A stretch of DNA of 64,000 bases from a virus. This document shows, piece by piece, positions 1 to 64,000 of this stretch. The stretch spans positions 1-64,000 of the IMG/VR virus record IMGVR_UViG_3300006793_000018. The stretch is one strand, 5' to 3'. Positions within the stretch are counted from its first letter, which is position 1. Every line of letters begins with the position of its first letter. Position numbers and translations under genes: made by a program. The notes below the pieces were generated by a model. The model saw only the letters and a program-made list of their open reading frames with translations, was not told where the DNA came from and did not search any database.

Positions 1-1
1 C

Positions 2-349
2 TTGATGAAAAGCGAAGAGTTTGACGACTCAAAGCCAAATCCGAATGTTGATCGGATTTTTGGTTTATCCAATCAAATGGTTCAAGCCGCATTGAATGGA
101 AGGGTTTTGCCCGATTACATCGAAATCCAAGAGGGCAACCCTCATTTAATGAATCCTCATTACGAAACAATGTCATACGATGAAGCAAAGGCAAAGGGTA
201 TGCTTGAGCCTTACCCCGACGACCACCCATTGTCTGGACATACAAACAATGTGAACATTTTGGACAAAAGAACTGGAAAAATAACCAACGTTGGGCTTTA
301 TCGCCTCTCAAAATACTTGAATGGAATCTGGAGGGAATATCAAGAATGA
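2..349 (+). CDS. Hypothetical protein, 5'-truncated; begins with the end of the shared leader (..LMK|S)
   Basis: Open from the window edge; nt 2-15 ttgatgaaaagcga are identical to the leader end of the ORF at 56922 (56952-56965); ATGA overlap with the next gene. Confidence 0.65.
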   Translation: MMKSEEFDDSKPNPNVDRIFGLSNQMVQAALNGRVLPDYIEIQEGNPHLMNPHYETMSYDEAKAKGMLEPYPDDHPLSGHTNNVNILDKRTGKITNVGLYRLSKYLNGIWREYQE

Positions 350-900
350 ATCCCTTTGACACCGCTTGGTCTTTGTTGAAAATGCCGTATCACGGCACAG
401 ATTTGTCTTCGGCAGAAAAGATCCTAAGTGGTGGAACAAAAGCCCAAAAAGATCCTCGCCCCTCTTTTAGACGCAACCCTGCTGCCTTTTTCATGGCGGT
501 GGATGAAAAAGAGGCAAGGTATCATGCGAGGAAACAGGCGACCCGTTCAGGAAGCCCACCAACCATACTACACATCACAGACGAGGGAGTTGCATCTGTT
601 CCTCACAGGCGAATGAATACAACTTCAAATCTTCCTGAAATAATAACTCACGGTCATCCACACCGCATTGATCCAAAGCACATTTCTATTCACGAACAAG
701 GACCAGAACCAAGTATGGATTTAGAAGAGATACGCTGGCCTATGACTGAAAAGGGGCGACAACAAGCAATGCTTGAGGTTTCCGAAATGGAGGATCTGGA
801 TGCTGCTGACGACGCTTTTTTTGAATGGCTTCAAGCGAAGGATAGGCGAAAGGGTCAATTAAATGAGTATCGCCAGCAACTTAGGGAGGCGGGATGGTGA
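346..900 (+). CDS. ADP-ribosyltransferase-like protein (HGT motif) with N-terminal leader MNPFDTAWSLLK
   Basis: YHGT..SAEKILSGG...FFMAVDEKEARYHA..G.PTILHI pattern typical of H-Y clade ART folds; paralog of 2044-2490. Confidence 0.6.
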   Translation: MNPFDTAWSLLKMPYHGTDLSSAEKILSGGTKAQKDPRPSFRRNPAAFFMAVDEKEARYHARKQATRSGSPPTILHITDEGVASVPHRRMNTTSNLPEIITHGHPHRIDPKHISIHEQGPEPSMDLEEIRWPMTEKGRQQAMLEVSEMEDLDAADDAFFEWLQAKDRRKGQLNEYRQQLREAGW

Positions 901-1766
901 TTAGGATTTTTGAAGTTGGGCCACGTGATGGGCTACAAAACCTGCCATTCGTCCCGTCCACCGAGGACAAGATCCATCTTATCCAGTTGCTGAGGGACGC
1001 TGGCCTCGATCACATCGAAATCGCATCCTTTGTCCATCCCAAGGCTGTCCCAAACATGGCTGATGCAGAGGAGATCTGCGATGCTTTCGATGATAAGGAA
1101 GGATTCTCCGTACTCGTTCCGAATCAACGTGGACTCGACCGAGCCAAGGATAGCGGAATGGATCGGTACAACATTTTCTTTTCACCTGTCGAATCGTTTA
1201 ATATCGCCAATTATGGATTAAAAATGAAACAGATCCTTGACAATTACGAGAAGTGCCTCCAGGGTATTCCAAGAGAATCTATTCGAGTGTACCTGTCCGA
1301 AGCCTTTGATGCAAATAATGAGGATCTCGCCATCGCTGTTCAACATGGTCTTCGATTTGGAAAGACCATCGTCCTTTGTGATACGAAAGGAACTGCTCAA
1401 CCTTATGACATTGCATCAGGGATTGATACTGCTCACGAATTCACCGTCGATTTGGCATTGCATCTCCATCATGGCAAGCATTTGATGAACAATGTTGCCA
1501 TAGGTTATGAAAATGGTGTTCGAGAATTCGATTCAAGCATTGGCGGATTGGGCGGATGTCCTTTCGTTGAAGGATCAGGAGCAAACCTTGCTACTGAGGA
1601 TCTCGTTAAGTGGTGCGAAAAGAGTGGCATTGACTGTGGATTGAAGTATTCCGATCTCAAGAAGGCTCGAAGATTGGCACACAAGATCAAGAATCCCACG
1701 TTGAGGGTTGCAGCCAAGAACAAGTTCAACGAAACCAAAAATCGAGTTAAGGCGGTGTGGAATTGA
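894..1766 (+). CDS. hmgL: Hydroxymethylglutaryl-CoA lyase (DRE-TIM metallolyase), auxiliary metabolic gene
   Basis: EVGPRDGLQN, SFVHPKAVPNMAD, LVPNQRG, HLH metal ligands, FDSSIGGLGGCPF..G..NLATEDL. Confidence 0.93.
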   Translation: MVIRIFEVGPRDGLQNLPFVPSTEDKIHLIQLLRDAGLDHIEIASFVHPKAVPNMADAEEICDAFDDKEGFSVLVPNQRGLDRAKDSGMDRYNIFFSPVESFNIANYGLKMKQILDNYEKCLQGIPRESIRVYLSEAFDANNEDLAIAVQHGLRFGKTIVLCDTKGTAQPYDIASGIDTAHEFTVDLALHLHHGKHLMNNVAIGYENGVREFDSSIGGLGGCPFVEGSGANLATEDLVKWCEKSGIDCGLKYSDLKKARRLAHKIKNPTLRVAAKNKFNETKNRVKAVWN

Positions 1767-2047
1767 CCGCCTTCGACACCGCTTGGGGCATGATAAAGGC
1801 AATCAATGGAAAGTCCATATCCTATTATGCGACCTTTGACAAAATAGCGGAGGTGGAAAAGGCGATGGGGTGGAAGCCTATGACTTGGCATACGATTTTA
1901 ACAAATGATGATGAGTTGTTGAGATACCTCGAAGAAGCATCTCAAACGGACAAATACGGACCTCAATACAAAGCCATGATGGGGGCAGTTTTGCATTCTT
2001 ACATGGACGACTACGACAAAGGTTCAATGATGGAGGGAATGGAATGA
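1763..2047 (+). CDS. Hypothetical protein with leader MTAFDTAWGMIK|A
   Basis: TTG start at 1763 overlapping the hmgL stop (TTGA), SD-like GGCGGTG upstream. Confidence 0.7.
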   Translation: MTAFDTAWGMIKAINGKSISYYATFDKIAEVEKAMGWKPMTWHTILTNDDELLRYLEEASQTDKYGPQYKAMMGAVLHSYMDDYDKGSMMEGME

Positions 2048-2490
2048 CCGCCTTCGATCTCGTTTGGAAAGCGTTCCGATACCCTGAGTTTTGGCACGGC
2101 ACGTCCGTCGCTAACGCAAAAAAGATCCTCGAAGAAGGATTTCACCCGTACTCATTCGGATCGCCGCATGAGGAAGATGCAATCACTTACGCGTATCAAA
2201 ACATGATTGATGAATCGGGTCCAGCAATGCTTGGATTTGATACGACTCCCGAAACTGAGATTCTCGATCCTTTAGACGAAGGTTATGATTTTGGTACAGA
2301 AGAATACGGACACATCATGATGAGAGATCGCCTTGATCCGAAGAACATCCGTCTTTTTGCTCAAGGCAACCCTTCAATGGATGAAGGAGAATGGTGGAAT
2401 TTTGTTCAAATGCTCCAACAAGCGGATCGGTTGAGTTATCGGTATCCTGATATGGATGAAGCATATGCCTCAAAAGAGGGGAGATCATGA
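2044..2490 (+). CDS. ADP-ribosyltransferase-like protein (HGT motif) with short leader MTAFDLVWK|A
   Basis: WHGTSVANAKKILEEG..F.S...DAITYA...GPAML; ATGA coupled; paralog of 346-900. Confidence 0.62.
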   Translation: MTAFDLVWKAFRYPEFWHGTSVANAKKILEEGFHPYSFGSPHEEDAITYAYQNMIDESGPAMLGFDTTPETEILDPLDEGYDFGTEEYGHIMMRDRLDPKNIRLFAQGNPSMDEGEWWNFVQMLQQADRLSYRYPDMDEAYASKEGRS

Positions 2491-3821
2491 CCGAGCCTTT
2501 ATTCGAGTTTGCTTTCTCGGACATGTTGTGGAAATCCATGACATCCGAAGACCTTGAGGAAATGAGTGCAAGATATAAAGCAAGGTTTCCTCCTGTCGAT
2601 ATGCGCCCAAATACTGGTTTGATCGAAGAGTATGCGGGAATAGACGGTTTTGGTCAAGGATTCAAATTAGCAGGAATCCCTACGCTTGCATCAACTGAGA
2701 TGTGGGATCTTGCAAATAAAGTGAGGAGGGACAATGATCCTGATCAGGAAATTATCTCTGCTTACATTGGCATGGAACAGGGGCAAACGCATCCAGATGA
2801 CTTAATTGAAAGATATGCAGACATCGCAGGAGAAAAGAAAATTCATTATCATCCATCACCGCCTTGCCAAAAATTGACTTCCGCAGGGAACTCAGGTTTA
2901 ACTGCAAGTGAAAGACTTGCACGTGCCAAAGAGGGATTGCCTCCTATCTTCAATTCGCTTTATACTGCACAGGAAATGAAGAAACACCCAGACATAAATT
3001 TGAATTCTTGGTCGATGGAACAAGCCAAAGAAGCAATTCCAGTTATGCTCGACCATCCTGAGTTGTTTGATGGTTTGGACAAAGACTTCAAGAAAATTGT
3101 GTGGGATATTCTTTCTGGAAAAGGCAAGGCAGGTACAGATCAAAATCCTCGGATGAATGCCATTGATTATGGCGCACCAACTACTCGAAACCGAATGTTC
3201 ATTGGTGAAGGATGGAATAAAAAACCAACACATTACAAATCAAAAGGTCGAAAGAATGCTCCAGCGGGGCGTTTGCCAAACCCAACCGTGTTGGATATTC
3301 TCCCGCATTTGGCAAGAGAGCATAGAGAGAATAAAGGCAGAGCAAATGCAAAAATGCAAGAATTGATGGACAAAGGCAATTTGACGCCCGAAGCAATAAG
3401 AATACTTGGAGATGGGCCACAGGTCGCCATTAGCGGAGCGATCAATCCTGGCAATCAAACATCTCAATGGCGAGATGGTGTGTCAAGAAATAAACAAAAA
3501 AGATCCTTTGCACACACATATGCTGCTGACCAACATCTTTCAGGATTGACGCATAACAGACCTGCTGTGATGTGGGATCGATTATTTACGCCAGAAGAAT
3601 TTTTGGCGATACAAGGTTTTGATCCAAATTATGATCTCTCCTCAATGATGCATCCAGATGGTCGAGAGATAACCCATGAAACATACACTACTGGGAAACG
3701 ACAAAAAGCAATTGATACTGCACTTGGAAATGTAGTAGTCCCGCCTGTTTCAAGAGCCATTGGGATGAGTGCGTTTGATGTCCCGCCCTCGGTACAAAGA
3801 ACCCTTTTAGAGCAGTATTGA
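2487..3821 (+). CDS. C5-cytosine DNA methyltransferase-like protein with leader
   Basis: Motif I YAGIDGFGQG..LAG, IV SPPCQ, VI variant MEQA, VIII AIDYGAPTTRNR, IX RLFTPEEFLAIQGF, X GNVVVPP. Confidence 0.85.
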   Translation: MTEPLFEFAFSDMLWKSMTSEDLEEMSARYKARFPPVDMRPNTGLIEEYAGIDGFGQGFKLAGIPTLASTEMWDLANKVRRDNDPDQEIISAYIGMEQGQTHPDDLIERYADIAGEKKIHYHPSPPCQKLTSAGNSGLTASERLARAKEGLPPIFNSLYTAQEMKKHPDINLNSWSMEQAKEAIPVMLDHPELFDGLDKDFKKIVWDILSGKGKAGTDQNPRMNAIDYGAPTTRNRMFIGEGWNKKPTHYKSKGRKNAPAGRLPNPTVLDILPHLAREHRENKGRANAKMQELMDKGNLTPEAIRILGDGPQVAISGAINPGNQTSQWRDGVSRNKQKRSFAHTYAADQHLSGLTHNRPAVMWDRLFTPEEFLAIQGFDPNYDLSSMMHPDGREITHETYTTGKRQKAIDTALGNVVVPPVSRAIGMSAFDVPPSVQRTLLEQY

Positions 3822-3860
3822 ATCAACATATTCAAATCCAAAGCCCATTTACCGATCTTT

Positions 3861-4244
3861 ATGGCGGATGCTACGTTCCAAAAAGCGTGGCTGATCATGA
3901 AGGGCAGGGATAATCCCTACAAAACCCGTTATCCTCACAAGCCAAGTGCAAATATGGAAAATGACATAGATGCGGCGGTTGATAATGTGATGTCTCAAAA
4001 AACCCCTCAAAAACCCCCAAAGGATTACAGCAAACCTGCTATCACGGGATTCAAGACATCTTCAAAAGATGCCCCAACTAAGGACGAGCCTCTCCCACCT
4101 TCAATTCAAAATCTTCTGGATCGTGCAAGAGGCGTTCCTCGAAAGAAAGAAGGCGAACAAAAACGCCCTAAGAAAAGCGAAACGAGTGAATTACCAACGC
4201 AAACATTGCAAAACCTTCACCGTAAAGTGAGGGGAGATGAATGA
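3861..4244 (+). CDS. Hypothetical K/P-rich protein with leader MADATFQKAWLIMK|G
   Basis: ORF with leader, ATGA coupled to the next gene. Confidence 0.7.
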   Translation: MADATFQKAWLIMKGRDNPYKTRYPHKPSANMENDIDAAVDNVMSQKTPQKPPKDYSKPAITGFKTSSKDAPTKDEPLPPSIQNLLDRARGVPRKKEGEQKRPKKSETSELPTQTLQNLHRKVRGDE

Positions 4245-5239
4245 CGGTTTTTGCTCGCGCATGGGATTTACTCGTCAAAGCCCTTGATCCAAATAATTTT
4301 AATTTGGATGATCTCATTGGTCGAGAGGCTTTTCCTAAGAATGACAGATCTGCATTGGACTACATCATGAGGGATGCGCGTGGCAAGCGTGAATTTGCAA
4401 AATTGCGTAGTAAAAAAATTGATGCAGATCTGGATATGACTGGCCGAGATATTGCTCCTTTTACAGCCTCAAAGTGGGGTGGCAAGGAAGCAGCAAGAGA
4501 TGCAATGGGTGGTGGATACTCAAGCCCTGGAAAAATGCTCAATCAAACCTATTCGCTTCCAACTCATATGTGTAAGGTCGGAGGTCGGCTTCGAGAGATT
4601 CCAGGATCGGTATGCGCTAATTGCTACGCTCACCCCAAAGAAGGTACATCCAGGGCATACACATACGCGATGAACAATGTGCAAAGACATCTTTTGAGAA
4701 ATTACAATGCTTTGAAGACCGATCCGCAACTTTGGGCATCGGCTCTTGCTTCCGAAGAATACGGGATCAATAGCGTTGCTCCACTGCCATTCCAAGATTT
4801 CCGCTGGCATGACTCAGGAGATGCCGATTCACCTGAACACTTGGCTTTGATGACGGCAATTGCTGATAAGAACCCCGATATTTTTAATTGGATTCCTACA
4901 AGGGAATGGGAATCAGTTAGGAGGCTCATGAATGCAAGAAGCACTTTACCTTCAAATGTGGCGATGAGGCTTTCAATACCTCACATCGATCAAACACTTG
5001 ACAACGATATTAACGAACAGAGAGGCGTTCCTTTGATGGAACAAAAATATCTCGATATGCTGGAGGAATTCCCTCAATTGTTGACGACAGGAGTTGTTTC
5101 CGATAAGAGTCTTTCTCGAAGACCAGAAGAGGTTTGCTTGACAACAGATAAAACAAACCCTGCAAAGACGTGCAAGGATGCCAGATGTGATGCTTGTTAT
5201 CGCCCCGATGTTCAAAACGTTGACTATGTAAATCATTGA
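4241..5239 (+). CDS. Phage gp88-like Cys-rich protein with leader MTVFARAWDLLVK|A
   Basis: GKM..TYSLP...C.VG..L..IPGSVC..CYA, FRWHDSGD, WIPTRE, C-terminal C..C.AC...V.NV.Y..H match the gp88 family pattern as I recall it. Confidence 0.75.
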   Translation: MTVFARAWDLLVKALDPNNFNLDDLIGREAFPKNDRSALDYIMRDARGKREFAKLRSKKIDADLDMTGRDIAPFTASKWGGKEAARDAMGGGYSSPGKMLNQTYSLPTHMCKVGGRLREIPGSVCANCYAHPKEGTSRAYTYAMNNVQRHLLRNYNALKTDPQLWASALASEEYGINSVAPLPFQDFRWHDSGDADSPEHLALMTAIADKNPDIFNWIPTREWESVRRLMNARSTLPSNVAMRLSIPHIDQTLDNDINEQRGVPLMEQKYLDMLEEFPQLLTTGVVSDKSLSRRPEEVCLTTDKTNPAKTCKDARCDACYRPDVQNVDYVNH

Positions 5240-5251
5240 AGGAGGGATAAA

Positions 5252-6385
5252 ATGGCAGCATTCAATCAAGCCTTTGATCTCGTTTTGAAAAACGAGCGTG
5301 ATCGAGTTGATCTGGGAACAGTATCAACCGATGGCGTGATTGCCTATCCTTTGGAAAGCAAGAAAAACCGTGAATTAAGGGATTTGAAAGAAGGTGGTTT
5401 TACATGGGGTCGCCCTCATAATGTCGAAGCATTCCGCAATATCGACATCAATGTACCTCACATTGCGCCAGGTATGAACCACTATACTGGTCAAATTAGG
5501 CCAAACACTGGAGTTCTAAGCATTCTTCGGGGAGGGCAAGAAACAATTGGAATCGCAAATGCACTTCCTTTGAGGAATCCATTCTTCCGAGTCAATGAAA
5601 ATAAGCAAAGAGATGCTTGGCTTGGGAGAAGGGTAGCGGGTGGTGAAAGAGGAAATGCCAATCGAACGGCGCATATGTGGACAGCAGGGGAATTGACTCC
5701 CGATGAGTTGCAACAACTGTATTCTGGAGAACGAACTCCAATGGACATCTTGGGAATGAACGAGGAAATGAATCTCACTCGAAATCTCGCTGGAGATGCG
5801 GCAATGGGAATGGGTCAATGGGGCGAGGCTCCTCGATTTGGATACACCGTATATGACATCAAAGACTCAACATTGCCTCCAAAACAAAAGTGGAAGCCTC
5901 CACAACGTCTGCCTTTGAGACAGGACTTTGGAATGCCGTGGCGAGAACCAAGGAGAGGCGGTGTTTCAGGATCTGTTGATCCGATTTTGCAAATACCTCT
6001 TGGATGGAGTGATTTTGAGCAAAAACGCCCTGATCAACTTTATGTTGAATATACCGATCCTCAAAGCGGCTACACATATAATGGAGTACCAGTACCTGTA
6101 TCTTTGACGGCAGGAAATGATTTCTCAGTTAATGCGTTGTCGAGGGGTGTTGCAACTGGGACTCATGGATTGTATTTTGATCCGAATGATTTGACAAATG
6201 CTGGAATGGAATTGTGGGATACAGCACTAACTGGCGATATTATCCGACGATCAATGGATATTTTCAAAGCAGCATGGGACGAATCTCAAGGCGACTCAAA
6301 GGCCAAATTGAATGAGGAGATTGTTCAAATTTTGCGAGATTATTATCCATCAACCCTTGAAGAAATAATGGAGATGATTTCATGA
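5252..6385 (+). CDS. Hypothetical protein with leader MAAFNQAFDLVLK
   Basis: 377 aa ORF, SD GGAGG upstream. Confidence 0.75.
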   Translation: MAAFNQAFDLVLKNERDRVDLGTVSTDGVIAYPLESKKNRELRDLKEGGFTWGRPHNVEAFRNIDINVPHIAPGMNHYTGQIRPNTGVLSILRGGQETIGIANALPLRNPFFRVNENKQRDAWLGRRVAGGERGNANRTAHMWTAGELTPDELQQLYSGERTPMDILGMNEEMNLTRNLAGDAAMGMGQWGEAPRFGYTVYDIKDSTLPPKQKWKPPQRLPLRQDFGMPWREPRRGGVSGSVDPILQIPLGWSDFEQKRPDQLYVEYTDPQSGYTYNGVPVPVSLTAGNDFSVNALSRGVATGTHGLYFDPNDLTNAGMELWDTALTGDIIRRSMDIFKAAWDESQGDSKAKLNEEIVQILRDYYPSTLEEIMEMIS

Positions 6386-7560
6386 CCATGGATCTCCGTA
6401 AAGAGCATCCCCAATACAAAAAAGCATTGAGGGCTTTGCAAACAGGCGGATCGTTGCCCCCTGCAATCAAAATCCAAGGCAACAAAGCAAATCCGCAGTA
6501 TCAGCGGATTGGTCGTGCGTTGAAAGAGATGTTCCCTGATCGTCGAGTCATAGAACCATTTGGCGGAGCAGCGGGTCTTTCTTTGGGTATGAGGCCAAAG
6601 GAATCCATGCTTATGGACATCAATCCAGATCTGGCATCCTTTCATCGACGTTTGATTCATGATCCTGAATCTTTGCAATTTGAACCTGAAGAATTCACAT
6701 ACCAAACAGGTGATTCGGTACTGATGCCTAATCAAAACACGGGCGAAATGATGGATCTTGGTAAAATTCCACAAAGTATGGTTGATGATATGGGTGGAAA
6801 GCCTTTCTTTATGGGTCCAAAATTTTATGAATTGCGCCAAGAATTCAATCAACTCCGTGAAAAGGAAGCACGTGGGGTTATTGCTCAAAGTGAAAGGCAA
6901 AGAAAAGATCAATTGTTTTTGGTTCTCCAGCATATGTCGATGAACGGTTTGCTTAGGTACTCTCCTTCAAAACCTTCGTTCTTCAACAAATGGAACAGTT
7001 CGATACGATTTACAGGAAATAAGCCAATCAATCAACATTTTGAATCGAGTTTCTTTGATATGATGGGGGATCAGTCGAGTCGCCTAAAACCTGGAAAGGG
7101 GAACACATTTAGGCCACAAACCCTTTTGGGAGGGAAAGGTCGATGGAATTTGGACCCTTGGGCAGAAGTTATGCAAGATTGGGAATACTTGGATCGGCCA
7201 TTGGACGAACAGTTGTCATCCGATATTGGAATCGATCCTGCTAACGATATGTTTCTTCTCGATCCTCCGTATTTGGGAGAAGAGGGAGCATTGAATTTCT
7301 TTACAATGGATGATCAAAACAAAACCCTCGGTATGATTGAGTCTTTGGCTTCCAACGCTTTTCCGACAGTTGTATTCAATTCATTTGAACCTGCCATCGT
7401 GAATCCAATGAAAGAAATGGGATTCGACATCCATGAACTTCAACGAAAGGAAACAAGCGGTGGCAAAGGTGCTGTTCGAGGGAAAAAGTCGGAGTTAATG
7501 GGAATGGCGAATGTCGATCAGGGAATCTTCCAAAATGTTTGGGAACAAATGGGCAGTTAA
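6382..7560 (+). CDS. Dam-like (D12 class) N6-adenine DNA methyltransferase
   Basis: IQGNK, EPFGGAAG, MDINPDL, NGLLRY..FN, catalytic LDPPY. Confidence 0.85.
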   Translation: MTMDLRKEHPQYKKALRALQTGGSLPPAIKIQGNKANPQYQRIGRALKEMFPDRRVIEPFGGAAGLSLGMRPKESMLMDINPDLASFHRRLIHDPESLQFEPEEFTYQTGDSVLMPNQNTGEMMDLGKIPQSMVDDMGGKPFFMGPKFYELRQEFNQLREKEARGVIAQSERQRKDQLFLVLQHMSMNGLLRYSPSKPSFFNKWNSSIRFTGNKPINQHFESSFFDMMGDQSSRLKPGKGNTFRPQTLLGGKGRWNLDPWAEVMQDWEYLDRPLDEQLSSDIGIDPANDMFLLDPPYLGEEGALNFFTMDDQNKTLGMIESLASNAFPTVVFNSFEPAIVNPMKEMGFDIHELQRKETSGGKGAVRGKKSELMGMANVDQGIFQNVWEQMGS

Positions 7561-8069
7561 GGGATGTTTTGAGATACATTTGGAGCCATGGCGGTATGCG
7601 GTATTGCACCTGCTCCCGATGACCCTTGACACGATCTTAGTTCGGTGATCAAATAATTGATCATGTATTCGTTATTCCAATGATTTGGGACGCTATTTGC
7701 TTGTGCAAAAAGTTGAATCCATGTCAAATCGCTCCCAAACATCCGAGCGAATGTTGTTGCGTTTTGTTGTGCAGACTTTTGTCCGATCCAATTGTCTTCC
7801 TCTTGAAGTACCTGTTCCGCAGAAGACATAAGACCAGACCACGATTGTTGTTCTGGAGTTAAATTTGCGCTCGTATAAATGGGATTCTGCATGTGGCAAA
7901 GCAATCCTATGGCTGCATCTTTTGGAAATGTGCTACCGCGAGAATTTGATTCAGCGTAACGTCGAATCCAAGTCGCAACCGAATGTTGATCAACGGACAT
8001 TCCGTCCAAGGCTTGGTTGAAAGATCTTAGCGTGTGGACCGCTATAATGATGTCCGGCGTGATACTCAT
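7557..8069 (-). CDS. Hypothetical protein (lone minus-strand gene)
   Basis: 170 aa ORF filling the gap between the Dam-like gene and the RHH gene; AT-rich TATA-like element about 30 nt upstream. Confidence 0.7.
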   Translation of the reverse strand: MSITPDIIIAVHTLRSFNQALDGMSVDQHSVATWIRRYAESNSRGSTFPKDAAIGLLCHMQNPIYTSANLTPEQQSWSGLMSSAEQVLQEEDNWIGQKSAQQNATTFARMFGSDLTWIQLFAQANSVPNHWNNEYMINYLITELRSCQGSSGAGAIPHTAMAPNVSQNIP

Positions 8070-8120
8070 GTGTTTGTCCAGAAGGGCGGATTTATTTCAT
8101 CTTGTCGGGCATCTCAACGC

Positions 8121-8127
8121 TCATATA
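8121..8127 (+). promoter_or_regulatory. Putative archaeal TATA box (TCATATA)
   Basis: 30 nt upstream of ATG 8151; same heptamer at 28886-28892 before the protease gene. Confidence 0.5.
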
Positions 8128-8150
8128 GGTGTGAGGCATGAGAGGGAGTT

Positions 8151-8297
8151 ATGGGAAGACACGTGTCTGTCGTGATGAGGGAAGATCTTTTTATTAAAAT
8201 GGAACAAGAAAGAGGACGAGAATCAAAGTCATCTTTCATGAATCATGTTCTTGCATTTTACTTCAAAAACAAGACAACTGGAGATGACCATCAATGA
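8151..8297 (+). CDS. Ribbon-helix-helix (CopG/Arc-like) DNA-binding protein, 48 aa, absent from the ORF track
   Basis: Manual translation MGRHVSVVMREDLFIKMEQERGRESKSSFMNHVLAFYFKNKTTGDDHQ: strand, helix, G-x-x-S-K-S helix; ATGA overlap with 8294. Confidence 0.75.
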   Translation: MGRHVSVVMREDLFIKMEQERGRESKSSFMNHVLAFYFKNKTTGDDHQ

Positions 8298-8725
8298 CTA
8301 AAACCGATGCACAAACATATTACCCCGCCCCTTATGTCCAAGACGACTCAAATCGAATTGACGTGAACTTGATCGCAATGCTACTATGGCAAGCCCTTCT
8401 CACGGGAACCTCAGTTGCAGTATCCCACATGGGATGGTATCTTCCCGACGCAGGAGCCGCAGAAATGGGACTTCAATACGGTTTGATCTGCTTTGGCTTC
8501 CTCTGCACAGCAATGGTTCTTTTCCATGTAGGTGGAGTGCGAGATTCTCTTGCTATGCGAGCCGAGTTCGCTAAAGAGAACCAAGTGGACAAGTGGATGC
8601 GAGGTCAACAGCGGCTACATCAGCGTCGGGCCAATAAGAGAAATTATTGGCAGCAACAATCGGCACAATCCCCATCCGGCGTTCAGCAATTCGGAATACC
8701 TCAAAAGAAAGACGACGAAAACTGA
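8294..8725 (+). CDS. Membrane protein (2 predicted TM helices, Q/R-rich tail)
   Basis: Hydrophobic LIAMLLWQALLTGTSVAV and GLICFGFLCTAMVLFHV. Confidence 0.75.
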   Translation: MTKTDAQTYYPAPYVQDDSNRIDVNLIAMLLWQALLTGTSVAVSHMGWYLPDAGAAEMGLQYGLICFGFLCTAMVLFHVGGVRDSLAMRAEFAKENQVDKWMRGQQRLHQRRANKRNYWQQQSAQSPSGVQQFGIPQKKDDEN

Positions 8726-8736
8726 GGGGTATCCTT

Positions 8737-8961
8737 ATGTGGCCTTTCACAACTAACCAAGAACGTCAAACGGAGGCCATGTCCCAAATCTTGGCCGAAA
8801 ATGCGTATGAACGAAAGATGGAGAGGGTGGCAGGATGGGTAAGGACAGTTGTCGCCTTGATCGGAGGGGTGGCCCTAACATTCGGAATTTTGTTTGCATT
8901 GGAGATCTTTGGAATTTCTCCATCGGACGTGGTTGGCTTCTTCAAAGGCTTAAGCGGATAG
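8737..8961 (+). CDS. Small membrane protein (1 TM plus amphipathic end)
   Basis: ATG 8737 after GAGGGG; VVALIGGVALTFGILFALEIFGI. Confidence 0.7.
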   Translation: MWPFTTNQERQTEAMSQILAENAYERKMERVAGWVRTVVALIGGVALTFGILFALEIFGISPSDVVGFFKGLSG

Positions 8962-8968
8962 GTGGATT

Positions 8969-9703
8969 TTGATGTCAGCCCTTATCGCAGGGCATATGTT
9001 GATGGCATCAACCACTGCGCTTTATTCGTTGTATCGTGTATTGAAACCTTATCGCGTTGGGATATACGGTCCATCCTTGGTTGGCAAGACTACTCTCGAT
9101 CAGTATTTGACAGTCCCAGGTGATATTGAACCTATACCTTTGAATTTTCGCACAGCCCATCCTAAAGCGAAGACGCTAACTGGTTTCCAAGAGCCAAATG
9201 CTACCCGCAAGAAACTTCGATATAAACAAGAAAAAACTCCAGTTCAAACGGCAGATCTGGCGGGAGATCATATGTTTCGCAATTTGTGGGTCGATGATAT
9301 GTTTGGGCGAAAGGTTGAGTTGATCATTTACATGGTCGATCACAGATCATTAACATCTCCTCAGTTCGCAGCAGATGCTTCTGCGGGGTTGTCTTATTTG
9401 GTGGACAATATCATCAAACAAGATCTCAGCAAGAACATCTCTCGCAAGTCAAAGCGCAATTCAAAGAAATACACTCCTCGATTGTTTTGTTTGATGATCA
9501 ATAAGATCGATTTATGGTGGGATTCAAACGCTCAACAACTTTGGGAATACGGATTACAGAAGGAGCATCCTATTGTTGCCCCGTACAGAGATTCGTTGAA
9601 ACGTCTAAGGCGAGCCGGAATTAGGGCAGAAATCAAGGCAATATCATCTCAGCACGGCGTAAATGTCGAAAAATCATTGACTGAATTGCTTCAATCCATG
9701 TAG
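8969..9703 (+). CDS. Small Ras-superfamily GTPase, Arf/Sar1-like, with N-terminal hydrophobic helix
   Basis: G1 GPSLVGKTT, G3 DLAG followed by FRNLW, LIIYMVD strand, G4 NKID, G5 ISS.HG.NV. Confidence 0.85.
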   Translation: MMSALIAGHMLMASTTALYSLYRVLKPYRVGIYGPSLVGKTTLDQYLTVPGDIEPIPLNFRTAHPKAKTLTGFQEPNATRKKLRYKQEKTPVQTADLAGDHMFRNLWVDDMFGRKVELIIYMVDHRSLTSPQFAADASAGLSYLVDNIIKQDLSKNISRKSKRNSKKYTPRLFCLMINKIDLWWDSNAQQLWEYGLQKEHPIVAPYRDSLKRLRRAGIRAEIKAISSQHGVNVEKSLTELLQSM

Positions 9704-9713
9704 CGATGCCTTT

Positions 9714-10697
9714 ATGTTGCTGTCAACTATGGCAGGGTTAATGGCGTGGAATGCAAGTGCGTTCAACCCTTTCGGCGGGGGTATTTCTCTTCGTGGAATG
9801 AGCGACGAACAATTGAGGATTGTTGCTCAACAATCAGGAGTTTCGTATGATCTGTTGAAAACACAGCAACGTGCTGAGATGGCAAGTGCTGGTTCGACGG
9901 GAGATGTTGGCGATGAACAGTTGATTCCGACTGTCGAGATCCAATTGAAGTCCAACCCAAAAAACCCTGCAAAGGCACGAAAGAAAAACATCAAGATGCT
10001 TCGCAAGGCTTTGAGGCCACCATCTTATAACCTGGGTCTTTTCAAAATATACCGATACAATGCCGCTCACGAATGTGCTTGTTGCGGAGTTGACATTAGG
10101 CGATTCCTCGAAGGCGACAATGCATATGCACACATTGTCGATCAATCAACTGGGCTTTCCTTAGCAGACATTTATTGGTTTGATGAAGATACAGGAAATG
10201 CAAAAAAACCACTCGCACGGACACATGGAGATCATGGTGATGAAATGAACAGCACCCTCTGCCCCGCACACTTGCACATATACCACACACTGAGATCTAT
10301 CATGCAAGAGCATGAACTTGAGTCGCAGGGTTTCAAACGCTTTGCGAGTAAAGGAACCAAATTTACTAAGATTCCTGGAATGTCAACATTGATGCCTGGT
10401 GCATCCGCTGCTAAAAATCGAAGCACACCGGAATCTCTTCTCAAGTACGATCAGTTCTTCTCTATGATCCACAAAGATGCTCAACACAGCAAAGGAATAC
10501 ATTTGACACAATTGCCAAATCCCAGTACCGGAGTTGTTGATCTGGTACACATCACATTTGACCTAAGAGCAATTCAATCGGAAACGCTTTTGGCTCAAAG
10601 AAACTCTATGGGAATGGGCGTGAATATGCAGAATCAAATGAATAACGCTATAAATGCCTCTGGACAAGGCGTATTGACAGGAACTAACGAGGTGTGA
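9714..10697 (+). CDS. Hypothetical protein with Cys/His metal-binding cluster (probable start 9741)
   Basis: ECACCG ... HGDHG ... LCPAHLH; TTTATG at 9711 lies 30 nt before ATG 9741. Confidence 0.75.
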   Translation: MLLSTMAGLMAWNASAFNPFGGGISLRGMSDEQLRIVAQQSGVSYDLLKTQQRAEMASAGSTGDVGDEQLIPTVEIQLKSNPKNPAKARKKNIKMLRKALRPPSYNLGLFKIYRYNAAHECACCGVDIRRFLEGDNAYAHIVDQSTGLSLADIYWFDEDTGNAKKPLARTHGDHGDEMNSTLCPAHLHIYHTLRSIMQEHELESQGFKRFASKGTKFTKIPGMSTLMPGASAAKNRSTPESLLKYDQFFSMIHKDAQHSKGIHLTQLPNPSTGVVDLVHITFDLRAIQSETLLAQRNSMGMGVNMQNQMNNAINASGQGVLTGTNEV

Positions 10698-10700
10698 TTT

Positions 10701-11330
10701 ATGGGATGGTTTTCAAAAGGTGAAGCGCAACCAACTCAACAGTTTGGCGCACCGACGCAAATGGGTGGCATGTCTGGCATGGGAATGCCAATGGGAATGC
10801 AAATGGACCCGTCAATGATGGGGATGCAAATGGCTCAAAACCCAATGATGCAACAAATGGCAAGCGATCCTATTACCGCTACTGCACGTTTGCTTTCGCT
10901 AAATGATCCGTTGGCTCAGTTTATGACAACGCAAAATATGCCGTTGGTCATGGAGTTGATTGGGGAAATCGTTCGACTATCGATCAAGGAGTTTTTCTCT
11001 TCTGTTTCTTTCAAATTGGATGAGGCGACAGGTTTGCTAACATTGGATACTGCGAGTCTCCCTGCATCGATCAACACGATGTCTCCTGAGAATCTTGGAT
11101 TTACTATGACTCGATTGCAAGCGTCAGCGCAACAAACCTTGCAAATGAATGAACAACAAAGACAAATGTTCCTTCAAGCACACTCAATGGGCGGAATGAT
11201 GAATTCTCAACAACAACCAGGTTTCTTTGGAAGCCTCATTGGAGGAGTCCTTGGCAACCAAATGCAACAACAAGGTGGATTTGGTCAATCAGCCGCTAAG
11301 GTCGGCGCAATGGGGGCTGCTGTATTATGA
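10701..11330 (+). CDS. M/Q/G-rich protein with glycine-zipper-like C-terminus
   Basis: MGMPMGMQM repeats; GFFGSLIGGVLG and GAMGAAVL; SD GAGGTG. Confidence 0.75.
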   Translation: MGWFSKGEAQPTQQFGAPTQMGGMSGMGMPMGMQMDPSMMGMQMAQNPMMQQMASDPITATARLLSLNDPLAQFMTTQNMPLVMELIGEIVRLSIKEFFSSVSFKLDEATGLLTLDTASLPASINTMSPENLGFTMTRLQASAQQTLQMNEQQRQMFLQAHSMGGMMNSQQQPGFFGSLIGGVLGNQMQQQGGFGQSAAKVGAMGAAVL

Positions 11331-11578
11331 GCGACGAAGATGACATGAGGACGCCAAATCAAGCAAATGTGTACGGGCAAACCGTTGAATTGCTGAGTCC
11401 TAACAAAATGTTGGTCGAAAGTGCAACAATGATTTACATTCTCTCCTTTATGATCGCAATCTTTGTGATGCTGGTTTGGAAAGGAAGTTCGTTAAGTTCG
11501 GGACAAGTTTTGTTGGGTGCTTTAGGATTGATGTTCACTCTATCAATAGCAGTTCGACAGTTTGCTTCCTTTCGGTAG
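11327..11578 (+). CDS. Small 2-TM membrane protein (holin-like topology)
   Basis: MIYILSFMIAIFVMLVW and VLLGALGLMFTLSIAV. Confidence 0.7.
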   Translation: MSDEDDMRTPNQANVYGQTVELLSPNKMLVESATMIYILSFMIAIFVMLVWKGSSLSSGQVLLGALGLMFTLSIAVRQFASFR

Positions 11579-11591
11579 CCCCCCAAGTGAT

Positions 11592-11813
11592 ATGGGGCTT
11601 CGTGCTTACAACCCCTTGCCTTACAGCCCCGTGCTACGCCGGTTCGATCAAGACGGCGATGGCGACTTTGATTTGGAGGATGTAAAAATTCTTTTAGGCA
11701 AAAAAACCCTGTGCGGGGCCACGACAAGATCTGGACAGCCTTGCCAAAGCGCAGGGCATGAAAAATACAACAATCGATGCCATCAGCACAAAAGTGATGA
11801 CAAATCCAATTAA
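11592..11813 (+). CDS. Small protein with EF-hand-like loop and CCCH-type zinc knuckle
   Basis: DQDGDGDFDLED; CGATTRSGQPC...RCHQH. Confidence 0.65.
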   Translation: MGLRAYNPLPYSPVLRRFDQDGDGDFDLEDVKILLGKKTLCGATTRSGQPCQSAGHEKYNNRCHQHKSDDKSN

Positions 11814-11836
11814 GGGCGGCGGATGTGGGGCGAAAC

Positions 11837-12547
11837 ATGGCGGGACGACAGACTCGGAAGAATTGTCCATTCTGCCAACATCCTGATCGAGATTCATTGG
11901 AAGAAATGATTCGCAAGGGAATTCATGATGTCGAAGAAATTGATCGTTTGAATCAATGGGCAGATGGAACTTCCCACAGGCACATGCGGCGTCATTCGGG
12001 CGAATACTACAACAACAGCAATCATGATTGCCCATTGTGTACGGATCCTAACAGAGCCGAGATTGAAGCGGCTATTCTTGAGGGACACGCTGGAATCGAT
12101 GACTTTGCAACAGAGTTAGAGGTCGCAAGCAGTATCATTTCCAATCACATGGAAAAGCATACCAAGCCTATTATCCAACAACATGTGTCGATTGATGCTT
12201 TACCAACGGCAATGAAAAGCGTCCACGAATCATTGCAAAGGGTTGAAAAGAATTTGAATCGACTTGACCGATTGATGGGTCGTGTTCTTGATCATGTTGA
12301 AAATCAATTTGACGACGAAGACGAAATTGTCAATATGAGGGATGTCGAAACCGTTTTCAAGGGTCATCGTGAGATCCGTGATACTCTCCTCGAACTTGCA
12401 AAGTGGATGGATAAGGCAGAGTCGATTGATGAACGTCAGTCGGTTTCAGTCCTTACAGTCATGCAGGAGTATTTTGTTGAAAAATCACCGTCCGAATGGG
12501 CTGCTCTAAAATCAAGGCTGGTTTCCGCAGGGGTGATGAATGAATGA
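11837..12547 (+). CDS. Tandem Zn-HTH plus coiled-coil protein, candidate terminase small subunit
   Basis: Two repeats CPxCxxPxR..E...H M xxH, then coiled coil; position upstream of the head module. Confidence 0.55.
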   Translation: MAGRQTRKNCPFCQHPDRDSLEEMIRKGIHDVEEIDRLNQWADGTSHRHMRRHSGEYYNNSNHDCPLCTDPNRAEIEAAILEGHAGIDDFATELEVASSIISNHMEKHTKPIIQQHVSIDALPTAMKSVHESLQRVEKNLNRLDRLMGRVLDHVENQFDDEDEIVNMRDVETVFKGHREIRDTLLELAKWMDKAESIDERQSVSVLTVMQEYFVEKSPSEWAALKSRLVSAGVMNE

Positions 12548-12987
12548 AGACATTGGCTAAATTGATGTTGCGTGGAACTCATCACGATGAAATTTTGCAA
12601 TCGAACATCAGTAAAGAAGACCTAACAATTCAAGACGCAATTTCTTATTGTGACTCGGTTGATGCAGTAGTCAAGACGTGGCGAGACAGTATCGTTGAGC
12701 ATGGAATAAACGATCCAGATCATATTGTTGCAGAAGTGTATGGATCTCTTATCGTGTGCAGAATGCTGTTTGACGACTTAAAAATTCTAAAAACAAATCC
12801 AAAGGCAGATTGCATTGCTCTTTTGGATGCAACACAAGTCATCAGCGCATTGAAGCAAGCAATGCTGCCCATGTCTAAATCATATGCAAAAACCCCAACA
12901 TTGTGCCAATGGTACATGACTTTGGGTAATGAGATCGATATTTCGTATCGAGAAATTCGCAGGAGGTTGAAGAATGGTAGCAAGTAA
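12544..12987 (+). CDS. Hypothetical protein
   Basis: 147 aa ORF within the operon, SD GGGGTGA. Confidence 0.7.
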   Translation: MKTLAKLMLRGTHHDEILQSNISKEDLTIQDAISYCDSVDAVVKTWRDSIVEHGINDPDHIVAEVYGSLIVCRMLFDDLKILKTNPKADCIALLDATQVISALKQAMLPMSKSYAKTPTLCQWYMTLGNEIDISYREIRRRLKNGSK

Positions 12988-14485
12988 TCCAAGAGAACCA
13001 TTGTTGTGGACGCCTCGAACACAAGAAATGACTGGAGGTTTCAATCCACGTGAAGTTCTTGATCATGACATAAATCCAAATGAGGATGGCGATGGTCTAT
13101 CGCATCACACCAGGCAAACGCCAGAAGATAGCGAGAGTCATGATCAGCGTGATCCACAAAAACGCCGAGAACGAGCGATTCGTGAACTGGCATCCAAAAT
13201 ACCTCATGTGAGTCTTAAACCCGAAAAGATTGACGAAACATTGGGGCGAAGCCCAATGATGGAGCAAGAGCAGCGCATGTTGGAATCGGGCATGATTGAT
13301 ATGAACCGAGGGGGGATGGGACTATCTGCTGGTGCAAATGTTGGTTCAGTTCGTAGTGAGGGGCCAAATGTAAAATTTGGAACTCAAAATTCTGTTGTTC
13401 CCTTCATGCTTGGAAAAAGCGTGTTTGACAATTATGTTCGTTGCGAAGATTGTGGGAGAAAACTTTCAATCGATCCTCTTGGGAGTGGGCCTAATCGAAA
13501 AAAACTCATATGCTCTATTTGTGCCGCTAAAGCAAGAGGCGAGAAGACTGTTGCAATGAAACCAGGTCAAGAGGAATACGCTAAAAGGATACAAGACAGT
13601 ATGCCTTATGATCATGAATGGCAGGAAAAGAACACAAGTGAAGATGATCCGTTCCAAATTGCATATGACAGTATTTTGAAGGCTCGACGCAAGTATAAAG
13701 GGCGACGTTATACTGATGACGAAGAATCCGATGAAGAGGAGCGCAAGGCTAAGAAAAAGAACAAGCGCAAGAAAAAGCGTGGCAAGAAGGGCGTAAAGTC
13801 TGCCCGTGGTGGACGGCAACCAAAATCTGCAACAAAGCGAAGAAGTGCAGCGGTTCAACTTCAACTTGATCGAGAATCAAGACACCAAGCATTCCACCCC
13901 AATGTTCGTAGCCACGCTCTTAGGAATTTAGGGGCGACGAGATCAGAGGGCATTCCTCTGCGTCTTCGAGATCCTGTGGCATGGGAGCGAAAGAAAGCAT
14001 ACGAAAGGATGCGAAGGGCGCAGGGATCATTGCCACGTGGATTGACTCAACACGCTGACACCAGAGGAACTGGTAAATTGGGTATGACGATTGGTGGAAC
14101 CAAAGGTACATCGACAAAACTCCCTACTGTTTCCCGCATGGGTACAAGCACCAAGCCAAAACGCTTGAGTCGAGGTGCGGCAGGAGATCCTTTAGGAACA
14201 AGCGACCCTCTCTTTGCAAAATCAAAAGGCGGTGGTATCGCTTCAATAACGAGATCGGAATTCATGACCATGAAACGGAAAATTGAGTCGCTGATGAGGA
14301 AATTAAACAAGTTGACTAAAGCAACACCTGAACTCGACAACGCAGCAAAGGTTGGGGCCGTTGTTAGTGGCGATGAATCATCATCTCCTGAAGGAGGAAC
14401 TAAGAGTCACATGAAGGGCGAACCACCATACCGATTCATAGACAGACAAGCCGCAACTGAGATTGGGCTTGTAGGCAAGTATTGA
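12974..14485 (+). CDS. Basic low-complexity protein with Zn ribbon and internal leader-like motif; putative internal virion protein
   Basis: CEDC..CSIC; poly K/R tract; internal DPFQIAYDSILK|A. Confidence 0.7.
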   Translation: MVASNPREPLLWTPRTQEMTGGFNPREVLDHDINPNEDGDGLSHHTRQTPEDSESHDQRDPQKRRERAIRELASKIPHVSLKPEKIDETLGRSPMMEQEQRMLESGMIDMNRGGMGLSAGANVGSVRSEGPNVKFGTQNSVVPFMLGKSVFDNYVRCEDCGRKLSIDPLGSGPNRKKLICSICAAKARGEKTVAMKPGQEEYAKRIQDSMPYDHEWQEKNTSEDDPFQIAYDSILKARRKYKGRRYTDDEESDEEERKAKKKNKRKKKRGKKGVKSARGGRQPKSATKRRSAAVQLQLDRESRHQAFHPNVRSHALRNLGATRSEGIPLRLRDPVAWERKKAYERMRRAQGSLPRGLTQHADTRGTGKLGMTIGGTKGTSTKLPTVSRMGTSTKPKRLSRGAAGDPLGTSDPLFAKSKGGGIASITRSEFMTMKRKIESLMRKLNKLTKATPELDNAAKVGAVVSGDESSSPEGGTKSHMKGEPPYRFIDRQAATEIGLVGKY

Positions 14486-14495
14486 CGGTGATATT

Positions 14496-16322
14496 ATGCC
14501 TTGGATTGATTTGGATCAATTTTTAATTCGTAAAGGAGAAGGTGTATTCAACATTTACGATTTTATCAATGCAATGCTTGGCGCAGGTAGCGTTGCTGAG
14601 GGATTCAATAACTTGGAACAAAGCCACCACGATCTTGATCACGATGATTTCACTGGAGTTGAATCCGACGCAGTAAAGATTGCTATCGAACGAGGATTGG
14701 TTGACTCCAGCATAGCCAGCATCGTCAACGAAGGTCCAGATCCTCAAAAGCCACAGCGTTGGCAATTCGCCTTCATCAAAGCAATGGAGGCAGGTGCGCC
14801 GATCATAAATGAGGCTATACGCCGAACAAACATAATCAATGAGCAACAGGCTAAGACAAACGGAAATCAATTTATTCCAATACCTGATGCGTTCGTAACC
14901 GATCCACAACAAAGAAGGAAGTTCAAAGTGACCGATGCATGGATGGGTTCAGTTCAAGGATTCAAACAAGATGGAACGACTCATGATAAATTTGGTCAAT
15001 TGATCACCCAATATGTCAGTAAAAATACAAGAAAAGCCGAATCTTATGCCAGACCCTATTGGAAAGGTTTGCATCAAGAACGAAGTGAACGAAGCGGCGG
15101 CATGAAGACGCCGACTCCAAGCAAAGAAATACGACCAGGACTTCTTCATACCGACACGTTGTATTTCAAGGATCATGGATTGAAATTTCCACTTGGTCAA
15201 ACAATCATAGACTTGAAGAATCAAAACCCAGGGTTGCCTATGGAGCAATTGCAAGCAATGGCTCTTGAAGCGTTGAAGCAGATGCCTCAATTCCGCAAAC
15301 ATGCAGGTCTTCGTCATACGGGCGGAATACAATATGGAAAATACTCCGAATCTGGTATCCAACAGATGATGGCTGAGGAAGTTGAAAATGTGTCGGGCAT
15401 GGCATCGGATCCAAATGTGAATTACGAACAGTTCCTCCATCCAGATCTCCATGGGGACAAGTGGATGGGGTATCAATCCAACTCTCATTATCATGGCAGA
15501 AATTCATCGGATCCTATGCCAAGGGACAAAAAGACCATTGAAAATTTGAAAAACAAACACGGTTGGTCGGATGAAGATGTCGCTAATGTTTTCGCTGATG
15601 CTCACAGTGGGAACTACAAAGGGTCAAAACAAAGTAAGATCTTACAAGCAATTCATGCAAAAGAGATGGCGGATGGAAAGCCTCCAACATGGGTCAATGA
15701 AAACTCACAAATCCCACCAGGCGGAGCAATTTCTTCACCTGTTCCCACACCTACCCCCAACGATGGCAGAATGACGCCAAATAGACCGAGCGGTCAAACA
15801 TTGCAAACCCAACCCCCTGTCACGACAGAGGAGTCTGCAAATGTTCCTATGAATCCAGAACCAGACGTTCCTCGTCCAAATCCTCACACGCTTGGAGCAT
15901 TACCCGTTCCTTCAAATCCTGCACCAAAACCAATTCCACAACCCAACGCTTATGCCTCACAACCAATTGCGTCAAGATTGTCAGGGGAGAAAAGTCGGAT
16001 GGGTCGATTGATGAATACACTTGGATACCACTATGAATCATTATTTCCTAATTTCAATAAATCGGAGAATGATGACGATGAAACAATTCTCAAAAATATG
16101 CTGGAGGATGTCCAAATGAGAATTGCAAAAGAGGAGATCTCAACTCAAAAACTCTCGATCCATTCCATGACTGATGTCAATGCGGTTGCAAATCAAATGA
16201 ATCGACCGCCAAGCGACATCATCACAATTGTTCACAGTCGAGGAGATTGGAATAGCCTTGCTAAATCATTCAGCCTACGACACGATGAAATTCAAACGGT
16301 AAAGGTGATGTTCGATGAATGA
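14496..16322 (+). CDS. Hypothetical protein with Pro-rich linker; putative internal virion protein
   Basis: 608 aa ORF, SD GGTGA. Confidence 0.7.
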   Translation: MPWIDLDQFLIRKGEGVFNIYDFINAMLGAGSVAEGFNNLEQSHHDLDHDDFTGVESDAVKIAIERGLVDSSIASIVNEGPDPQKPQRWQFAFIKAMEAGAPIINEAIRRTNIINEQQAKTNGNQFIPIPDAFVTDPQQRRKFKVTDAWMGSVQGFKQDGTTHDKFGQLITQYVSKNTRKAESYARPYWKGLHQERSERSGGMKTPTPSKEIRPGLLHTDTLYFKDHGLKFPLGQTIIDLKNQNPGLPMEQLQAMALEALKQMPQFRKHAGLRHTGGIQYGKYSESGIQQMMAEEVENVSGMASDPNVNYEQFLHPDLHGDKWMGYQSNSHYHGRNSSDPMPRDKKTIENLKNKHGWSDEDVANVFADAHSGNYKGSKQSKILQAIHAKEMADGKPPTWVNENSQIPPGGAISSPVPTPTPNDGRMTPNRPSGQTLQTQPPVTTEESANVPMNPEPDVPRPNPHTLGALPVPSNPAPKPIPQPNAYASQPIASRLSGEKSRMGRLMNTLGYHYESLFPNFNKSENDDDETILKNMLEDVQMRIAKEEISTQKLSIHSMTDVNAVANQMNRPPSDIITIVHSRGDWNSLAKSFSLRHDEIQTVKVMFDE

Positions 16323-17265
16323 TTTGATACTACAAGCACGACTATATGAGCAAGGTGTTGAGAAGGCGTTGCCAGCGGTGATGGGGAAGGAAACCAATCC
16401 TATCGCAAATGTTGCCCGTTCAGTCAGGGAGGGGATGTCCTACGGTCAAGCGCAAAGAGTTGGTGAGCAAAAGAGAGCGGGTCGGTTTGCAAAGAAAAGA
16501 ATCGCTTCGGATATGAAAAACCTTGCAGCAGGGACTCCCACGACAGGAAGCGGAAAAGAAGTCTCACAGATGGCTGGCGCACCTTTCCCAGATGGAACAA
16601 GTGTGGATCCTGCACAAAGAGGGCCTACTGAAGCAGACGTTGGAAACGTGGCCGATGAAATGGCTAAACGGAAAACAACACCCGCTGCACCTGCTGCGCC
16701 TCCTGCCGATCAAGCGACTCAACAGGCTCCAGCAGCCAATCAAAATCAACAGGCTCCAGCAACAAATGTTGTTGACACCACGGGCGCAGGTGGAGCCAAT
16801 GGAAACCCCGCTATGCCTGATACGGTGGATGAGAAAACCACGACAACCTTGAATGCAGATGGATCTCCGCAAGAAGTCAAAACAACGACTACAAACACAT
16901 TGAATCCTGAAGTCCAAAATATGGCTCAAAAATTCCAAGCGGGACAGGATATGCAAACGATTCAGCAAGGAAAAGGTGCTGAAAAGAAAGGTTATTTTGG
17001 AGGAAGATCTGGTTTAGGAATGCTTGCAGATGTTGCTACTTTGGGCGCAACATCCCAATTCGGATCCACCGGCGGTATTGCTCGACGGAAAGCCAACAAA
17101 CAATCGGATCAACAGACTCAACAATACAATCAAGCCCAAGGACGAATGAACCAAAGAAACATGGGAATGTCGCCTATTATGACTTCCCATGATCGACTTG
17201 CAAGCGCATTGCTGATTCGCAAGTCAATCCAAGAGCGAAATACAACGCGCAATCTTCGTAGGTGA
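16315..17265 (+). CDS. Low-complexity A/Q/T/G-rich protein; putative internal virion protein
   Basis: 316 aa; GVEK|A and LIRK|S motifs. Confidence 0.7.
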   Translation: MNDLILQARLYEQGVEKALPAVMGKETNPIANVARSVREGMSYGQAQRVGEQKRAGRFAKKRIASDMKNLAAGTPTTGSGKEVSQMAGAPFPDGTSVDPAQRGPTEADVGNVADEMAKRKTTPAAPAAPPADQATQQAPAANQNQQAPATNVVDTTGAGGANGNPAMPDTVDEKTTTTLNADGSPQEVKTTTTNTLNPEVQNMAQKFQAGQDMQTIQQGKGAEKKGYFGGRSGLGMLADVATLGATSQFGSTGGIARRKANKQSDQQTQQYNQAQGRMNQRNMGMSPIMTSHDRLASALLIRKSIQERNTTRNLRR

Positions 17266-17269
17266 TCTT

Positions 17270-18685
17270 ATGACCGATTCATTTGAGGATGCATGGGTCT
17301 CTGTTGAGAAGGCAGCATTTGGAAGAGGCCGTGATCGAAGGCGTCAAGAAGCCTATGCTCGCGCTCCAGAGATGATGAGGCGGTTCAAGGCCATGCGAGA
17401 TATGCAACAAGGCGTAAATCCAAACAGGCCAACTCCTCGACGAAGACCAACTCGAAGATCTGCATCATCCGCCCCTCCCGCTGCTCCACCTCGAAGAAGG
17501 CCGACTCGACGTCGAGCAACTCGAAGATCTGCACAATCCTCCCCTCCCCCATCTCCAACTGAAACCCCTCCAACTACTACATTGACACCACGGCTTCCAA
17601 CGCTCATTCCAATAGAAGAGGAAGAAATCTCTCCTCAAATACCAGACAGTCTCCAATACCCTGAATCACCAACCGATTTGGATGTTCTTGATCGGCAAGA
17701 AAATGATGCCGATTTTGGCCTATACAACGAGCCACACGTTGATATTGCCTACAAAAATGGGGAAGTCAAACAAATGCCCCTTGAAGATTTCAGATGGGCA
17801 GACATGACCGATATTCGAGATGTGGAAACTATTTTTCAATCCGATGAAGACGGAGAGATGAAACTAATTTTTGAGGCTCCAAAAGAGAAAGAAATTGAAA
17901 CCCCCGCATCCGAAGTCATCGAACCAACCGAGGGCGTTGTTGAAGCCGTAAATGAAATGAAACCTTTGCAATCCGATATGGCAGGTCTTCCCAAGAAACC
18001 AAACAAGAATCTTGCAAATGTGATCAAACCATTGATGACGGAAGGCATTGCCAATGCAATCGGACCTGCTGAGAACCGTGATAAAGTGATCGCACGTATG
18101 CAACGAAAGAAAGCCAAGCCAACTGCTTCAAAACAACCAACGCCGCCTTCCGATGCTGAGGAAAAAAAACCTGTTGAAGGCAAAACAGATCCTGTGGCGC
18201 AAGCGGCAAAGAAAAGATTGAAACCAAAAAACAGAGGAAAGACGGGAATGACAATGGCTGATTTGAATCCGAAGGAAGAAACCATCGATCCATCAAAAAA
18301 GGTTGAAGAATCAATCAAGCCACTCACCTCTCAACCAAACACAAGTACCGAAGTTCCTCGCTTAGGATCTCGCCCAAGTCGTGAAGACGTCTTGGAAGTC
18401 ATTGATTTAGTAGGGCTTGGAAATAAAGAAGCATATACTCAACTGTACGGTGCTTTGGGAGATTTGGAAGATATGGGGTCGGATCTTTTACCACAAGCAG
18501 CGGATATTATCGAGGAATACAAGGCAATGGAAAAACACAGGCGAAAGAAACGTCGAGACACGCAATCCAGTGAACGAAAAAACGCCAAAAATCTTTCCAA
18601 ACCTTTGACTGACGGAAAAGAAAAGGGAAAATTGACCTCTGATGACTTGGCTGCTCGACTTCTCAACCGTGGAAAAAAGGATTGA
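17270..18685 (+). CDS. Leader-bearing (MTDSFEDAWVSVEK|A) protein with Arg-rich repeats
   Basis: 471 aa; RRPTRR repeats, acidic and K-rich regions; SD GGTGA. Confidence 0.72.
   Translation: MTDSFEDAWVSVEKAAFGRGRDRRRQEAYARAPEMMRRFKAMRDMQQGVNPNRPTPRRRPTRRSASSAPPAAPPRRRPTRRRATRRSAQSSPPPSPTETPPTTTLTPRLPTLIPIEEEEISPQIPDSLQYPESPTDLDVLDRQENDADFGLYNEPHVDIAYKNGEVKQMPLEDFRWADMTDIRDVETIFQSDEDGEMKLIFEAPKEKEIETPASEVIEPTEGVVEAVNEMKPLQSDMAGLPKKPNKNLANVIKPLMTEGIANAIGPAENRDKVIARMQRKKAKPTASKQPTPPSDAEEKKPVEGKTDPVAQAAKKRLKPKNRGKTGMTMADLNPKEETIDPSKKVEESIKPLTSQPNTSTEVPRLGSRPSREDVLEVIDLVGLGNKEAYTQLYGALGDLEDMGSDLLPQAADIIEEYKAMEKHRRKKRRDTQSSERKNAKNLSKPLTDGKEKGKLTSDDLAARLLNRGKKD
17427..17550 (+). repeat. Imperfect 69-bp tandem duplication encoding RR(P/A)TRRSA..PP
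   Basis: caactcgaagatctgca at 17448-17464 and 17517-17533. Confidence 0.7.
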
Positions 18686-18690
18686 GATGA

Positions 18691-20127
18691 ATGTCGGACG
18701 GGATGCAAGAACTGACCGCCAAAGTCGATTTTGAGATGGGGCGTCGTGATTTCAAATACTTTTTTGAAGAGGTATGTGGCAAATACGATCAACGCAACCC
18801 GTGGATCTTAACAAAATTTCACCAAGAATGGTACGATTTGTCGGAAGGCAACAGCAAGACCTGTATTATTGCAAGTCGTGACCATGGAAAGTCTGTTTTT
18901 TATCGCGTGTATTTGCTTTGGAAAATGGCATATAACCCAGGTACAGAAGTGTTGTTCTTTTCACACAGTCAACACCAATCGATTGAACACATGCAAAAAA
19001 TGAATGAGTTGATTGAGTCAATACCTGCCCTCCAACATCTCAAACCGAAGCGGGGATGGGCGAAGCAGAAGTTCAAGTTCACAAACAAATCCTCGATCTC
19101 CGCTATGTCGGTTGGAAAGGCAGTTCGTGGAGCGCACCCTCAAATTGTAGTCCTTGACGACATATTGTCAAGTGAAGCGCAAACTCAATTAAAACATATC
19201 TCATCGTGGTTTTACACCGCATTGTTGCCCGTTCTTCACCACACGGCTCAACTCTGTATTGTCGGAACTCCATTTTCATATACTGATCTGTATGCTGAAT
19301 TAAAGAAATTAAAATCATACGCTGTTCGAGAGTACCCCGCGATCAATGAAAGATCTGGAGAACCTTTGTTTCCTGAGCGTTGGTCGCTTGAGGCTTTGAA
19401 CAATCGGCGCAATGATATGACTTCCATCGCGTTCACAAGAGAATATCTATGCAAACCAATTGCAAGCGATGCCAGCCTTTTCCCAGAAGAAGTGTTGAAT
19501 TCTGTAAAAGATGATCAAATGGCACTTTCTTATTATCCTCGTCCAGATCAGGAATTGAATTATTACATCGGATGGGATCCTGCCATATCTGCAAATCGAA
19601 AGGCAGACTATACTTGCATGATGGTCATTGCGATGGATGAGAATAGGCATAAACACATTGTTCATACTCATCACGAAAAAGGAATGGACTTCTCTTCTCA
19701 AATCGATAAAATCATCGAATTAAACGCAAGATTCAATCCAGTGATTATCGAATTGGAAACAAACAATTTCGCAATGGCGTTCAATCAAGTCCTTGCTGAG
19801 ATCGGTGATCTTCCGATAAAACCATTCAATATGAGTCGAATGAAGAAAGAGGCTTTAATTCATACCCTCCAACTGCACTTTGAACGGGGACACCTCATAA
19901 TCCCCTACAAAGACGAGGGAGCGACTTTGAGATTGATGAATAATTTGCTAACAGAACTCTCCACTTTCACCATGCTCGACAACGGTCGAATGGAAAGTCT
20001 TGGAGGACACGACGATATGGTTATGGCCCTCGCTCTCTCCGTTCAGGCTACAAAGGAGTACCGTGACAACATTGTGATACTCGACGCAGAACAATGGCAA
20101 TCAAGATTGGGGTGGGCAGGTGCTTAA
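18691..20127 (+). CDS. terL: Terminase large subunit
   Basis: Walker A SRDHGKS, RGAHP..VVLDD Walker B, VGTP, nuclease IGWDPA, HDDMVMALAL. Confidence 0.95.
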   Translation: MSDGMQELTAKVDFEMGRRDFKYFFEEVCGKYDQRNPWILTKFHQEWYDLSEGNSKTCIIASRDHGKSVFYRVYLLWKMAYNPGTEVLFFSHSQHQSIEHMQKMNELIESIPALQHLKPKRGWAKQKFKFTNKSSISAMSVGKAVRGAHPQIVVLDDILSSEAQTQLKHISSWFYTALLPVLHHTAQLCIVGTPFSYTDLYAELKKLKSYAVREYPAINERSGEPLFPERWSLEALNNRRNDMTSIAFTREYLCKPIASDASLFPEEVLNSVKDDQMALSYYPRPDQELNYYIGWDPAISANRKADYTCMMVIAMDENRHKHIVHTHHEKGMDFSSQIDKIIELNARFNPVIIELETNNFAMAFNQVLAEIGDLPIKPFNMSRMKKEALIHTLQLHFERGHLIIPYKDEGATLRLMNNLLTELSTFTMLDNGRMESLGGHDDMVMALALSVQATKEYRDNIVILDAEQWQSRLGWAGA

Positions 20128-21343
20128 GGAAATCAAGGGAATTGATGGCGTTGAATCCATCGCAGAGGCTTTGCTAAAGTTGGATGCGAACCAAGTTATC
20201 GATCAAGAGTTGAAAGTCAATGCTCAAGAGAAAAAAGTTCTTCAAGACAAAAAGCAAGTCAACAGCAAACTTGGAAACGTTGGGAGTCCAAGAGAAGAAT
20301 CTGGAATAGAAGGGATGGATTCTCCTCAAAGTTCTGCGCCAACACAGCAACCAGGTACTGAATTACTGGGCAAGTCATGGTTCCGAGATAACTTTGGGAT
20401 GGAGGGAACTGAGATCTGCGAGATATTTATCAAAGGAGGTCGTGAGGATTTGATACCTGTTCTGCAACCTTTGATTCGAGCAGAACGAATTGCTCTCTTA
20501 AAATCGTACCCTTCCGTGTCCGAATCATTGATTGATGAGTTGCCATTCACTGATTTTGATTATTCGATGCTCCAAAGGAATCCAAAATCGTTAGAAATCC
20601 CATTTAGGCGTCTTGTGAAATCATGGAATGACTCCACAAGCGATCATGAACGAGAGAAATCATATGATGCATGGTCAAATCGTATTTCAAAGAAGGATCA
20701 TCTAACCATTAGGGAACATGGATTGTTGCAGAAATGTGCCGAATATCTCAATGATAACGGCGCAATGAATGCTCAATCTTTACAATCATATGGGTTTGCT
20801 GCCAGTTCCAGTGAAATTTCAATGCTAATCAAATCACATGGATTCCTTTACAACATCTCTGCGGTTGGAACAAGCCAAAAGAAAAACATGCGTGGCACAT
20901 TTTATGACGTTGAACGAGGAGATCTTATGATCAAAAACGCCGGTGCATTGATCGGGGGATTGTTTGATCATGGAGGGCAAATACAACTTAATCCTCAAGG
21001 CTCGCCCCGTCTTATTCTCCCGTTTAATTCAGCAATATGCAAACATTATGCTGACTCTTTGAATAATGAACTGGGAGTCATGGGAGTTATTGCAGAAGGC
21101 GATGGCATTGTCATTGAAGGTGAAGACGCTGTTTCAAAATCGCTGGATGTGGCAATACCATTTATCCACAACAAAACAAGCGAAGCAATTATCTTAAAGA
21201 AGGCAATTGAATTGGACGATAATGCAATGAGATGTTTGACATATGATCACTCATCGAGTCGCCACAAGGTTTCTCTCTTGAAATCATGGGGCATGTCCGA
21301 CGAACAATTACTTGCTATGAAGGAGAGTGTTGTAAATGGCTGA
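20120..21343 (+). CDS. Hypothetical protein with degenerate LAGLIDADG-like C-terminal domain
   Basis: AGALIGGLFDHGGQIQLNPQGSPRL...LNNELGVMG resembles the LAGLIDADG helix-strand unit; lies between terL and portal. Confidence 0.5.
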   Translation: MLKEIKGIDGVESIAEALLKLDANQVIDQELKVNAQEKKVLQDKKQVNSKLGNVGSPREESGIEGMDSPQSSAPTQQPGTELLGKSWFRDNFGMEGTEICEIFIKGGREDLIPVLQPLIRAERIALLKSYPSVSESLIDELPFTDFDYSMLQRNPKSLEIPFRRLVKSWNDSTSDHEREKSYDAWSNRISKKDHLTIREHGLLQKCAEYLNDNGAMNAQSLQSYGFAASSSEISMLIKSHGFLYNISAVGTSQKKNMRGTFYDVERGDLMIKNAGALIGGLFDHGGQIQLNPQGSPRLILPFNSAICKHYADSLNNELGVMGVIAEGDGIVIEGEDAVSKSLDVAIPFIHNKTSEAIILKKAIELDDNAMRCLTYDHSSSRHKVSLLKSWGMSDEQLLAMKESVVNG

Positions 21344-23132
21344 TCGTAAAAAAATGGAGCGGCTGTTTTCCGCCATCGGAATGGACATGGAAAGGCACAC
21401 TACCCCAATGCCGTCCATGCCTTTATTCCAATCAGGAATACAAGAACCTGCTTTGTTGCAAGGGATTACCATCCCTGCGCTTTATGCTGCATCGTATGAG
21501 TGCGTCGTGCTTCGATCAATCCTAAACCACTTGTCCGTTGAAACATTCCGTAAAGGATTTGGCTGGAAGCCTAAATTTGTTGTAAAGTGCCGTTCATGTG
21601 AAGAAACCTACAATCAAGAAGTTGATGAGTGTCAAAAATGTGGAGGAGAAGTTCGCAAAGCCGACAAATCTCAATTGGAATATGCTGAGTCTTTGATTTC
21701 TTCACAGAATAATATGTTACAAGATTTCATTGAAATTCTTCGTGAAATTGAAATGGATCTAAACATTGTCGATGATGCATACCTGATCTTAACGAAAGAA
21801 TACTTTGTTGATCCTGATACCAAGAAGGTGATGTTTTATCGGGTAAAGGAAATCAGTCGAGCAGATCCTATTTTTATGCGGATACTTGCAGATAAGAGAG
21901 GGGTTCGAGGTGGAAGCCAATACACAAGTCTTGTTGATCGTACCTTCCGAACCAATGACCCAAAGAAAAAGTGTCCAACAACAGGAACCCCTGTTGTTCC
22001 AATTCACTACATGAACCTTGCAGGAGTCGGCAAAGGGCAGGTATATACCGAGGGCGAAGTCATACACATTAGCAAATGGTCGCCATCGAAATTGTATGGT
22101 CGAAGTCCTGTTGCAACGATGTGGCGACAAGTCAATACCCTCATTGCAATGGACAACTATGTTTATTCTGCTTACCAAAAGAAGCGTATGCCACGTGGAG
22201 TTATGGTGATCAAGTCATCGAACATGGAAACTGTTGAACGAACTGCTCGGAGTATTCAAGAACACCTTGAGCGTGATCCAAATTACATACCAACAATCGG
22301 TGTCGAAACTGAATCGGGACGGGGCGGTTTGGAGTATGTCCGAATGATGGACACTCTTGAAGAATTGCAATACATCCCGATCAAGGATGACATCCGCCAG
22401 CGTATTGCTGCCTTCTTTGGGGTTTCCAATGTATTTATGAACGATGTATCGGGTGGTGGGCTGAATAACGAAGGAATGCAAATTGTGGTTAGCAATCGTT
22501 CCGTCGCTTACGCCCAGTCAATTTACAATCGAGTTCTTTTCCCTCAAATCTCAGAGGCATTCGACGTCACCGAATGGGAATTGAAACTCAACCCGCATGA
22601 AGAGGAAGACGAAATCATGCATCTCCGAAGAGATGAAATGGCAATTCGTAACATGATGCAGATGAAGCAAGCCGGTTATGAAGCAAGCCTTCGAGATGGA
22701 ATTGATGACAAGATATTGCACTTCGACTTTAGGGAGCCAAATCCAGAAGAAGTCGCTGCCGCTCAACAAGCCGCTGCCGCTCAACAAGGAGGACAGGGAG
22801 GGCAACAGGTGGCAAAAACGGACGAAGGATTCCTTGATGATCCAAACATCGTCATGAAACGGACAACTTTCGATTCCTCGCGTGGATCGGTAGTAGTTCC
22901 TTCTGCCATGCACAACGCAATGGATCCAACAAATGATCTCCCCCCGCTGAGAACGATTAGTCAAAACACAAGAAATTCAGCAGGAGCATCACCAGGTATG
23001 GTGAAAAGGCAAGAAGGATCTCCGACAGGCGCAAGCAGCAAGACTGACAAACGGAGTCTAAAATCTCCTGCCGAAGTCGCAACTGATGCAAAGTTGAACC
23101 AAATGAAAAAGCGCAATGGATTGGATGAATGA
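21336..23132 (+). CDS. Portal protein (with Zn-ribbon insertion)
   Basis: D..IVDDAYL, EVIH...PSKLYGRSP, MPRGVM, IAAFFGVS; CRSC..CQKC insertion; position after terL. Confidence 0.9.
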   Translation: MADRKKMERLFSAIGMDMERHTTPMPSMPLFQSGIQEPALLQGITIPALYAASYECVVLRSILNHLSVETFRKGFGWKPKFVVKCRSCEETYNQEVDECQKCGGEVRKADKSQLEYAESLISSQNNMLQDFIEILREIEMDLNIVDDAYLILTKEYFVDPDTKKVMFYRVKEISRADPIFMRILADKRGVRGGSQYTSLVDRTFRTNDPKKKCPTTGTPVVPIHYMNLAGVGKGQVYTEGEVIHISKWSPSKLYGRSPVATMWRQVNTLIAMDNYVYSAYQKKRMPRGVMVIKSSNMETVERTARSIQEHLERDPNYIPTIGVETESGRGGLEYVRMMDTLEELQYIPIKDDIRQRIAAFFGVSNVFMNDVSGGGLNNEGMQIVVSNRSVAYAQSIYNRVLFPQISEAFDVTEWELKLNPHEEEDEIMHLRRDEMAIRNMMQMKQAGYEASLRDGIDDKILHFDFREPNPEEVAAAQQAAAAQQGGQGGQQVAKTDEGFLDDPNIVMKRTTFDSSRGSVVVPSAMHNAMDPTNDLPPLRTISQNTRNSAGASPGMVKRQEGSPTGASSKTDKRSLKSPAEVATDAKLNQMKKRNGLDE

Positions 23133-23170
23133 AAGCGCAATGCTCTTTAACAGGTGAAGCATGGGGAAGG

Positions 23171-23527
23171 ATGAGCGACATGACTACAAATTTTGAAATC
23201 ATTGAAAAAATGGATCCAATGGCTCGTCGGGCTAAGGCGGCAGTTGAGGCAATCACAAAAGCAATCGCAGAGAACAATCGAGATGCAATCGCAAACCACC
23301 TGCAAGCCGCAGAGAATGCGATCTCAATGCTAAAAGCAGATCTAAACACACACGACATTCTTGCCAAAGCAATGCAAACCAAGCCAGTAGCAGACCAATT
23401 CCTTGGCGCAATCCCACAATTCGATAATACTGCATCGGACTACAATGGAACTGAAAATGCTGTTGCGTTGGGAGTGAGCCGTCATGGACGAGATTCAGGA
23501 TACTATCAACCGCATCGGGTGATTTGA
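23171..23527 (+). CDS. Hypothetical head-region protein
   Basis: ATG 23171 about 26 nt after CTTTAA; helical, several K|A motifs. Confidence 0.7.
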   Translation: MSDMTTNFEIIEKMDPMARRAKAAVEAITKAIAENNRDAIANHLQAAENAISMLKADLNTHDILAKAMQTKPVADQFLGAIPQFDNTASDYNGTENAVALGVSRHGRDSGYYQPHRVI

Positions 23528-23528
23528 T

Positions 23529-23966
23529 TTGTACCGGCATTCTGGTTTCAAAGGCCAAAAAAGGTATCATGTGCAAGACATGATTCGCAAACAGCAGCCA
23601 ATGTTAGGCAACGAACCCAGTGCGGTTTCAACTGCGCCTGTAAAACAACTCATTGATAGCATCGATTCATCGATTGCAATGTTGGCCGAAGAAATCGCCT
23701 CTGTTAATCAGTTAATGTCCCAAACAAGAGCGGCAAATGTCGCCGCAGAACCCACTCTAATGCTACAAGAGGCAACAGAACGAATGCGAGCAAAGGTACT
23801 CTCTTTGCAAGGCGATGTTGCCATGATCCGGCAAGCACACAACAACATACTTGCAGTTAATCCAATGGTTCCGATGGGCATGGGTCAAGGAAACGATCCA
23901 ATGCAAGCCTCATCCATGCAACAGCCACCAATGAATATGCCACCTGGCATGGGAGAGGGGCAATAA
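23529..23966 (+). CDS. Hypothetical coiled-coil, M/Q/P-rich protein (start uncertain)
   Basis: ORF in the head operon. Confidence 0.65.
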   Translation: MYRHSGFKGQKRYHVQDMIRKQQPMLGNEPSAVSTAPVKQLIDSIDSSIAMLAEEIASVNQLMSQTRAANVAAEPTLMLQEATERMRAKVLSLQGDVAMIRQAHNNILAVNPMVPMGMGQGNDPMQASSMQQPPMNMPPGMGEGQ

Positions 23967-24304
23967 TGTCGGACAAAGATGATGAAATTCAAAACGAACA
24001 AGTCGCTTTGATGAAAGAGTTGGTTGGCGAAGTTCGTAAAATGCGCCTACGCATCGACGCCCTCGAAGAAGAAAACATGGGGCTTCGTAAAGCAGTTGAC
24101 GATCCAGAAACAATCATGAGGAAACATGGCTGGAAGAAATTCACAACTCCTCATGCCGATGAAACATTTGATCCACTGAATCGAAACGTTTCCGACCAAT
24201 CATTTTCAACGCCATTTGAAGGAAGCGGCGATTTGTTCCTTAAGTCAAGGGACGATCAACTTCGTGAATGGGAAGATGCAGAACGGCAGGTGAAAAATCG
24301 ATGA
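23966..24304 (+). CDS. Hypothetical coiled-coil protein
   Basis: TAATG coupling, 112 aa. Confidence 0.7.
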   Translation: MSDKDDEIQNEQVALMKELVGEVRKMRLRIDALEEENMGLRKAVDDPETIMRKHGWKKFTTPHADETFDPLNRNVSDQSFSTPFEGSGDLFLKSRDDQLREWEDAERQVKNR

Positions 24305-25425
24305 GCGTACAATGGTTTAATCCACTAACAGATACGGAAGAAGGACTCCTCTTAACTGAGGTTCAAGAGTTGTTAAAATCCGCAAAAGGATACAAATCTG
24401 ATCGGGGGCAAAGGGCAGCACCCAAATTGCCAACTCCAAAGAAAAATAAGACTGTGATTAAAAACGATAGGTCCGACAATTGCCCACGGTGCGGAGCAAA
24501 TCCTCACGAAGAGTGCGGAATGCCTGGTCGAAGCGGAGAGCATCAAGCAATCAATTGCAAATTGAATCCAGTTGCGTTTGATTCAAGGATGGATGATCTT
24601 CGAGAACCAGAATCAATCATAGAACACCTTGACGAGAACCATGGAAAAATGAGGCTTCCACGAAAGATTGGCGGTGTCCTTCTAAGAGGCGAAGAATCAA
24701 AAGTTGATTATCTGCAAAAGGATGCAGGTCTAAGATCGAGCATTCGTCAAGCAGTTGCTCAAAAAGTTCAAGATTTATTCGTTATGGTTCAAAGCAAATT
24801 TGAACCAGGTCTTACTGGAGCGGGAGGAGATATGTTTGGACGAACCGATGAACTTAACGCAATTGAAGAAAAATTGACAGACTTCTTTTACGAATATCTG
24901 GAATACGAAATGAGGAGTTCTGGCGGATCTCTTGAAAAGTATGAGAAAGAACCAAGTTCAATGAACAGCGTTCCTCGATTCCAAAATGTGGATGGCGGAA
25001 TCCCTGTGATCGCACGTGGTTTCACAACCAATCAAAGAATCCCTCACACCGAAGACGGAATCAAAAAGAAAATCATCAGCGAAAAAGCGAAGATCCCCGC
25101 TTATGCACAAAAAGGATATACTGCAAAGAGCAGTTCTCTTCACATGCATTTGAATGATGGCGGCAACTCAGGAACTCCTCCAAATCTCGCACGAATTGAA
25201 GAAAAATTGGCTAATTTGACTAAAGGATCTTCGGTGAACAATCAAGGCGTGATTGGCGAGATTGAAGGTCTTATCAAGCAAATCAAAAACATTAGCAAAG
25301 CAGAAGATCATTATTGTGACGTTTGCGATAGAATCTTTGCAAAGGAAACTACTGCATGGTCAAAGAAAGGCTTGTGCGGCACTAAGGGCTGTGAAGGAAA
25401 CGAAGATCATCCTCTTTTCGGTTGA
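24301..25425 (+). CDS. Modular hypothetical protein with two Cys clusters
   Basis: ATGA start 24301; CPRC..EECG..C and CDVC..CGTKGC; ELLK|S, NISK|A. Confidence 0.7.
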   Translation: MSVQWFNPLTDTEEGLLLTEVQELLKSAKGYKSDRGQRAAPKLPTPKKNKTVIKNDRSDNCPRCGANPHEECGMPGRSGEHQAINCKLNPVAFDSRMDDLREPESIIEHLDENHGKMRLPRKIGGVLLRGEESKVDYLQKDAGLRSSIRQAVAQKVQDLFVMVQSKFEPGLTGAGGDMFGRTDELNAIEEKLTDFFYEYLEYEMRSSGGSLEKYEKEPSSMNSVPRFQNVDGGIPVIARGFTTNQRIPHTEDGIKKKIISEKAKIPAYAQKGYTAKSSSLHMHLNDGGNSGTPPNLARIEEKLANLTKGSSVNNQGVIGEIEGLIKQIKNISKAEDHYCDVCDRIFAKETTAWSKKGLCGTKGCEGNEDHPLFG

Positions 25426-25433
25426 GTGATTAA

Positions 25434-28400
25434 ATGACCTCCCATGTTGATCGGCTACGAACCGACGCAATCATTGCGATTCATCGTGGCGTTGATTTCG
25501 ATTTTGATCCGTTCCTAAAGGCAATAAAGGATACGGATTTGGTCAAGGAAGATATGGCGACAATGCTTGCTATGGGAATGCCCAAGCCCGAATTCCGCAT
25601 GAATGATCTTTCATCTGCAATGCCTGTATCGTCAATGAAAATTCCCAAGTATTCGGATTTTATGGCAGGTCACACCAAGATCACAAATGATCCTGTGAGG
25701 GATTGGATGTCTTCGGCGGCGGATAACCGATACGGAGAACACCATCCCTTTGGAGAGAAATCAAACAGTTGTCCACTGTTGCATGGTTCAGTTCACGGCG
25801 ATCCTGCGTATGCAGATCACATTGCTCACGCAATGCCTAAATTGCAAGATATTGCGGAAAGAGAACGTGTTCTTGACTACGATAAATCATTTTACGGTGA
25901 TGCTAAGGAAACAATGTACGACCTTCACAAAAGAGATCGGAATCGGTATTCTCATGTTAGCGATGAGGATTATGAGCAAGGCAAAAAAAACGAGTGGAAG
26001 AGTGAATTAGGTTTTGCTCCTTTCTTGTTTGGCCTTGAGTATAACACGCATGAGCAACGAAAATCATTTTTTGATTTATTGGAGTCAATGAACGGAACAG
26101 AACCAGGATCTCCCGATTTTCGTTTCTTTCAAAACAAAATGCAAGAGAAAGCAGGTTTGTCTTGGGGTCGAGCATTAAGGAATTGGAGAGAACGATTTAC
26201 GCCCCTCCTTGGGTGGTGGTTGCGACCAAGTGATCGGCATGGTCCGGTTAGCCCTCTTGGACTTGGACCTGGCATGATGGCAAAGTCGAATAATGCAGAC
26301 GCTCATGTGATGAGTCCTTGGGTTCACGAAGGCGATAACATCGTTGAATCAACAAACCATCATTGGTGGGATCTCTATACGCCATGGGGTGGGGTTGGAA
26401 GAAGCGTTGAATCTCTGCGACAAATGTTTGAACAATCTTATCCAAAGTGGTTTGGTCAAGGGTGGATTTCCGATATGCTCATCAACGAGAATGCCTCTGC
26501 ATTCATGCAATATGAGCATGACGGAGGAAGTCACTTTCCAAACGCAGTAAATCAGCCAATAGGGGATCCTAATCACCCCTCCCGATCATCAATCAAATCA
26601 TCTTTGAATAGTGGAAACTTGTTTGAACAGCGCAGATCAAACTGGAGCCATGGTTCAAACTTGCATTTCTTGCACCCAAGTGAAGTTGAAGGGCAAGGAG
26701 GACGGATGATTGTTCCGAGCGACAATCTCATGCTAAGTCGATTGGGAAGATCTTTGGCGAGTCAAGCCGATATGGGTTCTCCTCGAATTGGAATGTTTAG
26801 GGAAGAACATCCATCGTCATCAAAGGCTTATTGGGACTCTCACAATGCTTTGTACGCAGCAAATGATATGCATTTGGGGCAAGCAATGTCTAACATGGCT
26901 ATGCAAGTTATGAAGCAATTTGGACAGCAAGCGATAAATCCTGATGATCCTACAAATCCTGAGCAAGCCATGATCGCAAGAGGAAATCTCCAACAAGTCG
27001 CAAGTGCCGCAGATTTTGCTTTGAAAAAGATGCCAATGGGCGAAACATATCGTGCTTTGGCACCTGGTTATGATCAAATGGGCAACATGAACATGACAGT
27101 CAAACCTATGGGTCCAGTCCATCCGATGTCACATGCTACATCACCTCCCGTTTATAACACTGGAAACACACACCTTTGGGGCCACGAAATGCCAGCAACA
27201 CTTACTTGGAAGCATGATCCAAAACAAGAGGCGATTGTTTTTGGGATGACGGAAGAACCATTCCAAATTATGCAGAGAACTGCTCATGAAAATCACGTTA
27301 AGGCAGTATTGCCTGAGTTGCTCAAACTACCTGTTGGTGCAAAGCAAAGAGACATTCAAGCATTAAGTTCTCTTGATGGACGGGGGCTTTCTCCTTTGGC
27401 AACAGGAGATATTCACAAATCGGAAGATTACAAAGCAACAGGCGTATTCAAAACTAAGATCATACCTGCTTTCACCGTACAATCTTTGGATGAAATCGAC
27501 AAATTGAAAGGTTTTTCGGGAGATTGGATCGTACAAAAAATGCCTTTGGGCGAGCGTATGTTCATCCAAAAGAAAGGAAATCACATAAAAGGCGGAAAAT
27601 TGCCAAGCGAGGTAAAGAAGGATCTTCGGCAAATAACTGGAGATTTCACATTCGATTCTTACTTTGAAGACAATAAGTTGCATGTTCTTGATCTGTTGGT
27701 TCACAAGGGAACTGACATGCACATGGAGCCACTCGAAGACCGAATCAATGCGTTGAGGACTTTGTACGACTCAACAGATAATGTTCACTTCCCAATGCCA
27801 AGGAATTGTGTATCCACCGATAAAGATGGCTTGGCTAAGGCAATAAGCCCGTGGGATGGAGGGGAACTGTTGCTTCGGGATTCAACATCGACTTTCATGA
27901 AAGAGAAAGAGGTACATCCAAAATGGGTTCGCTATGCTAAGGACAGCATTGCAAAGTCATTTTATCCGCCGATGCCCGAAATTATAGCGTATCCAGATCA
28001 GATCAAATTGGTTTATCCCTCAATACTCGATCCAGTTGTGATCAAAGGAACGTTTCAAAATTCTGTTTTCACAGTTGATAGCATTGAGGGGAATGAGGCA
28101 TTATTTGCAAAGTCCGAAAGAGATGCTCCAATTTGGGGTCCAGTTGCTATTGCCTTGCTCAAGGAAGGTGCTGCTGCTGCTGCATCGGGCGGCGGTGGTA
28201 CAGTGACATCAACTGATTCTGGTACATTTAATCCAATTCATTCATCACAAAAAAGACGCCCTCGTAAATTGAAGATAGCCAAGAAATCTATTCTTCGTGC
28301 GCCAGCAATCGAAGGAGTTGGAGAGCAAGGCGACAATGTTGCAAGCAGGATGGGAAGTGTGAGGAGAGCGATCACCAGTGATAACAAAGCAAAGACAACT

Positions 28401-28859
28401 GAGAAGTTGTTGTCCATGGTGAAGGGGTTGAATAAAAAAATGCTTGAGATGTTCGCAGGTGAATACGGCATTGAACGAACGGATGATGGAGAAAAGTGGA
28501 CTGTTAATCAAGCGATTGACGATGACATCATCGAACGAATGTTTCCTCGAATGAATCGAATTTCACCAGATGGTGGCGCATGGGCGGGTATGCAAGCCGA
28601 TATTACTGCCCCAACGGGTCCAACTGAACTTTTGGACGATAGTGCTGTCACTTTTTATGATCCTAAACAAGAGGAAGAACCCGTTGAACAAGATCCGGTT
28701 TTTCATCTCAAAGTGAAGAACGGAGATGATCAATCCACAAGCCTTGACGTGGCTGAGGGTAAGGCTACATTGCGTATGCCAAGAAAAACAGAAACAGAAC
28801 TGCAAGAAGAACAAGAAGTGCAGCCCAGTGATCGTTCCGAGACAGATGATTCATACTGA
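25434..28859 (+). CDS. Large head-associated protein containing a degenerate ATP-dependent ligase adenylation domain
   Basis: WIVQKMPLGER (KxDGxR-like), FTFDS, HVLDLL..G.D...PLEDR..AL, ELLLRDSTSTF...HPKWV. Confidence 0.7.
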   Translation: MTSHVDRLRTDAIIAIHRGVDFDFDPFLKAIKDTDLVKEDMATMLAMGMPKPEFRMNDLSSAMPVSSMKIPKYSDFMAGHTKITNDPVRDWMSSAADNRYGEHHPFGEKSNSCPLLHGSVHGDPAYADHIAHAMPKLQDIAERERVLDYDKSFYGDAKETMYDLHKRDRNRYSHVSDEDYEQGKKNEWKSELGFAPFLFGLEYNTHEQRKSFFDLLESMNGTEPGSPDFRFFQNKMQEKAGLSWGRALRNWRERFTPLLGWWLRPSDRHGPVSPLGLGPGMMAKSNNADAHVMSPWVHEGDNIVESTNHHWWDLYTPWGGVGRSVESLRQMFEQSYPKWFGQGWISDMLINENASAFMQYEHDGGSHFPNAVNQPIGDPNHPSRSSIKSSLNSGNLFEQRRSNWSHGSNLHFLHPSEVEGQGGRMIVPSDNLMLSRLGRSLASQADMGSPRIGMFREEHPSSSKAYWDSHNALYAANDMHLGQAMSNMAMQVMKQFGQQAINPDDPTNPEQAMIARGNLQQVASAADFALKKMPMGETYRALAPGYDQMGNMNMTVKPMGPVHPMSHATSPPVYNTGNTHLWGHEMPATLTWKHDPKQEAIVFGMTEEPFQIMQRTAHENHVKAVLPELLKLPVGAKQRDIQALSSLDGRGLSPLATGDIHKSEDYKATGVFKTKIIPAFTVQSLDEIDKLKGFSGDWIVQKMPLGERMFIQKKGNHIKGGKLPSEVKKDLRQITGDFTFDSYFEDNKLHVLDLLVHKGTDMHMEPLEDRINALRTLYDSTDNVHFPMPRNCVSTDKDGLAKAISPWDGGELLLRDSTSTFMKEKEVHPKWVRYAKDSIAKSFYPPMPEIIAYPDQIKLVYPSILDPVVIKGTFQNSVFTVDSIEGNEALFAKSERDAPIWGPVAIALLKEGAAAAASGGGGTVTSTDSGTFNPIHSSQKRRPRKLKIAKKSILRAPAIEGVGEQGDNVASRMGSVRRAITSDNKAKTTEKLLSMVKGLNKKMLEMFAGEYGIERTDDGEKWTVNQAIDDDIIERMFPRMNRISPDGGAWAGMQADITAPTGPTELLDDSAVTFYDPKQEEEPVEQDPVFHLKVKNGDDQSTSLDVAEGKATLRMPRKTETELQEEQEVQPSDRSETDDSY

Positions 28860-28885
28860 TTGTTCTCTTTTCGTTTTGAAAGCAT

Positions 28886-28892
28886 TCATATA
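28886..28892 (+). promoter_or_regulatory. Putative TATA box for the protease-capsid operon
   Basis: TCATATA about 30 nt upstream of the 28915/28918 start, preceded by purine-rich GAAAG and an upstream T-rich tract (possible terminator). Confidence 0.5.
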
Positions 28893-28914
28893 CCATTGCT
28901 TGATTTAGGATAGG

Positions 28915-30303
28915 TTGATGACGGCAGCAAACCTCTCAGTATCCTCCGCAACATGGTCTGCGGATGGCTCTGATTTTTTGCTAAAATCTGCTGCATCAAA
29001 CGGCGATCTATTCGTCGCAGGATATGCATCGGTCGATATGGTCGATAAGCAGGGAGATCGTATCCCAGTCCCTGCGCTAAAGAAGGCATTCAATCAATTC
29101 ATGGGCAACAAGGCATTCCGCAATGTCCAGTTGGCACACTCTGGCATCCAAGTTGGAGAAGTTGTTTCCGATTACAAAGATACAGAAGGCCGACTTTGGA
29201 AATCCGAAGTCGATGATCATGGATTGTTCGTTGTTTGCAAGATCCGCAACGACATTCAAAAGGCACGTGAAGTGCAGAAGCAAATCCGCAATGGAGAACT
29301 ACGGGCGTTCTCAATTGGCGGTCAGGCACTATTTCGTGTGTCGAAAACAACCCCCGAACTCGGTACTCATCGTGAGATTACCGACCTTGAACTCCATGAG
29401 ATCACACTCTGCAAGAAGGGAATCAACCCTGAAGCAGCGTACACGATCCTAAAAATGGACGGAGATGACAACATGAGCAATACAGAAGTGTTAAACGAAA
29501 TTAAGGCAGGACTTTCCGAAGTTCTCAAAGAATTGAATGAAGGAAAGTCGGATGCAAAGACTGACGACAAATACATGAAAAATGTCGATTGTGACGATGA
29601 GGGCAACCCTATCGGACAAAAAGGCGATGACAAGATGAAGAAAGCCCAACAGGACGACGCTCTTGCATACATCGATACCCTCGAAAAGTTCGCTCACCAA
29701 TCTGGTGTTGATCTCGACGGACTCCGTGATCACTTTGGTTTGGAGAAGGCTTACCTTCCAGAACAAGGATCTGGCGGATACTCTCACCGAGGACAAGGCG
29801 ATGAAGTTGGATCTGGCGAAGATGCAACCGAACCATCGTACCCATCTCTCCCAAGTCCTGGCGGCAACCAATATGTGATCAAGGGGCCAAGTGTTCCTAA
29901 CATGAACATGGGCGCACCATCGGGCAACCAAAACGTCATCAAGTCCCTCACCCCAGAAACTCTGGAAAAGGGATACCGAACCTACGCTGCCCTTCGTGAC
30001 GAAGAAGCCGTGAAGGGTCTTGTCGAAAAGGAATGGCAGGAACGCTACAACGCAGAAACCGCACAGGCTCTCGAAGTTCGCAAAGCCAACGATGTCGGCG
30101 CACAAATCCACGCTCTCCGTGAAGAGATCTCGATGCTCAAGTCAGAGAATGTCGATCTCCAAAAGAGCGCAACCCCTGTGCCATCCGCACCAACCACTTC
30201 CATCCGAGTACCAACCCACGATGAATTTTCCCAAATGGGATCTGACCTCGAAGGCTGGCGAGCCGCAGAAGCACTTGCTATGCGAGCATTGCGAGGGGAA
30301 TAA
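28915..30303 (+). CDS. Prohead protease fused to scaffold region
   Basis: VAGYASVDMVDKQGD, QLAH..IQVG, GLFV, RAFSIGG, LHEITLC..G.NP; acidic coiled-coil C-terminal half; directly upstream of MCP. Confidence 0.9.
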   Translation: MMTAANLSVSSATWSADGSDFLLKSAASNGDLFVAGYASVDMVDKQGDRIPVPALKKAFNQFMGNKAFRNVQLAHSGIQVGEVVSDYKDTEGRLWKSEVDDHGLFVVCKIRNDIQKAREVQKQIRNGELRAFSIGGQALFRVSKTTPELGTHREITDLELHEITLCKKGINPEAAYTILKMDGDDNMSNTEVLNEIKAGLSEVLKELNEGKSDAKTDDKYMKNVDCDDEGNPIGQKGDDKMKKAQQDDALAYIDTLEKFAHQSGVDLDGLRDHFGLEKAYLPEQGSGGYSHRGQGDEVGSGEDATEPSYPSLPSPGGNQYVIKGPSVPNMNMGAPSGNQNVIKSLTPETLEKGYRTYAALRDEEAVKGLVEKEWQERYNAETAQALEVRKANDVGAQIHALREEISMLKSENVDLQKSATPVPSAPTTSIRVPTHDEFSQMGSDLEGWRAAEALAMRALRGE

Positions 30304-30324
30304 TCAAAACAGGAGAGATGAAGA

Positions 30325-31479
30325 ATGACGCAAGGATACATCCGAACAATCGAAGACATGGAACGCCTTTACTACGGTGCTGGCGCAGGATCGAACGCAT
30401 GGGCATACAGTGGAACTGACCTACTCAAGGCAGACTCACCTTTGATGTCCTCAACCGCTGGAACTTACAACGCCATCTTTGGCCGTAAGGTTTGGTCGCA
30501 ACTCAACCAAGAATTCAACGCTTTCTCAATTCTTCCTAAGAAGCCTTGGGAAAAGAGTGGATGGCGTGTCGTGACCGGCAAGCCTGACGAAGCCAGTGGA
30601 CTTCCTGAAAACGGAACCCTCCCTGACTCCACCAAGCCAACCTTCCACGAAGTCAGCACCAAGCCAAAGACCATTGCAAGCAAGTTCGACTTGAGCGAAA
30701 CCGCAATGTTCCTTGCAGACAAGGACGATGGACTTGGCGATGCACGTGCTGTGATCAAGATGGAAATGTCGAAGTCTCACGCTGAGTCGATCAACAAGAT
30801 GCTCCTTCGAGATGTCAACGTCGTCGCTGGAAACAACTTTGAATCCATTGACCGTGCAATCTCCTCCTCCTTCGTTGAGAAGTCTGGAATGTCCGACATC
30901 AGTTCCGCAGCAGTTCACAACCAATACAGTCTCACCCGTGACTCCTCTGGTGCTACTTCCCGTGAATGGTACGACGCCAACGTCGATGCTGGTGCAAACG
31001 GTGCTTCCAACGAACGCCCTCTCACCCTCAACATCTTGGATGGAATGTTCCGAGCAGTTTGGGAACGGGGAGGTCAGCCAAAGGTTATCCTCACTGGATA
31101 CGACACTGTTGAGAAGATCCAACAACTCCTTCAACCACAACAACGGTTCACTGAGATGAAGCGCGTCACGCCTTCCGTCAACGGTGTTCAAGGTGTTCCT
31201 GGTATGGATGCTGGATTCGTCGTTGCAACATACAACGGCGTCCCGATCATTCCTTCCAAGGATGTTCAAGATGATGGTCTTTCTCGACTATACTTCATCG
31301 ACACTGACTACACCTACTTCTGCACGGCTAAACCAACTCTTTACCACGAATCTGGTATCGAAACTGGCGATCCATTCGGTATCAACCGTCTTGGACAAGT
31401 CGGCCTATTCCACACAATGGGCGAACTCTGGCAACTCTTCTATGGCGCACACGGCAAGATCCGAGATCTTAGTGCCTGA
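30325..31479 (+). CDS. Major capsid protein (HK97 fold)
   Basis: Position after protease; LPENGTLPD, E-loop/P-domain pattern, YNGVPIIPSKD, LYFIDT; strong highly-expressed codon bias; putative propeptide ending DLLK|A. Confidence 0.9.
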   Translation: MTQGYIRTIEDMERLYYGAGAGSNAWAYSGTDLLKADSPLMSSTAGTYNAIFGRKVWSQLNQEFNAFSILPKKPWEKSGWRVVTGKPDEASGLPENGTLPDSTKPTFHEVSTKPKTIASKFDLSETAMFLADKDDGLGDARAVIKMEMSKSHAESINKMLLRDVNVVAGNNFESIDRAISSSFVEKSGMSDISSAAVHNQYSLTRDSSGATSREWYDANVDAGANGASNERPLTLNILDGMFRAVWERGGQPKVILTGYDTVEKIQQLLQPQQRFTEMKRVTPSVNGVQGVPGMDAGFVVATYNGVPIIPSKDVQDDGLSRLYFIDTDYTYFCTAKPTLYHESGIETGDPFGINRLGQVGLFHTMGELWQLFYGAHGKIRDLSA

Positions 31480-31506
31480 AGACAAAAAACATGGAGATGA
31501 TGAAAC

Positions 31507-31896
31507 ATGGCAAACACAAACCTAACAAGCGGAACAATTGTCGCTGATGTCCCAATGTGGGCTGGCGTACTCGAAGAAAGCAACACCGACTGGCTACAAG
31601 AGCCAATCGGTACGAACACGGCTGCTGGCGCAGTTCAAATGATGATCATTGATTTGGTCGTCACAAGCAACGCCGCAACCGTCTTCGATCTTGCTGATGT
31701 CGCAACTGGCACTCGACTGGATTTCCAGGGCGACACCGCCCACGGAGCAGCCGTTATTGCTGTCCTTGGCATTGAGAACCGAACTGGTGGACACGAAGAC
31801 ATGACCTTGGTACGTGGAGAAGGAGCGCAAGTTCTCTTCACCGCACCATCTGGCGTTTCAGGCGACACAGTTCGATTGACCATCATGTACCGTTGA
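31507..31896 (+). CDS. Putative virion structural (decoration) protein
   Basis: Follows MCP, beta-rich, SD GGAGATGA. Confidence 0.6.
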   Translation: MANTNLTSGTIVADVPMWAGVLEESNTDWLQEPIGTNTAAGAVQMMIIDLVVTSNAATVFDLADVATGTRLDFQGDTAHGAAVIAVLGIENRTGGHEDMTLVRGEGAQVLFTAPSGVSGDTVRLTIMYR

Positions 31897-31906
31897 GGTG
31901 ATCCCT

Positions 31907-32275
31907 TTGGGATACACAATCACATATGTCGGCGCAAAAGCGTACATTGAATTTGACGTCAACGGAACAAGTTATGGTTTCGCACGTGGCGATCCCAAAA
32001 CAAACATTCCAGACTCATGGATCGAAGAACGAATTCTCGGCGGCATTGACAACGGATCAACTTCTTGGAAAGTTGTCAGCGATGTTGCTGAGAAAAAGAC
32101 TGAGGCCATGAAAGAAGTTGTTGAGGCTACCGTCGAACCCGTTGAGGAAGCAGCACTTGCTCCCGAAGATCTTTCGACATTATCCCGTGCCAAATTGATG
32201 GCTTTGTGCAAGGAACGAGGCATTGATGTCTCTAACCGCGACAAGAAAGCCGATCTGCTTGAAAAGTTGGCATGA
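31907..32275 (+). CDS. Protein with C-terminal HeH/Rho-N-like domain
   Basis: LSTLSRAKLMALCKERGI....KKADLLEKL; TTG start after GAGGTGA. Confidence 0.7.
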   Translation: MGYTITYVGAKAYIEFDVNGTSYGFARGDPKTNIPDSWIEERILGGIDNGSTSWKVVSDVAEKKTEAMKEVVEATVEPVEEAALAPEDLSTLSRAKLMALCKERGIDVSNRDKKADLLEKLA

Positions 32276-32284
32276 GGGATCTAA

Positions 32285-32812
32285 ATGGCAAACAACAGGC
32301 AATCCATTACAGATGGCGAGAATTATCTTTCTCGAAGCCGTGTCAATCGCCACGTGATCACCCTAACGGGGGAATCCCCAAATCAATTAGTGCCTCTTAA
32401 TGGTAAAGTGTCTAAGGTCGTTGTTGATGCATCGGATGCATCGTTGGATGTTGGATCTGGAAACACTGGTGAACTCAAATTTCTTATGGACATCGAAGAC
32501 GGATCGGCAACCGAGATTCCTTACTTTGACACGATTGGAAAACTGAACTACACTGGCGCAGGATCAGGGCAAGTTGCTTTACTCGAAGTCACACCTGGTT
32601 CAAACAAAGGAACAGCCTCAGCCAAGAATTCTTTGCATTTCTCAGTCACAACAACTACGGCAGCAGAATCGGGTGGTGTTGCGATCAACGAACCCGCCGC
32701 ATGGAATGGCTTGGTTTGTGGGCAAGTGAGAGTTTTTGCAGATGTTGACCCAGGTAGCGGAACCGTTCTTGCTCCAGCATCAGTCATTAGAGTCATTATC
32801 TTTATGGAATAA
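32285..32812 (+). CDS. Putative virion structural protein
   Basis: Beta-rich ORF in the morphogenesis module. Confidence 0.6.
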   Translation: MANNRQSITDGENYLSRSRVNRHVITLTGESPNQLVPLNGKVSKVVVDASDASLDVGSGNTGELKFLMDIEDGSATEIPYFDTIGKLNYTGAGSGQVALLEVTPGSNKGTASAKNSLHFSVTTTTAAESGGVAINEPAAWNGLVCGQVRVFADVDPGSGTVLAPASVIRVIIFME

Positions 32813-32830
32813 GCATCTTTTATGAAAAGA

Positions 32831-32838
32831 GATATAAA
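32831..32838 (+). promoter_or_regulatory. Putative BRE/TATA (GAAAAGA-GATATAAA)
   Basis: 31 nt upstream of ATG 32862. Confidence 0.45.
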
Positions 32839-32861
32839 CAAAAGAACACTGAGGAATATAC

Positions 32862-33233
32862 ATGGCAGTTGAAGTTGAACAGCAAGGAAGAACAAACGTA
32901 GCAGGAAACAGACTGACTGTTTCTTTGAAAGTAGCAGATGACGATACCGCTTACATTGCTGGAGGCATTGCTTTCGATGCAAATGAGTATGTTGGAAATC
33001 CAGATATGGTTCATATCGAATCGGCTGCTATCGGCGTTATGTTCACCTATGATCGAGCAAACAAGAAGATCAAGGCATTCGTTGAACGAGATGATGCAAA
33101 CGCCCACGGTGTCCCTGATAGCGGTTCTGCACCAATGCCACTAACAGAGGCAATAGGAATGGATCTTTCAGGAGATATTGCCGCTGGAACAGGCATTATC
33201 CTACGAGTCATGATCACTGGCACACGTGCATGA
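32862..33233 (+). CDS. Putative virion structural protein
   Basis: Y.AGG, YDRANKKIKAF, E...DLS pattern seen in small head proteins. Confidence 0.6.
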   Translation: MAVEVEQQGRTNVAGNRLTVSLKVADDDTAYIAGGIAFDANEYVGNPDMVHIESAAIGVMFTYDRANKKIKAFVERDDANAHGVPDSGSAPMPLTEAIGMDLSGDIAAGTGIILRVMITGTRA

Positions 33234-33247
33234 GGGGGTGAAACCCC

Positions 33248-33562
33248 TTGGCTCGAATGAAGACAGGCCATATTGATCTTGAAACCTCAATTGAGATCAA
33301 CAAGCGAAGGCAATCTCGCATGTTGGAACTCATGACGAATGCTGGATCAATAGCAGAAGATCAATCTCCATTCAGCCATGAGAACATGGCAAACGCCCAA
33401 AAAAAATTCATCAAGGTCGATAACAAGCGTCGATCCGACATCCAAAACATTGGATCTGGGACCAGATGCACCGCATGTGGTTTGCTTCATTTTTGCTGGA
33501 CGCCTGAATGTGCGGTTTGTGGCGAGGCGATGCATTTCAATATGGGGAGCCACCACAGTTGA
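33248..33562 (+). CDS. Zn-ribbon protein
   Basis: RCTACG..CAVCG. Confidence 0.7.
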   Translation: MARMKTGHIDLETSIEINKRRQSRMLELMTNAGSIAEDQSPFSHENMANAQKKFIKVDNKRRSDIQNIGSGTRCTACGLLHFCWTPECAVCGEAMHFNMGSHHS

Positions 33563-33579
33563 ATGCGGAGCGGAATTGA

Positions 33580-35172
33580 ATGCCTCAAGTCTTCAACCCA
33601 GGACATAGACCAAGTGCGCCGCTTGATCCTACTGCTTTGGTGTATTGCACGGCTGACGAGGTAGCAGAGTTCTTGCAATTGCCACTTCCCGACCCAATTT
33701 CATTGTCAGCCGACACTACGATCACAACAGGAAAAATCAACATCCCTATCAGCGGCGTCGAATACCGAAGGTGGAAAATCGATGCCACTACAAACATCAC
33801 GGTGTACGATGACGATGACCCTATTGGCAAAACCTACACTGTTCTTGACGCAATAGGGGGGGGCAGCGGCAATGTTCATGTTCGAGCAACACAGGCAGAT
33901 GATGGAACGTCCTTTACAATTGCCAAAAACGCTCAAATTCAAATAAATCACGCTTTAACAAACAGCAAGGAGAGGGGTTTGACCAAATCTCATGTTGAGA
34001 ATTTGATCCTCAAGAAGCAAGACTACATCGATCAAGTATGTCGTATGTCTTGGCGTCCTCGAATCGTAGTCGATGAATATCAAAATTTTACCACTTTCAA
34101 ACCATATCGAAGGCGATACTACACGGATTATGTCGGCGCAGTTTATTTGAGGCATCGTGCAATTCAAAGAATACTTCGACTTGGCGTTTGGCAAAGCGAC
34201 TATTATCGTGAATTGGGCGGTGCAAGAACATGCATGAAGGTCAAAGAGCCAACAGAGATTGGTGCAGCAGGTACGGAAAAAATCTTCATTTGCAATGGTA
34301 CTGCCCATACTATCGCAATGCAAAACGGAGCAAGTTCAAACCAATGGCAATCGGACTTTGGAGCAAAAACCATCGCCCAAAACATTTCCAATCTGATCAA
34401 CAAAGATGTCGCCACTTCCCGATCAGCAATTGCAATAGGGGATTTGAAAGAACACGACAAACAATTGTACCTTCACGACGAATTTTTGGCAGTTGCAAAC
34501 AGTGATGAGGGTGATGGAAAAATAGTCATCACATCGTTGCGATCAACAGAAGAAGGTGAATCAAACACCATTGCAACGACCAATCCTGATGTGTTTGTAT
34601 TCTCTTTAGGCACAGATGTCTCAGCAAATATCACCTCAGTTGCAGGAGCCAATTTCACAGTCGATGATGCAGGGTCATTTACCAAAACAAACGGTTTGGT
34701 TTATTTCACAATAGGTTCGACCACACACATTGCTCGATGCACCAGATCAGGGAACACCTTCACAGTGGTTGATGATGCAACAGGAGGAACAATTGCTGCA
34801 TTAGCCACAGATGTCATTGTGAAGCAACAACGCTTGAACGTTGATATGAATGACGAAGAACGCCAATACGATTGGTGGTCGATGGAAGACAACGGAGCCA
34901 TAATGTTCAACAACCAATATCCATTTTATGAGAATCATTCGTTGAAGGTGTCCTACATTTATGGTGAGCGTTATCTTGACAAGGTGATCAAAGAAGTGTG
35001 TATCAAAATGGTGGCAATTGACATTATTATGACGGATGACTACACTGTTCTCTTTCCAGAAGGTTCGTCCAATATCGATCTAAACGCAAAGATCCAAAAG
35101 ATGGAGGAGGAAGTGAAGCGAATGCTTGTTCCATATCAAGAAACCATCATTGTCGCAGGGATGGGTGGTTGA
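33580..35172 (+). CDS. Head-tail adaptor/connector protein with large insertions
   Basis: N-terminal YCTADEVAEFL and C-terminal LKVSYIYG...IKEVCIKMVA typical of adaptors. Confidence 0.7.
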   Translation: MPQVFNPGHRPSAPLDPTALVYCTADEVAEFLQLPLPDPISLSADTTITTGKINIPISGVEYRRWKIDATTNITVYDDDDPIGKTYTVLDAIGGGSGNVHVRATQADDGTSFTIAKNAQIQINHALTNSKERGLTKSHVENLILKKQDYIDQVCRMSWRPRIVVDEYQNFTTFKPYRRRYYTDYVGAVYLRHRAIQRILRLGVWQSDYYRELGGARTCMKVKEPTEIGAAGTEKIFICNGTAHTIAMQNGASSNQWQSDFGAKTIAQNISNLINKDVATSRSAIAIGDLKEHDKQLYLHDEFLAVANSDEGDGKIVITSLRSTEEGESNTIATTNPDVFVFSLGTDVSANITSVAGANFTVDDAGSFTKTNGLVYFTIGSTTHIARCTRSGNTFTVVDDATGGTIAALATDVIVKQQRLNVDMNDEERQYDWWSMEDNGAIMFNNQYPFYENHSLKVSYIYGERYLDKVIKEVCIKMVAIDIIMTDDYTVLFPEGSSNIDLNAKIQKMEEEVKRMLVPYQETIIVAGMGG

Positions 35173-35173
35173 T

Positions 35174-35437
35174 TTGATTATCATCGCCGTCGTTGCAAAT
35201 CATGATAAAATTATGAAATTGTCAAAGGAGTTGTCTGTTTTAGCAGACGATGCCATAAATGGGGGGGTGCGTGATCTTGAAGAAAAGATGCTTCTCGAAG
35301 AGAAAAAAATGAATGAAGCGGATGGTCATGATTATACTGAGGAACAGTTGAAAGAAATTGTTGCAGCGAGGCTAAAAAACAATCATTTTTCTCGCAATAT
35401 CGATGACAAAATACAAAAAATGAAGGAGGTTATGTGA
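35174..35437 (+). CDS. Hypothetical neck-region protein (start uncertain)
   Basis: Charged helical ORF between adaptor and terminator. Confidence 0.55.
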   Translation: MIIIAVVANHDKIMKLSKELSVLADDAINGGVRDLEEKMLLEEKKMNEADGHDYTEEQLKEIVAARLKNNHFSRNIDDKIQKMKEVM

Positions 35438-35874
35438 TGGCAAAGGATGCAATTGAGTCGATCCGTGATCTGCTGAATGCCCAATGGAACCTTTCTCCAA
35501 AGCCTTCGATTGAAGACATTGCTGTTCTTGATCGGGGCGAGGGAAAGCGAACTCGTCTTCAAGACCAAGACGTGATCCGTATTTTTGAAACCGCTCACAA
35601 TGAAGCGCAACCAGAATTGTTGTTTGACTTTGTAAATATCCATGTCAATTTAACCATCGATGTTCGTACATCAAAGGGGAGAAAGAGACTGGGCGCACTT
35701 CGAGATGAGGTTCGGCGGATCATCCATAAGTTCCGAAAGGGCAATGGAAACGACTTTGACAGGGTTATCTTCAAGACGAGAACCGATTTGTCGGATCGTA
35801 GCAAGGGGTTATTCCGATACACACTTCAAGCAGAAGTTATCACATTCAGCGAAGTTCTGGAAACAATCACATAA
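35434..35874 (+). CDS. Putative tail terminator/completion protein
   Basis: Size and position before the tail tube; VNLTIDVRT..DEVRRII..FRYTLQAEV. Confidence 0.65.
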   Translation: MMAKDAIESIRDLLNAQWNLSPKPSIEDIAVLDRGEGKRTRLQDQDVIRIFETAHNEAQPELLFDFVNIHVNLTIDVRTSKGRKRLGALRDEVRRIIHKFRKGNGNDFDRVIFKTRTDLSDRSKGLFRYTLQAEVITFSEVLETIT

Positions 35875-35888
35875 AATGAGGCGATAAA

Positions 35889-38045
35889 ATGGTGAACACG
35901 ATATTCAAGGGCGACATTGCAGAAGTGTCATGGGGCAAAGAGACTGGATTGATTGCAACAGGAGATACAACGACTGATGGATGGGCGTCCTCCGCCCCAG
36001 TTGGAAACACCAGTTTGATCACAATTGGATCAGATGCACCTTGGGTGGCAACGGGTCCAGTCCTCCTAATTCCAGAGAATGCTTTGGTCGGCTGTGTTAT
36101 GACAATCAGCGCGGGCGGGAATTTTGCTTCCGATGATTTTGCAACCACCCGTCGAACCTACTACATCATTGCAAGTGATCAATCGGCAGGTACAATCACG
36201 GTTCAACCTGCATTGGTAAGTGGCACAGCAATCGCAGCAGCAAATGATGTGATGAAAATTCATTCCATCCGCTGCCCAACATTTGACTCTGCAACTCAAG
36301 TTCGCACGGATCAATTCTTTGGACTCCTTGATTCTTTCAGCCTCCCTGAGCCTGAGATTGATGTTCGACAGCAACACATCATCGGCATGGGTCGAGATGT
36401 GAACGTCCTTACAAGCGGCAAAGAAACCCTCGCTGGAGGAAGCATGTCGCTTAACGCTCACACCCTCCGCTGGTTGAAATACGCACTTGGGGGCGTTAGT
36501 TCTCGATCAAACAATGGAGAGTTATCTCACGCCACAGTCGCAAATACAATCCTAACCGCTCGACCTCTTCATCTCAAAGATGCAGTTGCAACCCTTTTAC
36601 AGTGTACCGCTCAAGTGGTTGGAGCAACAGGAGTTGACACAATTACGGCAATTGCAGGTACGGCCATGACTGGTTTGGGTGTTGATAAGGCTGGCAAGAA
36701 TTTGTTGATCGGTTTGACTTCATCAACTCATGCCACTCCAACAAGCATCACACTTGGAGCCGCTTATACGACGGTTCACGATCAAGTCTCTGCTGATGGC
36801 GGCATATTCAAGCACGTCAGCACAGGAGGTGCTTTGACATACGGATCATACACTGAACTTGTAGGAGCGAATGTTAATGGTTGCTTGGACATTGATACAG
36901 GTGCGGTCAATAACGCCCGAACCGATGGTACGCTCGCCCTGCTTCCAGCGATCACGGCAAGCATCGCAATCGATGACATTCGAGTAAAGGTCGGAACGAC
37001 CACGGCGGCAAAATTCACGGCTGGCGAATATATCGGAATCATTGACAAAAATAGCCATTCCATACCTGGTGCTGATGCAACTTTGCCTACGGTATTCAAG
37101 CATGAAATCCGAAGAGTCATCGCAGCGGTTGGTGATTATGTCTATGTTGAGGAACCATTCCTTTTCGCACACACTCTTGACGAATGTGGAGTCGAGAGGC
37201 TTTCATATCTCGATGACGATAAGCGAGGAAGCCCTCACATTGATTCAACCACCAAGGAATTGAAGAATGGCGTATCTCACACCATGTTTGGTGGCACTCG
37301 TTTGCCAACTTTCATGATTGAGCAATCATTCCGATCAACGGATGAAAGCCCAGGAACAAATCAGTTGCTCCGACTGTATAACGGTTGCAAAATTGAATCA
37401 GCAACTGTCAATGCAAACAGCGAGGGTGAATTGAAAATGGATCTATCCTACGAAGCAACTCGGCACTACACCGATACTGGCGGAGATATGGTTCCACATC
37501 GTATGTTTGAAACAACTGCAAACACAGCAGCAAATCGTAAAGTGAGTGGAATCGCTGTCAATGGTGAAAAGCCGTATCTGTTCCAAGACATTTCAATTGA
37601 GGTCTTTGGCGCACCAGTTCTCCGTGGCACTCAATTTGAGTTCCAGATCACAAACGGAAATGAAGCAAGGCATTACATCCGTGGGTATGAAGGGAGCGCA
37701 TCGGATTCCGATCATGTCCAATTGGGAAGCACCTCAACAGCATTTGAGATCACAGAATCAAAGAGAGCATACGCCTTCCGGTTCTCAGCCATCGTTGAAG
37801 ACGACCGACTCTGGGAGCAAGTTCGCACTCGAAAGCACCATCTCAACTCAAATGACATTGTTCTTCGCTTGAAGAAACGAGGATCACACGCTACGAGGGA
37901 ATCGGCAACCATCACCCTCGAAGACTACACCATCGTGAAAGCAGATCACCAAGTACCTGATGACAAAGGAGCCGTCATTGTTGAAGTTGATTTGCTTGTG
38001 CGCCATCTTAAAGTGGAAGAGAACTCACCTTATTTGGCACTTTGA
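35889..38045 (+). CDS. Major tail (tube) protein with large insertion domains
   Basis: N-terminal FKGD..EVSWGKETG; C-terminal LYNGCKIESATV..EGELKMDLSY; upstream of chaperones and TMP. Confidence 0.7.
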   Translation: MVNTIFKGDIAEVSWGKETGLIATGDTTTDGWASSAPVGNTSLITIGSDAPWVATGPVLLIPENALVGCVMTISAGGNFASDDFATTRRTYYIIASDQSAGTITVQPALVSGTAIAAANDVMKIHSIRCPTFDSATQVRTDQFFGLLDSFSLPEPEIDVRQQHIIGMGRDVNVLTSGKETLAGGSMSLNAHTLRWLKYALGGVSSRSNNGELSHATVANTILTARPLHLKDAVATLLQCTAQVVGATGVDTITAIAGTAMTGLGVDKAGKNLLIGLTSSTHATPTSITLGAAYTTVHDQVSADGGIFKHVSTGGALTYGSYTELVGANVNGCLDIDTGAVNNARTDGTLALLPAITASIAIDDIRVKVGTTTAAKFTAGEYIGIIDKNSHSIPGADATLPTVFKHEIRRVIAAVGDYVYVEEPFLFAHTLDECGVERLSYLDDDKRGSPHIDSTTKELKNGVSHTMFGGTRLPTFMIEQSFRSTDESPGTNQLLRLYNGCKIESATVNANSEGELKMDLSYEATRHYTDTGGDMVPHRMFETTANTAANRKVSGIAVNGEKPYLFQDISIEVFGAPVLRGTQFEFQITNGNEARHYIRGYEGSASDSDHVQLGSTSTAFEITESKRAYAFRFSAIVEDDRLWEQVRTRKHHLNSNDIVLRLKKRGSHATRESATITLEDYTIVKADHQVPDDKGAVIVEVDLLVRHLKVEENSPYLAL

Positions 38046-38084
38046 TAGTGAGCCTTTAAGACAAATACAGGACAGGGATTTATC

Positions 38085-38453
38085 ATGCGAATTGTAGGAT
38101 TTGTGATGTTTAATGGGCAGAGAGTACCAGTTGACTGGTCAATTGTAGGAACTAAGATCGAACACGGAGTCGGCTTAAGTGCAGATAATGTTCAAATGTT
38201 CATCAATCTTCCAACTTATGTTGATGAATCAGGAGAAGGATTGGCTCAGGCTGTTGAAGAAGTTGTATCGACCACATCAGGAAAATATGGCGATATGCTT
38301 GTGAACGATCTTCGTGTGATGTTGAGTCAAAGAGATCTCCCCACATACGGCAACAAAACAGACTTAATTGCACGTTTGGTCAAAGACGATGCAACCCCAG
38401 TTGTTGAAGAAGTATCAACTACCGAAGAGGTGAGCGATGATGGCGAAGCGTGA
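38085..38453 (+). CDS. SAP-domain protein
   Basis: MLVNDLRVMLSQRDLPTYGNKTDLIARL; CTTTAAG 31 nt upstream. Confidence 0.75.
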   Translation: MRIVGFVMFNGQRVPVDWSIVGTKIEHGVGLSADNVQMFINLPTYVDESGEGLAQAVEEVVSTTSGKYGDMLVNDLRVMLSQRDLPTYGNKTDLIARLVKDDATPVVEEVSTTEEVSDDGEA

Positions 38454-38796
38454 TGCCTTCATCCTCAGCAATACTCCGACTGAACATCTCCTTGAAACTC
38501 CAATGGGGGAATTGGTCGTTTATGTCAAGCAACTTTCTTGGGTTGAACAGCAAGACGCTATGTCTCGCTTTGTTTCTTTCAAAACAGACTCCGAAGGAGT
38601 TGTTGCACCAGACATCGATTTGGGCGGATATTGGCGGTATGTTTTGACCAACTGTGTGGTCGAAACCGAACCCGCCCTTTCTAAGAAAGATCTTCTAAAC
38701 TTGCACCCCGATGTAGGAAATGCAATCCGAACCGTACTACCTGATCTCAATCAAATTATTGGTCAATTTGCAGGTGGCGTTAGCCCTTTGGAGTAG
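38437..38796 (+). CDS. Tail assembly chaperone (gpG-like)
   Basis: Between tail tube and TMP; ends at a slippery heptamer. Confidence 0.75.
   Translation: MMAKRDAFILSNTPTEHLLETPMGELVVYVKQLSWVEQQDAMSRFVSFKTDSEGVVAPDIDLGGYWRYVLTNCVVETEPALSKKDLLNLHPDVGNAIRTVLPDLNQIIGQFAGGVSPLE
38784..38790 (+). other. -1 programmed ribosomal frameshift site C-CCT-TTG
   Basis: In-phase X XXY YYZ heptamer two codons before the stop; the -1 frame opens exactly at 38784 (TAG at 38781-38783) and runs to 39146. Confidence 0.8.
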
Positions 38797-39146
38797 GGTA
38801 CGAGGATTTGGTTGCTTTTCTTGATGAAGATCTGCCAGAAGAGGATCGGCCTCAACTCAATCTTTCCCAAGCAACCATTTTATCGTACCAAGCAATTACA
38901 TTCGCCCTTGGAACGCATTTCAACTGCCCCCCCCATTTTTGGGATGATCAGCCTCCAGATCGGGTTCTGCTCGATTACATGATTGTGCGAGCAGCCGCAG
39001 ATAAGAAGGCGGAGATGCTCGAACGGATGAAGAAACAGGCAGAAAGGCAAATGAAACACGGAAGAGGCAATAAGGGGCAACCACTACGCACAACAAGCGA
39101 TGCCGACTTCTTTGAGCGTCATAATCAAAAAATAAGTGGTGATTAA
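38784..39146 (+). CDS. Tail assembly chaperone frameshift extension (gpT-like)
   Basis: -1 frame relative to the 38437 ORF, reading PFGVGYEDLVAFLDE...; no clear independent SD. Confidence 0.7.
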   Translation, partial: PFGVGYEDLVAFLDEDLPEEDRPQLNLSQATILSYQAITFALGTHFNCPPHFWDDQPPDRVLLDYMIVRAAADKKAEMLERMKKQAERQMKHGRGNKGQPLRTTSDADFFERHNQKISGD

Positions 39147-40569
39147 GATCGGACAACTTGACGAATATGTTTCATCTCTCGCTAAGATGAATGTTCTCAA
39201 CAAGAAAAACGCAAAATCAGCAAATCTTCTCAACATTCAATACAAACTGATGCAAAAGACATTTGGCCCATTTTTAGATCTGTTTATCGACACCAAAAAC
39301 ACATTTGAAACTGCCAAAGAAGTGCTTCCTAAATTCACCGACGAGGTGGAAAAGGTGGGAGAGGCTGTTGAGGTGGCAATGGGTCCAATTGGGTTGATGT
39401 TGAAGGCAATTCGTATGATGAACACTTCTATGATCATGATCTTAGGTATTTTTGCCGCCGTTGGTGCTGCGGTATATTTGCTTTCGTCTTACGTAGGAGA
39501 GGGCGCAGGGAATTTTGAAATTCTCAACAAAGTCGGTGAAGCATCTAAGGGATTATTCGCAGCGATCAAGGATACTTTTGACACACTAATGGGGGCGTTA
39601 GGAGGATTTGATTTTGAAGGCACAGCAACAGTTGTGTTGGCAGGTTTGCAGGGAATTTTTGATGGTTTAGGGATGATCCTGATCGTATTTATCACTCTTT
39701 ACACAGAGATTATATTGGGAATTGGCACAATCGTACAAAAGATGGAGGAAGCAGGTATGATCCAAAGAATAATCGATTCAATTGGGGTTTTGGTCGGCTC
39801 AGTTGCTGTTGCTTTTGGGTTCATCTTCTCGGCTCTTGATGAGACTGGATTTACCTTTGAAGACTTACTCGACGGTATTCGCTCGTCGTTTGACATGGTG
39901 ATCAAATTTCTTTTCAGTAGCGGCCTCATTGAATTTGTAGTGAGGGTGATCGAACTGATTTCGGCTGTTTGGTCAATTATTATCGTTGTTTTTGGCGCAC
40001 TTGTGTCGATATACATCAAAGTGTGGGCGAGACTCGGACCTCCGATGGTTAGGTTCGTCCTTGCTGTATTCGCATTCTTGGATCCAATTGTTCGGATTGT
40101 CACAGGGATTTTAGGGGTGATTATGGACAAAGTGATGCAATTGATTACTTGGTTATTGCCGTATTTCTCCGCAGGAATGGGTACGCTCATGGAAACACTT
40201 GAACCCATCATCGATAAGGTCGCATGGCTGATAGACGGAATTAGTTCCGTGGTCAGTAGCGTTGGTGGCAAGATAAGCGGTGCTGCTGACTACTTGGGAT
40301 TCAGCGATGGTGGAGTAGCAAGCGGTCCATCCAGTGGCTATCCGGTAGCATTACATGGAACAGAAGCAGTTGTTCCACTTCCTGACGGGCGAACGATCCC
40401 TGTTTCGATAAAAGGCGACATGGGCGGTGGAGGAAGCACAAATAACATCACCATTAACGTCAGCGGAGGAGGCAATGCAAAGGAGATTGCAAAGGCTGTT
40501 AGTGAGGAAGTTAGCAAGGTCATGCGAACCAAATCACGTGGCAATTCCTACACAAGGGGCGTGATTTGA
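39136..40569 (+). CDS. Tape measure protein (short, hydrophobic)
   Basis: Follows chaperones; helical hydrophobic repeats; C-terminal FSDGG..SGP..GY...LHGTEAVVPL, NNITINV. Confidence 0.8.
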   Translation: MVIKIGQLDEYVSSLAKMNVLNKKNAKSANLLNIQYKLMQKTFGPFLDLFIDTKNTFETAKEVLPKFTDEVEKVGEAVEVAMGPIGLMLKAIRMMNTSMIMILGIFAAVGAAVYLLSSYVGEGAGNFEILNKVGEASKGLFAAIKDTFDTLMGALGGFDFEGTATVVLAGLQGIFDGLGMILIVFITLYTEIILGIGTIVQKMEEAGMIQRIIDSIGVLVGSVAVAFGFIFSALDETGFTFEDLLDGIRSSFDMVIKFLFSSGLIEFVVRVIELISAVWSIIIVVFGALVSIYIKVWARLGPPMVRFVLAVFAFLDPIVRIVTGILGVIMDKVMQLITWLLPYFSAGMGTLMETLEPIIDKVAWLIDGISSVVSSVGGKISGAADYLGFSDGGVASGPSSGYPVALHGTEAVVPLPDGRTIPVSIKGDMGGGGSTNNITINVSGGGNAKEIAKAVSEEVSKVMRTKSRGNSYTRGVI

Positions 40570-41819
40570 TGCCAATGATCCAATTGATCCGTCGTGATGG
40601 AGGGGTTGTTGAACTGGAAGCGACTAATATCTCCTTATCAGTTCAAAGAAACATTATCGGTCCTCACCCGATCCCTCTGTTAGCCACACGTGCAGCCTTA
40701 GACCTGAACACTCCATCTCTCGCCATCACCGTTGAAGGAGTGATTAGTGATGACGAAAAACCAACCCCTGGTGTTGGAGCAAACATGAGCATAGATTTGT
40801 CACTGGCATTTGGCGCAGCAGGTGCAACTTCTTGGTGTGGATCATTGAATTTGCTTTGGAGCGCAATGATTGACGAGATGGAGGATGTCGTTATTTCTTT
40901 CCGCACAAAGGGTCAAGTTGATGCCGGTTTGGGTGAAAAAAATCAATTGTTTTTGAAGAACGGTAGCGCATCAAACGTCGTTGACACCACCAGCATCATT
41001 TACACGGACATATCCTCGACCACTAATACCAGCACCCTTTCAACTGCGATTCAAAATGCTTTGAATGGATCGAGCATCAAGGTCGATGGAATTACAACTG
41101 CATTTACGAACGTTTGTACCGTATCTTCTAAGGCAGGACAAGCAGCATCGATTTCGTTTGAAACTCAAAATGGATCATCAGGAGCATACGCAAATGAATT
41201 GATTGAGATTGGAAACGATGTAGTGGGTGAATCAGGAAACATACTCGTCGTGGTTGAGAAAAGTGCGTCAGCAAGTTCTCAGTCTTGGACAAATCAATTC
41301 TTCGTATCTAACATGCGTGGTGGAGTGGATCCTGTTAAATTGACAAGAGGAGATAAATTGCAAGATCTTCTCAACATGATTGTCAACCCAAGTGTGGGCG
41401 GGGGATTGATTAGCCCACAAGTTTTGGCAGGTTCAATGATTGATTTGCCAAATTCAATAGCGTCAGTTGATTCATCACAGTTCTTAAACATTGGAAATGC
41501 AAAAGCCGTGAGAAAATATATTGTGGGGATCAGAATCCCTTACGAATCCCTTGCATCTTCCGTTAGTGGGAATCGAGAGTTGAGGCAATTTTTGATACCT
41601 TCGGGACCTGGCACTGATATTTCTTCTAACTCGAATACTGAGATTTACGATCCGTTTGAAACAATCAACAACAAGACTGTTCGCCCAAGTCCTTTCACCA
41701 ATCAAGGGGTCGCAATCCCTGCCGTGGTTAGCACCTTTGATCCTGGTTATGAGGCCGGTGATTCTGTCTGGAACTACTCTCTCACCATGCTCCCAGTTGA
41801 ACAATTGATCGGGTTGTGA
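40566..41819 (+). CDS. Putative distal tail/hub protein
   Basis: Immediately after TMP; beta-rich. Confidence 0.55.
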   Translation: MMPMIQLIRRDGGVVELEATNISLSVQRNIIGPHPIPLLATRAALDLNTPSLAITVEGVISDDEKPTPGVGANMSIDLSLAFGAAGATSWCGSLNLLWSAMIDEMEDVVISFRTKGQVDAGLGEKNQLFLKNGSASNVVDTTSIIYTDISSTTNTSTLSTAIQNALNGSSIKVDGITTAFTNVCTVSSKAGQAASISFETQNGSSGAYANELIEIGNDVVGESGNILVVVEKSASASSQSWTNQFFVSNMRGGVDPVKLTRGDKLQDLLNMIVNPSVGGGLISPQVLAGSMIDLPNSIASVDSSQFLNIGNAKAVRKYIVGIRIPYESLASSVSGNRELRQFLIPSGPGTDISSNSNTEIYDPFETINNKTVRPSPFTNQGVAIPAVVSTFDPGYEAGDSVWNYSLTMLPVEQLIGL

Positions 41820-44161
41820 GATACATGGCAATGCACACTCTTCGTTCAAAGGCAATCCGATTTAACGGATTTACAGACGGTATTGTGGTTCCAACAGGCC
41901 AGTTCAAAGAAAGCGGAATCAACTTGCTTAGGCCCACATACAGCGGATCAATAAATACAACGAAGAGCCATGCGACCAAGATCGGAAGAATACATTTTCC
42001 GGCTGAGAGCAACCCTTTGAACGCCATATTAGGACCGTTCACCATTGAAGCGTTTATCGTTCCCAATTATGGCGGAACAGTTGTTTCAAAGCCAGGGTGT
42101 TTCTCTTTGAAAGTCGGAGATCCGTTCAAGAATGCGCCCATAGAATTCAGTGTTAATTGCATAGGGCGTGTATTTACAGTTGCTACTGCTTTTGACATCA
42201 ACGTTCTTCTCGAATCTCATTCTGGCACATACTCTGGAGGGCAGCACAAACCAAGCGATCTAACCGAAGGAGCGCAGCCTTTGATGATGGTTTCCGCACA
42301 GTTCACTGGGGATGAGATGAAGATTTTTGTCAATGGAAATTTGGTTGCTTCCCTGAATCTTATTGAAAATCGTATTTTGGACAATGTTTCATCCGATCTC
42401 TTCATTGGAGGGAGAGGAGGCGAATACAGAGGATTGATTGAGAGTGTTCGTATTTCAAGAGGCATCATAGAGCCTTCCGTACAACCTTTCTTTGTCCAAG
42501 ATCAAACAATTGGTTTTTGGGATTTTAATGATGAGATTCACATGCCGAATGTGCATTTCTTCAACAATCGAAATGAAACGGCTGGATCTCAAGGAAGGGA
42601 CTCTTCTGTCTTTACCTCGCTACTCGAAATTCCAATGGTCATGCTTGGGTATGATTTTCAAAATATCAATGATTATGGCTATTTCAAGGTGTACGAACAT
42701 CCCGATCATGCATCAGGTAAAAACGATGAATACTCAGCCCTTGAAAGATTGGCATCTTACATCACAGGGCTTGATTTACCAGATGTAAAAAAGCAAACAT
42801 GGTATGCATCCAGTCTTAATGTCAACTCATCCACTTATGGATCAACAACGGGTTCGTTGGATTATTTAGGGGCTGATCGCATTCGACAGTCTTCATTGAA
42901 TGCGGTGATTAACCAATCGGGAACTCATCCCTTGACCGGACTTTCACAAACTGCAAGCGCACGTTTAGTTAATCTCAGCACTGGAAGTACGGTTGGAACA
43001 GCCGTTGTTTCGGATCTGGATCCTATGGTAAATCCGATTGAAAGAATACGAATTATTTCCTTAGATTTTGCAAATAATCGTATTGTTTGCCAGTCGGTCC
43101 ATTTGGTAAATGATGACACTGCGTCAGCAACTATTGAGAACAATCCCAAAGGTCAAGGTTTGATATTTGACCACGCAGATGGCACTCCTATTTGGCTCAC
43201 TTTGGGGAATGGAGATTTAATCATTGACCCTGGGAACAAAGACACATCTGCCGCTGTCGCAAATATGACTACTCGTCAAAAAGACGCATTCACACGTGCC
43301 GAATTTACTCAAGGACAACGATTTGAAGATCGAAGCAGGAACAGAAACACCGCTTACTTTTCATCGACTCAAAGCCGAATCACAACAGGTACTGCCGCAT
43401 CGATTTCAATCAATCCTGAACCCGATCCTCCAAAGGACAATTTGCTTATGTGGATCAATGTAGGGGCATTAACTGGAGTATCGGACGGAGCAACGGTTTC
43501 TTATCTTCCTGATCAAAGTGGGAATGATTTTTCACTTTATACGATAGGAACATGGGTGTATGAGGAAAATAGTGCTTCATTCAACTCCAAACCTGCTTTG
43601 AAATGCACATCTTCCGATGGGGCTTTGATGAACATCGGAACAAACGATGGAGAATCAAAGCAAATTATTCATGCAGGTACATCGTTCACAGCCTTTTGGC
43701 TTGTTTCAGCGCGTTACAGTGGAGCATATAATACTGATCTCATTGGGCAAAACGGAGGCTTGCCTAAGACATTTTTTGGCTTCGCAGCGTCTGCCGGAGG
43801 CTCCTTTTTGACCAACAACGGGATTACAACTACAAATGCATCCTCAACAAGCCTAAGCGAACCAGGTTTGTTCTCTGCAACATTCGATGCTACAACTACA
43901 AATATGACAGTTCACTACCACTCTGCGAACGAAACAACCTTTGTTGCTAAGATCACCGGACCCGTCAATTTTGATAACTCTCTCTTCACCATTTTTGGCC
44001 GTGGAGCATCATTCGATCCAGCCGCTAAAACGGGAACAGCGACGAACAAAATACTTCAACACAGCGAATTGGCAGAATTCATTCTTTACGAAAAGTCCAT
44101 GAATGACGCCGAAAGGCAACAAGTGCAGGGGTATTTCCTCGACAAATATACGGTGATATGA
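41816..44161 (+). CDS. Tail-tip protein with LamG/ConA-like domains
   Basis: FTIEAFI..MKIFVNGNLV..LFIGG...YRGLIESVRIS; second domain ending LAEFILYEKSMNDAERQQVQGYF. Confidence 0.75.
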   Translation: MRYMAMHTLRSKAIRFNGFTDGIVVPTGQFKESGINLLRPTYSGSINTTKSHATKIGRIHFPAESNPLNAILGPFTIEAFIVPNYGGTVVSKPGCFSLKVGDPFKNAPIEFSVNCIGRVFTVATAFDINVLLESHSGTYSGGQHKPSDLTEGAQPLMMVSAQFTGDEMKIFVNGNLVASLNLIENRILDNVSSDLFIGGRGGEYRGLIESVRISRGIIEPSVQPFFVQDQTIGFWDFNDEIHMPNVHFFNNRNETAGSQGRDSSVFTSLLEIPMVMLGYDFQNINDYGYFKVYEHPDHASGKNDEYSALERLASYITGLDLPDVKKQTWYASSLNVNSSTYGSTTGSLDYLGADRIRQSSLNAVINQSGTHPLTGLSQTASARLVNLSTGSTVGTAVVSDLDPMVNPIERIRIISLDFANNRIVCQSVHLVNDDTASATIENNPKGQGLIFDHADGTPIWLTLGNGDLIIDPGNKDTSAAVANMTTRQKDAFTRAEFTQGQRFEDRSRNRNTAYFSSTQSRITTGTAASISINPEPDPPKDNLLMWINVGALTGVSDGATVSYLPDQSGNDFSLYTIGTWVYEENSASFNSKPALKCTSSDGALMNIGTNDGESKQIIHAGTSFTAFWLVSARYSGAYNTDLIGQNGGLPKTFFGFAASAGGSFLTNNGITTTNASSTSLSEPGLFSATFDATTTNMTVHYHSANETTFVAKITGPVNFDNSLFTIFGRGASFDPAAKTGTATNKILQHSELAEFILYEKSMNDAERQQVQGYFLDKYTVI

Positions 44162-47100
44162 TGTCTGATCTCAACGAACCAACAGAGGAGGGATATTCGG
44201 GGATGGCGGGTATGACCGCTTACAACCACGTTGAGGCTGACTTCTTTTTGAGCAAAGTTCCAGCGTTTGATAGTCAAGTGGTGAAACAAACAATCCAAGG
44301 TGTTGTTGACGAATTTATTATGAAAACGGATGAGGTCGCACTACAATCGGTTTTCTCCGAAAATCAACCCGTAAAGATCACAGAAACGGTATATTCCAAA
44401 GAAACCAAAAGCGTGATCAATAAATCTTTGACCTCGTATGGAGTTGGTGATTCAGGAAAACCTTTCAATCGTATTGTCATACAAGCAGGAGCGGGGGAAT
44501 ACAACAATTCTCTTTCGAGCAATGTTTCATCATCAGTTCACGATGAGATTATAGCCATAGCCGTTGAAGACATACGGCCTTTCATGATTAAGGGGCTTGA
44601 CATTGATTATGAATCCGAAATCGTTGATGGAAAGCCAAAAAACGATGGATATATTCGTCATTTGACCCCAGTTGACAAACCGCTAATTGCTTCGATCAAG
44701 TCACCTTCGGTATTGACTTCAAACGGTGGCCCAAGCCGGATCCTAATTTATTATGATGCTATTGATCTTACAGGAGAAGTCGTGGCTGGCACAAGTCTGC
44801 CCAAAAGCGATTTCAATGAAAGCATGAGTAACTTCTATGCTGGAACAAAGAAGCCATACTTAATCGTCCAAAAAACCGTTCCAGCCGCCTCCACGGTCTT
44901 TGACATTGGCGGAACCCCTCGAACATTATCGGACATCCTTCTCAAGCCCTACATATCCCCTCCTGCGGCCAATAACGACGTGCAACTTGAGATAACTGCC
45001 GCTGGAGGTTTGGTCAGCATCCCATCTGCCAACTTCAAACGGCCACTTCATTCTCATGCATTGAAATCTCATGGTCAAGGTGGGAGAATGGAATCGCCTT
45101 ACATTGATGTGAGCGAGTGCTTTATTTCAATGAAGAACTCAATACTTGGATATGGCCGTCCGAGAGCAGTTGATAATCCAAACATACCAGATCAAACATC
45201 TAACCCATCTCATCATGTCATGGTCATAACTCCCTCAGTTGGGTCCAACCTAAAACAGCACAGTTCGACAAAACAAACCCCTTCTGGGCTTTCAAGATCA
45301 AGTCTGCAAGTTTTCAATGTGATCGATAATACACTCTCATTCAATGAAAATCTTGTTTTAGTCGTACCTTCAAATCATAGCCGACATGCCGTGTTGGATG
45401 ATTTTATGACTTCGGCTAATTCAATATCTCCATCGCTGATCACAATCGAAATCGCATTGTTGACTGGCCGTGCTGAACAATTCAATGTTCAAGTTAAAGG
45501 AAATGCGGCTGAGTTAGAAGTTCGAGGCCGTTCCAAATTGATGGACTTTTCTAACCAACAGGTTGATCGAGATTTGAACATGGGGGAGTCGATTCCAATC
45601 AAGGAGATTGGAGATTTAGGAACTCCAACAACTACCTTGTCACTTGGCGGTTTGGGGCAAGGAGGAATAGACGCCAAGCCCATATGGGACGAACATAACA
45701 ACCTCGCAGGTTGGAAAGATCGAATCATTGGAACTGGAAACCCTTCTGTTCGGAATGATAAGCAAACATCAACTCATTATGCTTCAACAAGGGCTTTGAC
45801 AGAAATTCCTTTGTTCCCTTCAATGTTTTATGACATTGAAAAAATACACGGGGATGGAACCGATTTGGCGCATCCTTATGGGCAAGACTTCACCATGGTT
45901 GTTGATGCCACCATGACCGCAGGAAATCGGCCTCAAGCGCAACATATTGAAGGAAAGAATGCCATTGACTGGGGTATGAGAGATACAATCGCTGCAATTA
46001 GGGTCAACCAAGATGTACCGTTAATCACTTCATTTACAAATTCCTATGCGATCCGCTGTCAAAACACCATAATCCAAGGCGTCGTCACTGGATACGCTCT
46101 CACCATTGGGACCACTAACTCGTACATTCAACTTGACGATACAGAGGCTTTTCAAAACGAAGCAGGTCTAAACATAGACGGGGCTGGAAATGTCAATGGG
46201 AAGTGTTTTGTCACCATCGGTGAAGGAATTGTAACGGAAGATGCCAATAGGCAAGACGTGTCCTACTACATGATGAGAATACACAAAATCGATAACACCT
46301 TGAATCGGATATATCCTGATCTGGCTTATGTGAGATCTTTTGGATCCGACACGTTGAGGACTTTTGATACAGCGGCATTGACAAGAGCAGATGCACATTT
46401 GTTCACAGGCGCAGTTGTGATGTTAGGGGGGGTTATTGCGAATTCCAATGTTCACCCTCAATCTCCAAATTATGATGCCTCAAATCAACAGACTATCATT
46501 GAAGATATTCAAGACGCAGTTCAAGAATGCTTAGGTCAGGATGACCAAGGGGTTCGGACTTACCCCAATTCTCAAGTTTATATGGCGAGAGATTTGATTT
46601 TAATCTTCAATGATCGTGTGAGTATGTCGGGTCTTGAGTTCGACATATACAACGAATTCGGAGGAAAGAATGATGTATATTCAAGATTACCAATTGAGTG
46701 CATTCCATACTTTGCGGGATTGAAAGGAATTAGCAGTTCGGGTAGTTTATCATATGTTACGCCTCAGCAGATTCAGTTGAGAGACATTGCAACAAAATCG
46801 CAGAGTTTTTCAGATTGTGTGAATGAAGTCATTCGTAGGATCAACATGAGTGGACACGAAGAATCAAAGACTACAAAGGGATTTAGTGCTTATGATACAT
46901 ACATTGATGATATTAACGCAAATGGATCTCATCTTGGTTATGTTCGTGCTTTTATGGGAAGCCCTGTGGAATCAAAGGATGGCGAAGAAGGTCTTTCAAT
47001 TGTGATCCATTCCACAGTACCTGGTGCTGCTGGAAGAAATTTCGCAGTATGGTTTGAGAACAGGAGTTCATACGCTTACAGGCCAATACAAGCGTTTGGT

Positions 47101-49047
47101 TTTGGTGGTCTTTTAGCAACGAACAGTCGAACATATGGAGCCAACTCTTTCGCTGCACCCCTTCCGATTGGATCCGATGGAGAAACATTTGTTCCTATAA
47201 CCACATTTACTGGCGCACCACATGGTCGTACTATCGCATGGGCTTCAAACGACATAAGATCATATGATGGTATCGGACAGCGGTACACCGCAAAAACAAC
47301 CAATGTAGGCACATCAGGGAACGCTTATGGCACTTATTCTGCGGGTGTCATTTCAAAAATAAATGTTGAGATCGGAACCATAGATTATTTGGCCCGATCC
47401 AACATCCTTGCAAGCCAAACAAATCAAGATGTCAATATCATCATTAGGATTGGTTCAAGTTTGGCAACTGTCGATGAGGTTGGACCCACAAGTGCTGAAA
47501 CAGGAGTTGTGACGCTGACAAATGTTCGCCCCTATGAGGACGCAAGGGCATTCTATGATTCACTTTATGATAATTCGGGAGCGGAAGTTCTCGGCTTGGA
47601 CGTTGTATTCTTGAATCCATTGATGGACAAAGACGGTATTATTTTCTTCGGAGGAGGGCATACTGGTGTCGTTTTTGATGTTAGCGATGGTACAAACAGC
47701 GACTATTCGGAGGAATACAATCATCCGTTATCCAAAGGCCCAACAGGATTTAGCGGATTCCAAAATTTGGGAGATTTCCAAGGTGCTTCTGCTGTGCTTG
47801 ATTTCACAGATCTTCGCAATGAAGATACGATCAATGACAACACTTTTCGGGGATTTCACCATCGAGATGAGTTGGACGAAAACGGTGAGCCTACTGGATT
47901 ATGCCGAATGTATGTGAGGTGCATTGACAATGCGATACCAAACGAAGCATTTGGAATAGGGAGTTTTACACAAGATAACACGGAATGGCGTGAGGATCTG
48001 TATAATCGCAAAGTACGCCTTACATCAACTGGTTTTGCTACAACCACCCCAACAATCACTGATGGCATTGAGGTGACAGGGGGATCGAGTCTTAGGGCCA
48101 AATCATGGTGGCATGAAGACGTGGTTGCTCTATTCAATAACAATGGAGGGACAATCGAAGCAGAACATGGAGAGGTAAAGGAATTTGATCCTCGAAGCGC
48201 ATCAAATGCAAAATGGGGAATATCTGCTGTGATTAAACCAGGAGCGGATTTAACTCATTTCACAGGTCCAATACTACACGGAATTTACAACGATGGAACC
48301 ACGACTCAAGGACATCCATGGGGGTTGCATGTTGCGGGTCAGCCACCAGTAGGACCAGATCAGGAGATGACAGTTGCACTTAGCAATGCAACAGGAGTTC
48401 CCTTCGGCCTTCCTATTGCTACATCGGTTTTAGTTCCTCAAGCCATGCCAAGCGGGGTCTTGAGAGTAAATACTGGTGGATGGACTTTTGTGATGGCAGG
48501 AGTGGACGGAACCACAGGCGAATCATATTGTTACATAGGCAACACCGTTGGGATTACTGATCCAAACGACCCAGGTGCCGGTATGTCTCCTTCAATTCAC
48601 GACTTTTCATTGTGGATGTCAAATGTGCCGGATCAAAACTACGGACCCGCAGCGATTGGTCCTAACAAAAGAAATACCTTTGATACACAATCAAACGGGT
48701 ATGCAGGAGGTGTTGCCGATCACCCTGATGTGCCTTCTGCTTTACAGACTATCCGTGATTTGGATATGGCTACTATTGGGTGTGCTTTGATTGGCGCACC
48801 TTATGTTCAATTTACAGGGGCGCAGAATACCCAAGGAGGATTTCCATGTCCTCCGTTTGTGGGATATTTCAGTGGTATGCTGTCTGGAGCAAGCACATAC
48901 GGAACAATTGATGCAACCGGCACGACAGGAACAAATTCAGCAGGACCGATACACTTTGCTGGATTTTTGTCCGAAGTCGCTTTATGGAAGCGTAGGTTGT
49001 CATTTGCTGAGGCGGATACCCTTTGGGCTGGCCGCAACATTTGGTGA
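44158..49047 (+). CDS. Large tail-tip/baseplate protein with C-terminal LamG-like domain
   Basis: 1629 aa; LEVRGRS hub-like motif; HFAGFLSEVALWKRRLS. Confidence 0.7.
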   Translation: MMSDLNEPTEEGYSGMAGMTAYNHVEADFFLSKVPAFDSQVVKQTIQGVVDEFIMKTDEVALQSVFSENQPVKITETVYSKETKSVINKSLTSYGVGDSGKPFNRIVIQAGAGEYNNSLSSNVSSSVHDEIIAIAVEDIRPFMIKGLDIDYESEIVDGKPKNDGYIRHLTPVDKPLIASIKSPSVLTSNGGPSRILIYYDAIDLTGEVVAGTSLPKSDFNESMSNFYAGTKKPYLIVQKTVPAASTVFDIGGTPRTLSDILLKPYISPPAANNDVQLEITAAGGLVSIPSANFKRPLHSHALKSHGQGGRMESPYIDVSECFISMKNSILGYGRPRAVDNPNIPDQTSNPSHHVMVITPSVGSNLKQHSSTKQTPSGLSRSSLQVFNVIDNTLSFNENLVLVVPSNHSRHAVLDDFMTSANSISPSLITIEIALLTGRAEQFNVQVKGNAAELEVRGRSKLMDFSNQQVDRDLNMGESIPIKEIGDLGTPTTTLSLGGLGQGGIDAKPIWDEHNNLAGWKDRIIGTGNPSVRNDKQTSTHYASTRALTEIPLFPSMFYDIEKIHGDGTDLAHPYGQDFTMVVDATMTAGNRPQAQHIEGKNAIDWGMRDTIAAIRVNQDVPLITSFTNSYAIRCQNTIIQGVVTGYALTIGTTNSYIQLDDTEAFQNEAGLNIDGAGNVNGKCFVTIGEGIVTEDANRQDVSYYMMRIHKIDNTLNRIYPDLAYVRSFGSDTLRTFDTAALTRADAHLFTGAVVMLGGVIANSNVHPQSPNYDASNQQTIIEDIQDAVQECLGQDDQGVRTYPNSQVYMARDLILIFNDRVSMSGLEFDIYNEFGGKNDVYSRLPIECIPYFAGLKGISSSGSLSYVTPQQIQLRDIATKSQSFSDCVNEVIRRINMSGHEESKTTKGFSAYDTYIDDINANGSHLGYVRAFMGSPVESKDGEEGLSIVIHSTVPGAAGRNFAVWFENRSSYAYRPIQAFGFGGLLATNSRTYGANSFAAPLPIGSDGETFVPITTFTGAPHGRTIAWASNDIRSYDGIGQRYTAKTTNVGTSGNAYGTYSAGVISKINVEIGTIDYLARSNILASQTNQDVNIIIRIGSSLATVDEVGPTSAETGVVTLTNVRPYEDARAFYDSLYDNSGAEVLGLDVVFLNPLMDKDGIIFFGGGHTGVVFDVSDGTNSDYSEEYNHPLSKGPTGFSGFQNLGDFQGASAVLDFTDLRNEDTINDNTFRGFHHRDELDENGEPTGLCRMYVRCIDNAIPNEAFGIGSFTQDNTEWREDLYNRKVRLTSTGFATTTPTITDGIEVTGGSSLRAKSWWHEDVVALFNNNGGTIEAEHGEVKEFDPRSASNAKWGISAVIKPGADLTHFTGPILHGIYNDGTTTQGHPWGLHVAGQPPVGPDQEMTVALSNATGVPFGLPIATSVLVPQAMPSGVLRVNTGGWTFVMAGVDGTTGESYCYIGNTVGITDPNDPGAGMSPSIHDFSLWMSNVPDQNYGPAAIGPNKRNTFDTQSNGYAGGVADHPDVPSALQTIRDLDMATIGCALIGAPYVQFTGAQNTQGGFPCPPFVGYFSGMLSGASTYGTIDATGTTGTNSAGPIHFAGFLSEVALWKRRLSFAEADTLWAGRNIW

Positions 49048-49052
49048 TGTAA

Positions 49053-52000
49053 ATGGCAGATGTATTTCCTCGTTCATTTTATCCAGCCAAATATCGGCTG
49101 ATGGGTAAAACAGCAGATGGTATGCCAAAATCGGGCATCATGTCAATGCACATCACTTACCCTGATACTGAATATGATCATGAAGACATAGAAGATTGGG
49201 AGTCGGGAGTAAATTCGACTGACTGGCGTCAAGGCGTGACGGTGTTGATCAGAACAAACTTGGCGGCGGCATCTTCATCAATAGCAGAAGCAAAAAATGT
49301 CATCGCAGTTGATCTCAAGCAACAACGCATTGATCACGCAAGCGCAGTTCATACTTACGATCTGGGAACAGAAGAAGCAACGCGTTTTATTGCTGCTAAA
49401 ATCAATTCTCGAAGAATCAAAATGGTTGGAGAGCGAGACAAGACATCGTACCTAAAAGCAAGATATGTCCGTCAATCGATGGATCAAAAATACAAGATTG
49501 AGAGCCTTACATACTTCAGTGGATCTTCGGTGATCGCTAAAATCAAAACATTGGGCAGCACAGGCTTCCCAACTGAAATGATTGGTCATTACCAATTAAG
49601 AATTGACGGCACAGGAGGAGGTTCAAAGTATCTCAACATAGGCACATATGATTTGAGTGCGATTCCAACTTTGCTTTACAGAAGTGGAAACTACTCATAC
49701 GTGACGTTCAGTTCCACCGGATACACATTTACTGGAAGCCCATCGGCTGGCGATTCATTGTCGAGCGTCGGTGTGTCTTTGACAACAGATGTTGGAGCAA
49801 CTCACACCGTTGTTTTAGCATGGCAGAAAATAACGCCTCATTCTTACTGGTCGGAAGCAAACTTAGGCCCAGTTGTCCAAGGAGTTGGATCGATTGGACT
49901 TCACAAATTTGTTGCAAAACCTATGGATGGGGGAAACATGGGCTTACCGGCAACAAACCACCACACGAAAAACGGTCGAGAGGCAGTTGCTTTCACAACT
50001 GGGAACGGGTACAATCGATTTAGCATTGAGGGGCTGAATTCGTGCAATATGCCGTCGATACCCCCTCCTGACTATCACATTACTTCGCCTCACATCGAAG
50101 GGATAACCTCTCTGCATCCAAATACGATCTCCGATATTGCTTCAAATCAATTGAGAATTGAGAGGCTGGAGGGGGGCGTGGAATTGCCTGTTGTTTCCAC
50201 AAGTCATAAAATCGCTCTTGAGAATGGATACGAGGGATCCTTCTCATCGGCTACGACAGCATCAATTTACAAGGATGGAGCAGATCCTCATTTGACTAAT
50301 TTTTCAATGGCGACCATCCACCAAACGCACGGGATCAAGGATTCAAATCAAGAAGCCTATGCGCGTCCCTTTAGGATGACTGGTACTACAAATGAGAATC
50401 GAGTGACTGGCCTTAACATCAGCAATGAAGAACGGGTTTTTGATGACATTGAGGTCTTGGATGGTCAAGGCAACAAATTGGTTTTGAAGGGAAAATCGCC
50501 ATGGGGGACGATTATTCGGGATTTCACATTCTCAAATGAACGAGAAAATCCATTAACAGGCTTAGTTGAGGTTGGCCCATCTTCGCCAGGGGGAAATCTA
50601 ACTCCGAATCTCAAGATTCAATTACCATCACAAGATGATATACCAGGCGGTATATTTGTTCGTTCTGGTCATGATCGAGTGCAAGCATGGTCAGACAAAA
50701 CATGGGGTATGGGCGGATTATCAGCCCCAAATCCGAGAAAAGCGGGAGTTGCTGAGAACAGCAATGAAACGTCCCAATTCGATACTCATGATCGAATGCT
50801 CATTTTTCATTGTCAGCGGATTCTTCATGACAAACTGGAACAGTACCATGGCCTAAACCTTCGCGCTGAGGACGGTGGTGCGAGAAGTGGGCAAACTCGT
50901 TTGTTTGCATCGCACAGAATCTCTGATCATGCAGAGAGAGGAAGTGTTCTCAAACAGACAAACAATGGTGTCGAAACTGGAAATTTGATACCTCATCACC
51001 GAATTAGATTTGCTCGATACGGACATTCATTCGTTTCTCCAACTCTTCATCGGGGTACTCCGATGAGCATGAGGCGTCAATTACATCGATCACATGGATC
51101 TGCTTATTCACTGATGTTTGAGGGAGAAACTGAATACAAACACCATGGGTTTGGCAGCGGAGACAACACAAATTCTGCAACTGTTTTTGAGTTGGATACG
51201 CTGGAAGCAAAAGTGAGTTCTTCTTATGCGACAGGATCGTTTGCAGGTGATGGGATACCATTGAGTGAGTTGAAAGGTATGAGATTGCCGGATGTTGACG
51301 GTTCATACACCTCTGTTAATCACCGCAATTGTTTGGATTATCTCTTCGCACCAGGTCAGGAACACACCAAGGCAGAGGGCATAAGCCAATCAGTTGAGTT
51401 CGCTCTTGCTTCTGCATCATTATCAGGATCAAAGTCTGCAACACGCTTGACTGTTCAGGGCGGAACACTGACCGAAAATAATCGATTTGGTACTGCGAAT
51501 GAGTTCATGATCAATGGATTTATGCTAAATCAGTATTTAGGCATGGGTGGGCGTTTAGAACCAATTCGCAAATTAAGCGCAGATAGCACAGGAAATTGGT
51601 TTGTTCGAGGTTTTGCAGAAGGGGTTATCCGTCCACGTGTAGCGACTGAATTGGCAACAGTTCCACCATTGTTCGCCCACGATCCAGAACTGTTGAACAT
51701 GAATGCTGCGCCGGTCAGCCTCAGCAACACTGTTCCAAGCACATCTTTCAATAAACCAAGTGACGCAGATCACGGTTTAATCAAAGACGCCGACACGTTC
51801 AGCGGAGCCAAACCAGATGCTTTCCTATGTAACTGGCTTGCAGAATATAGCCACCCTTCATTATTTGGCACAAGCAGAGAACATTTCTTGATGTTCCGAT
51901 ACCGTGAAGCAGGGATGCCTCGATCAAGAGATTACCCTGCTGTAAATGGTTTGTTCTTAAGAAATGCATCGCACCCAACAACAGATGCTCAACCATTGAA

Positions 52001-55000
52001 GAGTTCGGCTTTTGAACGCCTTTACATTGCTCAATGGCTACAAAATTGGGGATTCAATGGATTAAATGCAAGTGGTCATGGAAATATCGAAGGACTTCGA
52101 GGTGCAGGGGCTGTACGGATGGGTCATTCCACAATTCGTGAGGCAAGTGGGACTCTGCGACTAAGAAGTGAGAATTCAAACGGAAATCGATTTTCGAGAG
52201 GAGAAGGTATTGGAGATGGCATAGATCCCACTAAAGAAATCGGTGTTGTCATGGGCATTGACAAGGATACAGACAATGAAGACTTCAACAAGCAATTCTT
52301 CACGTTCCAACCTTGCGTTGCGATTGATGTTAGTCGCCGCTTGCCTGTGCGATCATGGGGCTTCCGAACCGGATCCGATGCCTTGAATATGCTTGCAGGA
52401 GATCCGAATGAGGCAGATGCAGGAAATTCCCAAGCGATGTTAAACAGTGGCAGGTTCGACGGAGGCATACATGACTCTGTTCAAGACCTTGCATCTCCGT
52501 TCTCAATTTCGGATGGAATTGATTGGGGGAATTACGGAACCACTTTAGGAATTGAACGATCTGTTCCTGTTGGTTTCGTAGCAAATGATTTCACAGTTGA
52601 GGCTATGAAGGACGAAAGAAACATTCGTCAAAGCAATGAATTGCTAAGTCCAAATGAAAAAATTGGTATTGGGAACAGAGTTGGCATCACGCAAAACGGT
52701 ATGCTTTCCCCTCATGTTATGGCATCAGGTGGATGGGATTACGAGTTGGATGATACACGCCCAACCGAACTGCCAATATCAGGAGCCAGTCTTTGGCTGA
52801 AAGCGGATGCCCTCGATCTTCAAGACGGAGATGCAATCACCTCTTGGATTGATTCATCTGGAAATGACATCGAATTTGTTCAAGCAACCGCTTCCGCACA
52901 ACCCACATTTGTCAAAAGCAATGCTAACTTCAACAATATGCCCGTAGTTGATTGTGATGGAAACGATAAATTGCTATCGGCGGCGGGGTATTTGGAGTCA
53001 TTGAATACTGCTCAATTTACTCTCTTTGCAGTAGCGTGTTCGGATACAGATGATAACTCATATCAAGGAATTATCTCTTCTCGACGCGCACCTGTCGGAT
53101 CTCCGAGTCGTCAAGGATTCAACCTTTACGCCAAGTGGTCAGGGACCGATCAATGGGGATTTTGGTGGGGTCAAAACACAGGATGGGGGCAACTTTACAC
53201 TTCTTCTGTTGAGAATCGAATGAATGTTGGAATACCTGATGTCGTTGCTTGCGTGATGAGTGGAGGAGATGGTGCAGGGGCTACTGCCGCTCAAACCCTT
53301 CGAGTCAATGGATGTCAAGAAGCAACAGCAACCAATGCCTTTTGGCGGATGACGGCGGGTCAAACCTCAATTGCGAATGTTCCAAGTCCCTATTTCCTTC
53401 AAGGACAAATCGCTGAGATCATCCTTTATCCAAGAGCATTAACCACAGATGAAATCAAAGAGGTTGAGTCCTACTTGTCACGAAAATATGACAAAAAATT
53501 CACGGCAACTGCTTCGCCTCACCCTGCTTTGTATTATGATCTTAACACAAAACCGTTGAACAAGGGGACGGATCCATGGATTGACTTGCAACAATGGACA
53601 GGATCTGCGTCCTATGATCAAACGCTGTCGCCAAGTGCTAAAATTGCTCAAACAACAGATTTCGTCACTGGATCTCAATTTTATCACCTTCGTGGAAATG
53701 CGTTACACACCAATATGAGGCCGATAACAAAGACGTTGGGTACATATTCGTATCCTCCAAACGGTCAAAGTCAAATTTCGGGTTCTTCATTGACAGTGAA
53801 CGAAGCCATGCCGCTGCTGACCTCAGAAATCTCCGATATAAGACAAATTCAATCGAGGGCAGAACCTCGTCTTGGTTTGGTCATGGAAGTTGAAAGTGAA
53901 AGAATAGAAAATAAGAAGGTCCAATACGGAGTGGTTGGAACAAGGTCTGTTTCTTTGCATTCCGATTTAATGCTTGGATACCACTTCCCTGTCTTGCCAT
54001 CGCACCAGATCAAATCTCAATTGCAGTTAGAAGGCTTCACAGTCGATGGTGCAGGAACTGCAACGGCTGAAAAAGACTTCACCACTAAGCCAACTTGGAG
54101 TCCCGATTCAAATGCTTCAAAAGGAGCAATAGTTCTAACTGGGGATTCTGTACGAATGGATCACAAGACACATGCTTTGGATGCATGGGCTGTCAGAGGT
54201 TCCGCCGATCTTCCAGCGTGGGGAGGAGTGTATATTTTGCGAAAAACATACATCTCACGCAATGGCGAAGACACTATGAAATCTCAAGTTGATTCAAACA
54301 CTGGAAAGGCTGTTGCTTCACATCCAGTTCGCAAATATGTTGACTATATTGTTCGACCAGTTCGACCACTGAAATTGTTTGCTTTTGCTTCCGATCTTTT
54401 ACAAGATGGTTTTGTTTTGGGTCCAAGAGCATCCCTATCAGGAACATACGATAAATACGGATCTCAAATTTTTACGAGAGACAAGAGGTATGGAATCTTT
54501 GAAATGAATGCGGATCGAGATTTGGGAGAGGTTGAACCAATCACTTCGGCAGAAGGTTCGTTTGAGATTTCGTACCCAGATTTCAATGAATTTGATGTTG
54601 TTTGGCATTTAATTCCAAGTGCTAATATGCTTCAATTTGCAAAATCCGACGCTCATCGAATATCAAACGATGAGATCATGCAACCATCCATAGAGCCACG
54701 GTATTCTCAGTCATCCCACGTTGGAGGAGGCGGCAAAATCAGCCAATCGGAAACGCTTTACGACACCTCAAAGGGCATAATGGGCGATCACGCCATACAT
54801 TCAAAGGATGGAGAAATCAGTCAATCACAAGATGCTCTCCGCTTGTATCCGAGGGTGAAGGTGATGACTAACAAAGGGGCTAATGTATATTCCTTGGATG
54901 ATGCGTCTGTTCTTCCAAAAGGGGGCGGCAAGATATTTGCGTTAAACCATTCGGGCGTTTTGACTTACTCATCCATAGAAGGCGATGACATCACGATCTC

Positions 55001-56579
55001 GTCAGGAACCTTGGCAGATCTAACTGGGGCAACTGTATCCGATTATGTTGGCATGACTTGGTATTACACAGATGTTTCGTCCTTAACTGAGGTGGGGACT
55101 CTCTTTGATGCAAGAAGTACGGTGAGGAAACAGGTGGTTGCACCTTCTTTCATCGACAATGCAGTTGTTGTATCAAAAATCCAAAGACACACATGGCCGT
55201 TTTACAATCGAGAGAAGAATACAGTGGAAAAAACAACGCTCTCATTCCAAGGATTACTGCATTACGAACCGTCCGATTTCGTCATGGCTCAACAAAATTC
55301 ATTCTCCTTAACCAACGGTAAGGATCGGGGCGTCATTCAATCAAAGGGTGAAACTCAAAGGATCAAACATGATGGACTAAATATCAATGAATCTCAATTC
55401 CCTCCGCATGTTATCGATGGCAACAGAAACAAGTGGACGGTTGCCAGTGTCAAAAACGATTTAGACACCGACTACATGTCCTTTAATGACCTAAGCGAAA
55501 AGAATTTGAAAGATTCTGGCATCGATATTTCCAACCTTCGAGGAGTTCAGTTAGGAAACATAGGTATGAGAAGCACCGATGCAGCAATGAGATTATTGAA
55601 TGACGCTGGAGGCGACTTTGCCGGTATTCGATTAGCAAAACCAGATCAGGTATCAGTTGGCAACAAAATCAACAAAAACACAGACTCTCATCCGATATTG
55701 AAAGAGCGAAATCAACACAGTGACATATTTGTATCGAGAGATGCAAGAGGTTTGAACACTATGGATGTGATCCGAAATCTCTCTCAAATCGATAATCGTC
55801 AAATAATCAATTACCGAGCAGGTCAACTTGTTTATTCCGACAAGGTGTTTGACGATACAGGTTTGAGTTTAGGTGTGGAAAATGGAGCCGAAGACATCAT
55901 CGTTAGTCGTTTGTTCGATTCACCAAACGAAATTGTGATCGTAGGGGATGTGATTTCTGGAAATGAGATTGTGTTTGTTCGTATTCAAGACAGTGAACGA
56001 ATTAGGGAATCTGCGGCTAACGGAGAAGAAGGTTTGGTCAAGACATTGCGTCAACAGATACCTGGTTTGAAGACAGTGAAGGAAGCAAGATCCATCGCAA
56101 AGGCTTTGCTCTCCCGTGTTGAAAATGGTGCGCCGATGATACGAATAAGAGGTTTAATGAATGCCACATCGGTTTCAGCAGGTGATCTTATTTCAGTGAA
56201 TCTTCCAACTCACGGAGTTGTCGGAAAGTTTGCTGTGTTTGAAGCAGAGCATACTCATTCCACTGGTAAAACAAATCTTGTGATTGCACAGTATGAGAAA
56301 GGTATCGAAGGAATACTCGCAGATCTTCGTACAGAATCTGTTGTGGTCAGTGGATTGAACAGTTCATCAGCAGATGAAAAAGACATCAAAAACATATCGA
56401 TGTCCACATCTATTCAAATCGTTGCAGTTCATCGACTATCTGTGAGGAACACAAATAATACAGGTTTTGTGATAGGTGCAAAACACAAAAACGGCCTTGG
56501 AAGCATAGGTGTTCGGGATAATAACAAAAGGGGTGTACCCCTCGGTTCAAGCAAGAGCCGTAAGTACGTGGTGAAATGA
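49053..56579 (+). CDS. Giant tail protein (2508 aa) with internal LamG domain and hub-like C-terminus
   Basis: SLWLKADAL...W.DSSGN..GQIAEIILYPRALTTDEIKEVESYLSRKY; C-terminal PNEIVIVG..GDLISVNLP. Confidence 0.75.
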   Translation: MADVFPRSFYPAKYRLMGKTADGMPKSGIMSMHITYPDTEYDHEDIEDWESGVNSTDWRQGVTVLIRTNLAAASSSIAEAKNVIAVDLKQQRIDHASAVHTYDLGTEEATRFIAAKINSRRIKMVGERDKTSYLKARYVRQSMDQKYKIESLTYFSGSSVIAKIKTLGSTGFPTEMIGHYQLRIDGTGGGSKYLNIGTYDLSAIPTLLYRSGNYSYVTFSSTGYTFTGSPSAGDSLSSVGVSLTTDVGATHTVVLAWQKITPHSYWSEANLGPVVQGVGSIGLHKFVAKPMDGGNMGLPATNHHTKNGREAVAFTTGNGYNRFSIEGLNSCNMPSIPPPDYHITSPHIEGITSLHPNTISDIASNQLRIERLEGGVELPVVSTSHKIALENGYEGSFSSATTASIYKDGADPHLTNFSMATIHQTHGIKDSNQEAYARPFRMTGTTNENRVTGLNISNEERVFDDIEVLDGQGNKLVLKGKSPWGTIIRDFTFSNERENPLTGLVEVGPSSPGGNLTPNLKIQLPSQDDIPGGIFVRSGHDRVQAWSDKTWGMGGLSAPNPRKAGVAENSNETSQFDTHDRMLIFHCQRILHDKLEQYHGLNLRAEDGGARSGQTRLFASHRISDHAERGSVLKQTNNGVETGNLIPHHRIRFARYGHSFVSPTLHRGTPMSMRRQLHRSHGSAYSLMFEGETEYKHHGFGSGDNTNSATVFELDTLEAKVSSSYATGSFAGDGIPLSELKGMRLPDVDGSYTSVNHRNCLDYLFAPGQEHTKAEGISQSVEFALASASLSGSKSATRLTVQGGTLTENNRFGTANEFMINGFMLNQYLGMGGRLEPIRKLSADSTGNWFVRGFAEGVIRPRVATELATVPPLFAHDPELLNMNAAPVSLSNTVPSTSFNKPSDADHGLIKDADTFSGAKPDAFLCNWLAEYSHPSLFGTSREHFLMFRYREAGMPRSRDYPAVNGLFLRNASHPTTDAQPLKSSAFERLYIAQWLQNWGFNGLNASGHGNIEGLRGAGAVRMGHSTIREASGTLRLRSENSNGNRFSRGEGIGDGIDPTKEIGVVMGIDKDTDNEDFNKQFFTFQPCVAIDVSRRLPVRSWGFRTGSDALNMLAGDPNEADAGNSQAMLNSGRFDGGIHDSVQDLASPFSISDGIDWGNYGTTLGIERSVPVGFVANDFTVEAMKDERNIRQSNELLSPNEKIGIGNRVGITQNGMLSPHVMASGGWDYELDDTRPTELPISGASLWLKADALDLQDGDAITSWIDSSGNDIEFVQATASAQPTFVKSNANFNNMPVVDCDGNDKLLSAAGYLESLNTAQFTLFAVACSDTDDNSYQGIISSRRAPVGSPSRQGFNLYAKWSGTDQWGFWWGQNTGWGQLYTSSVENRMNVGIPDVVACVMSGGDGAGATAAQTLRVNGCQEATATNAFWRMTAGQTSIANVPSPYFLQGQIAEIILYPRALTTDEIKEVESYLSRKYDKKFTATASPHPALYYDLNTKPLNKGTDPWIDLQQWTGSASYDQTLSPSAKIAQTTDFVTGSQFYHLRGNALHTNMRPITKTLGTYSYPPNGQSQISGSSLTVNEAMPLLTSEISDIRQIQSRAEPRLGLVMEVESERIENKKVQYGVVGTRSVSLHSDLMLGYHFPVLPSHQIKSQLQLEGFTVDGAGTATAEKDFTTKPTWSPDSNASKGAIVLTGDSVRMDHKTHALDAWAVRGSADLPAWGGVYILRKTYISRNGEDTMKSQVDSNTGKAVASHPVRKYVDYIVRPVRPLKLFAFASDLLQDGFVLGPRASLSGTYDKYGSQIFTRDKRYGIFEMNADRDLGEVEPITSAEGSFEISYPDFNEFDVVWHLIPSANMLQFAKSDAHRISNDEIMQPSIEPRYSQSSHVGGGGKISQSETLYDTSKGIMGDHAIHSKDGEISQSQDALRLYPRVKVMTNKGANVYSLDDASVLPKGGGKIFALNHSGVLTYSSIEGDDITISSGTLADLTGATVSDYVGMTWYYTDVSSLTEVGTLFDARSTVRKQVVAPSFIDNAVVVSKIQRHTWPFYNREKNTVEKTTLSFQGLLHYEPSDFVMAQQNSFSLTNGKDRGVIQSKGETQRIKHDGLNINESQFPPHVIDGNRNKWTVASVKNDLDTDYMSFNDLSEKNLKDSGIDISNLRGVQLGNIGMRSTDAAMRLLNDAGGDFAGIRLAKPDQVSVGNKINKNTDSHPILKERNQHSDIFVSRDARGLNTMDVIRNLSQIDNRQIINYRAGQLVYSDKVFDDTGLSLGVENGAEDIIVSRLFDSPNEIVIVGDVISGNEIVFVRIQDSERIRESAANGEEGLVKTLRQQIPGLKTVKEARSIAKALLSRVENGAPMIRIRGLMNATSVSAGDLISVNLPTHGVVGKFAVFEAEHTHSTGKTNLVIAQYEKGIEGILADLRTESVVVSGLNSSSADEKDIKNISMSTSIQIVAVHRLSVRNTNNTGFVIGAKHKNGLGSIGVRDNNKRGVPLGSSKSRKYVVK

Positions 56580-56580
56580 T

Positions 56581-56922
56581 ATGCCTGTTCTCGACCCCCT
56601 CAAAGCCGCTTTGACCGATCACCTTCAAACGCTGATCAAGAATTGCACATTGGGTTCGTCTGGATCCAAAGCATCAAGCAGAGACAGTGGGGCAGGAAAT
56701 ACTCAACTGAATAAAAATGTTGAGATTCAAAGAATCGATGATCGAACCATCTCAATCAATGCTTTTTTTGATTCTCAGCAAGCATCGGCTCAACCAATCC
56801 AAGAAGTTGTTTTGCACGGAACAAATGCCCTCGACGCACCTGCATTCCGAACGACGTTTGTCCCGATCCAAAAAAATACAACGAACGAGGTTCGGATTGA
56901 AATTTTGATGGAGGTTCGATAA
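56581..56922 (+). CDS. Small tail/baseplate protein
   Basis: IQEVVL..FRTTFVPIQK..EVRIE pattern of small baseplate/fibre-attachment proteins. Confidence 0.55.
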   Translation: MPVLDPLKAALTDHLQTLIKNCTLGSSGSKASSRDSGAGNTQLNKNVEIQRIDDRTISINAFFDSQQASAQPIQEVVLHGTNALDAPAFRTTFVPIQKNTTNEVRIEILMEVR

Positions 56923-57140
56923 TGACTGAAACATTTGAGATGGCATGGGAATTGATGAAAAGCGACGAGAAGGGCGACAACGCCCCAACCAACCCAGGTC
57001 TCTGGTCGCAAGCCAAATCAAAGGCTCGATCCAAGTTCAAGGTGTACCCTTCGGCCTACGCCAACGGTTGGGCTTCTAAGTGGTACAAGTCCAAAGGCGG
57101 CGGCTGGAAGAAAAAGTCAAAGGGAGGCAAAAAGAAATGA
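56922..57140 (+). CDS. Leader-bearing (MTETFEMAWELMK|S) basic protein with YPSAYA motif
   Basis: PTNPGLW..AK..A..KF.VYPSAYAN.W..K.YK..GGGW, a motif I recall as widespread in marine phages. Confidence 0.75.
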   Translation: MTETFEMAWELMKSDEKGDNAPTNPGLWSQAKSKARSKFKVYPSAYANGWASKWYKSKGGGWKKKSKGGKKK

Positions 57141-57346
57141 CTCACGAAGCACTTGAGAAAGCATGGGAATTGATGAAAGAACGATACACAGGAATGGATG
57201 GCAACCGAACACGTGAGAGGCGTGGCAAATGCTCCGAATGTGGTGCAAAACAGACTTGGGATCCATGTGGTCTTTTGGTACATAGCCCAAGACACTCTGA
57301 TCATGCCTATGCGTTTGAATGCCCCAATTTCCAATACACGGAATGA
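57137..57346 (+). CDS. Leader-bearing (MTHEALEKAWELMK) Zn-ribbon protein
   Basis: ATGA start 57137; CSECG...C...ECP. Confidence 0.7.
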   Translation: MTHEALEKAWELMKERYTGMDGNRTRERRGKCSECGAKQTWDPCGLLVHSPRHSDHAYAFECPNFQYTE

Positions 57347-57352
57347 TTCACC

Positions 57353-57973
57353 ATGATCAACGCCCCCATCTCGGATCTTATCGAAAAAGACTTGAGGCGT
57401 TGGTTCAAAGAAAAATGGGTTGACGTTTCTCGCAAGGATAAGGATGGCAAGCATCCTCCTTGTGGACGTGGCGAAGCAAAGACGGATAGTAAGGGCTATC
57501 CAAAATGTCGTCCTTCAAAGAAGGTTTCTTCCAAAACCCCTAAAACAACGAGGGGTATGAGCCAATCGGACAAGAAAGCGGCTACGCGCCGTAAGCGATC
57601 CAAACCCCAAGGAGTAGGAGGGAAACCAACCATGGTCAAAGCGTTTAGATGTGAGTGTGAAAGTTGCGATTTGCTGTCAAAAGCAATGATCTCAAAGGCA
57701 AAGAAAAATTCCAAGCCATTCCATGGCTACAACCCAAACCGACATAGCAGAAAGGGCGGTTTGAACGCAAAGGGACGGGCAAAGGCCAAGCGTGAAGAAG
57801 GCGCAAATCTCAAACCACCTGTCACCACCAAGCCAAGCAAACTCAAGGCTGGATCAAAGAAGGCTAAGAGGCGTAAGTCCTTTTGCGCCCGAATGAGTGG
57901 AGTCAAAGGTCCAACCAGTAAAGGTGGAAAAATGACTCCAAAGGGTGCGGCATTGAAACGGTGGAATTGTTGA
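57353..57973 (+). CDS. Two-module basic protein (LRRWFKEKWVD..CGR..YPKCRP; GGLNAKGR..RRKSFCARM..WNC)
   Basis: Both modules resemble small basic phage DUF families as recalled; each follows a hydrophobic-x-K motif. Confidence 0.75.
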   Translation: MINAPISDLIEKDLRRWFKEKWVDVSRKDKDGKHPPCGRGEAKTDSKGYPKCRPSKKVSSKTPKTTRGMSQSDKKAATRRKRSKPQGVGGKPTMVKAFRCECESCDLLSKAMISKAKKNSKPFHGYNPNRHSRKGGLNAKGRAKAKREEGANLKPPVTTKPSKLKAGSKKAKRRKSFCARMSGVKGPTSKGGKMTPKGAALKRWNC

Positions 57974-57974
57974 T

Positions 57975-59111
57975 ATGTCGAACACTAATTTGGCAGAAGG
58001 CCATGAAAAGACCGCATCGTCAACATATCAAAACGATGGACTCCGTGACACCGATGTTCTTGCCAGTCCATCTTTGACCAACTTTGTTGAGAACGGTTTA
58101 GGGAACGGGATTATCCCAATCACCCTAAACAGATACGATGAAAGCGACCGAAACAATCCGATCAGCGGAAATGGGTGTGTACGTCCAAACGGCACGTTAG
58201 GATCGACAAAGGAATTGTATGTGGACACTGGTGTTGCCCAACTTGACGGTATGTTTTATGACATTGGATCGGGATCGGTTTTAGACATCGGTGCTACAAC
58301 AAACTATCACTCTTCATACCATGGCGCAGCGATACCAAATGGAACAAACCCAGGGGATGAAGCAATACTCCTGGTTTATGTCGATCCTCGTCTTCCTAAC
58401 AATGTTGGATTCGTTTATGGATCATATGTCGATACTGCAACCGGCTTGTATCCAAGTTCTCCGAGTGCAGAGTTGGTGAGGCAGAACACCATATTGGCAT
58501 CTGTTCGAGTTGGCAAAGGAGCAAGCAATCCCGTGATACATGCAATTGAAGATAAGAGGTCATTCATTCGCCCAGGTCCCGTTCCATTGTCAGCCATGGA
58601 ACATAGCGATGGAAGTAAATCTGGGACGAGAAATGATTTCGTCGCTGGACTTAATGCAGCAAACCTTCCCATCCCCAACTTAGGCGTAATTTATGCCCGC
58701 GATCCTGATGGATTTGTTCAATATCCTCAAGGTGCTGGTCAAACGCATTTATTTTTCCAATCCGATGTATCGCTTGGACGGCCATTTGGAGGAGGCGGAG
58801 AATATCAAATCACGCCAATACATCGGACAAGTAAGACCCCTCTAATTGCTTATCCGCCAGGGCATCCACTTGATCTTAGGTGGGGAGTGGATCTTAAATT
58901 TGGGCCTTTGGTAAGTGAAGAAGACGGATTAACTTCGCTCGTTTGGGTTGATTGCTATGGAGCGGCAGGTGAATCGCTTGGAAGTTTGGCTGAAAACCTT
59001 CACTATAACGTTGGTTCGAGATTATCCCTGCCCGATCCTTTGTCATTGCCCCCCCCGTTAGATCAATCAACACAAGTCGTCATAACCTATGTTCACGCTT
59101 CCCACGTATGA
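57975..59111 (+). CDS. Putative virion structural protein (tail-associated)
   Basis: Beta-rich; ILASVRV...IEDKRSFI pattern of tail fibre base domains. Confidence 0.6.
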   Translation: MSNTNLAEGHEKTASSTYQNDGLRDTDVLASPSLTNFVENGLGNGIIPITLNRYDESDRNNPISGNGCVRPNGTLGSTKELYVDTGVAQLDGMFYDIGSGSVLDIGATTNYHSSYHGAAIPNGTNPGDEAILLVYVDPRLPNNVGFVYGSYVDTATGLYPSSPSAELVRQNTILASVRVGKGASNPVIHAIEDKRSFIRPGPVPLSAMEHSDGSKSGTRNDFVAGLNAANLPIPNLGVIYARDPDGFVQYPQGAGQTHLFFQSDVSLGRPFGGGGEYQITPIHRTSKTPLIAYPPGHPLDLRWGVDLKFGPLVSEEDGLTSLVWVDCYGAAGESLGSLAENLHYNVGSRLSLPDPLSLPPPLDQSTQVVITYVHASHV

Positions 59112-59120
59112 GGCGGTAAA

Positions 59121-59327
59121 ATGTCAAGAGCATATCGAGACAAGGTTAGCCAAACGTGCGAAAAATGCAACGCTGATGTTCTCGCTGTACGCATAAACGG
59201 TTTCTATGCGGGAAGTAGGGACAGAATGTTCTTGTGGGAATGCCCTTTGTGTGAGCATGTATGGAAGAAGCCTGTGCCGCTGATTCAACCTATCCCTTCG
59301 ATCAATGGGGGTTTATTGCATGACTGA
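59121..59327 (+). CDS. Zn-ribbon protein
   Basis: CEKC...WECPLCEH. Confidence 0.7.
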   Translation: MSRAYRDKVSQTCEKCNADVLAVRINGFYAGSRDRMFLWECPLCEHVWKKPVPLIQPIPSINGGLLHD

Positions 59328-59565
59328 GGCATTTGACCAAGCATGGGACTCCATCGTCAAAGGACGCTTTCGAGGATACACCCGTGCAAACATCGGAGAT
59401 CGTCCAGTACGAGCAGGAAAAGCCAAGGCATGGAGTCAAAGTCGAAAGGTCAAACGTGGCCGTACTGCAAGGCGGTACAAAAGAAACAAATCCAGAGGAA
59501 CTGTGCGACCTGCCATGCGTAGGCAGTTAGGCGCAGGTGGCAAAAGAGCCTCAACAAAGAGATGA
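59320..59565 (+). CDS. Leader-bearing (MTEAFDQAWDSIVK|G) Arg/Lys-rich protamine-like protein
   Basis: ATG 59320; after the leader the protein is almost devoid of acidic residues. Confidence 0.7.
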   Translation: MTEAFDQAWDSIVKGRFRGYTRANIGDRPVRAGKAKAWSQSRKVKRGRTARRYKRNKSRGTVRPAMRRQLGAGGKRASTKR

Positions 59566-60752
59566 TTGAGATGAACGATGATGTCTTTGAGGAAGTATTT
59601 GAGGCACTTCTCAAAGCAGCAGATCGGCTCAATTTTGCTGAACTCTTCGCAGGTTTAGGCGGTTCCTCCCTGATTGAGTTTTTGGGCGAAGGAGGATGGG
59701 GAGGAGCAGCAAAGAAACGAGGACACAATGTCCAAGCATACGAACTGGATCCATCATTGAAACAAGGAGATCCAAATTATCACATTCGAGATGTCATGGA
59801 CATGAATGCAGAAGAGATCATGGATGACTTCGATTGGGAAGGCATCGACGCTGGTGTCGCTTCCTTTCCTTGCAAAGCATTCACTACTGCATCAGGAAAC
59901 AAAGGATGGATTTGGGATAAAAGGTGGATGGATCAGTATTCCGATTTGACAGGGAAGGATTGGGATGAAACCAAATCAACTGGTTGGCATTGGGATCGGG
60001 TCAAACCCCACTACAACAAGAACAGAGGCCAAGGATCCAAATTGGGATTCTCAGGCAACGTTGCAGCCTCAAGCCCAGACTCGTATGAGCGTGATGAATT
60101 AGGACGATATTTGGATATGCAAGGCAAACCAATGATGACTCGAAGAGGAGGAAAACCTGTACCGATGGGCGACGAACAGATCCAGTCGGCCATTGATCGA
60201 CGCGAATTGGGAATGAGTTTATTGACTCAATCTCGCAAATTGTTTGATGACCTAAAAAGTTTGAATCCTGATATGTATCAAGTGTATGAGAACCCTGCGA
60301 CGGGCAGGGCAAGATACACGAACGAATTATCGGATCTCCCAATGAAAACCATCGATGCAGCAGCATATCGAGATCCCGCGCACTCTAACCTCTTTGGACT
60401 TCCTCGAAACGAAAATCTGTTTGAGATGACCCCAGGTTCGCTTCCTGCTTTGAAACCAACGGATCTGTTTGGACATTTCCCCGACACCTTTGTTCCACGA
60501 CCACGATTGCCTCGAAGTCTCAGTGGTAAGTTCTATGAAAAGGCTCCACGTGGATCGAAGTCAGGTATTCAAGGCGTAGGAGATTTGCCAGCAAATACCC
60601 TCTTCCCTGGAAGCCCAACCATTGACAAATTCCATTTGCGATCAGTCATTCCCTATTGGCTCGGTCATGACTTTATTCAATCAGTTGAAGAAGCCCAAGG
60701 CGTCAAACCTCAATCTCCAGTAATTTCCGACGTCAAATTGCCAATGCTTTGA
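59562..60752 (+). CDS. Second C5-cytosine DNA methyltransferase-like protein with leader (VFEEVFEALLK|A)
   Basis: ELFAGLGG, AYELDP, ASFPCKAFT, YENP, KPT, RSVIP; short viral C5-MTase type with long insertions. Confidence 0.75.
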   Translation: MIEMNDDVFEEVFEALLKAADRLNFAELFAGLGGSSLIEFLGEGGWGGAAKKRGHNVQAYELDPSLKQGDPNYHIRDVMDMNAEEIMDDFDWEGIDAGVASFPCKAFTTASGNKGWIWDKRWMDQYSDLTGKDWDETKSTGWHWDRVKPHYNKNRGQGSKLGFSGNVAASSPDSYERDELGRYLDMQGKPMMTRRGGKPVPMGDEQIQSAIDRRELGMSLLTQSRKLFDDLKSLNPDMYQVYENPATGRARYTNELSDLPMKTIDAAAYRDPAHSNLFGLPRNENLFEMTPGSLPALKPTDLFGHFPDTFVPRPRLPRSLSGKFYEKAPRGSKSGIQGVGDLPANTLFPGSPTIDKFHLRSVIPYWLGHDFIQSVEEAQGVKPQSPVISDVKLPML

Positions 60753-61408
60753 ATTGGAATCCTCACCTTTTTGTTTGTACGGTGATCACGAACCAGTATT
60801 TGTGGGCGTCGGAAAATACGATGCGCTAATTCAGCACACCAAACTGCTTCCGTTTTCAACTTCTTTATCCCCTTTCTTCTTTGACCATAATGCCATGAAT
60901 GAATCATCTTCATATGCGTAAATCCAATCAAATCTGCAACATTTATTGAGTTCTCACAAGCATTCCAAAATGCTAACTGAAAGAGTCGGAATCGTTTTCC
61001 TCCTTCCCCGCTGTGTTTTTCGTATGCTTTGAACGATTCCTGCAAAATATCGTAATACTCAACATTTAGTTCAAAATCCTCTTCTGCATTGAGATATTCC
61101 TCTAACAATGGAATCCCAAACTTTTCCAAATCATAGCCTACTAAAAACGAGTCTTGGATGAATTCTTTCAATTCCCAAAGAGGAAGAGGGTTGGTCTTTG
61201 TGTTGTCTTCAAGAACATACGATACATCTGCCTTTCCTTTATCGGAAAAGACATGAAAACGATCATTTTTCCAGATCACAACTGCGGCTAAATTGAACCT
61301 TGAAGGAACGCTATAACCTGTCACCAAATCACTTGCGTCGGTATCCGAAAAAATCGCAATAGGTACAATCTTTTTCTTCGATAAAAATTTCTTAGTTTTC
61401 TTCTTCAT
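60710..61408 (-). CDS. Degenerate RNase H-like/DnaQ-type exonuclease fold protein
   Basis: LVGYDLEKFGIPLL...YYDILQE resembles ExoII; catalytic acidic residues not clearly conserved. Confidence 0.45.
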   Translation of the reverse strand: MKKKTKKFLSKKKIVPIAIFSDTDASDLVTGYSVPSRFNLAAVVIWKNDRFHVFSDKGKADVSYVLEDNTKTNPLPLWELKEFIQDSFLVGYDLEKFGIPLLEEYLNAEEDFELNVEYYDILQESFKAYEKHSGEGGKRFRLFQLAFWNACENSINVADLIGFTHMKMIHSWHYGQRRKGIKKLKTEAVWCAELAHRIFRRPQILVRDHRTNKKVRIPIQSIGNLTSEITGD

Positions 61409-61412
61409 AAAA

Positions 61413-62882
61413 TCACCAGTTCAAAGCAATGAATGCATTTCTCCCGTCCATCAAACGATCAGCGTCAGGAGATTCGGATAACTTCTTCAAGCGTCGTTCC
61501 GCCGTTTTGGTGCTAACGCCTTGATCAACAGCATAGACCTTCTCAAGTTCTTTCTTAGCCACACATTCACGCTTTGATCGAGAATGAACCATCCTGCTAC
61601 ACTTTCCATATGCAATCTTCCATTCGTGCAAAGATGCATCACGCTTCTTTTTCGCCTTGAAATCCTGCTTCTGCTCAAGCCATATGATTAGGTTGTGCAT
61701 GTTGTCGTAAATGATCTCAGTTGCCATCATGACATGATCAGCGGTGATGATCTTGCTGCCCATTATCGTTGCAATGATGTTTGAGAATGTAATCGTATAA
61801 TTTTCGATGTTGGGTATGAATGATGTTGCTGTTTCTTTGATATTTGGATTGGCGATGCCATTGACCAAATCATAATAGTCGGCTGTTGCATTAAGTAAAG
61901 CAGCATGGTATCCTTCCCCCACATCAAACAGATCGTATGCATATTGATTGGCGATTGAATCTCTTTCGTTATCATCCATTTCGTTCCATTCTTGTTGAGT
62001 CGTAGCCGATGCCTTCAACAATCTGTCACGAACCTGATCCTTGCGATCCAAGATAAATTCTGCAATTTCCGAGTACCCCCACACTTTATCGGGTACGGGA
62101 ACATAAGTTCCAGAGATACGATGCTCACTGGTTGTTTGACGCAACTCATTGCTGACATCATTTTGATACAAGAATACACGCTGGAAGAACCCTTTCTCCA
62201 ATACATGGTGCATGATGTCCTTCGGGGGGAAAGTTGTCGCCCAAAGAGATACTCCTGAAACGATGTTGATCGGTGCGCCCTTCAATACCTTTGAAAGATC
62301 ATTTGTGGCAGAACCAATGGGGGCCATTGCTTCTTGCAGGTACAGGATCTTCTCTGAAAAATACGCCTTTCTGTCGTCCAGCAAAACACTACCTTCATCG
62401 AAAAGGAGAGTTTTGTACCCATTAAGCAATCCTTTAGTGACCACATAATTGGTCTTGCCAGTTGGCTTTCCGTTTTCATCCACTTCGGGTTCAGCATCGA
62501 CGTGTCCAAGCAAACCTGCGTCCGAACCAGATGTGAATTTGGCGGTTTCGACCTCGCATTCGATCAGCAGTTTCTTTGTAAATTCATATGCAGCAGACTT
62601 CCCTGTTCGAGATTGTTGTATCCAAAACACATGCACTCTGGTGTCGAGAAACATTCCGTGTATTGGAACTCGAACATAGGGTGCGAGGACTTGGCCTACG
62701 ACATAAAACAGTGAAAGCAAGCCAGCATATTCGTTGAAAAAGGACACCGTGTTGAAACGTTCGATGTATTCTCGAATGAATTTGCTTCCCTTAAACGGGG
62801 ACTTGACTAATGTGTAGTCGTCCCATTTTCTTTCTCCAGAGTCGGTTGATGGTTTCATGAGCATTTGATTCACCTGTCGCAA
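61413..62882 (-). CDS. MCM-like AAA+ ATPase/helicase with C-terminal winged helix
   Basis: HVFWIQQSRTGKS (Walker A), SGSDAGLLG, LLFDEG (Walker B), GFFQR arginine finger. Confidence 0.65.
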   Translation of the reverse strand: MRQVNQMLMKPSTDSGERKWDDYTLVKSPFKGSKFIREYIERFNTVSFFNEYAGLLSLFYVVGQVLAPYVRVPIHGMFLDTRVHVFWIQQSRTGKSAAYEFTKKLLIECEVETAKFTSGSDAGLLGHVDAEPEVDENGKPTGKTNYVVTKGLLNGYKTLLFDEGSVLLDDRKAYFSEKILYLQEAMAPIGSATNDLSKVLKGAPINIVSGVSLWATTFPPKDIMHHVLEKGFFQRVFLYQNDVSNELRQTTSEHRISGTYVPVPDKVWGYSEIAEFILDRKDQVRDRLLKASATTQQEWNEMDDNERDSIANQYAYDLFDVGEGYHAALLNATADYYDLVNGIANPNIKETATSFIPNIENYTITFSNIIATIMGSKIITADHVMMATEIIYDNMHNLIIWLEQKQDFKAKKKRDASLHEWKIAYGKCSRMVHSRSKRECVAKKELEKVYAVDQGVSTKTAERRLKKLSESPDADRLMDGRNAFIALNW

Positions 62883-62914
62883 GGTAAGCGAACGCGAGCG
62901 TCATATATCAAGCC

Positions 62915-63628
62915 TCATGCTCTTGCCATCTTTACGCGCTCTTGAGGAACTTCTGTTTCACTGTTAATCGCACGAACGATTCGATCTGCACGAACCTTTC
63001 CAATGCCCTCTGTGACCATCAATTCCTTGGCACTGAGCGAAGCAATTTCAATGATCGAGCCATGTTCTTCGAGTAGCCTCTTGGCGATGGCAAGGCTACA
63101 TCCTGCCGCCTGGAGGATGTCGATTCTCATGTCTTCTGTGGCGGTCTTCCGAAGGAGCCGATAGGTTGAGGATGATCCAAGCGTTCCATGTTTCTCAAAA
63201 CGCTTTGCAATGAAACGAGCGGCGAGAGAGGTTGAGTCAAATGTTAGGATCGAAATGTCGTAGTCAGTGGCATATCTTGCTAAAGACCCTGTAAATGAGG
63301 CGAAGGCACGTTGGAAAGGTATTTTCCTCCCTCCCTTTCGTGCAGATCCAACATACTTGTCCAAAGTCCCATGGATCACTAAGTATGCATGGTTGTAATT
63401 GTCTTCCAAATTCTGCAACTGCTTTTCAAGATGTCCTGAATACATGCTTTGCATGTAGTCTTGAATTGTTTTTGCTTCGATTCCGACGTCTGCAAAAGAG
63501 TAATCGGTGATCATCGTTTGTCTCATTTGATGATTCAAATTTTTCTTGTCGAGATATTTGATGATCAGTTTTTCAAGACCAGATCTCTCTCGATTGTCGA
63601 TAAAAAGTACGCGTTGATCGGACATCAT
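62915..63628 (-). CDS. ERCC4/XPF-family structure-specific nuclease with HhH domain
   Basis: IDNRE, DY, IEAKTIQDY..S..GHL..QL, C-terminal EGIGKVRA. Confidence 0.88.
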   Translation of the reverse strand: MMSDQRVLFIDNRERSGLEKLIIKYLDKKNLNHQMRQTMITDYSFADVGIEAKTIQDYMQSMYSGHLEKQLQNLEDNYNHAYLVIHGTLDKYVGSARKGGRKIPFQRAFASFTGSLARYATDYDISILTFDSTSLAARFIAKRFEKHGTLGSSSTYRLLRKTATEDMRIDILQAAGCSLAIAKRLLEEHGSIIEIASLSAKELMVTEGIGKVRADRIVRAINSETEVPQERVKMARA

Positions 63629-63756
63629 TCCTCCTCCTCTTTTCTTTGCTGGAACGCCATTGCATATGCCTTTCGGCGTTTATCTCCGCATTCATCGCAG
63701 AGAACATGATATGATACCTTGGAAACAACCTCATTGTCGCACATTTCACACTTCAT
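63625..63756 (-). CDS. 43-aa Zn-finger protein, absent from the ORF track
   Basis: MKCEMCDNEVVSKVSYHVLCDECGDKRRKAYAMAFQQRKEEEE; overlaps both neighbours; provides the GGAGG SD of the ERCC4 gene. Confidence 0.65.
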   Translation of the reverse strand: MKCEMCDNEVVSKVSYHVLCDECGDKRRKAYAMAFQQRKEEEE

Positions 63757-64000
63757 TGCCAACGCCCTCCGCCTGTTTAGCGATTTCGAGGCTGTTCAAC
63801 ATATCGCAAACCAATTTCGCCCACTTTGGATCAAGAGTCAAAGAAACCATGTTATCAAATTGCATGATCTCACAATAGCCGGATTGAGGATTCACTCGGA
63901 ATGACCAAGTAAGCATTTGTGGAGGCAACTCATTGTTATGGTGTTGTTTCAACATTTCTTCTGCTTTCTTTCGTCGTATTTCCTCGATCTTGTCATCTGT
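63746..64000 (-). CDS. Hypothetical protein, 5'-truncated at the window edge
   Basis: Frame open to 64000 (..DDKIEEIRRKKAEEMLKQH..). Confidence 0.55.
   Translation of the reverse strand, partial: TDDKIEEIRRKKAEEMLKQHHNNELPPQMLTWSFRVNPQSGYCEIMQFDNMVSLTLDPKWAKLVCDMLNSLEIAKQAEGVGNEV

What the first reader, a model, noticed from the sequence alone, without database searches (positions are those of the whole stretch)
2..60752. Shared N-terminal F-x-x-A-W-x-x-L-x-K leader on at least 12 unrelated proteins: candidate capsid-targeting cargo-loading system
Seen: otherwise unrelated ORFs start with the same 9-16 aa amphipathic tag. These are 346 MNPFDTAWSLLK, 1763 MTAFDTAWGMIK|A, 2044 MTAFDLVWK|A, 2487 MTEPLFEFAFSDMLWK|S, 3861 MADATFQKAWLIMK|G, 4241 MTVFARAWDLLVK|A, 5252 MAAFNQAFDLVLK, 17270 MTDSFEDAWVSVEK|A, 56922 MTETFEMAWELMK|S, 57137 MTHEALEKAWELMK, 59320 MTEAFDQAWDSIVK|G and 59562 ..DVFEEVFEALLK|A, plus the truncated ..LMK|S at nt 2. 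In several, the recognisable domain begins right after the Lys (ART HGT strand, MTase motif I, YPSAYA module). Tail, neck and replication proteins and HMG-CoA lyase lack the tag. Known: T4 internal proteins use a short N-terminal capsid-targeting sequence removed by the prohead protease. Inference: this is a portable address label that docks on the scaffold or procapsid, is clipped after Lys, and lets the virus package and inject an interchangeable set of effectors. I am not aware of this being described for archaeal viruses.
Basis: partly seen in the sequence, partly recalled or inferred. Interest (0 to 1): 0.93.

Follow-up and report, generated by a model that had tools for sequence, protein, structure and literature searches.

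The report
Shared address tag on magrovirus proteins
About fourteen otherwise unrelated late proteins of this ocean archaeal virus carry the same short helix ending in lysine, most likely a removable label that loads them into the virus head, although neither loading nor cutting has been measured.

Summary
All 12 listed N-termini and the truncated one are at the stated coordinates. I add one internal copy at 13652-13681. The strict motif hits 11 places in six frames, 10 of them at the start of long + strand ORFs. Shuffled proteomes give 0.02 tagged genes against 9 observed. Conservation is at the peptide level.

The window is part of a 90.3 kb magrovirus of Poseidoniales archaea. In 110 related loci the tag heads 462 distinct proteins in about 200 unrelated families. 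In six whole genomes, 90 of 91 tags lie on the structural-gene strand. I found no N-terminal copy in host genomes.

The tag ends in hydrophobic-hydrophobic-Lys. The same pattern borders the virus's own capsid protein and S78 head protease, also in a sister group whose tag is otherwise different. The S78 founder HK97 cuts after Lys. Pro never follows the Lys (0 of 462).

Best reading, about 50%: a T4-like capsid-targeting propeptide. Packaging and cutting are inferred, not shown.

This scan has already noted the same tag in at least 39 other genomes.

The parts
2..10 (+). end of a tag (..LMK) on the gene cut by the contig start (ORF 2-349)
   Evidence: translation
346..381 (+). tag MNPFDTAWSLLK on the 184-aa ART-fold (KptA/Tpt1-like) protein 346-900
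   Evidence: The AF2 model has helix 3-11 then beta1 at 15-19. The Foldseek top hits are KptA/Tpt1.
1763..1798 (+). tag (M)TAFDTAWGMIK, TTG start, on the 94-aa protein 1763-2047
2044..2070 (+). shortened tag MTAFDLVWK on the ART-like paralogue 2044-2490
2487..2534 (+). tag variant MTEPLFEFAFSDMLWK on the C5 DNA methylase 2487-3821
   Evidence: Pfam PF00145 E 3.2e-9
3861..3902 (+). tag MADATFQKAWLIMK on the 127-aa protein 3861-4244
4241..4279 (+). tag MTVFARAWDLLVK on the GP88-family protein 4241-5239
   Evidence: Pfam PF17338 E 6.4e-21
5252..5290 (+). tag MAAFNQAFDLVLK on the 377-aa protein 5252-6385
   Evidence: It is conserved in G002, G004 and L002.
17270..17311 (+). tag MTDSFEDAWVSVEK on the basic, low-complexity 471-aa protein 17270-18685, just upstream of the large terminase
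28915..30303 (+). S78 prohead protease fused to a scaffold. It carries invariant Lys borders: FLLK|S (codon 28984-28986), TILK|M (29452-29454) and three further hydrophobic-x-K|small sites in the scaffold half. It is the presumed enzyme that clips the tags.
   Evidence: Pfam PF04586, PHROGs head maturation protease, 31-sequence alignment A4
30325..31479 (+). HK97-fold major capsid protein with invariant DLLK35|AD near the N-terminus (Lys codon 30427-30429)
   Evidence: PHROG and Pfam SU10_MCP, alignment A3, HVTV-1 alignment
56922..56960 (+). tag MTETFEMAWELMK on the 72-aa basic DUF5872-like protein 56922-57140
57137..57178 (+). tag MTHEALEKAWELMK on the 69-aa Cys-rich protein 57137-57346. It shares an exact 18-nt stretch with the 56922 tag.
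59320..59361 (+). tag MTEAFDQAWDSIVK on the 81-aa very basic protein 59320-59565
   Evidence: In relatives the same module is fused in frame behind another domain.
59562..59615 (+). looser tag ..DVFEEVFEALLK on the 396-aa protein 59562-60752, with a FAGLGG motif 12 residues after the Lys
   Evidence: There was no Pfam hit at E 0.01.

Best explanation
The tag is a portable propeptide with two halves. The first half is a short amphipathic helix (F-D-x-A-W in this group) that docks the protein onto a virus-encoded component of the assembling head, either the scaffold core or the inner shell. The second half (hydrophobic-hydrophobic-Lys, then a small residue or Met, never Pro) is a cut site for the virus's own S78 prohead protease. 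That protease would trim the tag inside the procapsid at the same time as it trims the capsid protein, itself and the scaffold. The freed cargo would stay in the head and enter the host with the DNA. The cargo comprises ART-fold enzymes, DNA methylases, ParB-like and nuclease domains, small basic DNA-binding proteins and many unknown proteins.

Shown here: the motif exists, it is biased to the N-terminus, it is selected at the peptide level, it is restricted to the structural strand and to the virus, its cargo is diverse, and it shares the hydrophobic-hydrophobic-Lys signature with the head-protein borders.

Inferred, not shown: docking, cutting, retention in the head and injection.
For: 1. 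Enrichment and position. Ten of 11 six-frame hits lie at ORF starts. Nine genes match against 0.02 in shuffles. Phe sits 3 residues after Met in 344 of 462 tags, and in 158 of the 276 not drawn by the search pattern. In an exhaustive profile search of 1.84 billion proteins, 43 of the 49 significant hits start at residue 1.

2. Portability. 462 distinct tagged proteins fall into 200 clusters once the tag is removed, 124 of them singletons. Only 9 of 150 cluster representatives have a Pfam family.

3. Timing and location. In G000, G001, G002 and G004, 55 of 56 tags are on the strand of the structural genes. In the sister-group genomes G355 and G357 it is 35 of 35.

4. Virus-specific. In 596 billion bases of cellular genomes the DNA pattern occurs singly at about chance level. 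The exception is 7 copies on one 106-kb viral contig of a Poseidoniales single-cell genome. In 301 Poseidoniales genomes, 11 hits lie on that contig and 6 elsewhere, and 0 of those 6 are N-terminal.

5. Cut-site signature. There are invariant Lys sites with a hydrophobic P3 and a small P1' at the MCP N-terminus (DLLK|AD), at both ends of the protease domain (F[IL]LK|S and [IL]LK|M) and at three scaffold positions, in 26 and 31 sequences respectively. The same hydrophobic-hydrophobic-Lys borders occur in a sister group with MCP only 36-37% identical, whose tag is M-[STN]-W-x-[DN]-I-L-K and whose protease ends in FDILK. HVTV-1 keeps K|AD at both aligned sites. HK97, the type S78 system, cuts its MCP at K103/S104 (PMC10275583, passage read). 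Pro follows the tag Lys in 0 of 462 cases, where about 31 are expected from a 6.8% background, yet Pro is the commonest residue one position later (128 of 399).

6. The F/A/W half is not needed for such borders. The MCP of subclade ii and of the sister group lacks Trp there. That half therefore has a separate job, and it differs between the two virus groups, as expected for a virus-encoded receptor.

7. Cargo resembles known injected effectors. It includes an ART fold, C5 and D12 methylases, ParB and a GH-E nuclease. ARTs, DNA methylases and ParB-like DNases are section headings in the paper on injected polyvalent phage proteins (PMC5512222, abstract and outline read). Several tagged proteins are small and very basic. 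The review read describes CTS-like sequences on basic proteins of T4 relatives.

8. Precedent. A 10-residue T4 CTS and a 30-residue P1 DarB signal each suffice for encapsidation (PMC9026906 and PMC9024508, passages read).
Against: There is no measurement of packaging or cleavage for any magrovirus; none is cultured.

The hydrophobic-x-Lys|small motif is short. It also occurs inside folded parts, for example the invariant VIKM in the MCP and several conserved Lys inside the protease fold, so the match could be chance.

About 30 genuine copies are internal or C-terminal. Some proteins carry 2-3 copies on disordered linkers. That fits a general docking motif better than a strictly N-terminal propeptide.

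P1' is Glu in 57 of 462 tags.

The two subclades of this group show no co-variation between the tag P1' and the protease sites.

Ten to 24 tagged genes per genome is a very large cargo set. Methylases do not obviously need to be injected.
Confidence: 0.5

Rival explanations
1. The helix is a general docking motif that recruits many late viral proteins to one hub that is not the capsid. The hub could be a virus-encoded late protein, such as the conserved membrane and small-GTPase operon at 8.1-11.8 kb or the 1141-aa protein at 25434-28859. It could also be a host machine. On this reading the Lys at the end is a helix cap and not a cut site.
For: The tag works in any position. There are internal and C-terminal copies and 2-3 copies per protein on disordered linkers, as is usual for short linear motifs. 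The hydrophobic-x-Lys|small match is low in information. No subclade co-variation was found.
Against: The position 3 residues after Met is strongly preferred. Pro is excluded right after Lys (0 of 462) but favoured one residue later. The same hydrophobic-hydrophobic-Lys ending is kept in a sister group although the rest of the tag changed. No host protein starts with the tag. The upstream half differs by virus group although both groups are Poseidoniales viruses, which argues against a shared host receptor. That both are magrovirus groups rests and on earlier notes, and was only partly tested here.
Confidence: 0.2
2. The tag is only a protease-removable pro-peptide. It would keep enzymes inactive, or mark them for timed processing or degradation late in infection, without retention in the head or injection.
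For: The tag abuts the first strand of the fold in the ART-like family (K-M-P-Y-H-G-T; helix 3-11, strand 15-19), so it could mask or regulate the domain. The cut-site signature applies as in the main reading.
Against: From general knowledge of HK97-type systems, S78 prohead proteases are active inside procapsids, so cutting implies entry into the head. A conserved F/A/W face is not needed for the virus's own cut sites, so it points to a docking step.
Confidence: 0.1
3. The tag is an amphipathic membrane-binding helix that places late proteins at the cell membrane.
For: It is a short helix with Phe, Trp, Leu and Val on one face and Lys at its end.
Against: The helix is only 9-10 residues long. 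Its net charge is neutral to negative, with Asp or Glu at position 2 in 355 of 399 tags. Copies occur in highly acidic disordered proteins. Cargo includes DNA methylases and DNA-binding proteins.
Confidence: 0.04
4. The shared sequence is a nucleotide-level feature: a translation-start signal or a recombination linker for swapping gene cassettes.
For: Two neighbouring tags share an exact 18-nt stretch (56943 and 57161). Tagged genes lie in fast-changing arrays.
Against: Synonymous codons vary freely at Phe and Ala, and the hydrophobic positions vary in residue but not in kind. Conservation reaches 12 codons into the gene and also occurs inside genes.
Confidence: 0.03

Closest known systems
Capsid targeting sequence (CTS) of phage T4 internal proteins IPI-III and Alt
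   Same: It is a short N-terminal peptide shared by otherwise dissimilar, fast-evolving proteins. Part of it targets the protein to the prohead core and part specifies cutting by the prohead protease. The cargo includes an ART and basic proteins and is delivered with the DNA (PMC9026906, passages read).
   Different: There is no sequence relationship. According to the papers read, T4 uses the gp21 protease with sites ending in Glu, whereas here an S78 (HK97-type) protease and Lys are involved. Here there are 10-24 tagged genes per genome and about 200 families, internal and multi-copy forms exist, and the host is an archaeon. Nothing has been shown experimentally.
N-terminal packaging signal of phage P1 DarB (Dar antirestriction system)
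   Same: An N-terminal stretch of 30 residues is sufficient to send a heterologous protein into the capsid. The cargo counters host restriction (PMC9024508, abstract and passages read).
   Different: The P1 signal is known on one protein, not on a family of unrelated ones. It depends on a stepwise set of Dar proteins, and no shared consensus is described in the passages read.
HK97 gp4 / Peptidase_S78 prohead protease system
   Same: The window's protease matches PF04586. HK97 cuts its MCP at K103/S104 in an unstructured stretch (PMC10275583), and the borders here are Lys|Ser/Ala/Gly.
   Different: From recall, HK97 is not known to load unrelated cargo by a common tag; only the protease itself is targeted. 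Here the scaffold is fused to the protease and is not a delta domain of the MCP.
Polyvalent injected proteins of phages and conjugative elements (Iyer et al. 2017)
   Same: The domain repertoire overlaps (ARTs, DNA methylases, ParB-like DNases, nucleases), with predicted delivery alongside the DNA at the start of infection (PMC5512222, abstract and outline read).
   Different: There the domains are strung in one giant polypeptide tied to virion domains. Here each domain is a separate small gene with its own tag. The untagged 1141-aa protein before the protease may be the local counterpart, but this was not tested.
Encapsulin cargo-loading peptides
   Same: A short peptide docks diverse cargo onto the inside of an HK97-fold shell (recalled, not tested).
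   Different: As recalled, they are usually C-terminal, are not cut off, and have a different consensus. Encapsulins carry no DNA and inject nothing.

Membership tests
T4-type capsid targeting sequence system (functional class) | One short terminal peptide shared by otherwise unrelated proteins of one virus | tested here: met
   There are 12 plus 1 truncated plus 1 internal copy in the window, and 462 proteins in 200 clusters in relatives.
T4-type capsid targeting sequence system (functional class) | The peptide ends at a prohead-protease cut site and is removed | tested here: inconclusive
   The hydrophobic-hydrophobic-Lys|small ending is shared with invariant borders of the MCP and protease-scaffold in two groups. 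Pro at P1' occurs in 0 of 462 tags. HK97 gives a K|S precedent. No cleavage data exist.
T4-type capsid targeting sequence system (functional class) | The peptide is sufficient to bring a foreign protein into the capsid | not testable with these tools
   This needs expression and purification of particles.
T4-type capsid targeting sequence system (homology) | A T4-type gp21 prohead protease as the processing enzyme | tested here: not met
   The protease here matches Peptidase_S78 (PF04586), the HK97 type. It is therefore an analogue and not a member by descent.
Sec/Tat signal peptide | An uninterrupted hydrophobic core of roughly 7-15 residues after a basic N-region (feature recalled) | tested here: not met
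   The tag alternates polar and hydrophobic residues, has Asp or Glu at its second position, and is 9-10 residues long.
Host-type N-terminal signal copied by the virus (as in Prp/L27-type extensions, recalled) | Host proteins carry the same N-terminal peptide | tested here: not met
   Six hits in 301 Poseidoniales genomes lie outside the viral contig, and 0 of those 6 are N-terminal. Hits in 596 billion bases of cellular contigs are single and at chance level. Only the consensus DNA patterns were searched.
Peptidase_S78 substrates | An S78 prohead protease is encoded next to the MCP | tested here: met
   PF04586 E 1.2e-9 and PHROG head maturation protease. It is conserved in 30 of 30 records searched.
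ADP-ribosyltransferase fold (cargo 346-900) | Structural similarity to solved ART-fold proteins | tested here: inconclusive
   The AF2 model has pLDDT 78. The Foldseek top 7 hits are KptA/Tpt1, followed by exotoxin A, pertussis S1 and DarT, but the best E is only 3.4e-3 and TM is 0.34-0.40. There is no Pfam hit.

The most novel reading that the evidence does not exclude
Magroviruses, among the most abundant archaeal viruses of the surface ocean, run a plug-and-play protein delivery system. Any protein given an 8-12 residue tag is taken into the procapsid, released there by the HK97-type protease cutting after Lys, and injected into Poseidoniales cells. Hundreds of unrelated effector families ride on it. 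Multi-tag disordered proteins form an internal core. The docking half of the tag co-evolves with each virus group.
Probability: 0.4. Interest if true: 0.85.

Novelty: new variant of a known kind. Interest (0 to 1): 0.72.

Why it matters
If the reading holds, this would be the first capsid-targeting and effector-delivery code known for an archaeal virus. It would also mark, at a glance, which of the many unknown magrovirus genes are virion cargo, pointing to the proteins that act first in infection of one of the ocean's commonest archaea.

The tag is short, sharply defined and paired with a simple HK97-type protease. It could therefore be tested with recombinant MCP, protease-scaffold and tag-GFP without culturing host or virus.

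I found no description in print. The three magrovirus papers read contain no occurrence of 'N-terminal'. Text searches for the tag strings and for capsid targeting in archaeal tailed viruses found nothing relevant.

Tried and rejected
Complex prediction. The protease-scaffold (A4), the MCP (A3) and the first 40 residues of a tagged protein (A2) were handed to complex prediction. It returned 'no answer' with score 0.00, and the controls were not run. This is no evidence either way.

MCP fold. The AF2 model from 26 sequences had mean pLDDT 38 and was unusable, so I could not check where the HK97 fold begins relative to K35.

Tag profile against the 5.8-billion set. With lengths 'longer', nothing reached E 0.01. 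The exhaustive search answered that question instead.

Search for distant MCP relatives. The search for related loci and the search for homologous proteins returned only MCPs at least 59% identical. The sister group was reached by a DNA pattern instead.

Co-variation of tag P1' with the protease-domain border between the two subclades: none was seen.

HVTV-1. My ORF caller failed on its GC-rich DNA. A frame-independent regex scan and the annotated late-gene starts showed no tag. The last 2.3 kb of HVTV-1 was not read.

The HVTV-1 virion paper (PMC3592136), which may give the mature MCP N-terminus, is not held.

Two scripts printed nothing because of a wrong regex. This was corrected.

Rejected readings, each with its reason given under rivals: signal peptide, membrane helix, host-signal mimicry, and a nucleotide-level signal.

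Full report
WHAT THE WINDOW IS. The window is the first 64 kb of a single 90.3-kb virus contig. Genes on the + strand from 1 to 60752 form the late arm. This arm holds a large terminase (18691), a portal (21336), an S78 prohead protease fused to a scaffold (28915), an HK97-fold MCP (30325) and long tail genes. The minus strand from 60.7 to 90.3 kb holds the replication genes. The nearest named MCPs are those of the haloarchaeal siphoviruses HVTV-1, HCTV-5 and HCTV-1, at 33-34% identity. That is the relation published for magroviruses (PMC5434244, passages read). A 106-kb contig of a Poseidoniales single-cell genome carries an 80% identical MCP and many copies of the tag. The virus is therefore a magrovirus of Marine Group II archaea.

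THE OBSERVATION. A strict regex finds 11 matches in all six frames, and 10 sit within 8 residues of the start of long + strand ORFs. Of 57 + strand genes, 9 match in their first 30 residues and none internally. In 2000 shuffles the mean was 0.02. Phe uses TTT 6 times and TTC 5 times, Ala uses four codons, and the hydrophobic positions change residue but not kind. Selection therefore acts on the peptide. I add one internal copy at 13652-13681 in the conserved 503-aa protein 12974-14485. It is followed by a very basic stretch and is conserved in relatives.

HOW WIDE IT IS. Two close relatives in IMG/VR carry 8-12 tagged genes in the syntenic array. A DNA pattern for M-T-A-F-D-x-A-W found 105 stretches in IMG/VR, with up to 7 per locus. 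In the 110 loci then held (1.04 Mb) the regex gave 547 hits, and 500 of them had a start codon just upstream and at least 40 residues downstream. After removal of duplicates there are 462 proteins.

The consensus is M-T-A-F-D-x-A-W-x-[LVI]-[VL]-K-[A/M/E/G/S]-[P/D]. With the tag stripped, the proteins form 200 BLAST clusters, 124 of them singletons. Only 9 of 150 cluster representatives have a Pfam family: GP88, DUF6321, D12 and C5 methylases, a zinc finger, DUF7249, DUF5872, HTH_38 and GH-E nuclease. PHROGs adds ParB.

Of 50 tag-bearing records searched, 37 hold an MCP 60-93% identical to the window's. The remaining 13 are mostly fragments. Three of them (the records of L035, L065 and L081) are chance DNA matches with no tag at all. 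At least 592 IMG/VR stretches encode this MCP clade. An exhaustive profile search of 1.84 billion representative proteins gave 49 hits at E <= 0.001, and 43 of them start at residue 1.

WHERE IT IS NOT. HVTV-1 has no such tag (its last 2.3 kb was not read). In 596 billion bases of cellular genomes the pattern occurs as single hits at about the chance rate, apart from the viral contig above. In 301 Poseidoniales genomes a broader pattern hit that contig 11 times and other places 6 times, with 2 hits for the reversed control. None of the 6 is N-terminal, and two are an internal helix of one conserved enzyme family; I read the surrounding residues as CTP synthase by eye, with no family search.

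In four whole genomes of this group, 55 of 56 tags are on the strand of the structural genes.

IS IT A CUT SITE? In 31 protease-scaffold sequences, five Lys outside the folded protease domain are invariant although their surroundings are not. They are K23 ([IL][LIM]K|[SGA]), K179 ([IL]LK|[MEQ]D), K277, K342 and K416. Each has a hydrophobic P3, and four of the five have Ser, Ala or Gly at P1'. In 26 MCPs, L33-L34-K35 and D37 are invariant. The tag ends in the same way.

HVTV-1 keeps Lys|Ala-Asp at the aligned MCP site and at the aligned end of the protease domain. HK97, the type member of family S78, cuts its MCP at K103/S104 (PMC10275583). Pro never follows the tag Lys (0 of 462, about 31 expected), yet Pro is the commonest residue one place further on. 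That is what a scissile bond would require, although a helix cap could also explain it.

A SISTER GROUP. I followed a lead from earlier notes of this scan and searched IMG/VR for M-x-W-x-D-I-L-K. I found arrays of up to 19 genes per 14 kb starting M-[STN]-W-x-[DN]-I-L-K. Four complete 92-97 kb genomes of this kind have an MCP 35-37% and a portal 39-42% identical to the window's. Their 24 and 11 tags are all on the structural strand. Their MCPs keep ..LLK at residues 28-31. Their proteases begin x-I-L-K|[GS] and end FDILK|Q or FEIVK|E.

The hydrophobic-hydrophobic-Lys ending is thus common to the tags and the head-protein borders in both groups, while the upstream half of the tag differs by group. 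The virus's own borders do not need the F/A/W face, so that half must do something else. I take that to be docking on a virus-encoded receptor.

WHAT DOES NOT FIT. About 30 copies are internal or C-terminal. Some proteins carry two or three copies on acidic, Pro-rich linkers. This is typical of a general docking motif. Under the packaging model such proteins would be cut into pieces, like core proteins. The cut-site motif is short and also occurs in folded regions. I saw no co-variation of P1' between the two subclades.

CARGO. The family of 346-900 models with pLDDT 78. The tag forms a separate helix (residues 3-11) directly before the first strand. The best structural matches are KptA/Tpt1 and other ART-fold proteins, but weakly. 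All 18 sequence relatives found in 5.8 billion proteins are unnamed metagenomic proteins, and each of the 12 whose sequences I read carries the tag or a degenerate copy of it. ARTs, DNA methylases and ParB-like DNases are typical of phage proteins predicted to be injected with the DNA (PMC5512222, abstract and outline). Several tagged proteins are small and very basic.

COMPARISON AND VERDICT. The system works most like the T4 capsid targeting sequence and the P1 DarB signal. It is not related to them: the protease family and the cut residue differ, and the cargo set is far larger. I put the capsid-targeting propeptide reading at about 0.5 and a non-capsid docking motif at 0.2. A pro-peptide without delivery gets 0.1, and membrane or nucleotide-level readings get below 0.05 each.

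I found no description in the held literature; supplements were closed. The same tag has already been noted by this scan in at least 39 other genomes, with the same reading.

Noticed in passing
window 56943-56960 and 57161-57178: The tags of two neighbouring genes share an exact 18-nt stretch encoding A-W-E-L-M-K. This suggests recent duplication or gene conversion of the tag.
   Followed up: partly
window 894-1766: An HMG-CoA-lyase-like gene (PF00682, E 4e-24) without a tag sits inside the tagged array. It is conserved at the same place in relatives L001 and L002.
   Followed up: partly
L156/L174 (Poseidoniales single-cell genome AG-422-I20, NODE_2, 106 kb): A whole magrovirus-like contig with an 80% identical MCP and at least 11 tags lies in a single-cell genome of the presumed host. 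This is a direct virus-host link.
   Followed up: partly
P0019, P0021, P0025, P0035 (metagenomic proteins): These proteins of 325-585 aa carry two or three tag copies separated by acidic, Pro-rich, probably disordered linkers.
   Followed up: partly
window 8121-11813: An operon of small membrane proteins and a P-loop GTPase-like protein (8969-9703, GPSLVGK) lies between the tagged array and the packaging genes. It is conserved in relatives and had no Pfam hit at E 0.01.
   Followed up: no
window 25434-28859: An untagged 1141-aa protein lies directly upstream of the protease, with no Pfam or PHROG hit. HVTV-1 has a 1313-aa gene, annotated as zeta toxin, at a corresponding place three genes upstream of its protease. 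This may be a large head-associated injected protein.
   Followed up: no
window 12974-14485 and 17270-18685: Two conserved proteins upstream of the terminase combine a tag copy with long, very basic, low-complexity regions. They are candidates for DNA-binding internal head proteins.
   Followed up: partly
G355 (IMG/VR 3300025151_000019, 95.6 kb): A sister-group genome with direct terminal repeats is rated 100% complete and has 24 genes starting M-x-W-x-x-I-L-K, 19 of them within 14 kb.
   Followed up: partly
window 30751-30762 (MCP residues 143-146): A conserved V-I-K-M inside the MCP matches the proposed cut-site pattern. If the protease is Lys-specific, this site must be protected by the fold.
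   Followed up: no

What the first reader, a model, noticed from the sequence alone, without database searches (positions are those of the whole stretch)
8121..11813. RHH-headed membrane/GTPase operon: candidate egress, lysis or vesicle module
Seen: TATA-like box, RHH regulator (8151), 2-TM protein, 1-TM protein, small GTPase, Cys/His protein, M/Q/G-rich protein with a glycine-zipper-like end, 2-TM holin-sized protein and an EF-hand/Zn-knuckle protein, tightly packed just before the packaging genes. These are the only clear integral membrane proteins in the window besides TMP, and no endolysin is present. Inference: since lysis of wall-less or S-layer archaea by tailed viruses is poorly understood, this may be a GTPase-timed membrane rupture or budding machine, or a superinfection-exclusion system.
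Basis: inference. Interest (0 to 1): 0.78.

Follow-up and report, generated by a model that had tools for sequence, protein, structure and literature searches.

The report
Magrovirus Arf-like GTPase membrane cassette
A tailed virus of the abundant ocean archaea Marine Group II carries its own very divergent Arf-type GTP switch in a deeply conserved block with three small membrane proteins, a zinc protein and a Met/Gln/Gly-rich protein; it is an untested candidate for how such viruses act on, or break out through, the host membrane.

Summary
The genes are real and lie where stated. The window is 64 kb of a 90.3-kb tailed virus with a thermosome gene, that is, magrovirus-like.

Conservation:
- The run g1 to g12 is colinear in 18 of 18 close IMG/VR loci.
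- The core, g2 (TM), g3 (1 TM), g4 (GTPase), g5 (Cys/His), g6 (M/Q/G-rich) and g7 (2 TM), is colinear in 91 of 91 loci of two clades.
- A third clade keeps g2-g3-g4-g5-g6 beside the thermosome gene and away from the packaging genes.
- The RHH-like head (g1) and the EF/Zn protein (g8) are clade-specific.

The GTPase has all its G motifs. It is nearest to Arf/Arl and Asgard ArfR, but passes no family threshold. Its N-terminal helix is not a TM anchor. Its partners are orphans and are not homologous to ArvB or ArvC.

Function is inferred only. I read it as a GTP-switched complex on the host membrane. Release is the likeliest purpose (about 0.35).

No paper I could search describes it. This scan has already found the cassette on other DNA: 83 notes in at least 65 genomes.

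The parts
8114..8127 (+). Conserved TATA-like box (TCAACGCTCATATA), 24-30 nt upstream of the g1 start codon. Candidate archaeal promoter of the operon.
   Evidence: Read. Its core is conserved in the alignment of the 123 bases before g1 in 16 loci. Promoter function is inferred.
8151..8297 (+). g1: a 48-aa protein with a strand-helix-turn-helix pattern like ribbon-helix-helix regulators. Specific to the window's clade.
   Evidence: ORF. Found in 17 of 18 close loci and 26 of 91 loci after HMM iteration. 18 invariant columns in 15 sequences. No Pfam match at E<=1. Best PDB profile match E 0.32. The RHH pattern is recalled, not shown.
8294..8725 (+). g2: 143-aa membrane protein with two hydrophobic segments and a basic, Gln-rich C-terminal tail.
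   Evidence: Segments 26-44 and 64-82. Found in 87 of 91 loci and 54 of 80 clade-3 loci. Only sub-threshold Pfam hits (PpoB2, 20.7 bits against 28.7).
8737..8961 (+). g3: 74-aa protein with a conserved charged N-terminal region and one hydrophobic segment.
   Evidence: Translation. Found in 18 of 18 close loci. The HMM finds it in 27 of 91 loci. An ORF of 72-85 aa sits between g2 and the GTPase in all four clade-2 and all three clade-3 loci inspected; it scores as 1-TM in six of the seven (the L151 copy is below the threshold).
8972..9703 (+). g4: 243-aa small GTPase (a TTG at 8969 would add one residue). It has an N-terminal weakly hydrophobic helix, P-loop GPSLVGKT, DLAGD, NKID, and a polybasic insert before G4.
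   Evidence: motifs in 39 of 39; insert net charge +5 to +11; residue after DxxG is Q in 17, E in 13, D in 9. PDB profile best match is 8oun (GerdArfR1), E 7.6e-6, followed by Arl8/Arl10, Rab33 and Arf1. AF2 model pLDDT 68. VIA Z 12.0 to Arl10C. Found in 91 of 91 loci and 76 of 80 clade-3 loci.
9714..10697 (+). g5: 327-aa orphan protein with an invariant Cys/His set (C121, C183, H186, H188) and a basic NPKNP..KARKK patch. Probable zinc protein.
   Evidence: Alignments. Found in 91 of 91 and 80 of 80 loci. No Pfam or PDB relative with deep profiles. Only 130 hits among 1.84 billion representatives, none shown to lie outside this family (all unannotated; one is a 1,527-aa protein hit by 15 short stretches). 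AF2 failed (pLDDT 40). Zinc binding is inferred.
10701..11330 (+). g6: 209-aa Met/Gln/Gly-rich protein with a conserved middle part and a Gly-rich hydrophobic C-terminal tail (GFFGSL.GG.LG).
   Evidence: Alignments. Found in 91 of 91 loci. Positional analogues of 235-250 aa in three clade-3 loci. No Pfam, PDB or Atlas relative.
11327..11578 (+). g7: 83-aa protein with two hydrophobic segments.
   Evidence: Segments 32-50 and 58-76. Found in 91 of 91 loci after iteration. Not detected in clade 3. Pfam RseC_MucC 26.3 bits against 24.4, on the hydrophobic hairpin only. No PHROG.
11562..11813 (+). g8: 83-aa protein (73 aa if it starts at the ATG at 11592) with a DQDGDGDFDLED loop and a C-terminal Cys/His knuckle. 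Clade-specific.
   Evidence: Found in 10 of 18 close loci and 27 of 91 loci. EF-hand Pfam hits are sub-threshold. The knuckle part of its HMM hits a small ORF between g2 and g3 in 32 of 80 clade-3 loci.
11837..12547 (+). g9: 236-aa Zn-ribbon + helix-turn-helix + coiled-coil protein directly downstream. Candidate small terminase or regulator. Part of the conserved run, but not of the membrane cassette.
   Evidence: Found in 91 of 91 loci. HTH_20, Sigma70_r4_2 or GerE hits in 22-23 of 42 members. GerE 1fse, E 0.002. Absent next to the cassette in clade 3.

Best explanation
The block is one conserved viral machine built round a virus-specific Arf-like small GTPase. Its core is g2, g3, g4, g5 and g6, plus g7 in two clades.

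Proposed working (inferred):
1. It is transcribed from the structural arm, behind a conserved TATA-like box.
2. The GTPase in its GTP form lies on the inner face of the host cytoplasmic membrane, held by its N-terminal hydrophobic helix and its polybasic insert.
3. The small integral membrane proteins g2, g3 and g7 have conserved parts that I take to face the cytoplasm. They act as its membrane receptors or targets.
4. The zinc protein g5 and the low-complexity protein g6 act as regulator and effector or scaffold.
5. GTP hydrolysis sets the timing.

The purpose I think most likely is to reshape or breach the membrane of the host, which I recall as lacking a murein wall, so that finished tailed virions get out.

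Shown: the genes, their strict co-occurrence and order, the GTPase motifs and fold class, and the hydrophobic segments.

Inferred: membrane binding of the GTPase, contacts among the products, late timing, and the purpose.

My odds:
- A joint, membrane-linked GTPase system: about 0.7.
- Egress as its purpose: about 0.35. The confidence given for this explanation is that of the whole statement, purpose included.
For: 1. Co-occurrence. g1-g12 are colinear in 18 of 18 close loci. g4, g5, g6, g7 and g9 are in 91 of 91 loci, g2 in 87 of 91, and the order is kept in 91 of 91. A positional 1-TM g3 was seen in 4 of 4 clade-2 loci inspected.

2. Autonomy. A third clade has g5 in 80 of 80 loci, the GTPase in 76 of 80 and g2 in 54 of 80. 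In the three long loci inspected it keeps g2-g3-g4-g5-g6 beside the thermosome gene, without g9 or packaging genes. By tblastn, only the GTPase, g5 and the thermosome are shared with this genome.

3. Core status.
- Records rated 98-100% complete hold the cassette.
- GTPase identity to those clades is 38-57%, against TerL 46-80%.

4. GTPase class. All G motifs are present in 39 of 39. The PDB profile's best match is Asgard GerdArfR1 (8oun, E 7.6e-6), then Arl8/Arl10. The five best VIA matches are all Arl proteins (Z 12.0-11.4, rmsd 2.8-3.2, 130-137 aligned). hhalign to ArvA gives probability 95, E 3e-8, over the N-helix end, P-loop and switch I.

5. Membrane link.
- An N-terminal helix precedes the G domain.
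- The insert has a net charge of +5 to +11 in 39 of 39.
- Three neighbouring genes have hydrophobic segments.

6. Precedent. ArvA, an archaeal small GTPase with an N-terminal amphipathic helix, drives vesicle formation with two operon partners, one of them a Zn protein (PMC10927574, passages).

7. The players in egress of archaeal tailed viruses are described as completely uncharacterised (PMC10791045, passages).

8. The host order seems to lack the cellular counterpart. OapB was found in 0 of 41 genomes of the order, against 60 of 121 of the phylum sample. No GTPase relative was found in 150 of 151 genomes.
Against: - No product matches any holin, lysin, coat, GEF or GAP family.
- The partners are not homologous to ArvB or ArvC (hhalign probability 0.5 or less).
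- The GTPase passes no curated family threshold. Pfam hits are split: Roc 15, Arf 15, MMR_HSR1 11, Ras 7 and SRPRB 5 of 39, all sub-threshold.
- By bits it is as far from ArvA (17-21) as from Arl8 (20).
- Rag GTPases tie structurally with the Arl matches (Z 11.3).
- The half of the model that holds the N-helix and the switch regions has low confidence.
- Lysis genes of phages are usually variable and often swapped. A strictly conserved, slowly evolving core block looks more like an assembly or replication-cycle function.
- Late timing rests only on strand and position.
- No fused forms were found (weak evidence).
Confidence: 0.35

Rival explanations
1. A membrane-bound platform or compartment for virion assembly, DNA packaging or replication. 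The GTPase and the membrane proteins would organise a site on the membrane where proheads, terminase or the replisome work. The low-complexity protein g6 would act as scaffold.
For: - The block has strict core-gene behaviour and co-linearity with g9 (HTH protein, candidate small terminase), g10-g12 and TerL in two clades.
- In clade 3 the block sits directly after the chaperonin gene on the same strand.
- It evolves only somewhat faster than TerL.
Against: - Adjacency to the packaging genes is lost in clade 3.
- No cassette protein matches any morphogenesis family.
- From recall: tailed viruses are not known to need a GTPase for assembly.
Confidence: 0.25
2. A vesiculation or host-manipulation device that works like ArvABC. 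It would drive release of membrane vesicles, or alter the envelope (decoys, receptor removal, superinfection exclusion), rather than release virions.
For: - The architecture parallels ArvA plus a Zn-protein partner, which control vesicle output in Haloferax (PMC10927574, passages).
- hhalign to ArvA gives probability 95 over 50 columns.
- Hosts searched lack OapB (0 of 41), so the virus could supply a function that the host lacks.
Against: - The partners are not homologous to ArvB or ArvC.
- The ArvA match covers only the N-terminal fifth.
- From recall: exclusion and decoy genes are usually accessory and variable. This block is universal.
Confidence: 0.15
3. A targeting or insertion aid for viral membrane proteins. 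This would be an SR-beta-like GTPase, with a Met-rich protein (g6) that shields hydrophobic segments of g2, g3, g7 or of the large C-terminally anchored protein of clade 3.
For: - Weak SRPRB Pfam hits: 15 bits for the window protein and 5 of 39 members.
- g6 is Met- and Gln-rich.
- SR-beta appears at VIA Z 9.9 (7obq).
Against: - SRPRB is below its cut-off (25 bits).
- The N-terminus is not a TM anchor.
- g6 has no detectable relative.
- The likeness of g6 to Met-rich chaperone domains is recalled only and was not supported by any search.
Confidence: 0.07
4. There is no joint function. These are neighbouring but independent small genes, kept in order only by shared descent.
For: - All loci come from one viral lineage, so synteny partly reflects descent.
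- No interaction was tested.
Against: - The order is kept while flanks change. The upstream methylase and the minus-strand gene are missing in many loci.
- The whole block is relocated next to the thermosome gene in clade 3.
- GTPase identity falls to about 35% there.
Confidence: 0.05

Closest known systems
ArvA-ArvB-ArvC (OapABC), the archaeal vesiculating GTPase operon of Haloferax volcanii and other Euryarchaeota (PMC10927574, passages read)
   Same: - A small Ras-superfamily GTPase with an N-terminal helix before the G domain, encoded in an operon with small partners, one of them a Cys-rich Zn protein.
- The P-loop context R[IV]GIYGP..GKTTL and the switch-I IP.E.R motif are shared.
- hhalign gives probability 95, E 3e-8.
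   Different: - The match covers only 50 columns.
- G3 differs: DTPG in ArvA against D.[AG]G[QED]..F[RW]NLW here.
- g5 is not ArvC and neither g5 nor g6 is ArvB by hhalign (probabilities 0.5, 0.07 and 0.13); the other cassette products gave no OapB match in Pfam at E<=1.
- The viral block adds three integral membrane proteins.
- It is viral, and the host order lacks OapB in the 41 genomes searched.
Arf-family GTPases: eukaryotic Arf, Arl8, Arl1, Arl3 and Sar1, and Asgard ArfR such as GerdArfR1 (PDB 8OUN; bioRxiv 10.1101/2024.02.28.582541, passages)
   Same: - Best sequence-profile matches in the PDB and best structural matches.
- An N-terminal helix.
- Switch II aligns with the GQ..FRNLW stretch of GerdArfR1.
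   Different: - Pfam Arf is never above threshold, and there is no Arf hit for the window's own protein.
- About 15-20 extra residues between G1 and G3, and a polybasic insert before G4. The comparison with Arf1 spacing is recalled.
- The catalytic Gln is D or E in 22 of 39.
- No Sec7-type, ArfGAP-type or coat partners.
Phage holin-based lysis cassettes
   Same: Small 1-2 TM proteins (g3, g7 and g2) clustered in the late arm of a tailed virus.
   Different: - No holin family match and no muralytic enzyme beside them.
- Strictly conserved instead of variable.
- Built round a GTPase and two soluble orphans, which no known lysis cassette has (recalled).
SR-beta, the membrane-anchored Arf-like GTPase of the SRP receptor
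   Same: A small GTPase with an N-terminal hydrophobic segment. Weak Pfam SRPRB hits.
   Different: Below the cut-off. The N-terminus is too weakly hydrophobic for a TM anchor. No SR-alpha-like partner was found.

Membership tests
Ras-superfamily small GTPase | G1 (GxxxxGK[ST]), G3 (DxxG) and G4 (NKxD) motifs in order, and a Rossmann-like G-domain fold | tested here: met
   The motifs are present in 39 of 39 relatives. Foldseek and VIA matches are all GTPase G domains. TIGR00231 small_GTP hits 26 of 39, sub-threshold.
Arf family | Match to the curated family model (Pfam PF00025) above its threshold | tested here: not met
   15 of 39 members hit Arf at E<=0.1 (best 8.4e-4). The window's protein has no Arf hit. 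Roc matches equally often.
Arf family | N-terminal amphipathic helix before the G domain | tested here: inconclusive
   A 19-29 residue N-terminal extension is present in 39 of 39, with median hydrophobic moment 0.34 and best KD 1.0. It is modelled as a helix, but at pLDDT 31-43.
Arf family | Arf-type switch II and interswitch sequence (DxGGQ...R..W, recalled) and the interswitch toggle | tested here: inconclusive
   D[ILVM][AG]G[QED]..F[RW]NLW aligns with GerdArfR1. Gln is kept in only 17 of 39. The toggle itself cannot be tested with these tools.
Arf family | Closest solved structures are Arf or Arl | tested here: met
   VIA ranks 1-5 are Arl10C, Arl1, Arl8b, Arl10B and Arl3 (Z 12.0-11.4). 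However, LokiRagO and Rag/Gtr tie within 1 Z unit.
ArvABC (OapABC) | GTPase of the ArvA family | tested here: inconclusive
   hhalign probability 95, E 3e-8, over 50 columns only. The HMM scores 17-21 bits, no better than for Arl8.
ArvABC (OapABC) | ArvB (OapB, PF09846) partner in the operon | tested here: not met
   No OapB hit for any of the eight window proteins at E<=1. hhalign of g5 and of g6 against ArvB gives probabilities 0.07 and 0.13. g2, g3, g7 and g8 were tested by Pfam only.
ArvABC (OapABC) | ArvC (DUF2072 Zn-ribbon) partner | tested here: not met
   hhalign of g5 against ArvC gives probability 0.5 over 9 columns. No such Pfam hit in 45 g5 members.
Holin (two-TM class) | Small protein with two TM segments | tested here: met
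   g7 is 83 aa with segments 32-50 and 58-76. This is a shape, not a function.
Holin (two-TM class) | Match to a described holin family, or an adjacent endolysin | tested here: not met
   No holin family in Pfam or PHROGs for g2, g3 or g7. None of the 30 window proteins scanned gave a lytic-enzyme family.
Holin (two-TM class) | Timed, lethal hole formation in the membrane | not testable with these tools
   Needs expression experiments.
Ribbon-helix-helix regulators | Match to an RHH model or a solved RHH protein | tested here: inconclusive
   No Pfam family at E<=1. The best PDB profile match is a designed 38-aa protein, E 0.32. The strand-helix-G.S-helix pattern is recalled.
EF-hand | Match to EF-hand models above threshold | tested here: not met
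   EF-hand_6 scores 15.3 bits against 25, and EF-hand_1 scores 13.7 against 25.4. A single DxDxDG-type loop is in 19 of 27 orthologues.
SR-beta | SRPRB model above threshold and an N-terminal TM anchor | tested here: not met
   15 bits against a cut-off of 25, and 5 of 39 members. The best 19-residue KD value has median 1.0, below 1.6.

The most novel reading that the evidence does not exclude
Magroviruses carry a self-contained, eukaryote-style membrane-trafficking switch. The parts would be an Arf-like GTPase, small membrane receptors (exchange-factor-like), a zinc protein (GAP-like) and a low-complexity scaffold. Together they would bend, bud or cut the membrane of a euryarchaeal host whose order, in the 41 genomes searched, lacks the ArvB partner (OapB) of the ArvABC system. 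This would be the long-missing egress machine of archaeal tailed viruses, or would build an intracellular membrane compartment for them.
Probability: 0.15. Interest if true: 0.9.

Novelty: new variant of a known kind. Interest (0 to 1): 0.62.

Why it matters
Marine Group II archaea and their magroviruses are among the most abundant microbe-virus pairs of the surface ocean (abstracts of PMC5434244 and PMC10160649, listing). Neither has been cultured.

How tailed archaeal viruses leave their cells is an open question. The review I read in passages says the main players are still completely uncharacterised (PMC10791045).

This work gives a concrete gene set to test:
- It is a five- to six-gene block kept in every relative examined, built round a membrane-type GTP switch.
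- It can be tested by expression in Haloferax or another tractable archaeon, without culturing the host.

The finding also bears on GTPase evolution. Arf-like, helix-bearing GTPases that act on membranes would extend to viruses of a host order with no detectable cellular relative of this GTPase (only the SAG's viral contig among 151 genomes) and no OapB in the 41 genomes searched. That matters for the spread and evolution of this switch outside eukaryotes and Asgard archaea.

Tried and rejected
**Searches that found nothing**
- PHROGs: no usable family for any cassette protein.
- tblastn of the GTPase against 50,697 phage records: no match.
- ESM Atlas for g5 and g6: nothing usable.
- Deep-profile PDB searches: g5 best E 0.3 (shallow profile E 0.91). 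g6 none (shallow E 1.3).
- Pfam on 45 g5 members: only scattered hits in 4 members or fewer.

**g5 structure**
- AF2 failed (pLDDT 40), so no fold search was made on it.

**My idea that g6 resembles Met-rich STI1/DP-type chaperone domains**
- This is recalled. No search supported it, so I dropped it as evidence.

**More distant relatives of g5**
- P0173 and P0186 were not found in IMG/VR.
- The metagenome scan then found them.

**Nature of clade 3 (virus or other element)**
- Not settled. Its records are not held.
- Pfam on ten flanking proteins of L107 gave only an HNH endonuclease and Zn-ribbon hits.
- Pfam on ten cassette-side proteins of L107 gave a SWIB domain and sub-threshold hits.

**Other attempts**
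- Fused longer forms of the GTPase: none at E<=1e-5 among 8,000 candidates (weak evidence).
- Sequencing runs: 17 DNA holders listed and no RNA holder listed.
- tRNA scan of the window: none.

**Literature**
- 'magrovirus' + 'GTPase': 0 papers.
- 'Poseidoniales' + 'virus' + 'Arf-like': 0 papers.
- 'GTPase' occurs 0 times in the main texts of PMC5434244, PMC11706807, PMC10160649 and PMC12999244.
- Their supplementary gene tables were not seen and may list a GTPase annotation.

Full report
**What the window is.** It is the first 64 kb of a 90.3-kb IMG/VR virus record rated 85% complete.
- It encodes a large terminase (18691-20127), a portal (21336-23132) and a prohead protease (28915-30303).
- It also encodes DNA methylases and a GP88-family protein.
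- On the other arm are a PD-(D/E)XK nuclease, a C5 methylase and a Cpn60/TCP-1 chaperonin.
- Philosof et al. 2017 (PMC5434244, passages) describe magroviruses of Marine Group II archaea. They have a replicative block and a structural block, and groups A and D have a thermosome subunit.
- The ICTV profile (PMC12999244, passages) gives 90-110 kb genomes with the two modules transcribed in opposite directions. This window fits that picture.
- There is a direct host link. The one scan of species genomes found a 53%-identical copy of the GTPase on a 106-kb contig of a single-cell genome titled 'uncultured Candidatus Poseidoniales archaeon AG-422-I20' (L096).
- The other four hits lie on 8-16 kb contigs of MAGs named Parvibaculum, Maricaulis and Promethearchaeati. 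I take these for mis-binned viral contigs (inference).

**The observation.**
Gaps are 12 bases or fewer, or stop and start overlap.
- A crude hydropathy scan of 102 called genes of the whole record gives two segments in g2 and two in g7. Inside the window, only the 39136-40569 protein also has segments.
- g3 was lost from that gene set to an overlapping ORF, but its hydrophobic stretch is plain in the translation.
- The box CTCATATA at 8120-8127, with TCAACG before it, is the conserved part of the 123 bases upstream of g1 in 16 loci. It lies 24-30 nt before the ATG. That is the spacing expected of an archaeal TATA box on a short-leader mRNA (established knowledge; function not shown).

**Conservation.**
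- *Close relatives.* The GTPase found 18 IMG/VR loci at 49-88% identity. tblastn of 17 window proteins on them shows g1-g12 on one strand in one order in all 18. L005 is cut inside the block. g8 is present in 10 of 18. The upstream methylase and the minus-strand gene come and go.
- *A second clade.* Two more distant GTPase relatives from the 5.8-billion-protein search gave 73 further loci.
  - First-pass HMMs found g4, g5, g6 and g9 in 73 of 73.
  - After three rounds over all 91 loci: g4, g5, g6, g7 and g9 are in 91 of 91, g2 in 87, g12 in 86, g10 in 66, g3, g8 and g11 in 27, and g1 in 26. The order is kept in 91 of 91.
  - In four clade-2 loci that I read by eye, an 80-85 aa one-TM ORF sits between g2 and the GTPase. 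So g3 is there too, beyond the HMM's reach.
- *A third clade.* A full HMMER pass of the g5 profile over 1.84 billion representatives gave only 130 hits. Most are fragments, but they include shorter, more divergent proteins of about 255 aa.
  - An alignment of seven of these (A10) found 354 tblastn-confirmed places in metagenome contigs, and 80 were kept.
  - Among those 80, many of them short contigs, g5 is in 80, the GTPase in 76 and g2 in 54.
  - In the three long loci I read, the order is: chaperonin, small ORF, g2-like TM protein, a 72-aa g3-like ORF (one TM by the scan in two of the three; the L151 copy is below the threshold), GTPase, g5, a 235-250 aa Met/Gln/Ala-rich g6-like protein, and then a 690-883 aa protein with a C-terminal TM segment. 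No g9 follows, and the + strand run ends soon after.
  - By tblastn at 1e-5, only three proteins of this genome are recognisable in those 80 loci: the GTPase (74), g5 (80) and the thermosome (53).
- *Conclusion.* The cassette g2-g3-g4-g5-g6 is a unit that keeps together while its surroundings change. The RHH-like head and the EF/Zn protein are clade-level additions.

**How conserved it is.** Against complete or near-complete records, identities are as follows.

| Protein | Record of L012 | Clade-2 records |
|---|---|---|
| TerL | 80% | 46-47% (records of L036, L022, L042) |
| GTPase | 57% | 38-40% (L022, L036; the L042 copy is not in the alignment) |
| g5 | 62% | 29-30% (L036, L022, L042) |

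- The block therefore evolves somewhat faster than the terminase, but it is retained like a core gene.
- In 151 genomes of the host order, the GTPase profile finds only the viral contig of the single-cell genome. I therefore see no cellular source and no common provirus in those searched.

**The GTPase.**
- *Motifs.* G1, G3 and G4 are present in 39 of 39 aligned relatives. The residue after DxxG is Q in 17, E in 13 and D in 9, including the window.
- *Sequence matches.* The profile's best solved relative is 8oun (E 7.6e-6), which is GerdArfR1, an Asgard Arf-related protein (bioRxiv 10.1101/2024.02.28.582541, passages). Arl8/Arl10, Rab33 and Arf1 follow.
- *Model.* The AF2 model is middling: mean pLDDT 68, blocks of 75-93 from residue 101 on, and below 50 for most of residues 1-98.
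  - Foldseek puts Rab and Rac first at E about 5e-4.
  - The VIA second look puts five Arl proteins first (Z 12.0-11.4, rmsd 2.8-3.2 A, 130-137 aligned), with Rag-type GTPases within one Z unit.
- *Family thresholds.* No curated threshold is passed: Roc 15, Arf 15, MMR_HSR1 11, Ras 7 and SRPRB 5 of 39 members, all weak. TIGR00231 hits 26 of 39, sub-threshold.
- *N-terminus.* The extension is 19-29 residues, too weakly hydrophobic for a TM helix (median best KD 1.0) and moderately amphipathic.
- *Insert.* A 22-24 residue insert before G4 carries a net charge of +5 to +11 in all 39. I read the helix and the insert together as a membrane-binding face (inference).

**Comparison with ArvABC.**
- The review on archaeal virus egress (PMC10791045, passages) led me to Mills et al. 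2024 (PMC10927574, passages).
  - ArvA is a small GTPase with an N-terminal amphipathic helix, and it is needed for vesicle formation in Haloferax.
  - ArvB (DUF2073) and the Zn-ribbon protein ArvC lie in the same operon and change vesicle output.
  - The viral GTPase matches ArvA with probability 95, E 3e-8, but only over 50 columns: the end of the N-helix, the P-loop with the shared GIYGP..GKTTL context, and switch I.
  - By HMM bits (17-21), ArvA is no closer than Arl8 (20) and is further than GerdArfR1 (29).
  - g5 is not ArvC, and neither g5 nor g6 is ArvB (probabilities 0.5, 0.07 and 0.13).
- So the cassette works like ArvABC in outline, as far as one can infer, but it is not a copy of it.
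- OapB is found in 0 of 41 genomes of the host order and in 60 of 121 of the phylum sample. The controls ring in Haloferax and Methanosarcina.

**The other products.**
- g5 keeps C121, C183, H186 and H188 and 22 other columns invariant across 45 sequences that are only 27-34% identical between clades.
- g6 keeps little beyond two prolines and its overall make-up across clades. Within the window's clade its Gly-rich tail is invariant at six positions.
- None of g2, g3, g5, g6 or g8 has a family above threshold.
- g7 just passes RseC_MucC (26.3 bits against 24.4), but only on its hydrophobic hairpin. I do not take that as homology.
- g9, just downstream, has two Cys pairs, a helix-turn-helix (GerE, sigma-70 region 4 or HTH_20 in 22-23 of 42 members) and a coiled-coil tail. 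It is a candidate small terminase or regulator.

**What it most likely does.**
- The shown facts are a conserved, relocatable block, a membrane-type small GTPase at its centre, three integral membrane proteins, and two conserved soluble orphans.
- From the established behaviour of Arf-family proteins and ArvA, I infer a GTP-switched complex on the inner face of the host membrane (about 0.7).
- Its place on the structural arm suggests late action.
- The host, as I recall, has no murein wall, so breaching the membrane could suffice for release. The egress machinery of archaeal tailed viruses is unknown. I therefore put release first (about 0.35).
- Next come a membrane platform for assembly or packaging (0.25), vesiculation or envelope manipulation (0.15), a targeting aid (0.07) and no joint function (0.05).
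- The strict conservation is the main point against a lysis role and in favour of the platform reading.

**Novelty.**
- I found no paper that holds 'magrovirus' and 'GTPase', or 'Poseidoniales', 'virus' and 'Arf-like'.
- Four magrovirus papers do not use the word GTPase in their main text. Their supplements were not seen.
- Two proteins in the big collection carry the JGI name 'GTPase SAR1 family protein', so automatic annotation has noticed the G domain.
- Within this scan the cassette has been reported many times on other genomes, with the same reading: 83 notes in at least 65 genomes, 25 of them naming ArvA.
  - tested the ArvA/B/C comparison directly;
  - counted OapB and the GTPase in the host order;
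  - found the relocated clade-3 form beside the chaperonin;
  - found the single-cell host link.

Noticed in passing
window 11837-12547: g9 has two Cys pairs (a Zn-ribbon-like N-terminus), a GerE/sigma-70-region-4-type helix-turn-helix and a coiled-coil tail. It is present in 91 of 91 loci, directly after the cassette. It is a candidate small terminase or late regulator.
   Followed up: partly
L096 (Poseidoniales single-cell genome AG-422-I20, contig of 106,262 bases); L180: A virus-sized contig in a single amplified genome of the presumed host order carries the GTPase at 53% identity. This gives a physical virus-host link for this lineage.
   Followed up: partly
L095, L097, L098, L099: Contigs of 8-16 kb carrying the viral GTPase are filed in MAGs named Parvibaculum, Maricaulis and Promethearchaeati. 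They are probably viral contigs binned by mistake.
   Followed up: no
L059:10767-10964; L073:10714-10962: In some clade-2 loci a small ORF is inserted between the GTPase and g5. By eye its sequence looks like an AbrB/SpoVT-type swapped-hairpin DNA binder. Clade 2 lacks the RHH-like g1, so the regulator at the block may have been exchanged. The family name is recalled and was not tested.
   Followed up: no
L107:6365-7915, L101:6418-7980, L151:6267-7814: In clade 3 the chaperonin gene lies directly upstream of the cassette on the same strand. In the window's genome it lies on the other arm (L020:15240-16847, minus strand).
   Followed up: partly
window 10701 (g6 start); L036:9742, L107:8997 (g3-like starts); L187, L188 (ArvA starts): g6 of the window's clade (MGWFSK...), g3 of clades 2 and 3 (MGRIFK..., MGLIFK...) and some ArvA proteins (MGIFDR..., MGLFSR...) begin with a similar Met-Gly-hydrophobic-Phe motif. 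This may be a short membrane-binding N-terminus. It is an unexplained observation.
   Followed up: no
host order and phylum genomes (G001-G144): The ArvB/OapB family was found in none of 41 genomes of the host order, but in 60 of 121 genomes sampled from its phylum.
   Followed up: partly
L036:6791-6997, L059:7913-8227 and 8229-9002: Genes upstream of the cassette in clade-2 loci start with the same F/W..AW..[IL].K leader that another note describes for this genome (MIPLEEAWAIIK, MSAFDEAWDVIEK, MSDFFNEAWHLLK).
   Followed up: no
window 39136-40569: A 477-aa protein with about eight hydrophobic segments in the tail region.
   Followed up: no
L107:16601-16906: A 101-aa SWIB/MDM2-domain protein (35.4 bits against a cut-off of 25) ends the + strand run after the clade-3 cassette.
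   Followed up: no

Follow-up and report, generated by a model that had tools for sequence, protein, structure and literature searches.

What does a tailed virus of archaea do with a small GTPase? The question is raised by a gene in the 64,000-nucleotide stretch analysed here (positions 1 to 64,000 of the IMG/VR record IMGVR_UViG_3300006793_000018, in the following "the window"), in which a first-pass annotation, made from the letters alone, had seen an Arf/Sar1-like protein and a viral membrane-remodelling switch. An open reading frame at 8969..9703 (+) is present in the translation. The codon at 8969 is a TTG, one codon 5' of an ATG at 8972, and the latter is the likelier start; an AGGTGG-like stretch is located about 7 nt 5' of it, and the homologues likewise start with MSA. 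Complete G1, G3, G4 and G5 boxes had been claimed for the product, and all of them read intact in the window translation: GPSLVGKTT (G1), DLAGD (G3), NKID (G4) and ISS (G5), the last being conserved across the family as [IVM]-[SA]-[SAT]-Q. The AlphaFold2 model has a pLDDT of 87.9 and a pTM of 0.85, and a β2-β3 hairpin is predicted in this single model between switch I and G3 (residues 78-84 and 87-94), where Arf proteins have the interswitch hairpin that toggles between their GDP and GTP forms. With the model as query, Foldseek returned at least 500 chains of small GTPases at E ≤ 0.001. Invariant motifs, model and fold search thus bear out the claim of a small GTPase, and the product is predicted to be a working-type member of the Ras superfamily (TRAFAC class). 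The features of the protein and of its neighbours are collected in Table 1.

Table 1 Features of the small GTPase and of the surrounding cassette. Locus counts were obtained by tblastn over 84 loci and offsets (nt) are relative to the GTPase gene; the counts for the transmembrane (TM) proteins (49-51/84) are limited by tblastn sensitivity and contig ends
Feature	Position	Strand	Evidence and remarks
Small GTPase, 243 aa	8972..9703	+	Motifs, alignment, AlphaFold2 model, structure comparison, tree, dN/dS
GTPase, N-terminal hydrophobic helix	residues 2-24		
GTPase, G1	residues 33-41		
GTPase, extended switch I	residues 48-77		R60-T61 invariant
GTPase, G3 (DLAGD)	residues 95-99		
GTPase, basic insert	residues about 148-168		
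GTPase, G4	residues 177-180		
GTPase, Trp-rich insert	residues 181-202		
GTPase, G5	residues 224-226		
Basic protein, 48 aa, cassette head, ribbon-helix-helix-like by eye only	8151..8297	+	49/84 loci, offset about -854, 67% median identity
Protein of 143 aa, two TM-like helices, basic Q-rich tail	8294..8725	+	49/84 loci, offset about -702
Single-TM protein, 60 aa, directly 5' of GTPase	8779..8961	+	51/84 loci, offset about -210, 67% identity
Orphan Cys/His protein, 327 aa, immediately 3' of GTPase	9714..10697	+	84/84 loci, gap about 10 nt in most
Met/Gln/Gly-rich protein, 209 aa, Gly-rich hydrophobic end	10701..11330	+	66/84 loci, offset about +1734
Protein of 83 aa, two TM helices	11327..11578	+	50/84 loci; Kyte-Doolittle 2.38, 1.59
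Protein of 73 aa, EF-hand-like acidic loop and Cys/His knuckle	11592..11813	+	Weak Pfam matches
Protein of 240 aa, two CxxC-type knuckles, helical C-terminal half, end of conserved block	11825..12547	+	83/84 loci, offset about +2862

The virus was described in the first-pass annotation as an archaeal-type tailed virus, and its structural genes agree with this: it encodes terminase, portal, prohead protease and an HK97-type capsid protein, the closest relatives found for the latter being those of the Druskaviridae haloviruses HVTV-1 and HCTV-1 (33-34% identity). The haloarchaeal setting that had been assumed for it has to be replaced, since Poseidoniales are the more likely hosts: a homologue of the GTPase with 53% identity was found in a Poseidoniales single-cell genome, on a contig of 106 kb, the homologues derive from Tara and other marine samples, and the record contains a thermosome gene (Cpn60_TCP1, E 3.2e-132, at L115:15240-16847). 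A haloarchaeal host was rejected in view of a GC content of about 45% and of the marine homologues. Magroviruses, the viruses of Marine Group II, are described as marine viruses that possess a thermosome and whose structural module resembles that of haloviruses, the capsid protein sharing about 33% identity with that of haloarchaeal siphoviruses (PMC5434244). The present virus shares these traits with regard to capsid identity, thermosome, marine homologues and the Poseidoniales contig; it is probably magrovirus-like, with a host in Marine Group II (Poseidoniales). According to the same description, all 26 magrovirus genomes encode a family B DNA polymerase and MCM (PMC5434244). A search of the present record, which is 85% complete, with Pfam DNA_pol_B and MCM detected neither, although divergent or split genes may be missed in this way, and DNA_pol_B was likewise not found in two relatives (91% and 92% complete). 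No description of a magrovirus GTPase was found in the papers searched, the word "GTPase" being absent from the main text of PMC5434244, PMC10160649 and PMC11706807.

The sampled host order is without a homologue of the GTPase, a Ras-type small GTPase or ArvB. A profile of the GTPase family (alignment A1) matches one of 151 host-order genomes, and this sole match is the viral contig itself, for which reason a recent capture of the gene from the host was rejected; Pfam Ras matches 5 of 41 genomes, with no score above 24 bits, and OapB, the ArvB protein, was detected in none of 41, in a search that matched the controls Haloferax volcanii and Methanosarcina acetivorans. The profiles of the GTPase (A1) and of its Cys/His partner (A2) had no match at E ≤ 1 in HVTV-1 and HCTV-1. 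As these viruses share the morphogenetic module, assembly of this virion type does not depend on the GTPase, and the two proteins are lineage-specific and stand outside the shared morphogenesis. The statement that such a GTPase is rare in Caudoviricetes is correct for phages outside the lineage, tblastn giving no match among 50,697 phage records, and incorrect within it, where 168 IMG/VR contigs encode a relative.

The family comprises more than 100 metagenomic homologues (104 matches), 56 of which form, together with the window sequence, the 57 rows of A1. A protein of fibronectin-type repeats, P0116 (2180 aa, 23 stretches), which was matched in the profile search, was read as a chance match; one family member, P0093, has a precomputed Gtr1_RagA match. 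A second set consists of 82 ORFs, i.e. the window gene and those of 81 of the 84 loci analysed, three loci having been dropped where the choice of the ORF was unresolved. Invariant in the 57 rows are G33, G38, K39, T41, D95, G98, W106, N177, K178 and D180 as well as T47, R60 and T61 of switch I, and the P-loop and the NKxD motif are kept in all 82 ORFs. The G3 motif has the family consensus DIGGQ and varies at two positions. Directly after DxxG, 57 of the 82 ORFs have Q, 12 have D and 12 have E (one unresolved), and H occurs at this site in two of the 57 A1 rows; at the third position, 50 of 81 ORFs have G and 31 have A, as does the window. The G and the following Q are jointly present in 45 of the 81, and the combinations A+D and A+E account together for 19 ORFs. 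The replacement of the catalytic Gln by Asp seen in the first pass is therefore real in the clade of the window (DLAGD), but it holds for this clade and not for the family, whose norm remains Gln. The GTPase is under strong purifying selection, with a dN/dS of 0.059 for the window gene versus those of L002 and L015, both from the D clade, and the GTPases of the 84 loci are only 39-88% identical to that of the window. Fused or longer forms of the GTPase were not found, which is weak evidence.

With respect to the position of the protein among small GTPases, its closest known kin appear to be Arf, Sar1, SRβ and Rag rather than Ras and Rab, a placement given by four tests: a search of the PDB sequences with a family profile, VIA-align, Pfam searches with distant relatives, and a tree. 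In the PDB search with the A1 profile, the Asgard protein GerdArfR1 ranked first (E 7.1e-6; PDB 8OUN, bioRxiv 10.1101/2024.02.28.582541), followed by Arl8A/B (about 5e-3) and then by Arl6 and Arf1; Rab33B (0.12-0.21) was the sole non-Arf small GTPase among the matches listed. The resemblance of switch II to that of Arf, first aligned by eye, was reproduced by HMMER, which sets the family sequence DigGQsqfrnlW against DLGGQLHFRNLW of GerdArfR1 and against DIGGQPRFRSMW of Arl8A. In the structure comparison by VIA-align, the highest Z scores were obtained with Arf6 (17.3 and 17.2), Sar1 (16.7), SRβ (16.5; further chains 15.8, 14.9 and 14.2) and LokiRagO (16.3), and lower ones with Arl2 (15.7), G-alpha (15.6), RagD (15.1) and Rabs (≤14.5). 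Among ten distant profile matches that were scanned, five had Arf as best Pfam family with the cut-off passed; since Pfam Arf also matches 13 of 14 control genomes, Escherichia coli included, Arf matches alone are weak evidence. A phylogeny and a Foldseek comparison had been suggested together with the Arf/Sar1-like assignment. In an IQ-TREE of 52 rows, which is without eukaryotic, MglA, Roc, ArvA, Sar1 or SRβ rows, the Asgard Ras/Rab group separates at 100/100 support and the viral family falls together with Asgard Arf and Rag, on a side of the tree that is itself an unresolved polytomy. The Foldseek comparison supported the small-GTPase fold, but ranked Rabs first and not Arf.

Other comparisons do not single out Arf. 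The window protein passed no cut-off of Pfam or NCBIfam: at E ≤ 10, Pfam listed only SRPRB (the top match, E 0.017, 15 bits versus a cut-off of 25) and MMR_HSR1 (also 15 bits), with Arf (PF00025, gathering score 22.3) unlisted, and NCBIfam small_GTP reached 13 bits (cut-off 42.5). In the PHROGs, only a 20-residue P-loop match to a Sak4-like family was obtained (E 0.19). Profile-profile comparison ties Arf with Ras without separating them: hhalign of A1 against Asgard Arf, Ras and Rag groups gave 74.8, 72.2 and 62.8 (Rag over 125 columns), the groups being built from a single Asgard MAG (G002) and the Arf group being heterogeneous (six ORFs, several of them multidomain); L089, in which no ORF was found, was left out of these groups. 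Among the named clusters of the ESM Atlas, the closest non-viral look-alikes are bacterial, with Pfam Arf in 17-67% of their members, which serves as a lead only. The third G3 position is described as Gly, followed by the catalytic Gln (DxGGQ), in the Arf family (PMC11914678), a feature that the window protein with its DLAGD does not have. The Arf/Sar1-like identity consequently stands on the PDB profile search, VIA-align, the Pfam matches of the relatives and the tree, against the missed Pfam cut-offs, the hhalign tie and the Foldseek order, and the protein is best described as a very divergent member of the Arf/Sar1/SRβ-like branch of the Ras superfamily with three lineage-specific inserts.

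The first-pass annotation had further likened the N-terminus to the hydrophobic helix of Arf. AlphaFold2 places a helix here; in the window protein no charge occurs in the first approximately 21 residues, after which come R22, K25 and R28, and in 35 of the 57 A1 rows no charged residue precedes R22. Over 18-19 residues the helix has a hydrophobic moment of 0.12 and a mean hydrophobicity of 0.51, and its Kyte-Doolittle value of 1.16 lies below the threshold for TM helices and below the values of the neighbouring TM helices (1.6-2.4). Residues 15-25 alone are amphipathic, with a moment of 0.61 versus 0.49-0.81 in two Asgard Arf N-helices (a comparison of local moments over seven rows). The hydrophobic helix was thus confirmed, but with its low overall moment it is not clearly an amphipathic helix of the Arf type, which mediates a membrane binding that depends on GTP. 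Because of the Kyte-Doolittle value and the moment over 18-19 residues, its membrane binding is regarded as putative, and the modelled helix is considered here a candidate amphipathic helix or membrane anchor.

In magrovirus-like tailed viruses the gene for the GTPase is a constant component and is always found inside one cassette. The conserved, co-oriented gene order comprises a small basic protein, a 2-TM protein, a 1-TM protein, the GTPase, the Cys/His orphan, the M/Q/G-rich protein, a further 2-TM protein and Zn-knuckle proteins, and the cassette is located 5' of the packaging and head genes. For the basic protein at its head, Pfam gave no family at E ≤ 1, so that the ribbon-helix-helix label is one by eye only. 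The two proteins encoded between it and the GTPase have clear hydrophobic segments. In the longer one the 19-residue Kyte-Doolittle windows reach 1.65 (residues 26-44) and 2.13 (residues 64-82), and the family search gave only a weak match to PpoB2, below the cut-off; in the shorter one, for which there is no Pfam family, the value is 2.38 (residues 23-41). The Cys/His protein is conserved at C121, C183, P184, H186, H188 and H191, which are invariant in 43 rows, and belongs to no Pfam or PHROG family. Its AlphaFold2 model (pLDDT 70.3) had no match in the fold searches (best VIA Z 4.2, Foldseek E ≥ 0.57), in which no GAP, GEF, longin or roadblock fold was recognisable, and the ESM Atlas gave no lead (best score 0.75). 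The M/Q/G-rich protein also lacks a Pfam or PHROG family and has a maximum Kyte-Doolittle value of 1.05. The 2-TM protein encoded downstream of it matches Pfam RseC_MucC (E 7.7e-6, 26.3 bits) above the cut-off of 24.4. The weak Pfam matches of the following 73-aa protein are EF-hand_6 (E 0.013) and EF-hand_1 (E 0.036), both below the cut-off, and Asp-B-Hydro_N (23 bits); the 240-aa protein at the end of the block has weak matches only, with no Pfam or PHROG family at E ≤ 0.01.

A comparison with known systems brings out what is particular to the viral protein. With Arf, including Asgard ArfR proteins such as GerdArfR1 (PDB 8OUN/8OUM), it shares the G-domain fold, the best sequence-profile matches, the family switch II pattern D-x-G-G-Q-x-x-F-R-x-x-W and a helix preceding the G domain. 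It differs from Arf in its length (243 versus about 180 aa), in a switch I that is about 15-20 residues longer, in the basic insert before β5 and the Trp-rich insert after G4, in having A and D in the window protein where Arf has G and Q, in the uncharged and not clearly amphipathic helix, in missing the Pfam Arf cut-off, and in a host order that shows no small GTPase. Sar1 and SRβ tie with Arf6 in the structure comparison and resemble the viral protein in the hydrophobic N-terminus, in a G domain that is predicted to be cytoplasmic and in a catalytic position that accepts residues other than Gln; in contrast to them, no Sec23/24-type or SRα-type partner is recognisable in the cassette, and compared with SRβ the viral helix is a putative anchor only. 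The Asgard Rag/Gtr1 proteins LokiRagO and RagD fall on the same side of the tree from the Ras split, but score lower in hhalign, and the viral GTPase has no C-terminal roadblock domain. Another virus-encoded small GTPase, the mimivirus Rab (PDB 5XC5; Z 14.5, Foldseek E 7.8e-8), is a genuine Rab, encoded by a giant virus of eukaryotes and mimicking the Rabs of the host, whereas the present one is an Arf-side protein without counterpart in the host order.

The first-pass annotation had also pointed to ArvA/OapA, a euryarchaeal small GTPase linked to membrane vesiculation (PMC10927574). In both cases the gene for a small GTPase of the archaeal world, with a helix at its N-terminus, shares an operon with a partner that is conserved immediately downstream and with a gene for a Zn-binding protein. 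In the published account, arvA is followed by arvB (OapB, PF09846) and arvC (OapC, PF09845) in 93% and 78% of the genomes with ArvA (PMC10927574). Gene context, judged by the partner genes, lends no support to such a link. In the 90.3-kb viral record there is no match to OapB or OapC at E ≤ 1, Pfam finds neither among the cassette neighbours, and the host order is, as stated above, without OapB.

We tentatively favour a reading, whose chances we put a little short of even, in which GTPase and cassette form a switch that acts on the host membrane by way of the N-terminal helix and viral partners. The helix would hold the G domain at the cytoplasmic membrane of the host or deliver it there, and binding and hydrolysis of GTP would switch the contacts of the GTPase with the cassette partners, the prime candidate for an effector or regulator being the Cys/His protein. 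At a defined moment the cassette may then target the membrane, with egress or lysis as the most plausible occasion, steps for which no machinery is known in archaeal tailed viruses. Since the host order is without a homologue, a Ras-type GTPase or ArvB, such a switch would more likely use viral partners or lipid directly than mimic a host GTPase. A more far-reaching version, which we regard as rather unlikely, takes the cassette for the missing egress machine: the GTPase would be anchored by its helix and, with hydrolysis as timer or driver, would bring together the Cys/His partner, the Q/M/G-rich partner and the small membrane proteins in a structure that breaks or vesiculates the membrane.

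The genomic position allows for a different function. The genes for terminase, portal, protease and capsid follow immediately downstream of the cassette and in the same orientation, the cassette begins with a small basic protein and ends with Zn-knuckle proteins, and the N-terminal helix is only moderately hydrophobic, all of which would fit a switch in the cytosol that serves virion assembly, genome packaging or the control of late genes, with the helix packing on the protein itself or on a partner and the TM neighbours being unrelated. The haloviruses that share the morphogenetic module without a match to GTPase or partner speak against it, as do the TM proteins, whose distances to the GTPase stay the same in divergent clades, and we consider it quite unlikely. 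Membrane-protein cassettes of tailed viruses are often exclusion systems, and a membrane GTPase might block competing viruses, host division or host defence; the missing host homologue and the orphan partners would suit such a role. Genes of this type are usually patchy, however, whereas GTPase and neighbour occur together in 84 of 84 loci in spite of the only partial identity (39-88%) of their GTPases to that of the window, and the strong purifying selection also makes this explanation improbable.

An SRβ-like receptor with a true TM anchor, which docks or inserts the membrane proteins of the cassette or another viral protein and performs no remodelling itself, would account for SRPRB as the best though weak Pfam match, for the Z scores of SRβ, for the uncharged stretch followed by basic residues with its low moment, and for the three small membrane proteins encoded in the cassette; one distant relative carries the JGI name "signal recognition particle receptor subunit beta". 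We hold it to be decidedly improbable, in view of a helix that is less hydrophobic than the TM threshold and the TM helices of the neighbours, an SRPRB score under the cut-off and a neighbouring protein without a recognisable SRX, longin or roadblock fold (VIA, Foldseek). SRβ is known from eukaryotes only. The least probable explanation concerns the clade of the window, whose protein could be a locked or pseudo-GTPase that binds GTP without cycling and serves as a constitutive scaffold. This idea draws on DLAGD, on D or E at the Gln site in 24 of 82 ORFs and on A at the Gly site in 31, both exchanges being combined in 19. It is at odds with nucleotide-binding motifs kept in all 82 ORFs and with the low dN/dS within the D clade, and a carboxylate may still position or activate water. 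Sar1 and SRβ carry His at the catalytic Gln position, and with H in two A1 rows this site seems to tolerate other polar catalytic residues.

The membrane switch that we favour would bear on a gap in the biology of archaeal viruses, as the players in the egress of archaeal head-tailed viruses are called completely uncharacterised in a review (PMC10791045). With a conserved and selected Arf-like GTP switch among the genome's few membrane proteins, the cassette offers a concrete candidate module for this step, in viruses whose Marine Group II hosts are abundant archaea of the oceans. With this finding, Arf-side small GTPases come to include one from a tailed virus of prokaryotes, which bears on the spread of GTP switches beyond Asgard archaea and eukaryotes; an Asgard genome has been reported to carry Arf GTPases in a region that resembles a mobile element (PMC11529989). 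If the more far-reaching version is true, it would present the first case in which a GTPase controls the lysis or release step of a prokaryotic virus, and an Arf-type switch would operate on a membrane outside Asgard archaea and eukaryotes, in a host without small GTPases. As a minor observation on the cassette, the divergent intergenic region 5' of its first gene (8070-8150) contains a TATA-like sequence, CATATAGG, which by eye is located about 21 nt before the ATG.

The virus encodes an intact, selected GTP-binding switch of the Arf side of the small GTPase superfamily, which carries a hydrophobic N-terminal helix. The 244-codon frame at 8969-9703 on the plus strand opens with TTG, and its next codon, at 8972, is ATG. 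Because this ATG is preceded, at about 7 nt, by an AGGTGG-like stretch and homologues begin with MSA, the gene is taken as 8972-9703 with a predicted product of 243 aa. A homologous-protein search yielded 104 proteins at E <= 0.01 out of 698 candidates (41-90% identity); they originate from JGI, ENA, Logan, and Tara marine assemblies, with contigs to about 96-116 kb, and two are named 'GTPase SAR1 family protein' by JGI. In a family alignment of 57 rows, composed of the window protein and 56 of these homologues, the invariant residues include G33, G38, K39, T41, T47, R60, T61, D95, G98, W106, N177, K178, and D180. In the translation, GPSLVGKTT, DLAGD, NKID, and ISS are ordered and spaced as expected of G1, G3, G4, and G5, and both the P-loop and NKxD are kept in all 82 ORFs of a larger set (the window and 81 of 84 fetched loci, ORF picking having given none for three), which bears out the complete boxes described in the first-pass annotation. 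The residue following DxxG is Gln in 57, Asp in 12, and Glu in 12 of these ORFs, the third residue of G3 is Gly in 50 and Ala in 31, and the family consensus is DIGGQ. The Gln-to-Asp replacement at the catalytic position, likewise claimed at first, therefore holds for the clade of the window protein but not for the family. The dN/dS value between the window gene and its two closest relatives (L002 and L015) is 0.059, and the Asp clade is therefore strongly constrained. A cluster around the metagenomic protein P0118 comprises shorter GTPases of 220-223 aa on marine contigs of 92-98 kb, in which the long switch I insert is largely missing; this insert therefore differs between virus groups.

An AlphaFold2 model based on the family alignment (mean pLDDT 87.9, pTM 0.85) consists of a helix at residues 2-24 followed by beta1-alpha1-beta2-beta3-alpha2-beta4-alpha3-beta5-alpha4-beta6-alpha5 in the usual order, and three elements are added: an extended switch I region (residues 48-77), a loop plus helix of basic character (about 148-168), and, past G4, a Trp-rich segment (181-202). 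A Foldseek search of PDB gave at least 500 matches at E <= 0.001; every match among those listed is a small GTPase, Rab27B, Rab6, and Rab43 being on top and Arl1 and Arf1 lower, so that the fold is confirmed but the subfamily is left undecided. VIA-align against 48,161 representative chains, where Z differences within 1 unit count as a tie, gave Arf6 (Z 17.3, 17.2), Sar1 (16.7), SRbeta (16.5), an Asgard RagA-like protein (16.3), Arl2 (15.7), G-alpha (15.6, 15.4), RagD (15.1), Arl13B (15.0), and Rabs (14.5 and below).

The top PDB match of the family profile is 8oun_A (E 7.1e-6), which bioRxiv 10.1101/2024.02.28.582541 identifies as the Asgard Arf-related protein GerdArfR1 in its full length, followed by Arl8A and Arl8B (about 5e-3) and then Arl6 and Arf1; the sole non-Arf small GTPase listed is Rab33B (E 0.12-0.21). 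In Pfam, the window protein has sub-threshold matches alone, to SRPRB (E 0.017, 15 bits) and MMR_HSR1. An exhaustive profile search among 1.84 billion representatives returned 90 proteins at E <= 0.001, mostly fragments from the viral family itself; one is a repeat-protein artefact. For ten distant full-length matches scanned with Pfam, Arf was the best family, above cut-off, in five (P0190, 66 bits; P0178, 60.7; P0179, 36.2; P0169, 27.2; P0185, 26.8), which needs caution because Pfam Arf also matches in 13 of 14 control genomes; the other five gave SRPRB (one), Roc (one), GTP_EFTU (two), and none (one). With Asgard references from a single Promethearchaeati MAG (6 Arf-type, 10 Ras-type, and 6 Rag-type ORFs), hhalign scores were 74.8 for Arf, 72.2 for Ras, and 62.8 for Rag, Arf and Ras being tied. 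An IQ-TREE phylogeny of 52 rows (15 of the 57 alignment rows, 6 divergent viral-type matches, 9 orphan matches, and the 22 references) separated the Ras/Rab group from everything else (support 100/100) and grouped the viral family with seven orphan metagenome proteins (100/98), while Arf, Rag, and viral rows share one side without a resolved branching order. The Arf/Sar1-like assignment made earlier is supported insofar as Arf, Sar1, and SRbeta are the nearest known relatives. We conclude that the protein lies on the Arf/Sar1/SRbeta/Rag side of the superfamily, is neither Ras nor Rab, and has demonstrable membership in no named family; its identity as an Arf-side GTP-binding switch we regard as highly probable.

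The best 19-residue window of the N-terminal helix has a mean Eisenberg hydrophobicity of 0.51 and a moment of 0.12, and 35 of the 57 alignment rows have no charged residue through the end of this window. Judged by sequence, it appears unlike the classical amphipathic type; residues 15-25 by themselves reach a moment of 0.61 (0.49-0.81 in two Asgard Arf N-helices). Its Kyte-Doolittle value of 1.16 is under the usual transmembrane threshold, and clear transmembrane helices of the neighbours have 1.59-2.38. The predicted helix 2-24 may be either an in-plane helix or a weak anchor.

A relative of the GTPase is encoded on 168 IMG/VR contigs. Across 84 loci, namely the best 80 of these contigs and four genome loci (tblastn, E <= 1e-4), the cassette neighbours occur at fixed offsets and on the same strand, and the GTPase keeps a fixed place between small membrane proteins and orphan partners in a lineage of marine archaeal viruses. 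The Cys/His protein encoded directly downstream has the invariant residues C121, C183, P184, H186, H188, and H191 and a moderate model (pLDDT 70.3); neither a fold nor a family match was found for it by VIA-align, Foldseek, ESM Atlas, or Pfam. The 83-aa 2-TM protein matches Pfam RseC_MucC (26.3 bits, cut-off 24.4) in the 2-TM hairpin of that family. A 170-aa ORF at 7557-8069 (minus), kept at a fixed offset in 25 of 84 loci, abuts the cassette head, and the 80-nt divergent intergenic region between them probably contains the cassette promoter.

Features of the virus record. L115 denotes the stretch of the record beyond the window and G000 the whole record; locus counts of small genes are lower bounds, owing to the shortness and divergence of the proteins and to truncated flanks at some loci.
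Feature	Position	Strand	Loci (of 84)	Offset from GTPase start or match
DNA methyltransferase, C5 type	2487-3821			
DNA methyltransferase, D12-class N6 type	6382-7560			
Cassette gene	8151-8297	plus	49	about -854
Cassette gene	8294-8725	plus	49	about -702
1-TM gene	8779-8961	plus	51	about -210
GTPase	8972-9703	plus		
Cys/His gene	9714-10697	plus	84	directly downstream, gap about 10 nt in most
Cassette gene	10701-11330	plus	66	about +1734
2-TM gene	11327-11578	plus	50	about +2370
Cassette gene	11825-12547	plus	83	about +2862
Terminase	18691-20127			
Portal	21336-23132			
Prohead protease	28915-30303			
HK97-type capsid protein	30325-31479			
Tail tube-like protein	35889-38045			
ERCC4 + helix-hairpin-helix nuclease, archaeal/eukaryotic XPF/Hef type	62915-63628	minus		E 2e-16
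DNA methyltransferase, second C5 type	L115:1117-2448			
PAPS reductase-like gene	L115:3512-4498			
Thermosome-type chaperonin, full-length	L115:15240-16847 = G000 79240-80847	minus		Cpn60_TCP1 E 3.2e-132

An internal arginine is found in G-alpha and MglA, and by analogy the invariant R60-T61 in switch I could supply one here. Together with its own cassette partners, the GTPase would work at the host membrane, most plausibly in release, late in infection. We infer this role because the cassette region holds the clearest membrane proteins noticed there, because the block is lineage-specific yet universal within the lineage, and because archaeal tailed viruses have no known egress machinery according to the relevant part of PMC10791045. 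Taken as a whole, the reading of an Arf-side switch acting in this way is tentative and falls slightly short of an even chance. The first-pass annotation had drawn a link to ArvA/OapA of haloarchaea. The vesiculating GTPase ArvA has OapB as its marker partner in the portion of PMC10927574 concerned with this system, but neither OapB nor OapC was found in the virus record, and OapB was found in none of 41 host-order genomes by a search whose control was positive in H. volcanii and M. acetivorans, so that gene context does not support this link. Pfam Ras matches in the host order are weak (<=24 bits, frames of roughly 375 aa, 5 of 41 genomes). No relatives of the GTPase were found by tblastn in the phage collection, and the viral contig was the single match of the family alignment in 151 host-order genomes. 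The GTPase and Cys/His alignments had no match at E <= 1 in HVTV-1 and HCTV-1 (the GTPase control recovered the expected targets in G000 and G001), and the block is therefore not part of the morphogenetic module that this virus has in common with haloviruses. All these negatives, including those for OapB and OapC, mean not found among the collections searched and do not imply absence. The word GTPase does not occur in the main text of the magrovirus papers PMC5434244, PMC10160649, and PMC11706807, nor did a literature search find a description of a magrovirus GTPase.

The source record is a linear IMG/VR sequence of 90,300 bp (CheckV completeness 85%), of which the window is 1-64000; the remainder also encodes a PD-(D/E)XK nuclease and a UvrD-like helicase. 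Terminase, portal, protease, and HK97-type capsid protein establish the archaeal-type tailed virus recognized at the outset: among 50,697 phage records, the capsid protein matched Druskaviridae haloviruses (8 records, 33-34% identity) and three methanogen-virus records (two viruses), and no others. This kinship fits the magrovirus description in the corresponding part of PMC5434244, where chaperonins are also drawn as a magrovirus feature. The 90.3-kb record (85% complete) gave no match to Pfam DNA_pol_B or MCM, nor did the relatives G153 and G154 (91% and 92% complete) give one to DNA_pol_B, which counts against a simple magrovirus label, as both are encoded by all 26 magroviruses in the same part of PMC5434244. 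Divergence or splitting of these genes may explain this, or the lineage may be one without them. Among 185,579 species genomes, four GTPase loci were detected. One of them (53% identity) is on a contig of 106 kb from a single-cell genome of Poseidoniales, which points to this order as the most likely host. The remaining three, with the same cassette, belong to MAGs labelled Parvibaculum (L002 and L005) and Promethearchaeati (L004); these placements are probably binning errors, which could mislead claims on host or gene transfer. After the tail genes, two giant ORFs are located at 44158-49047 (1629 aa) and 49053-56579 (2508 aa), the latter with a weak Laminin_G_3 (concanavalin-like) match; both probably encode fibres or adhesins.
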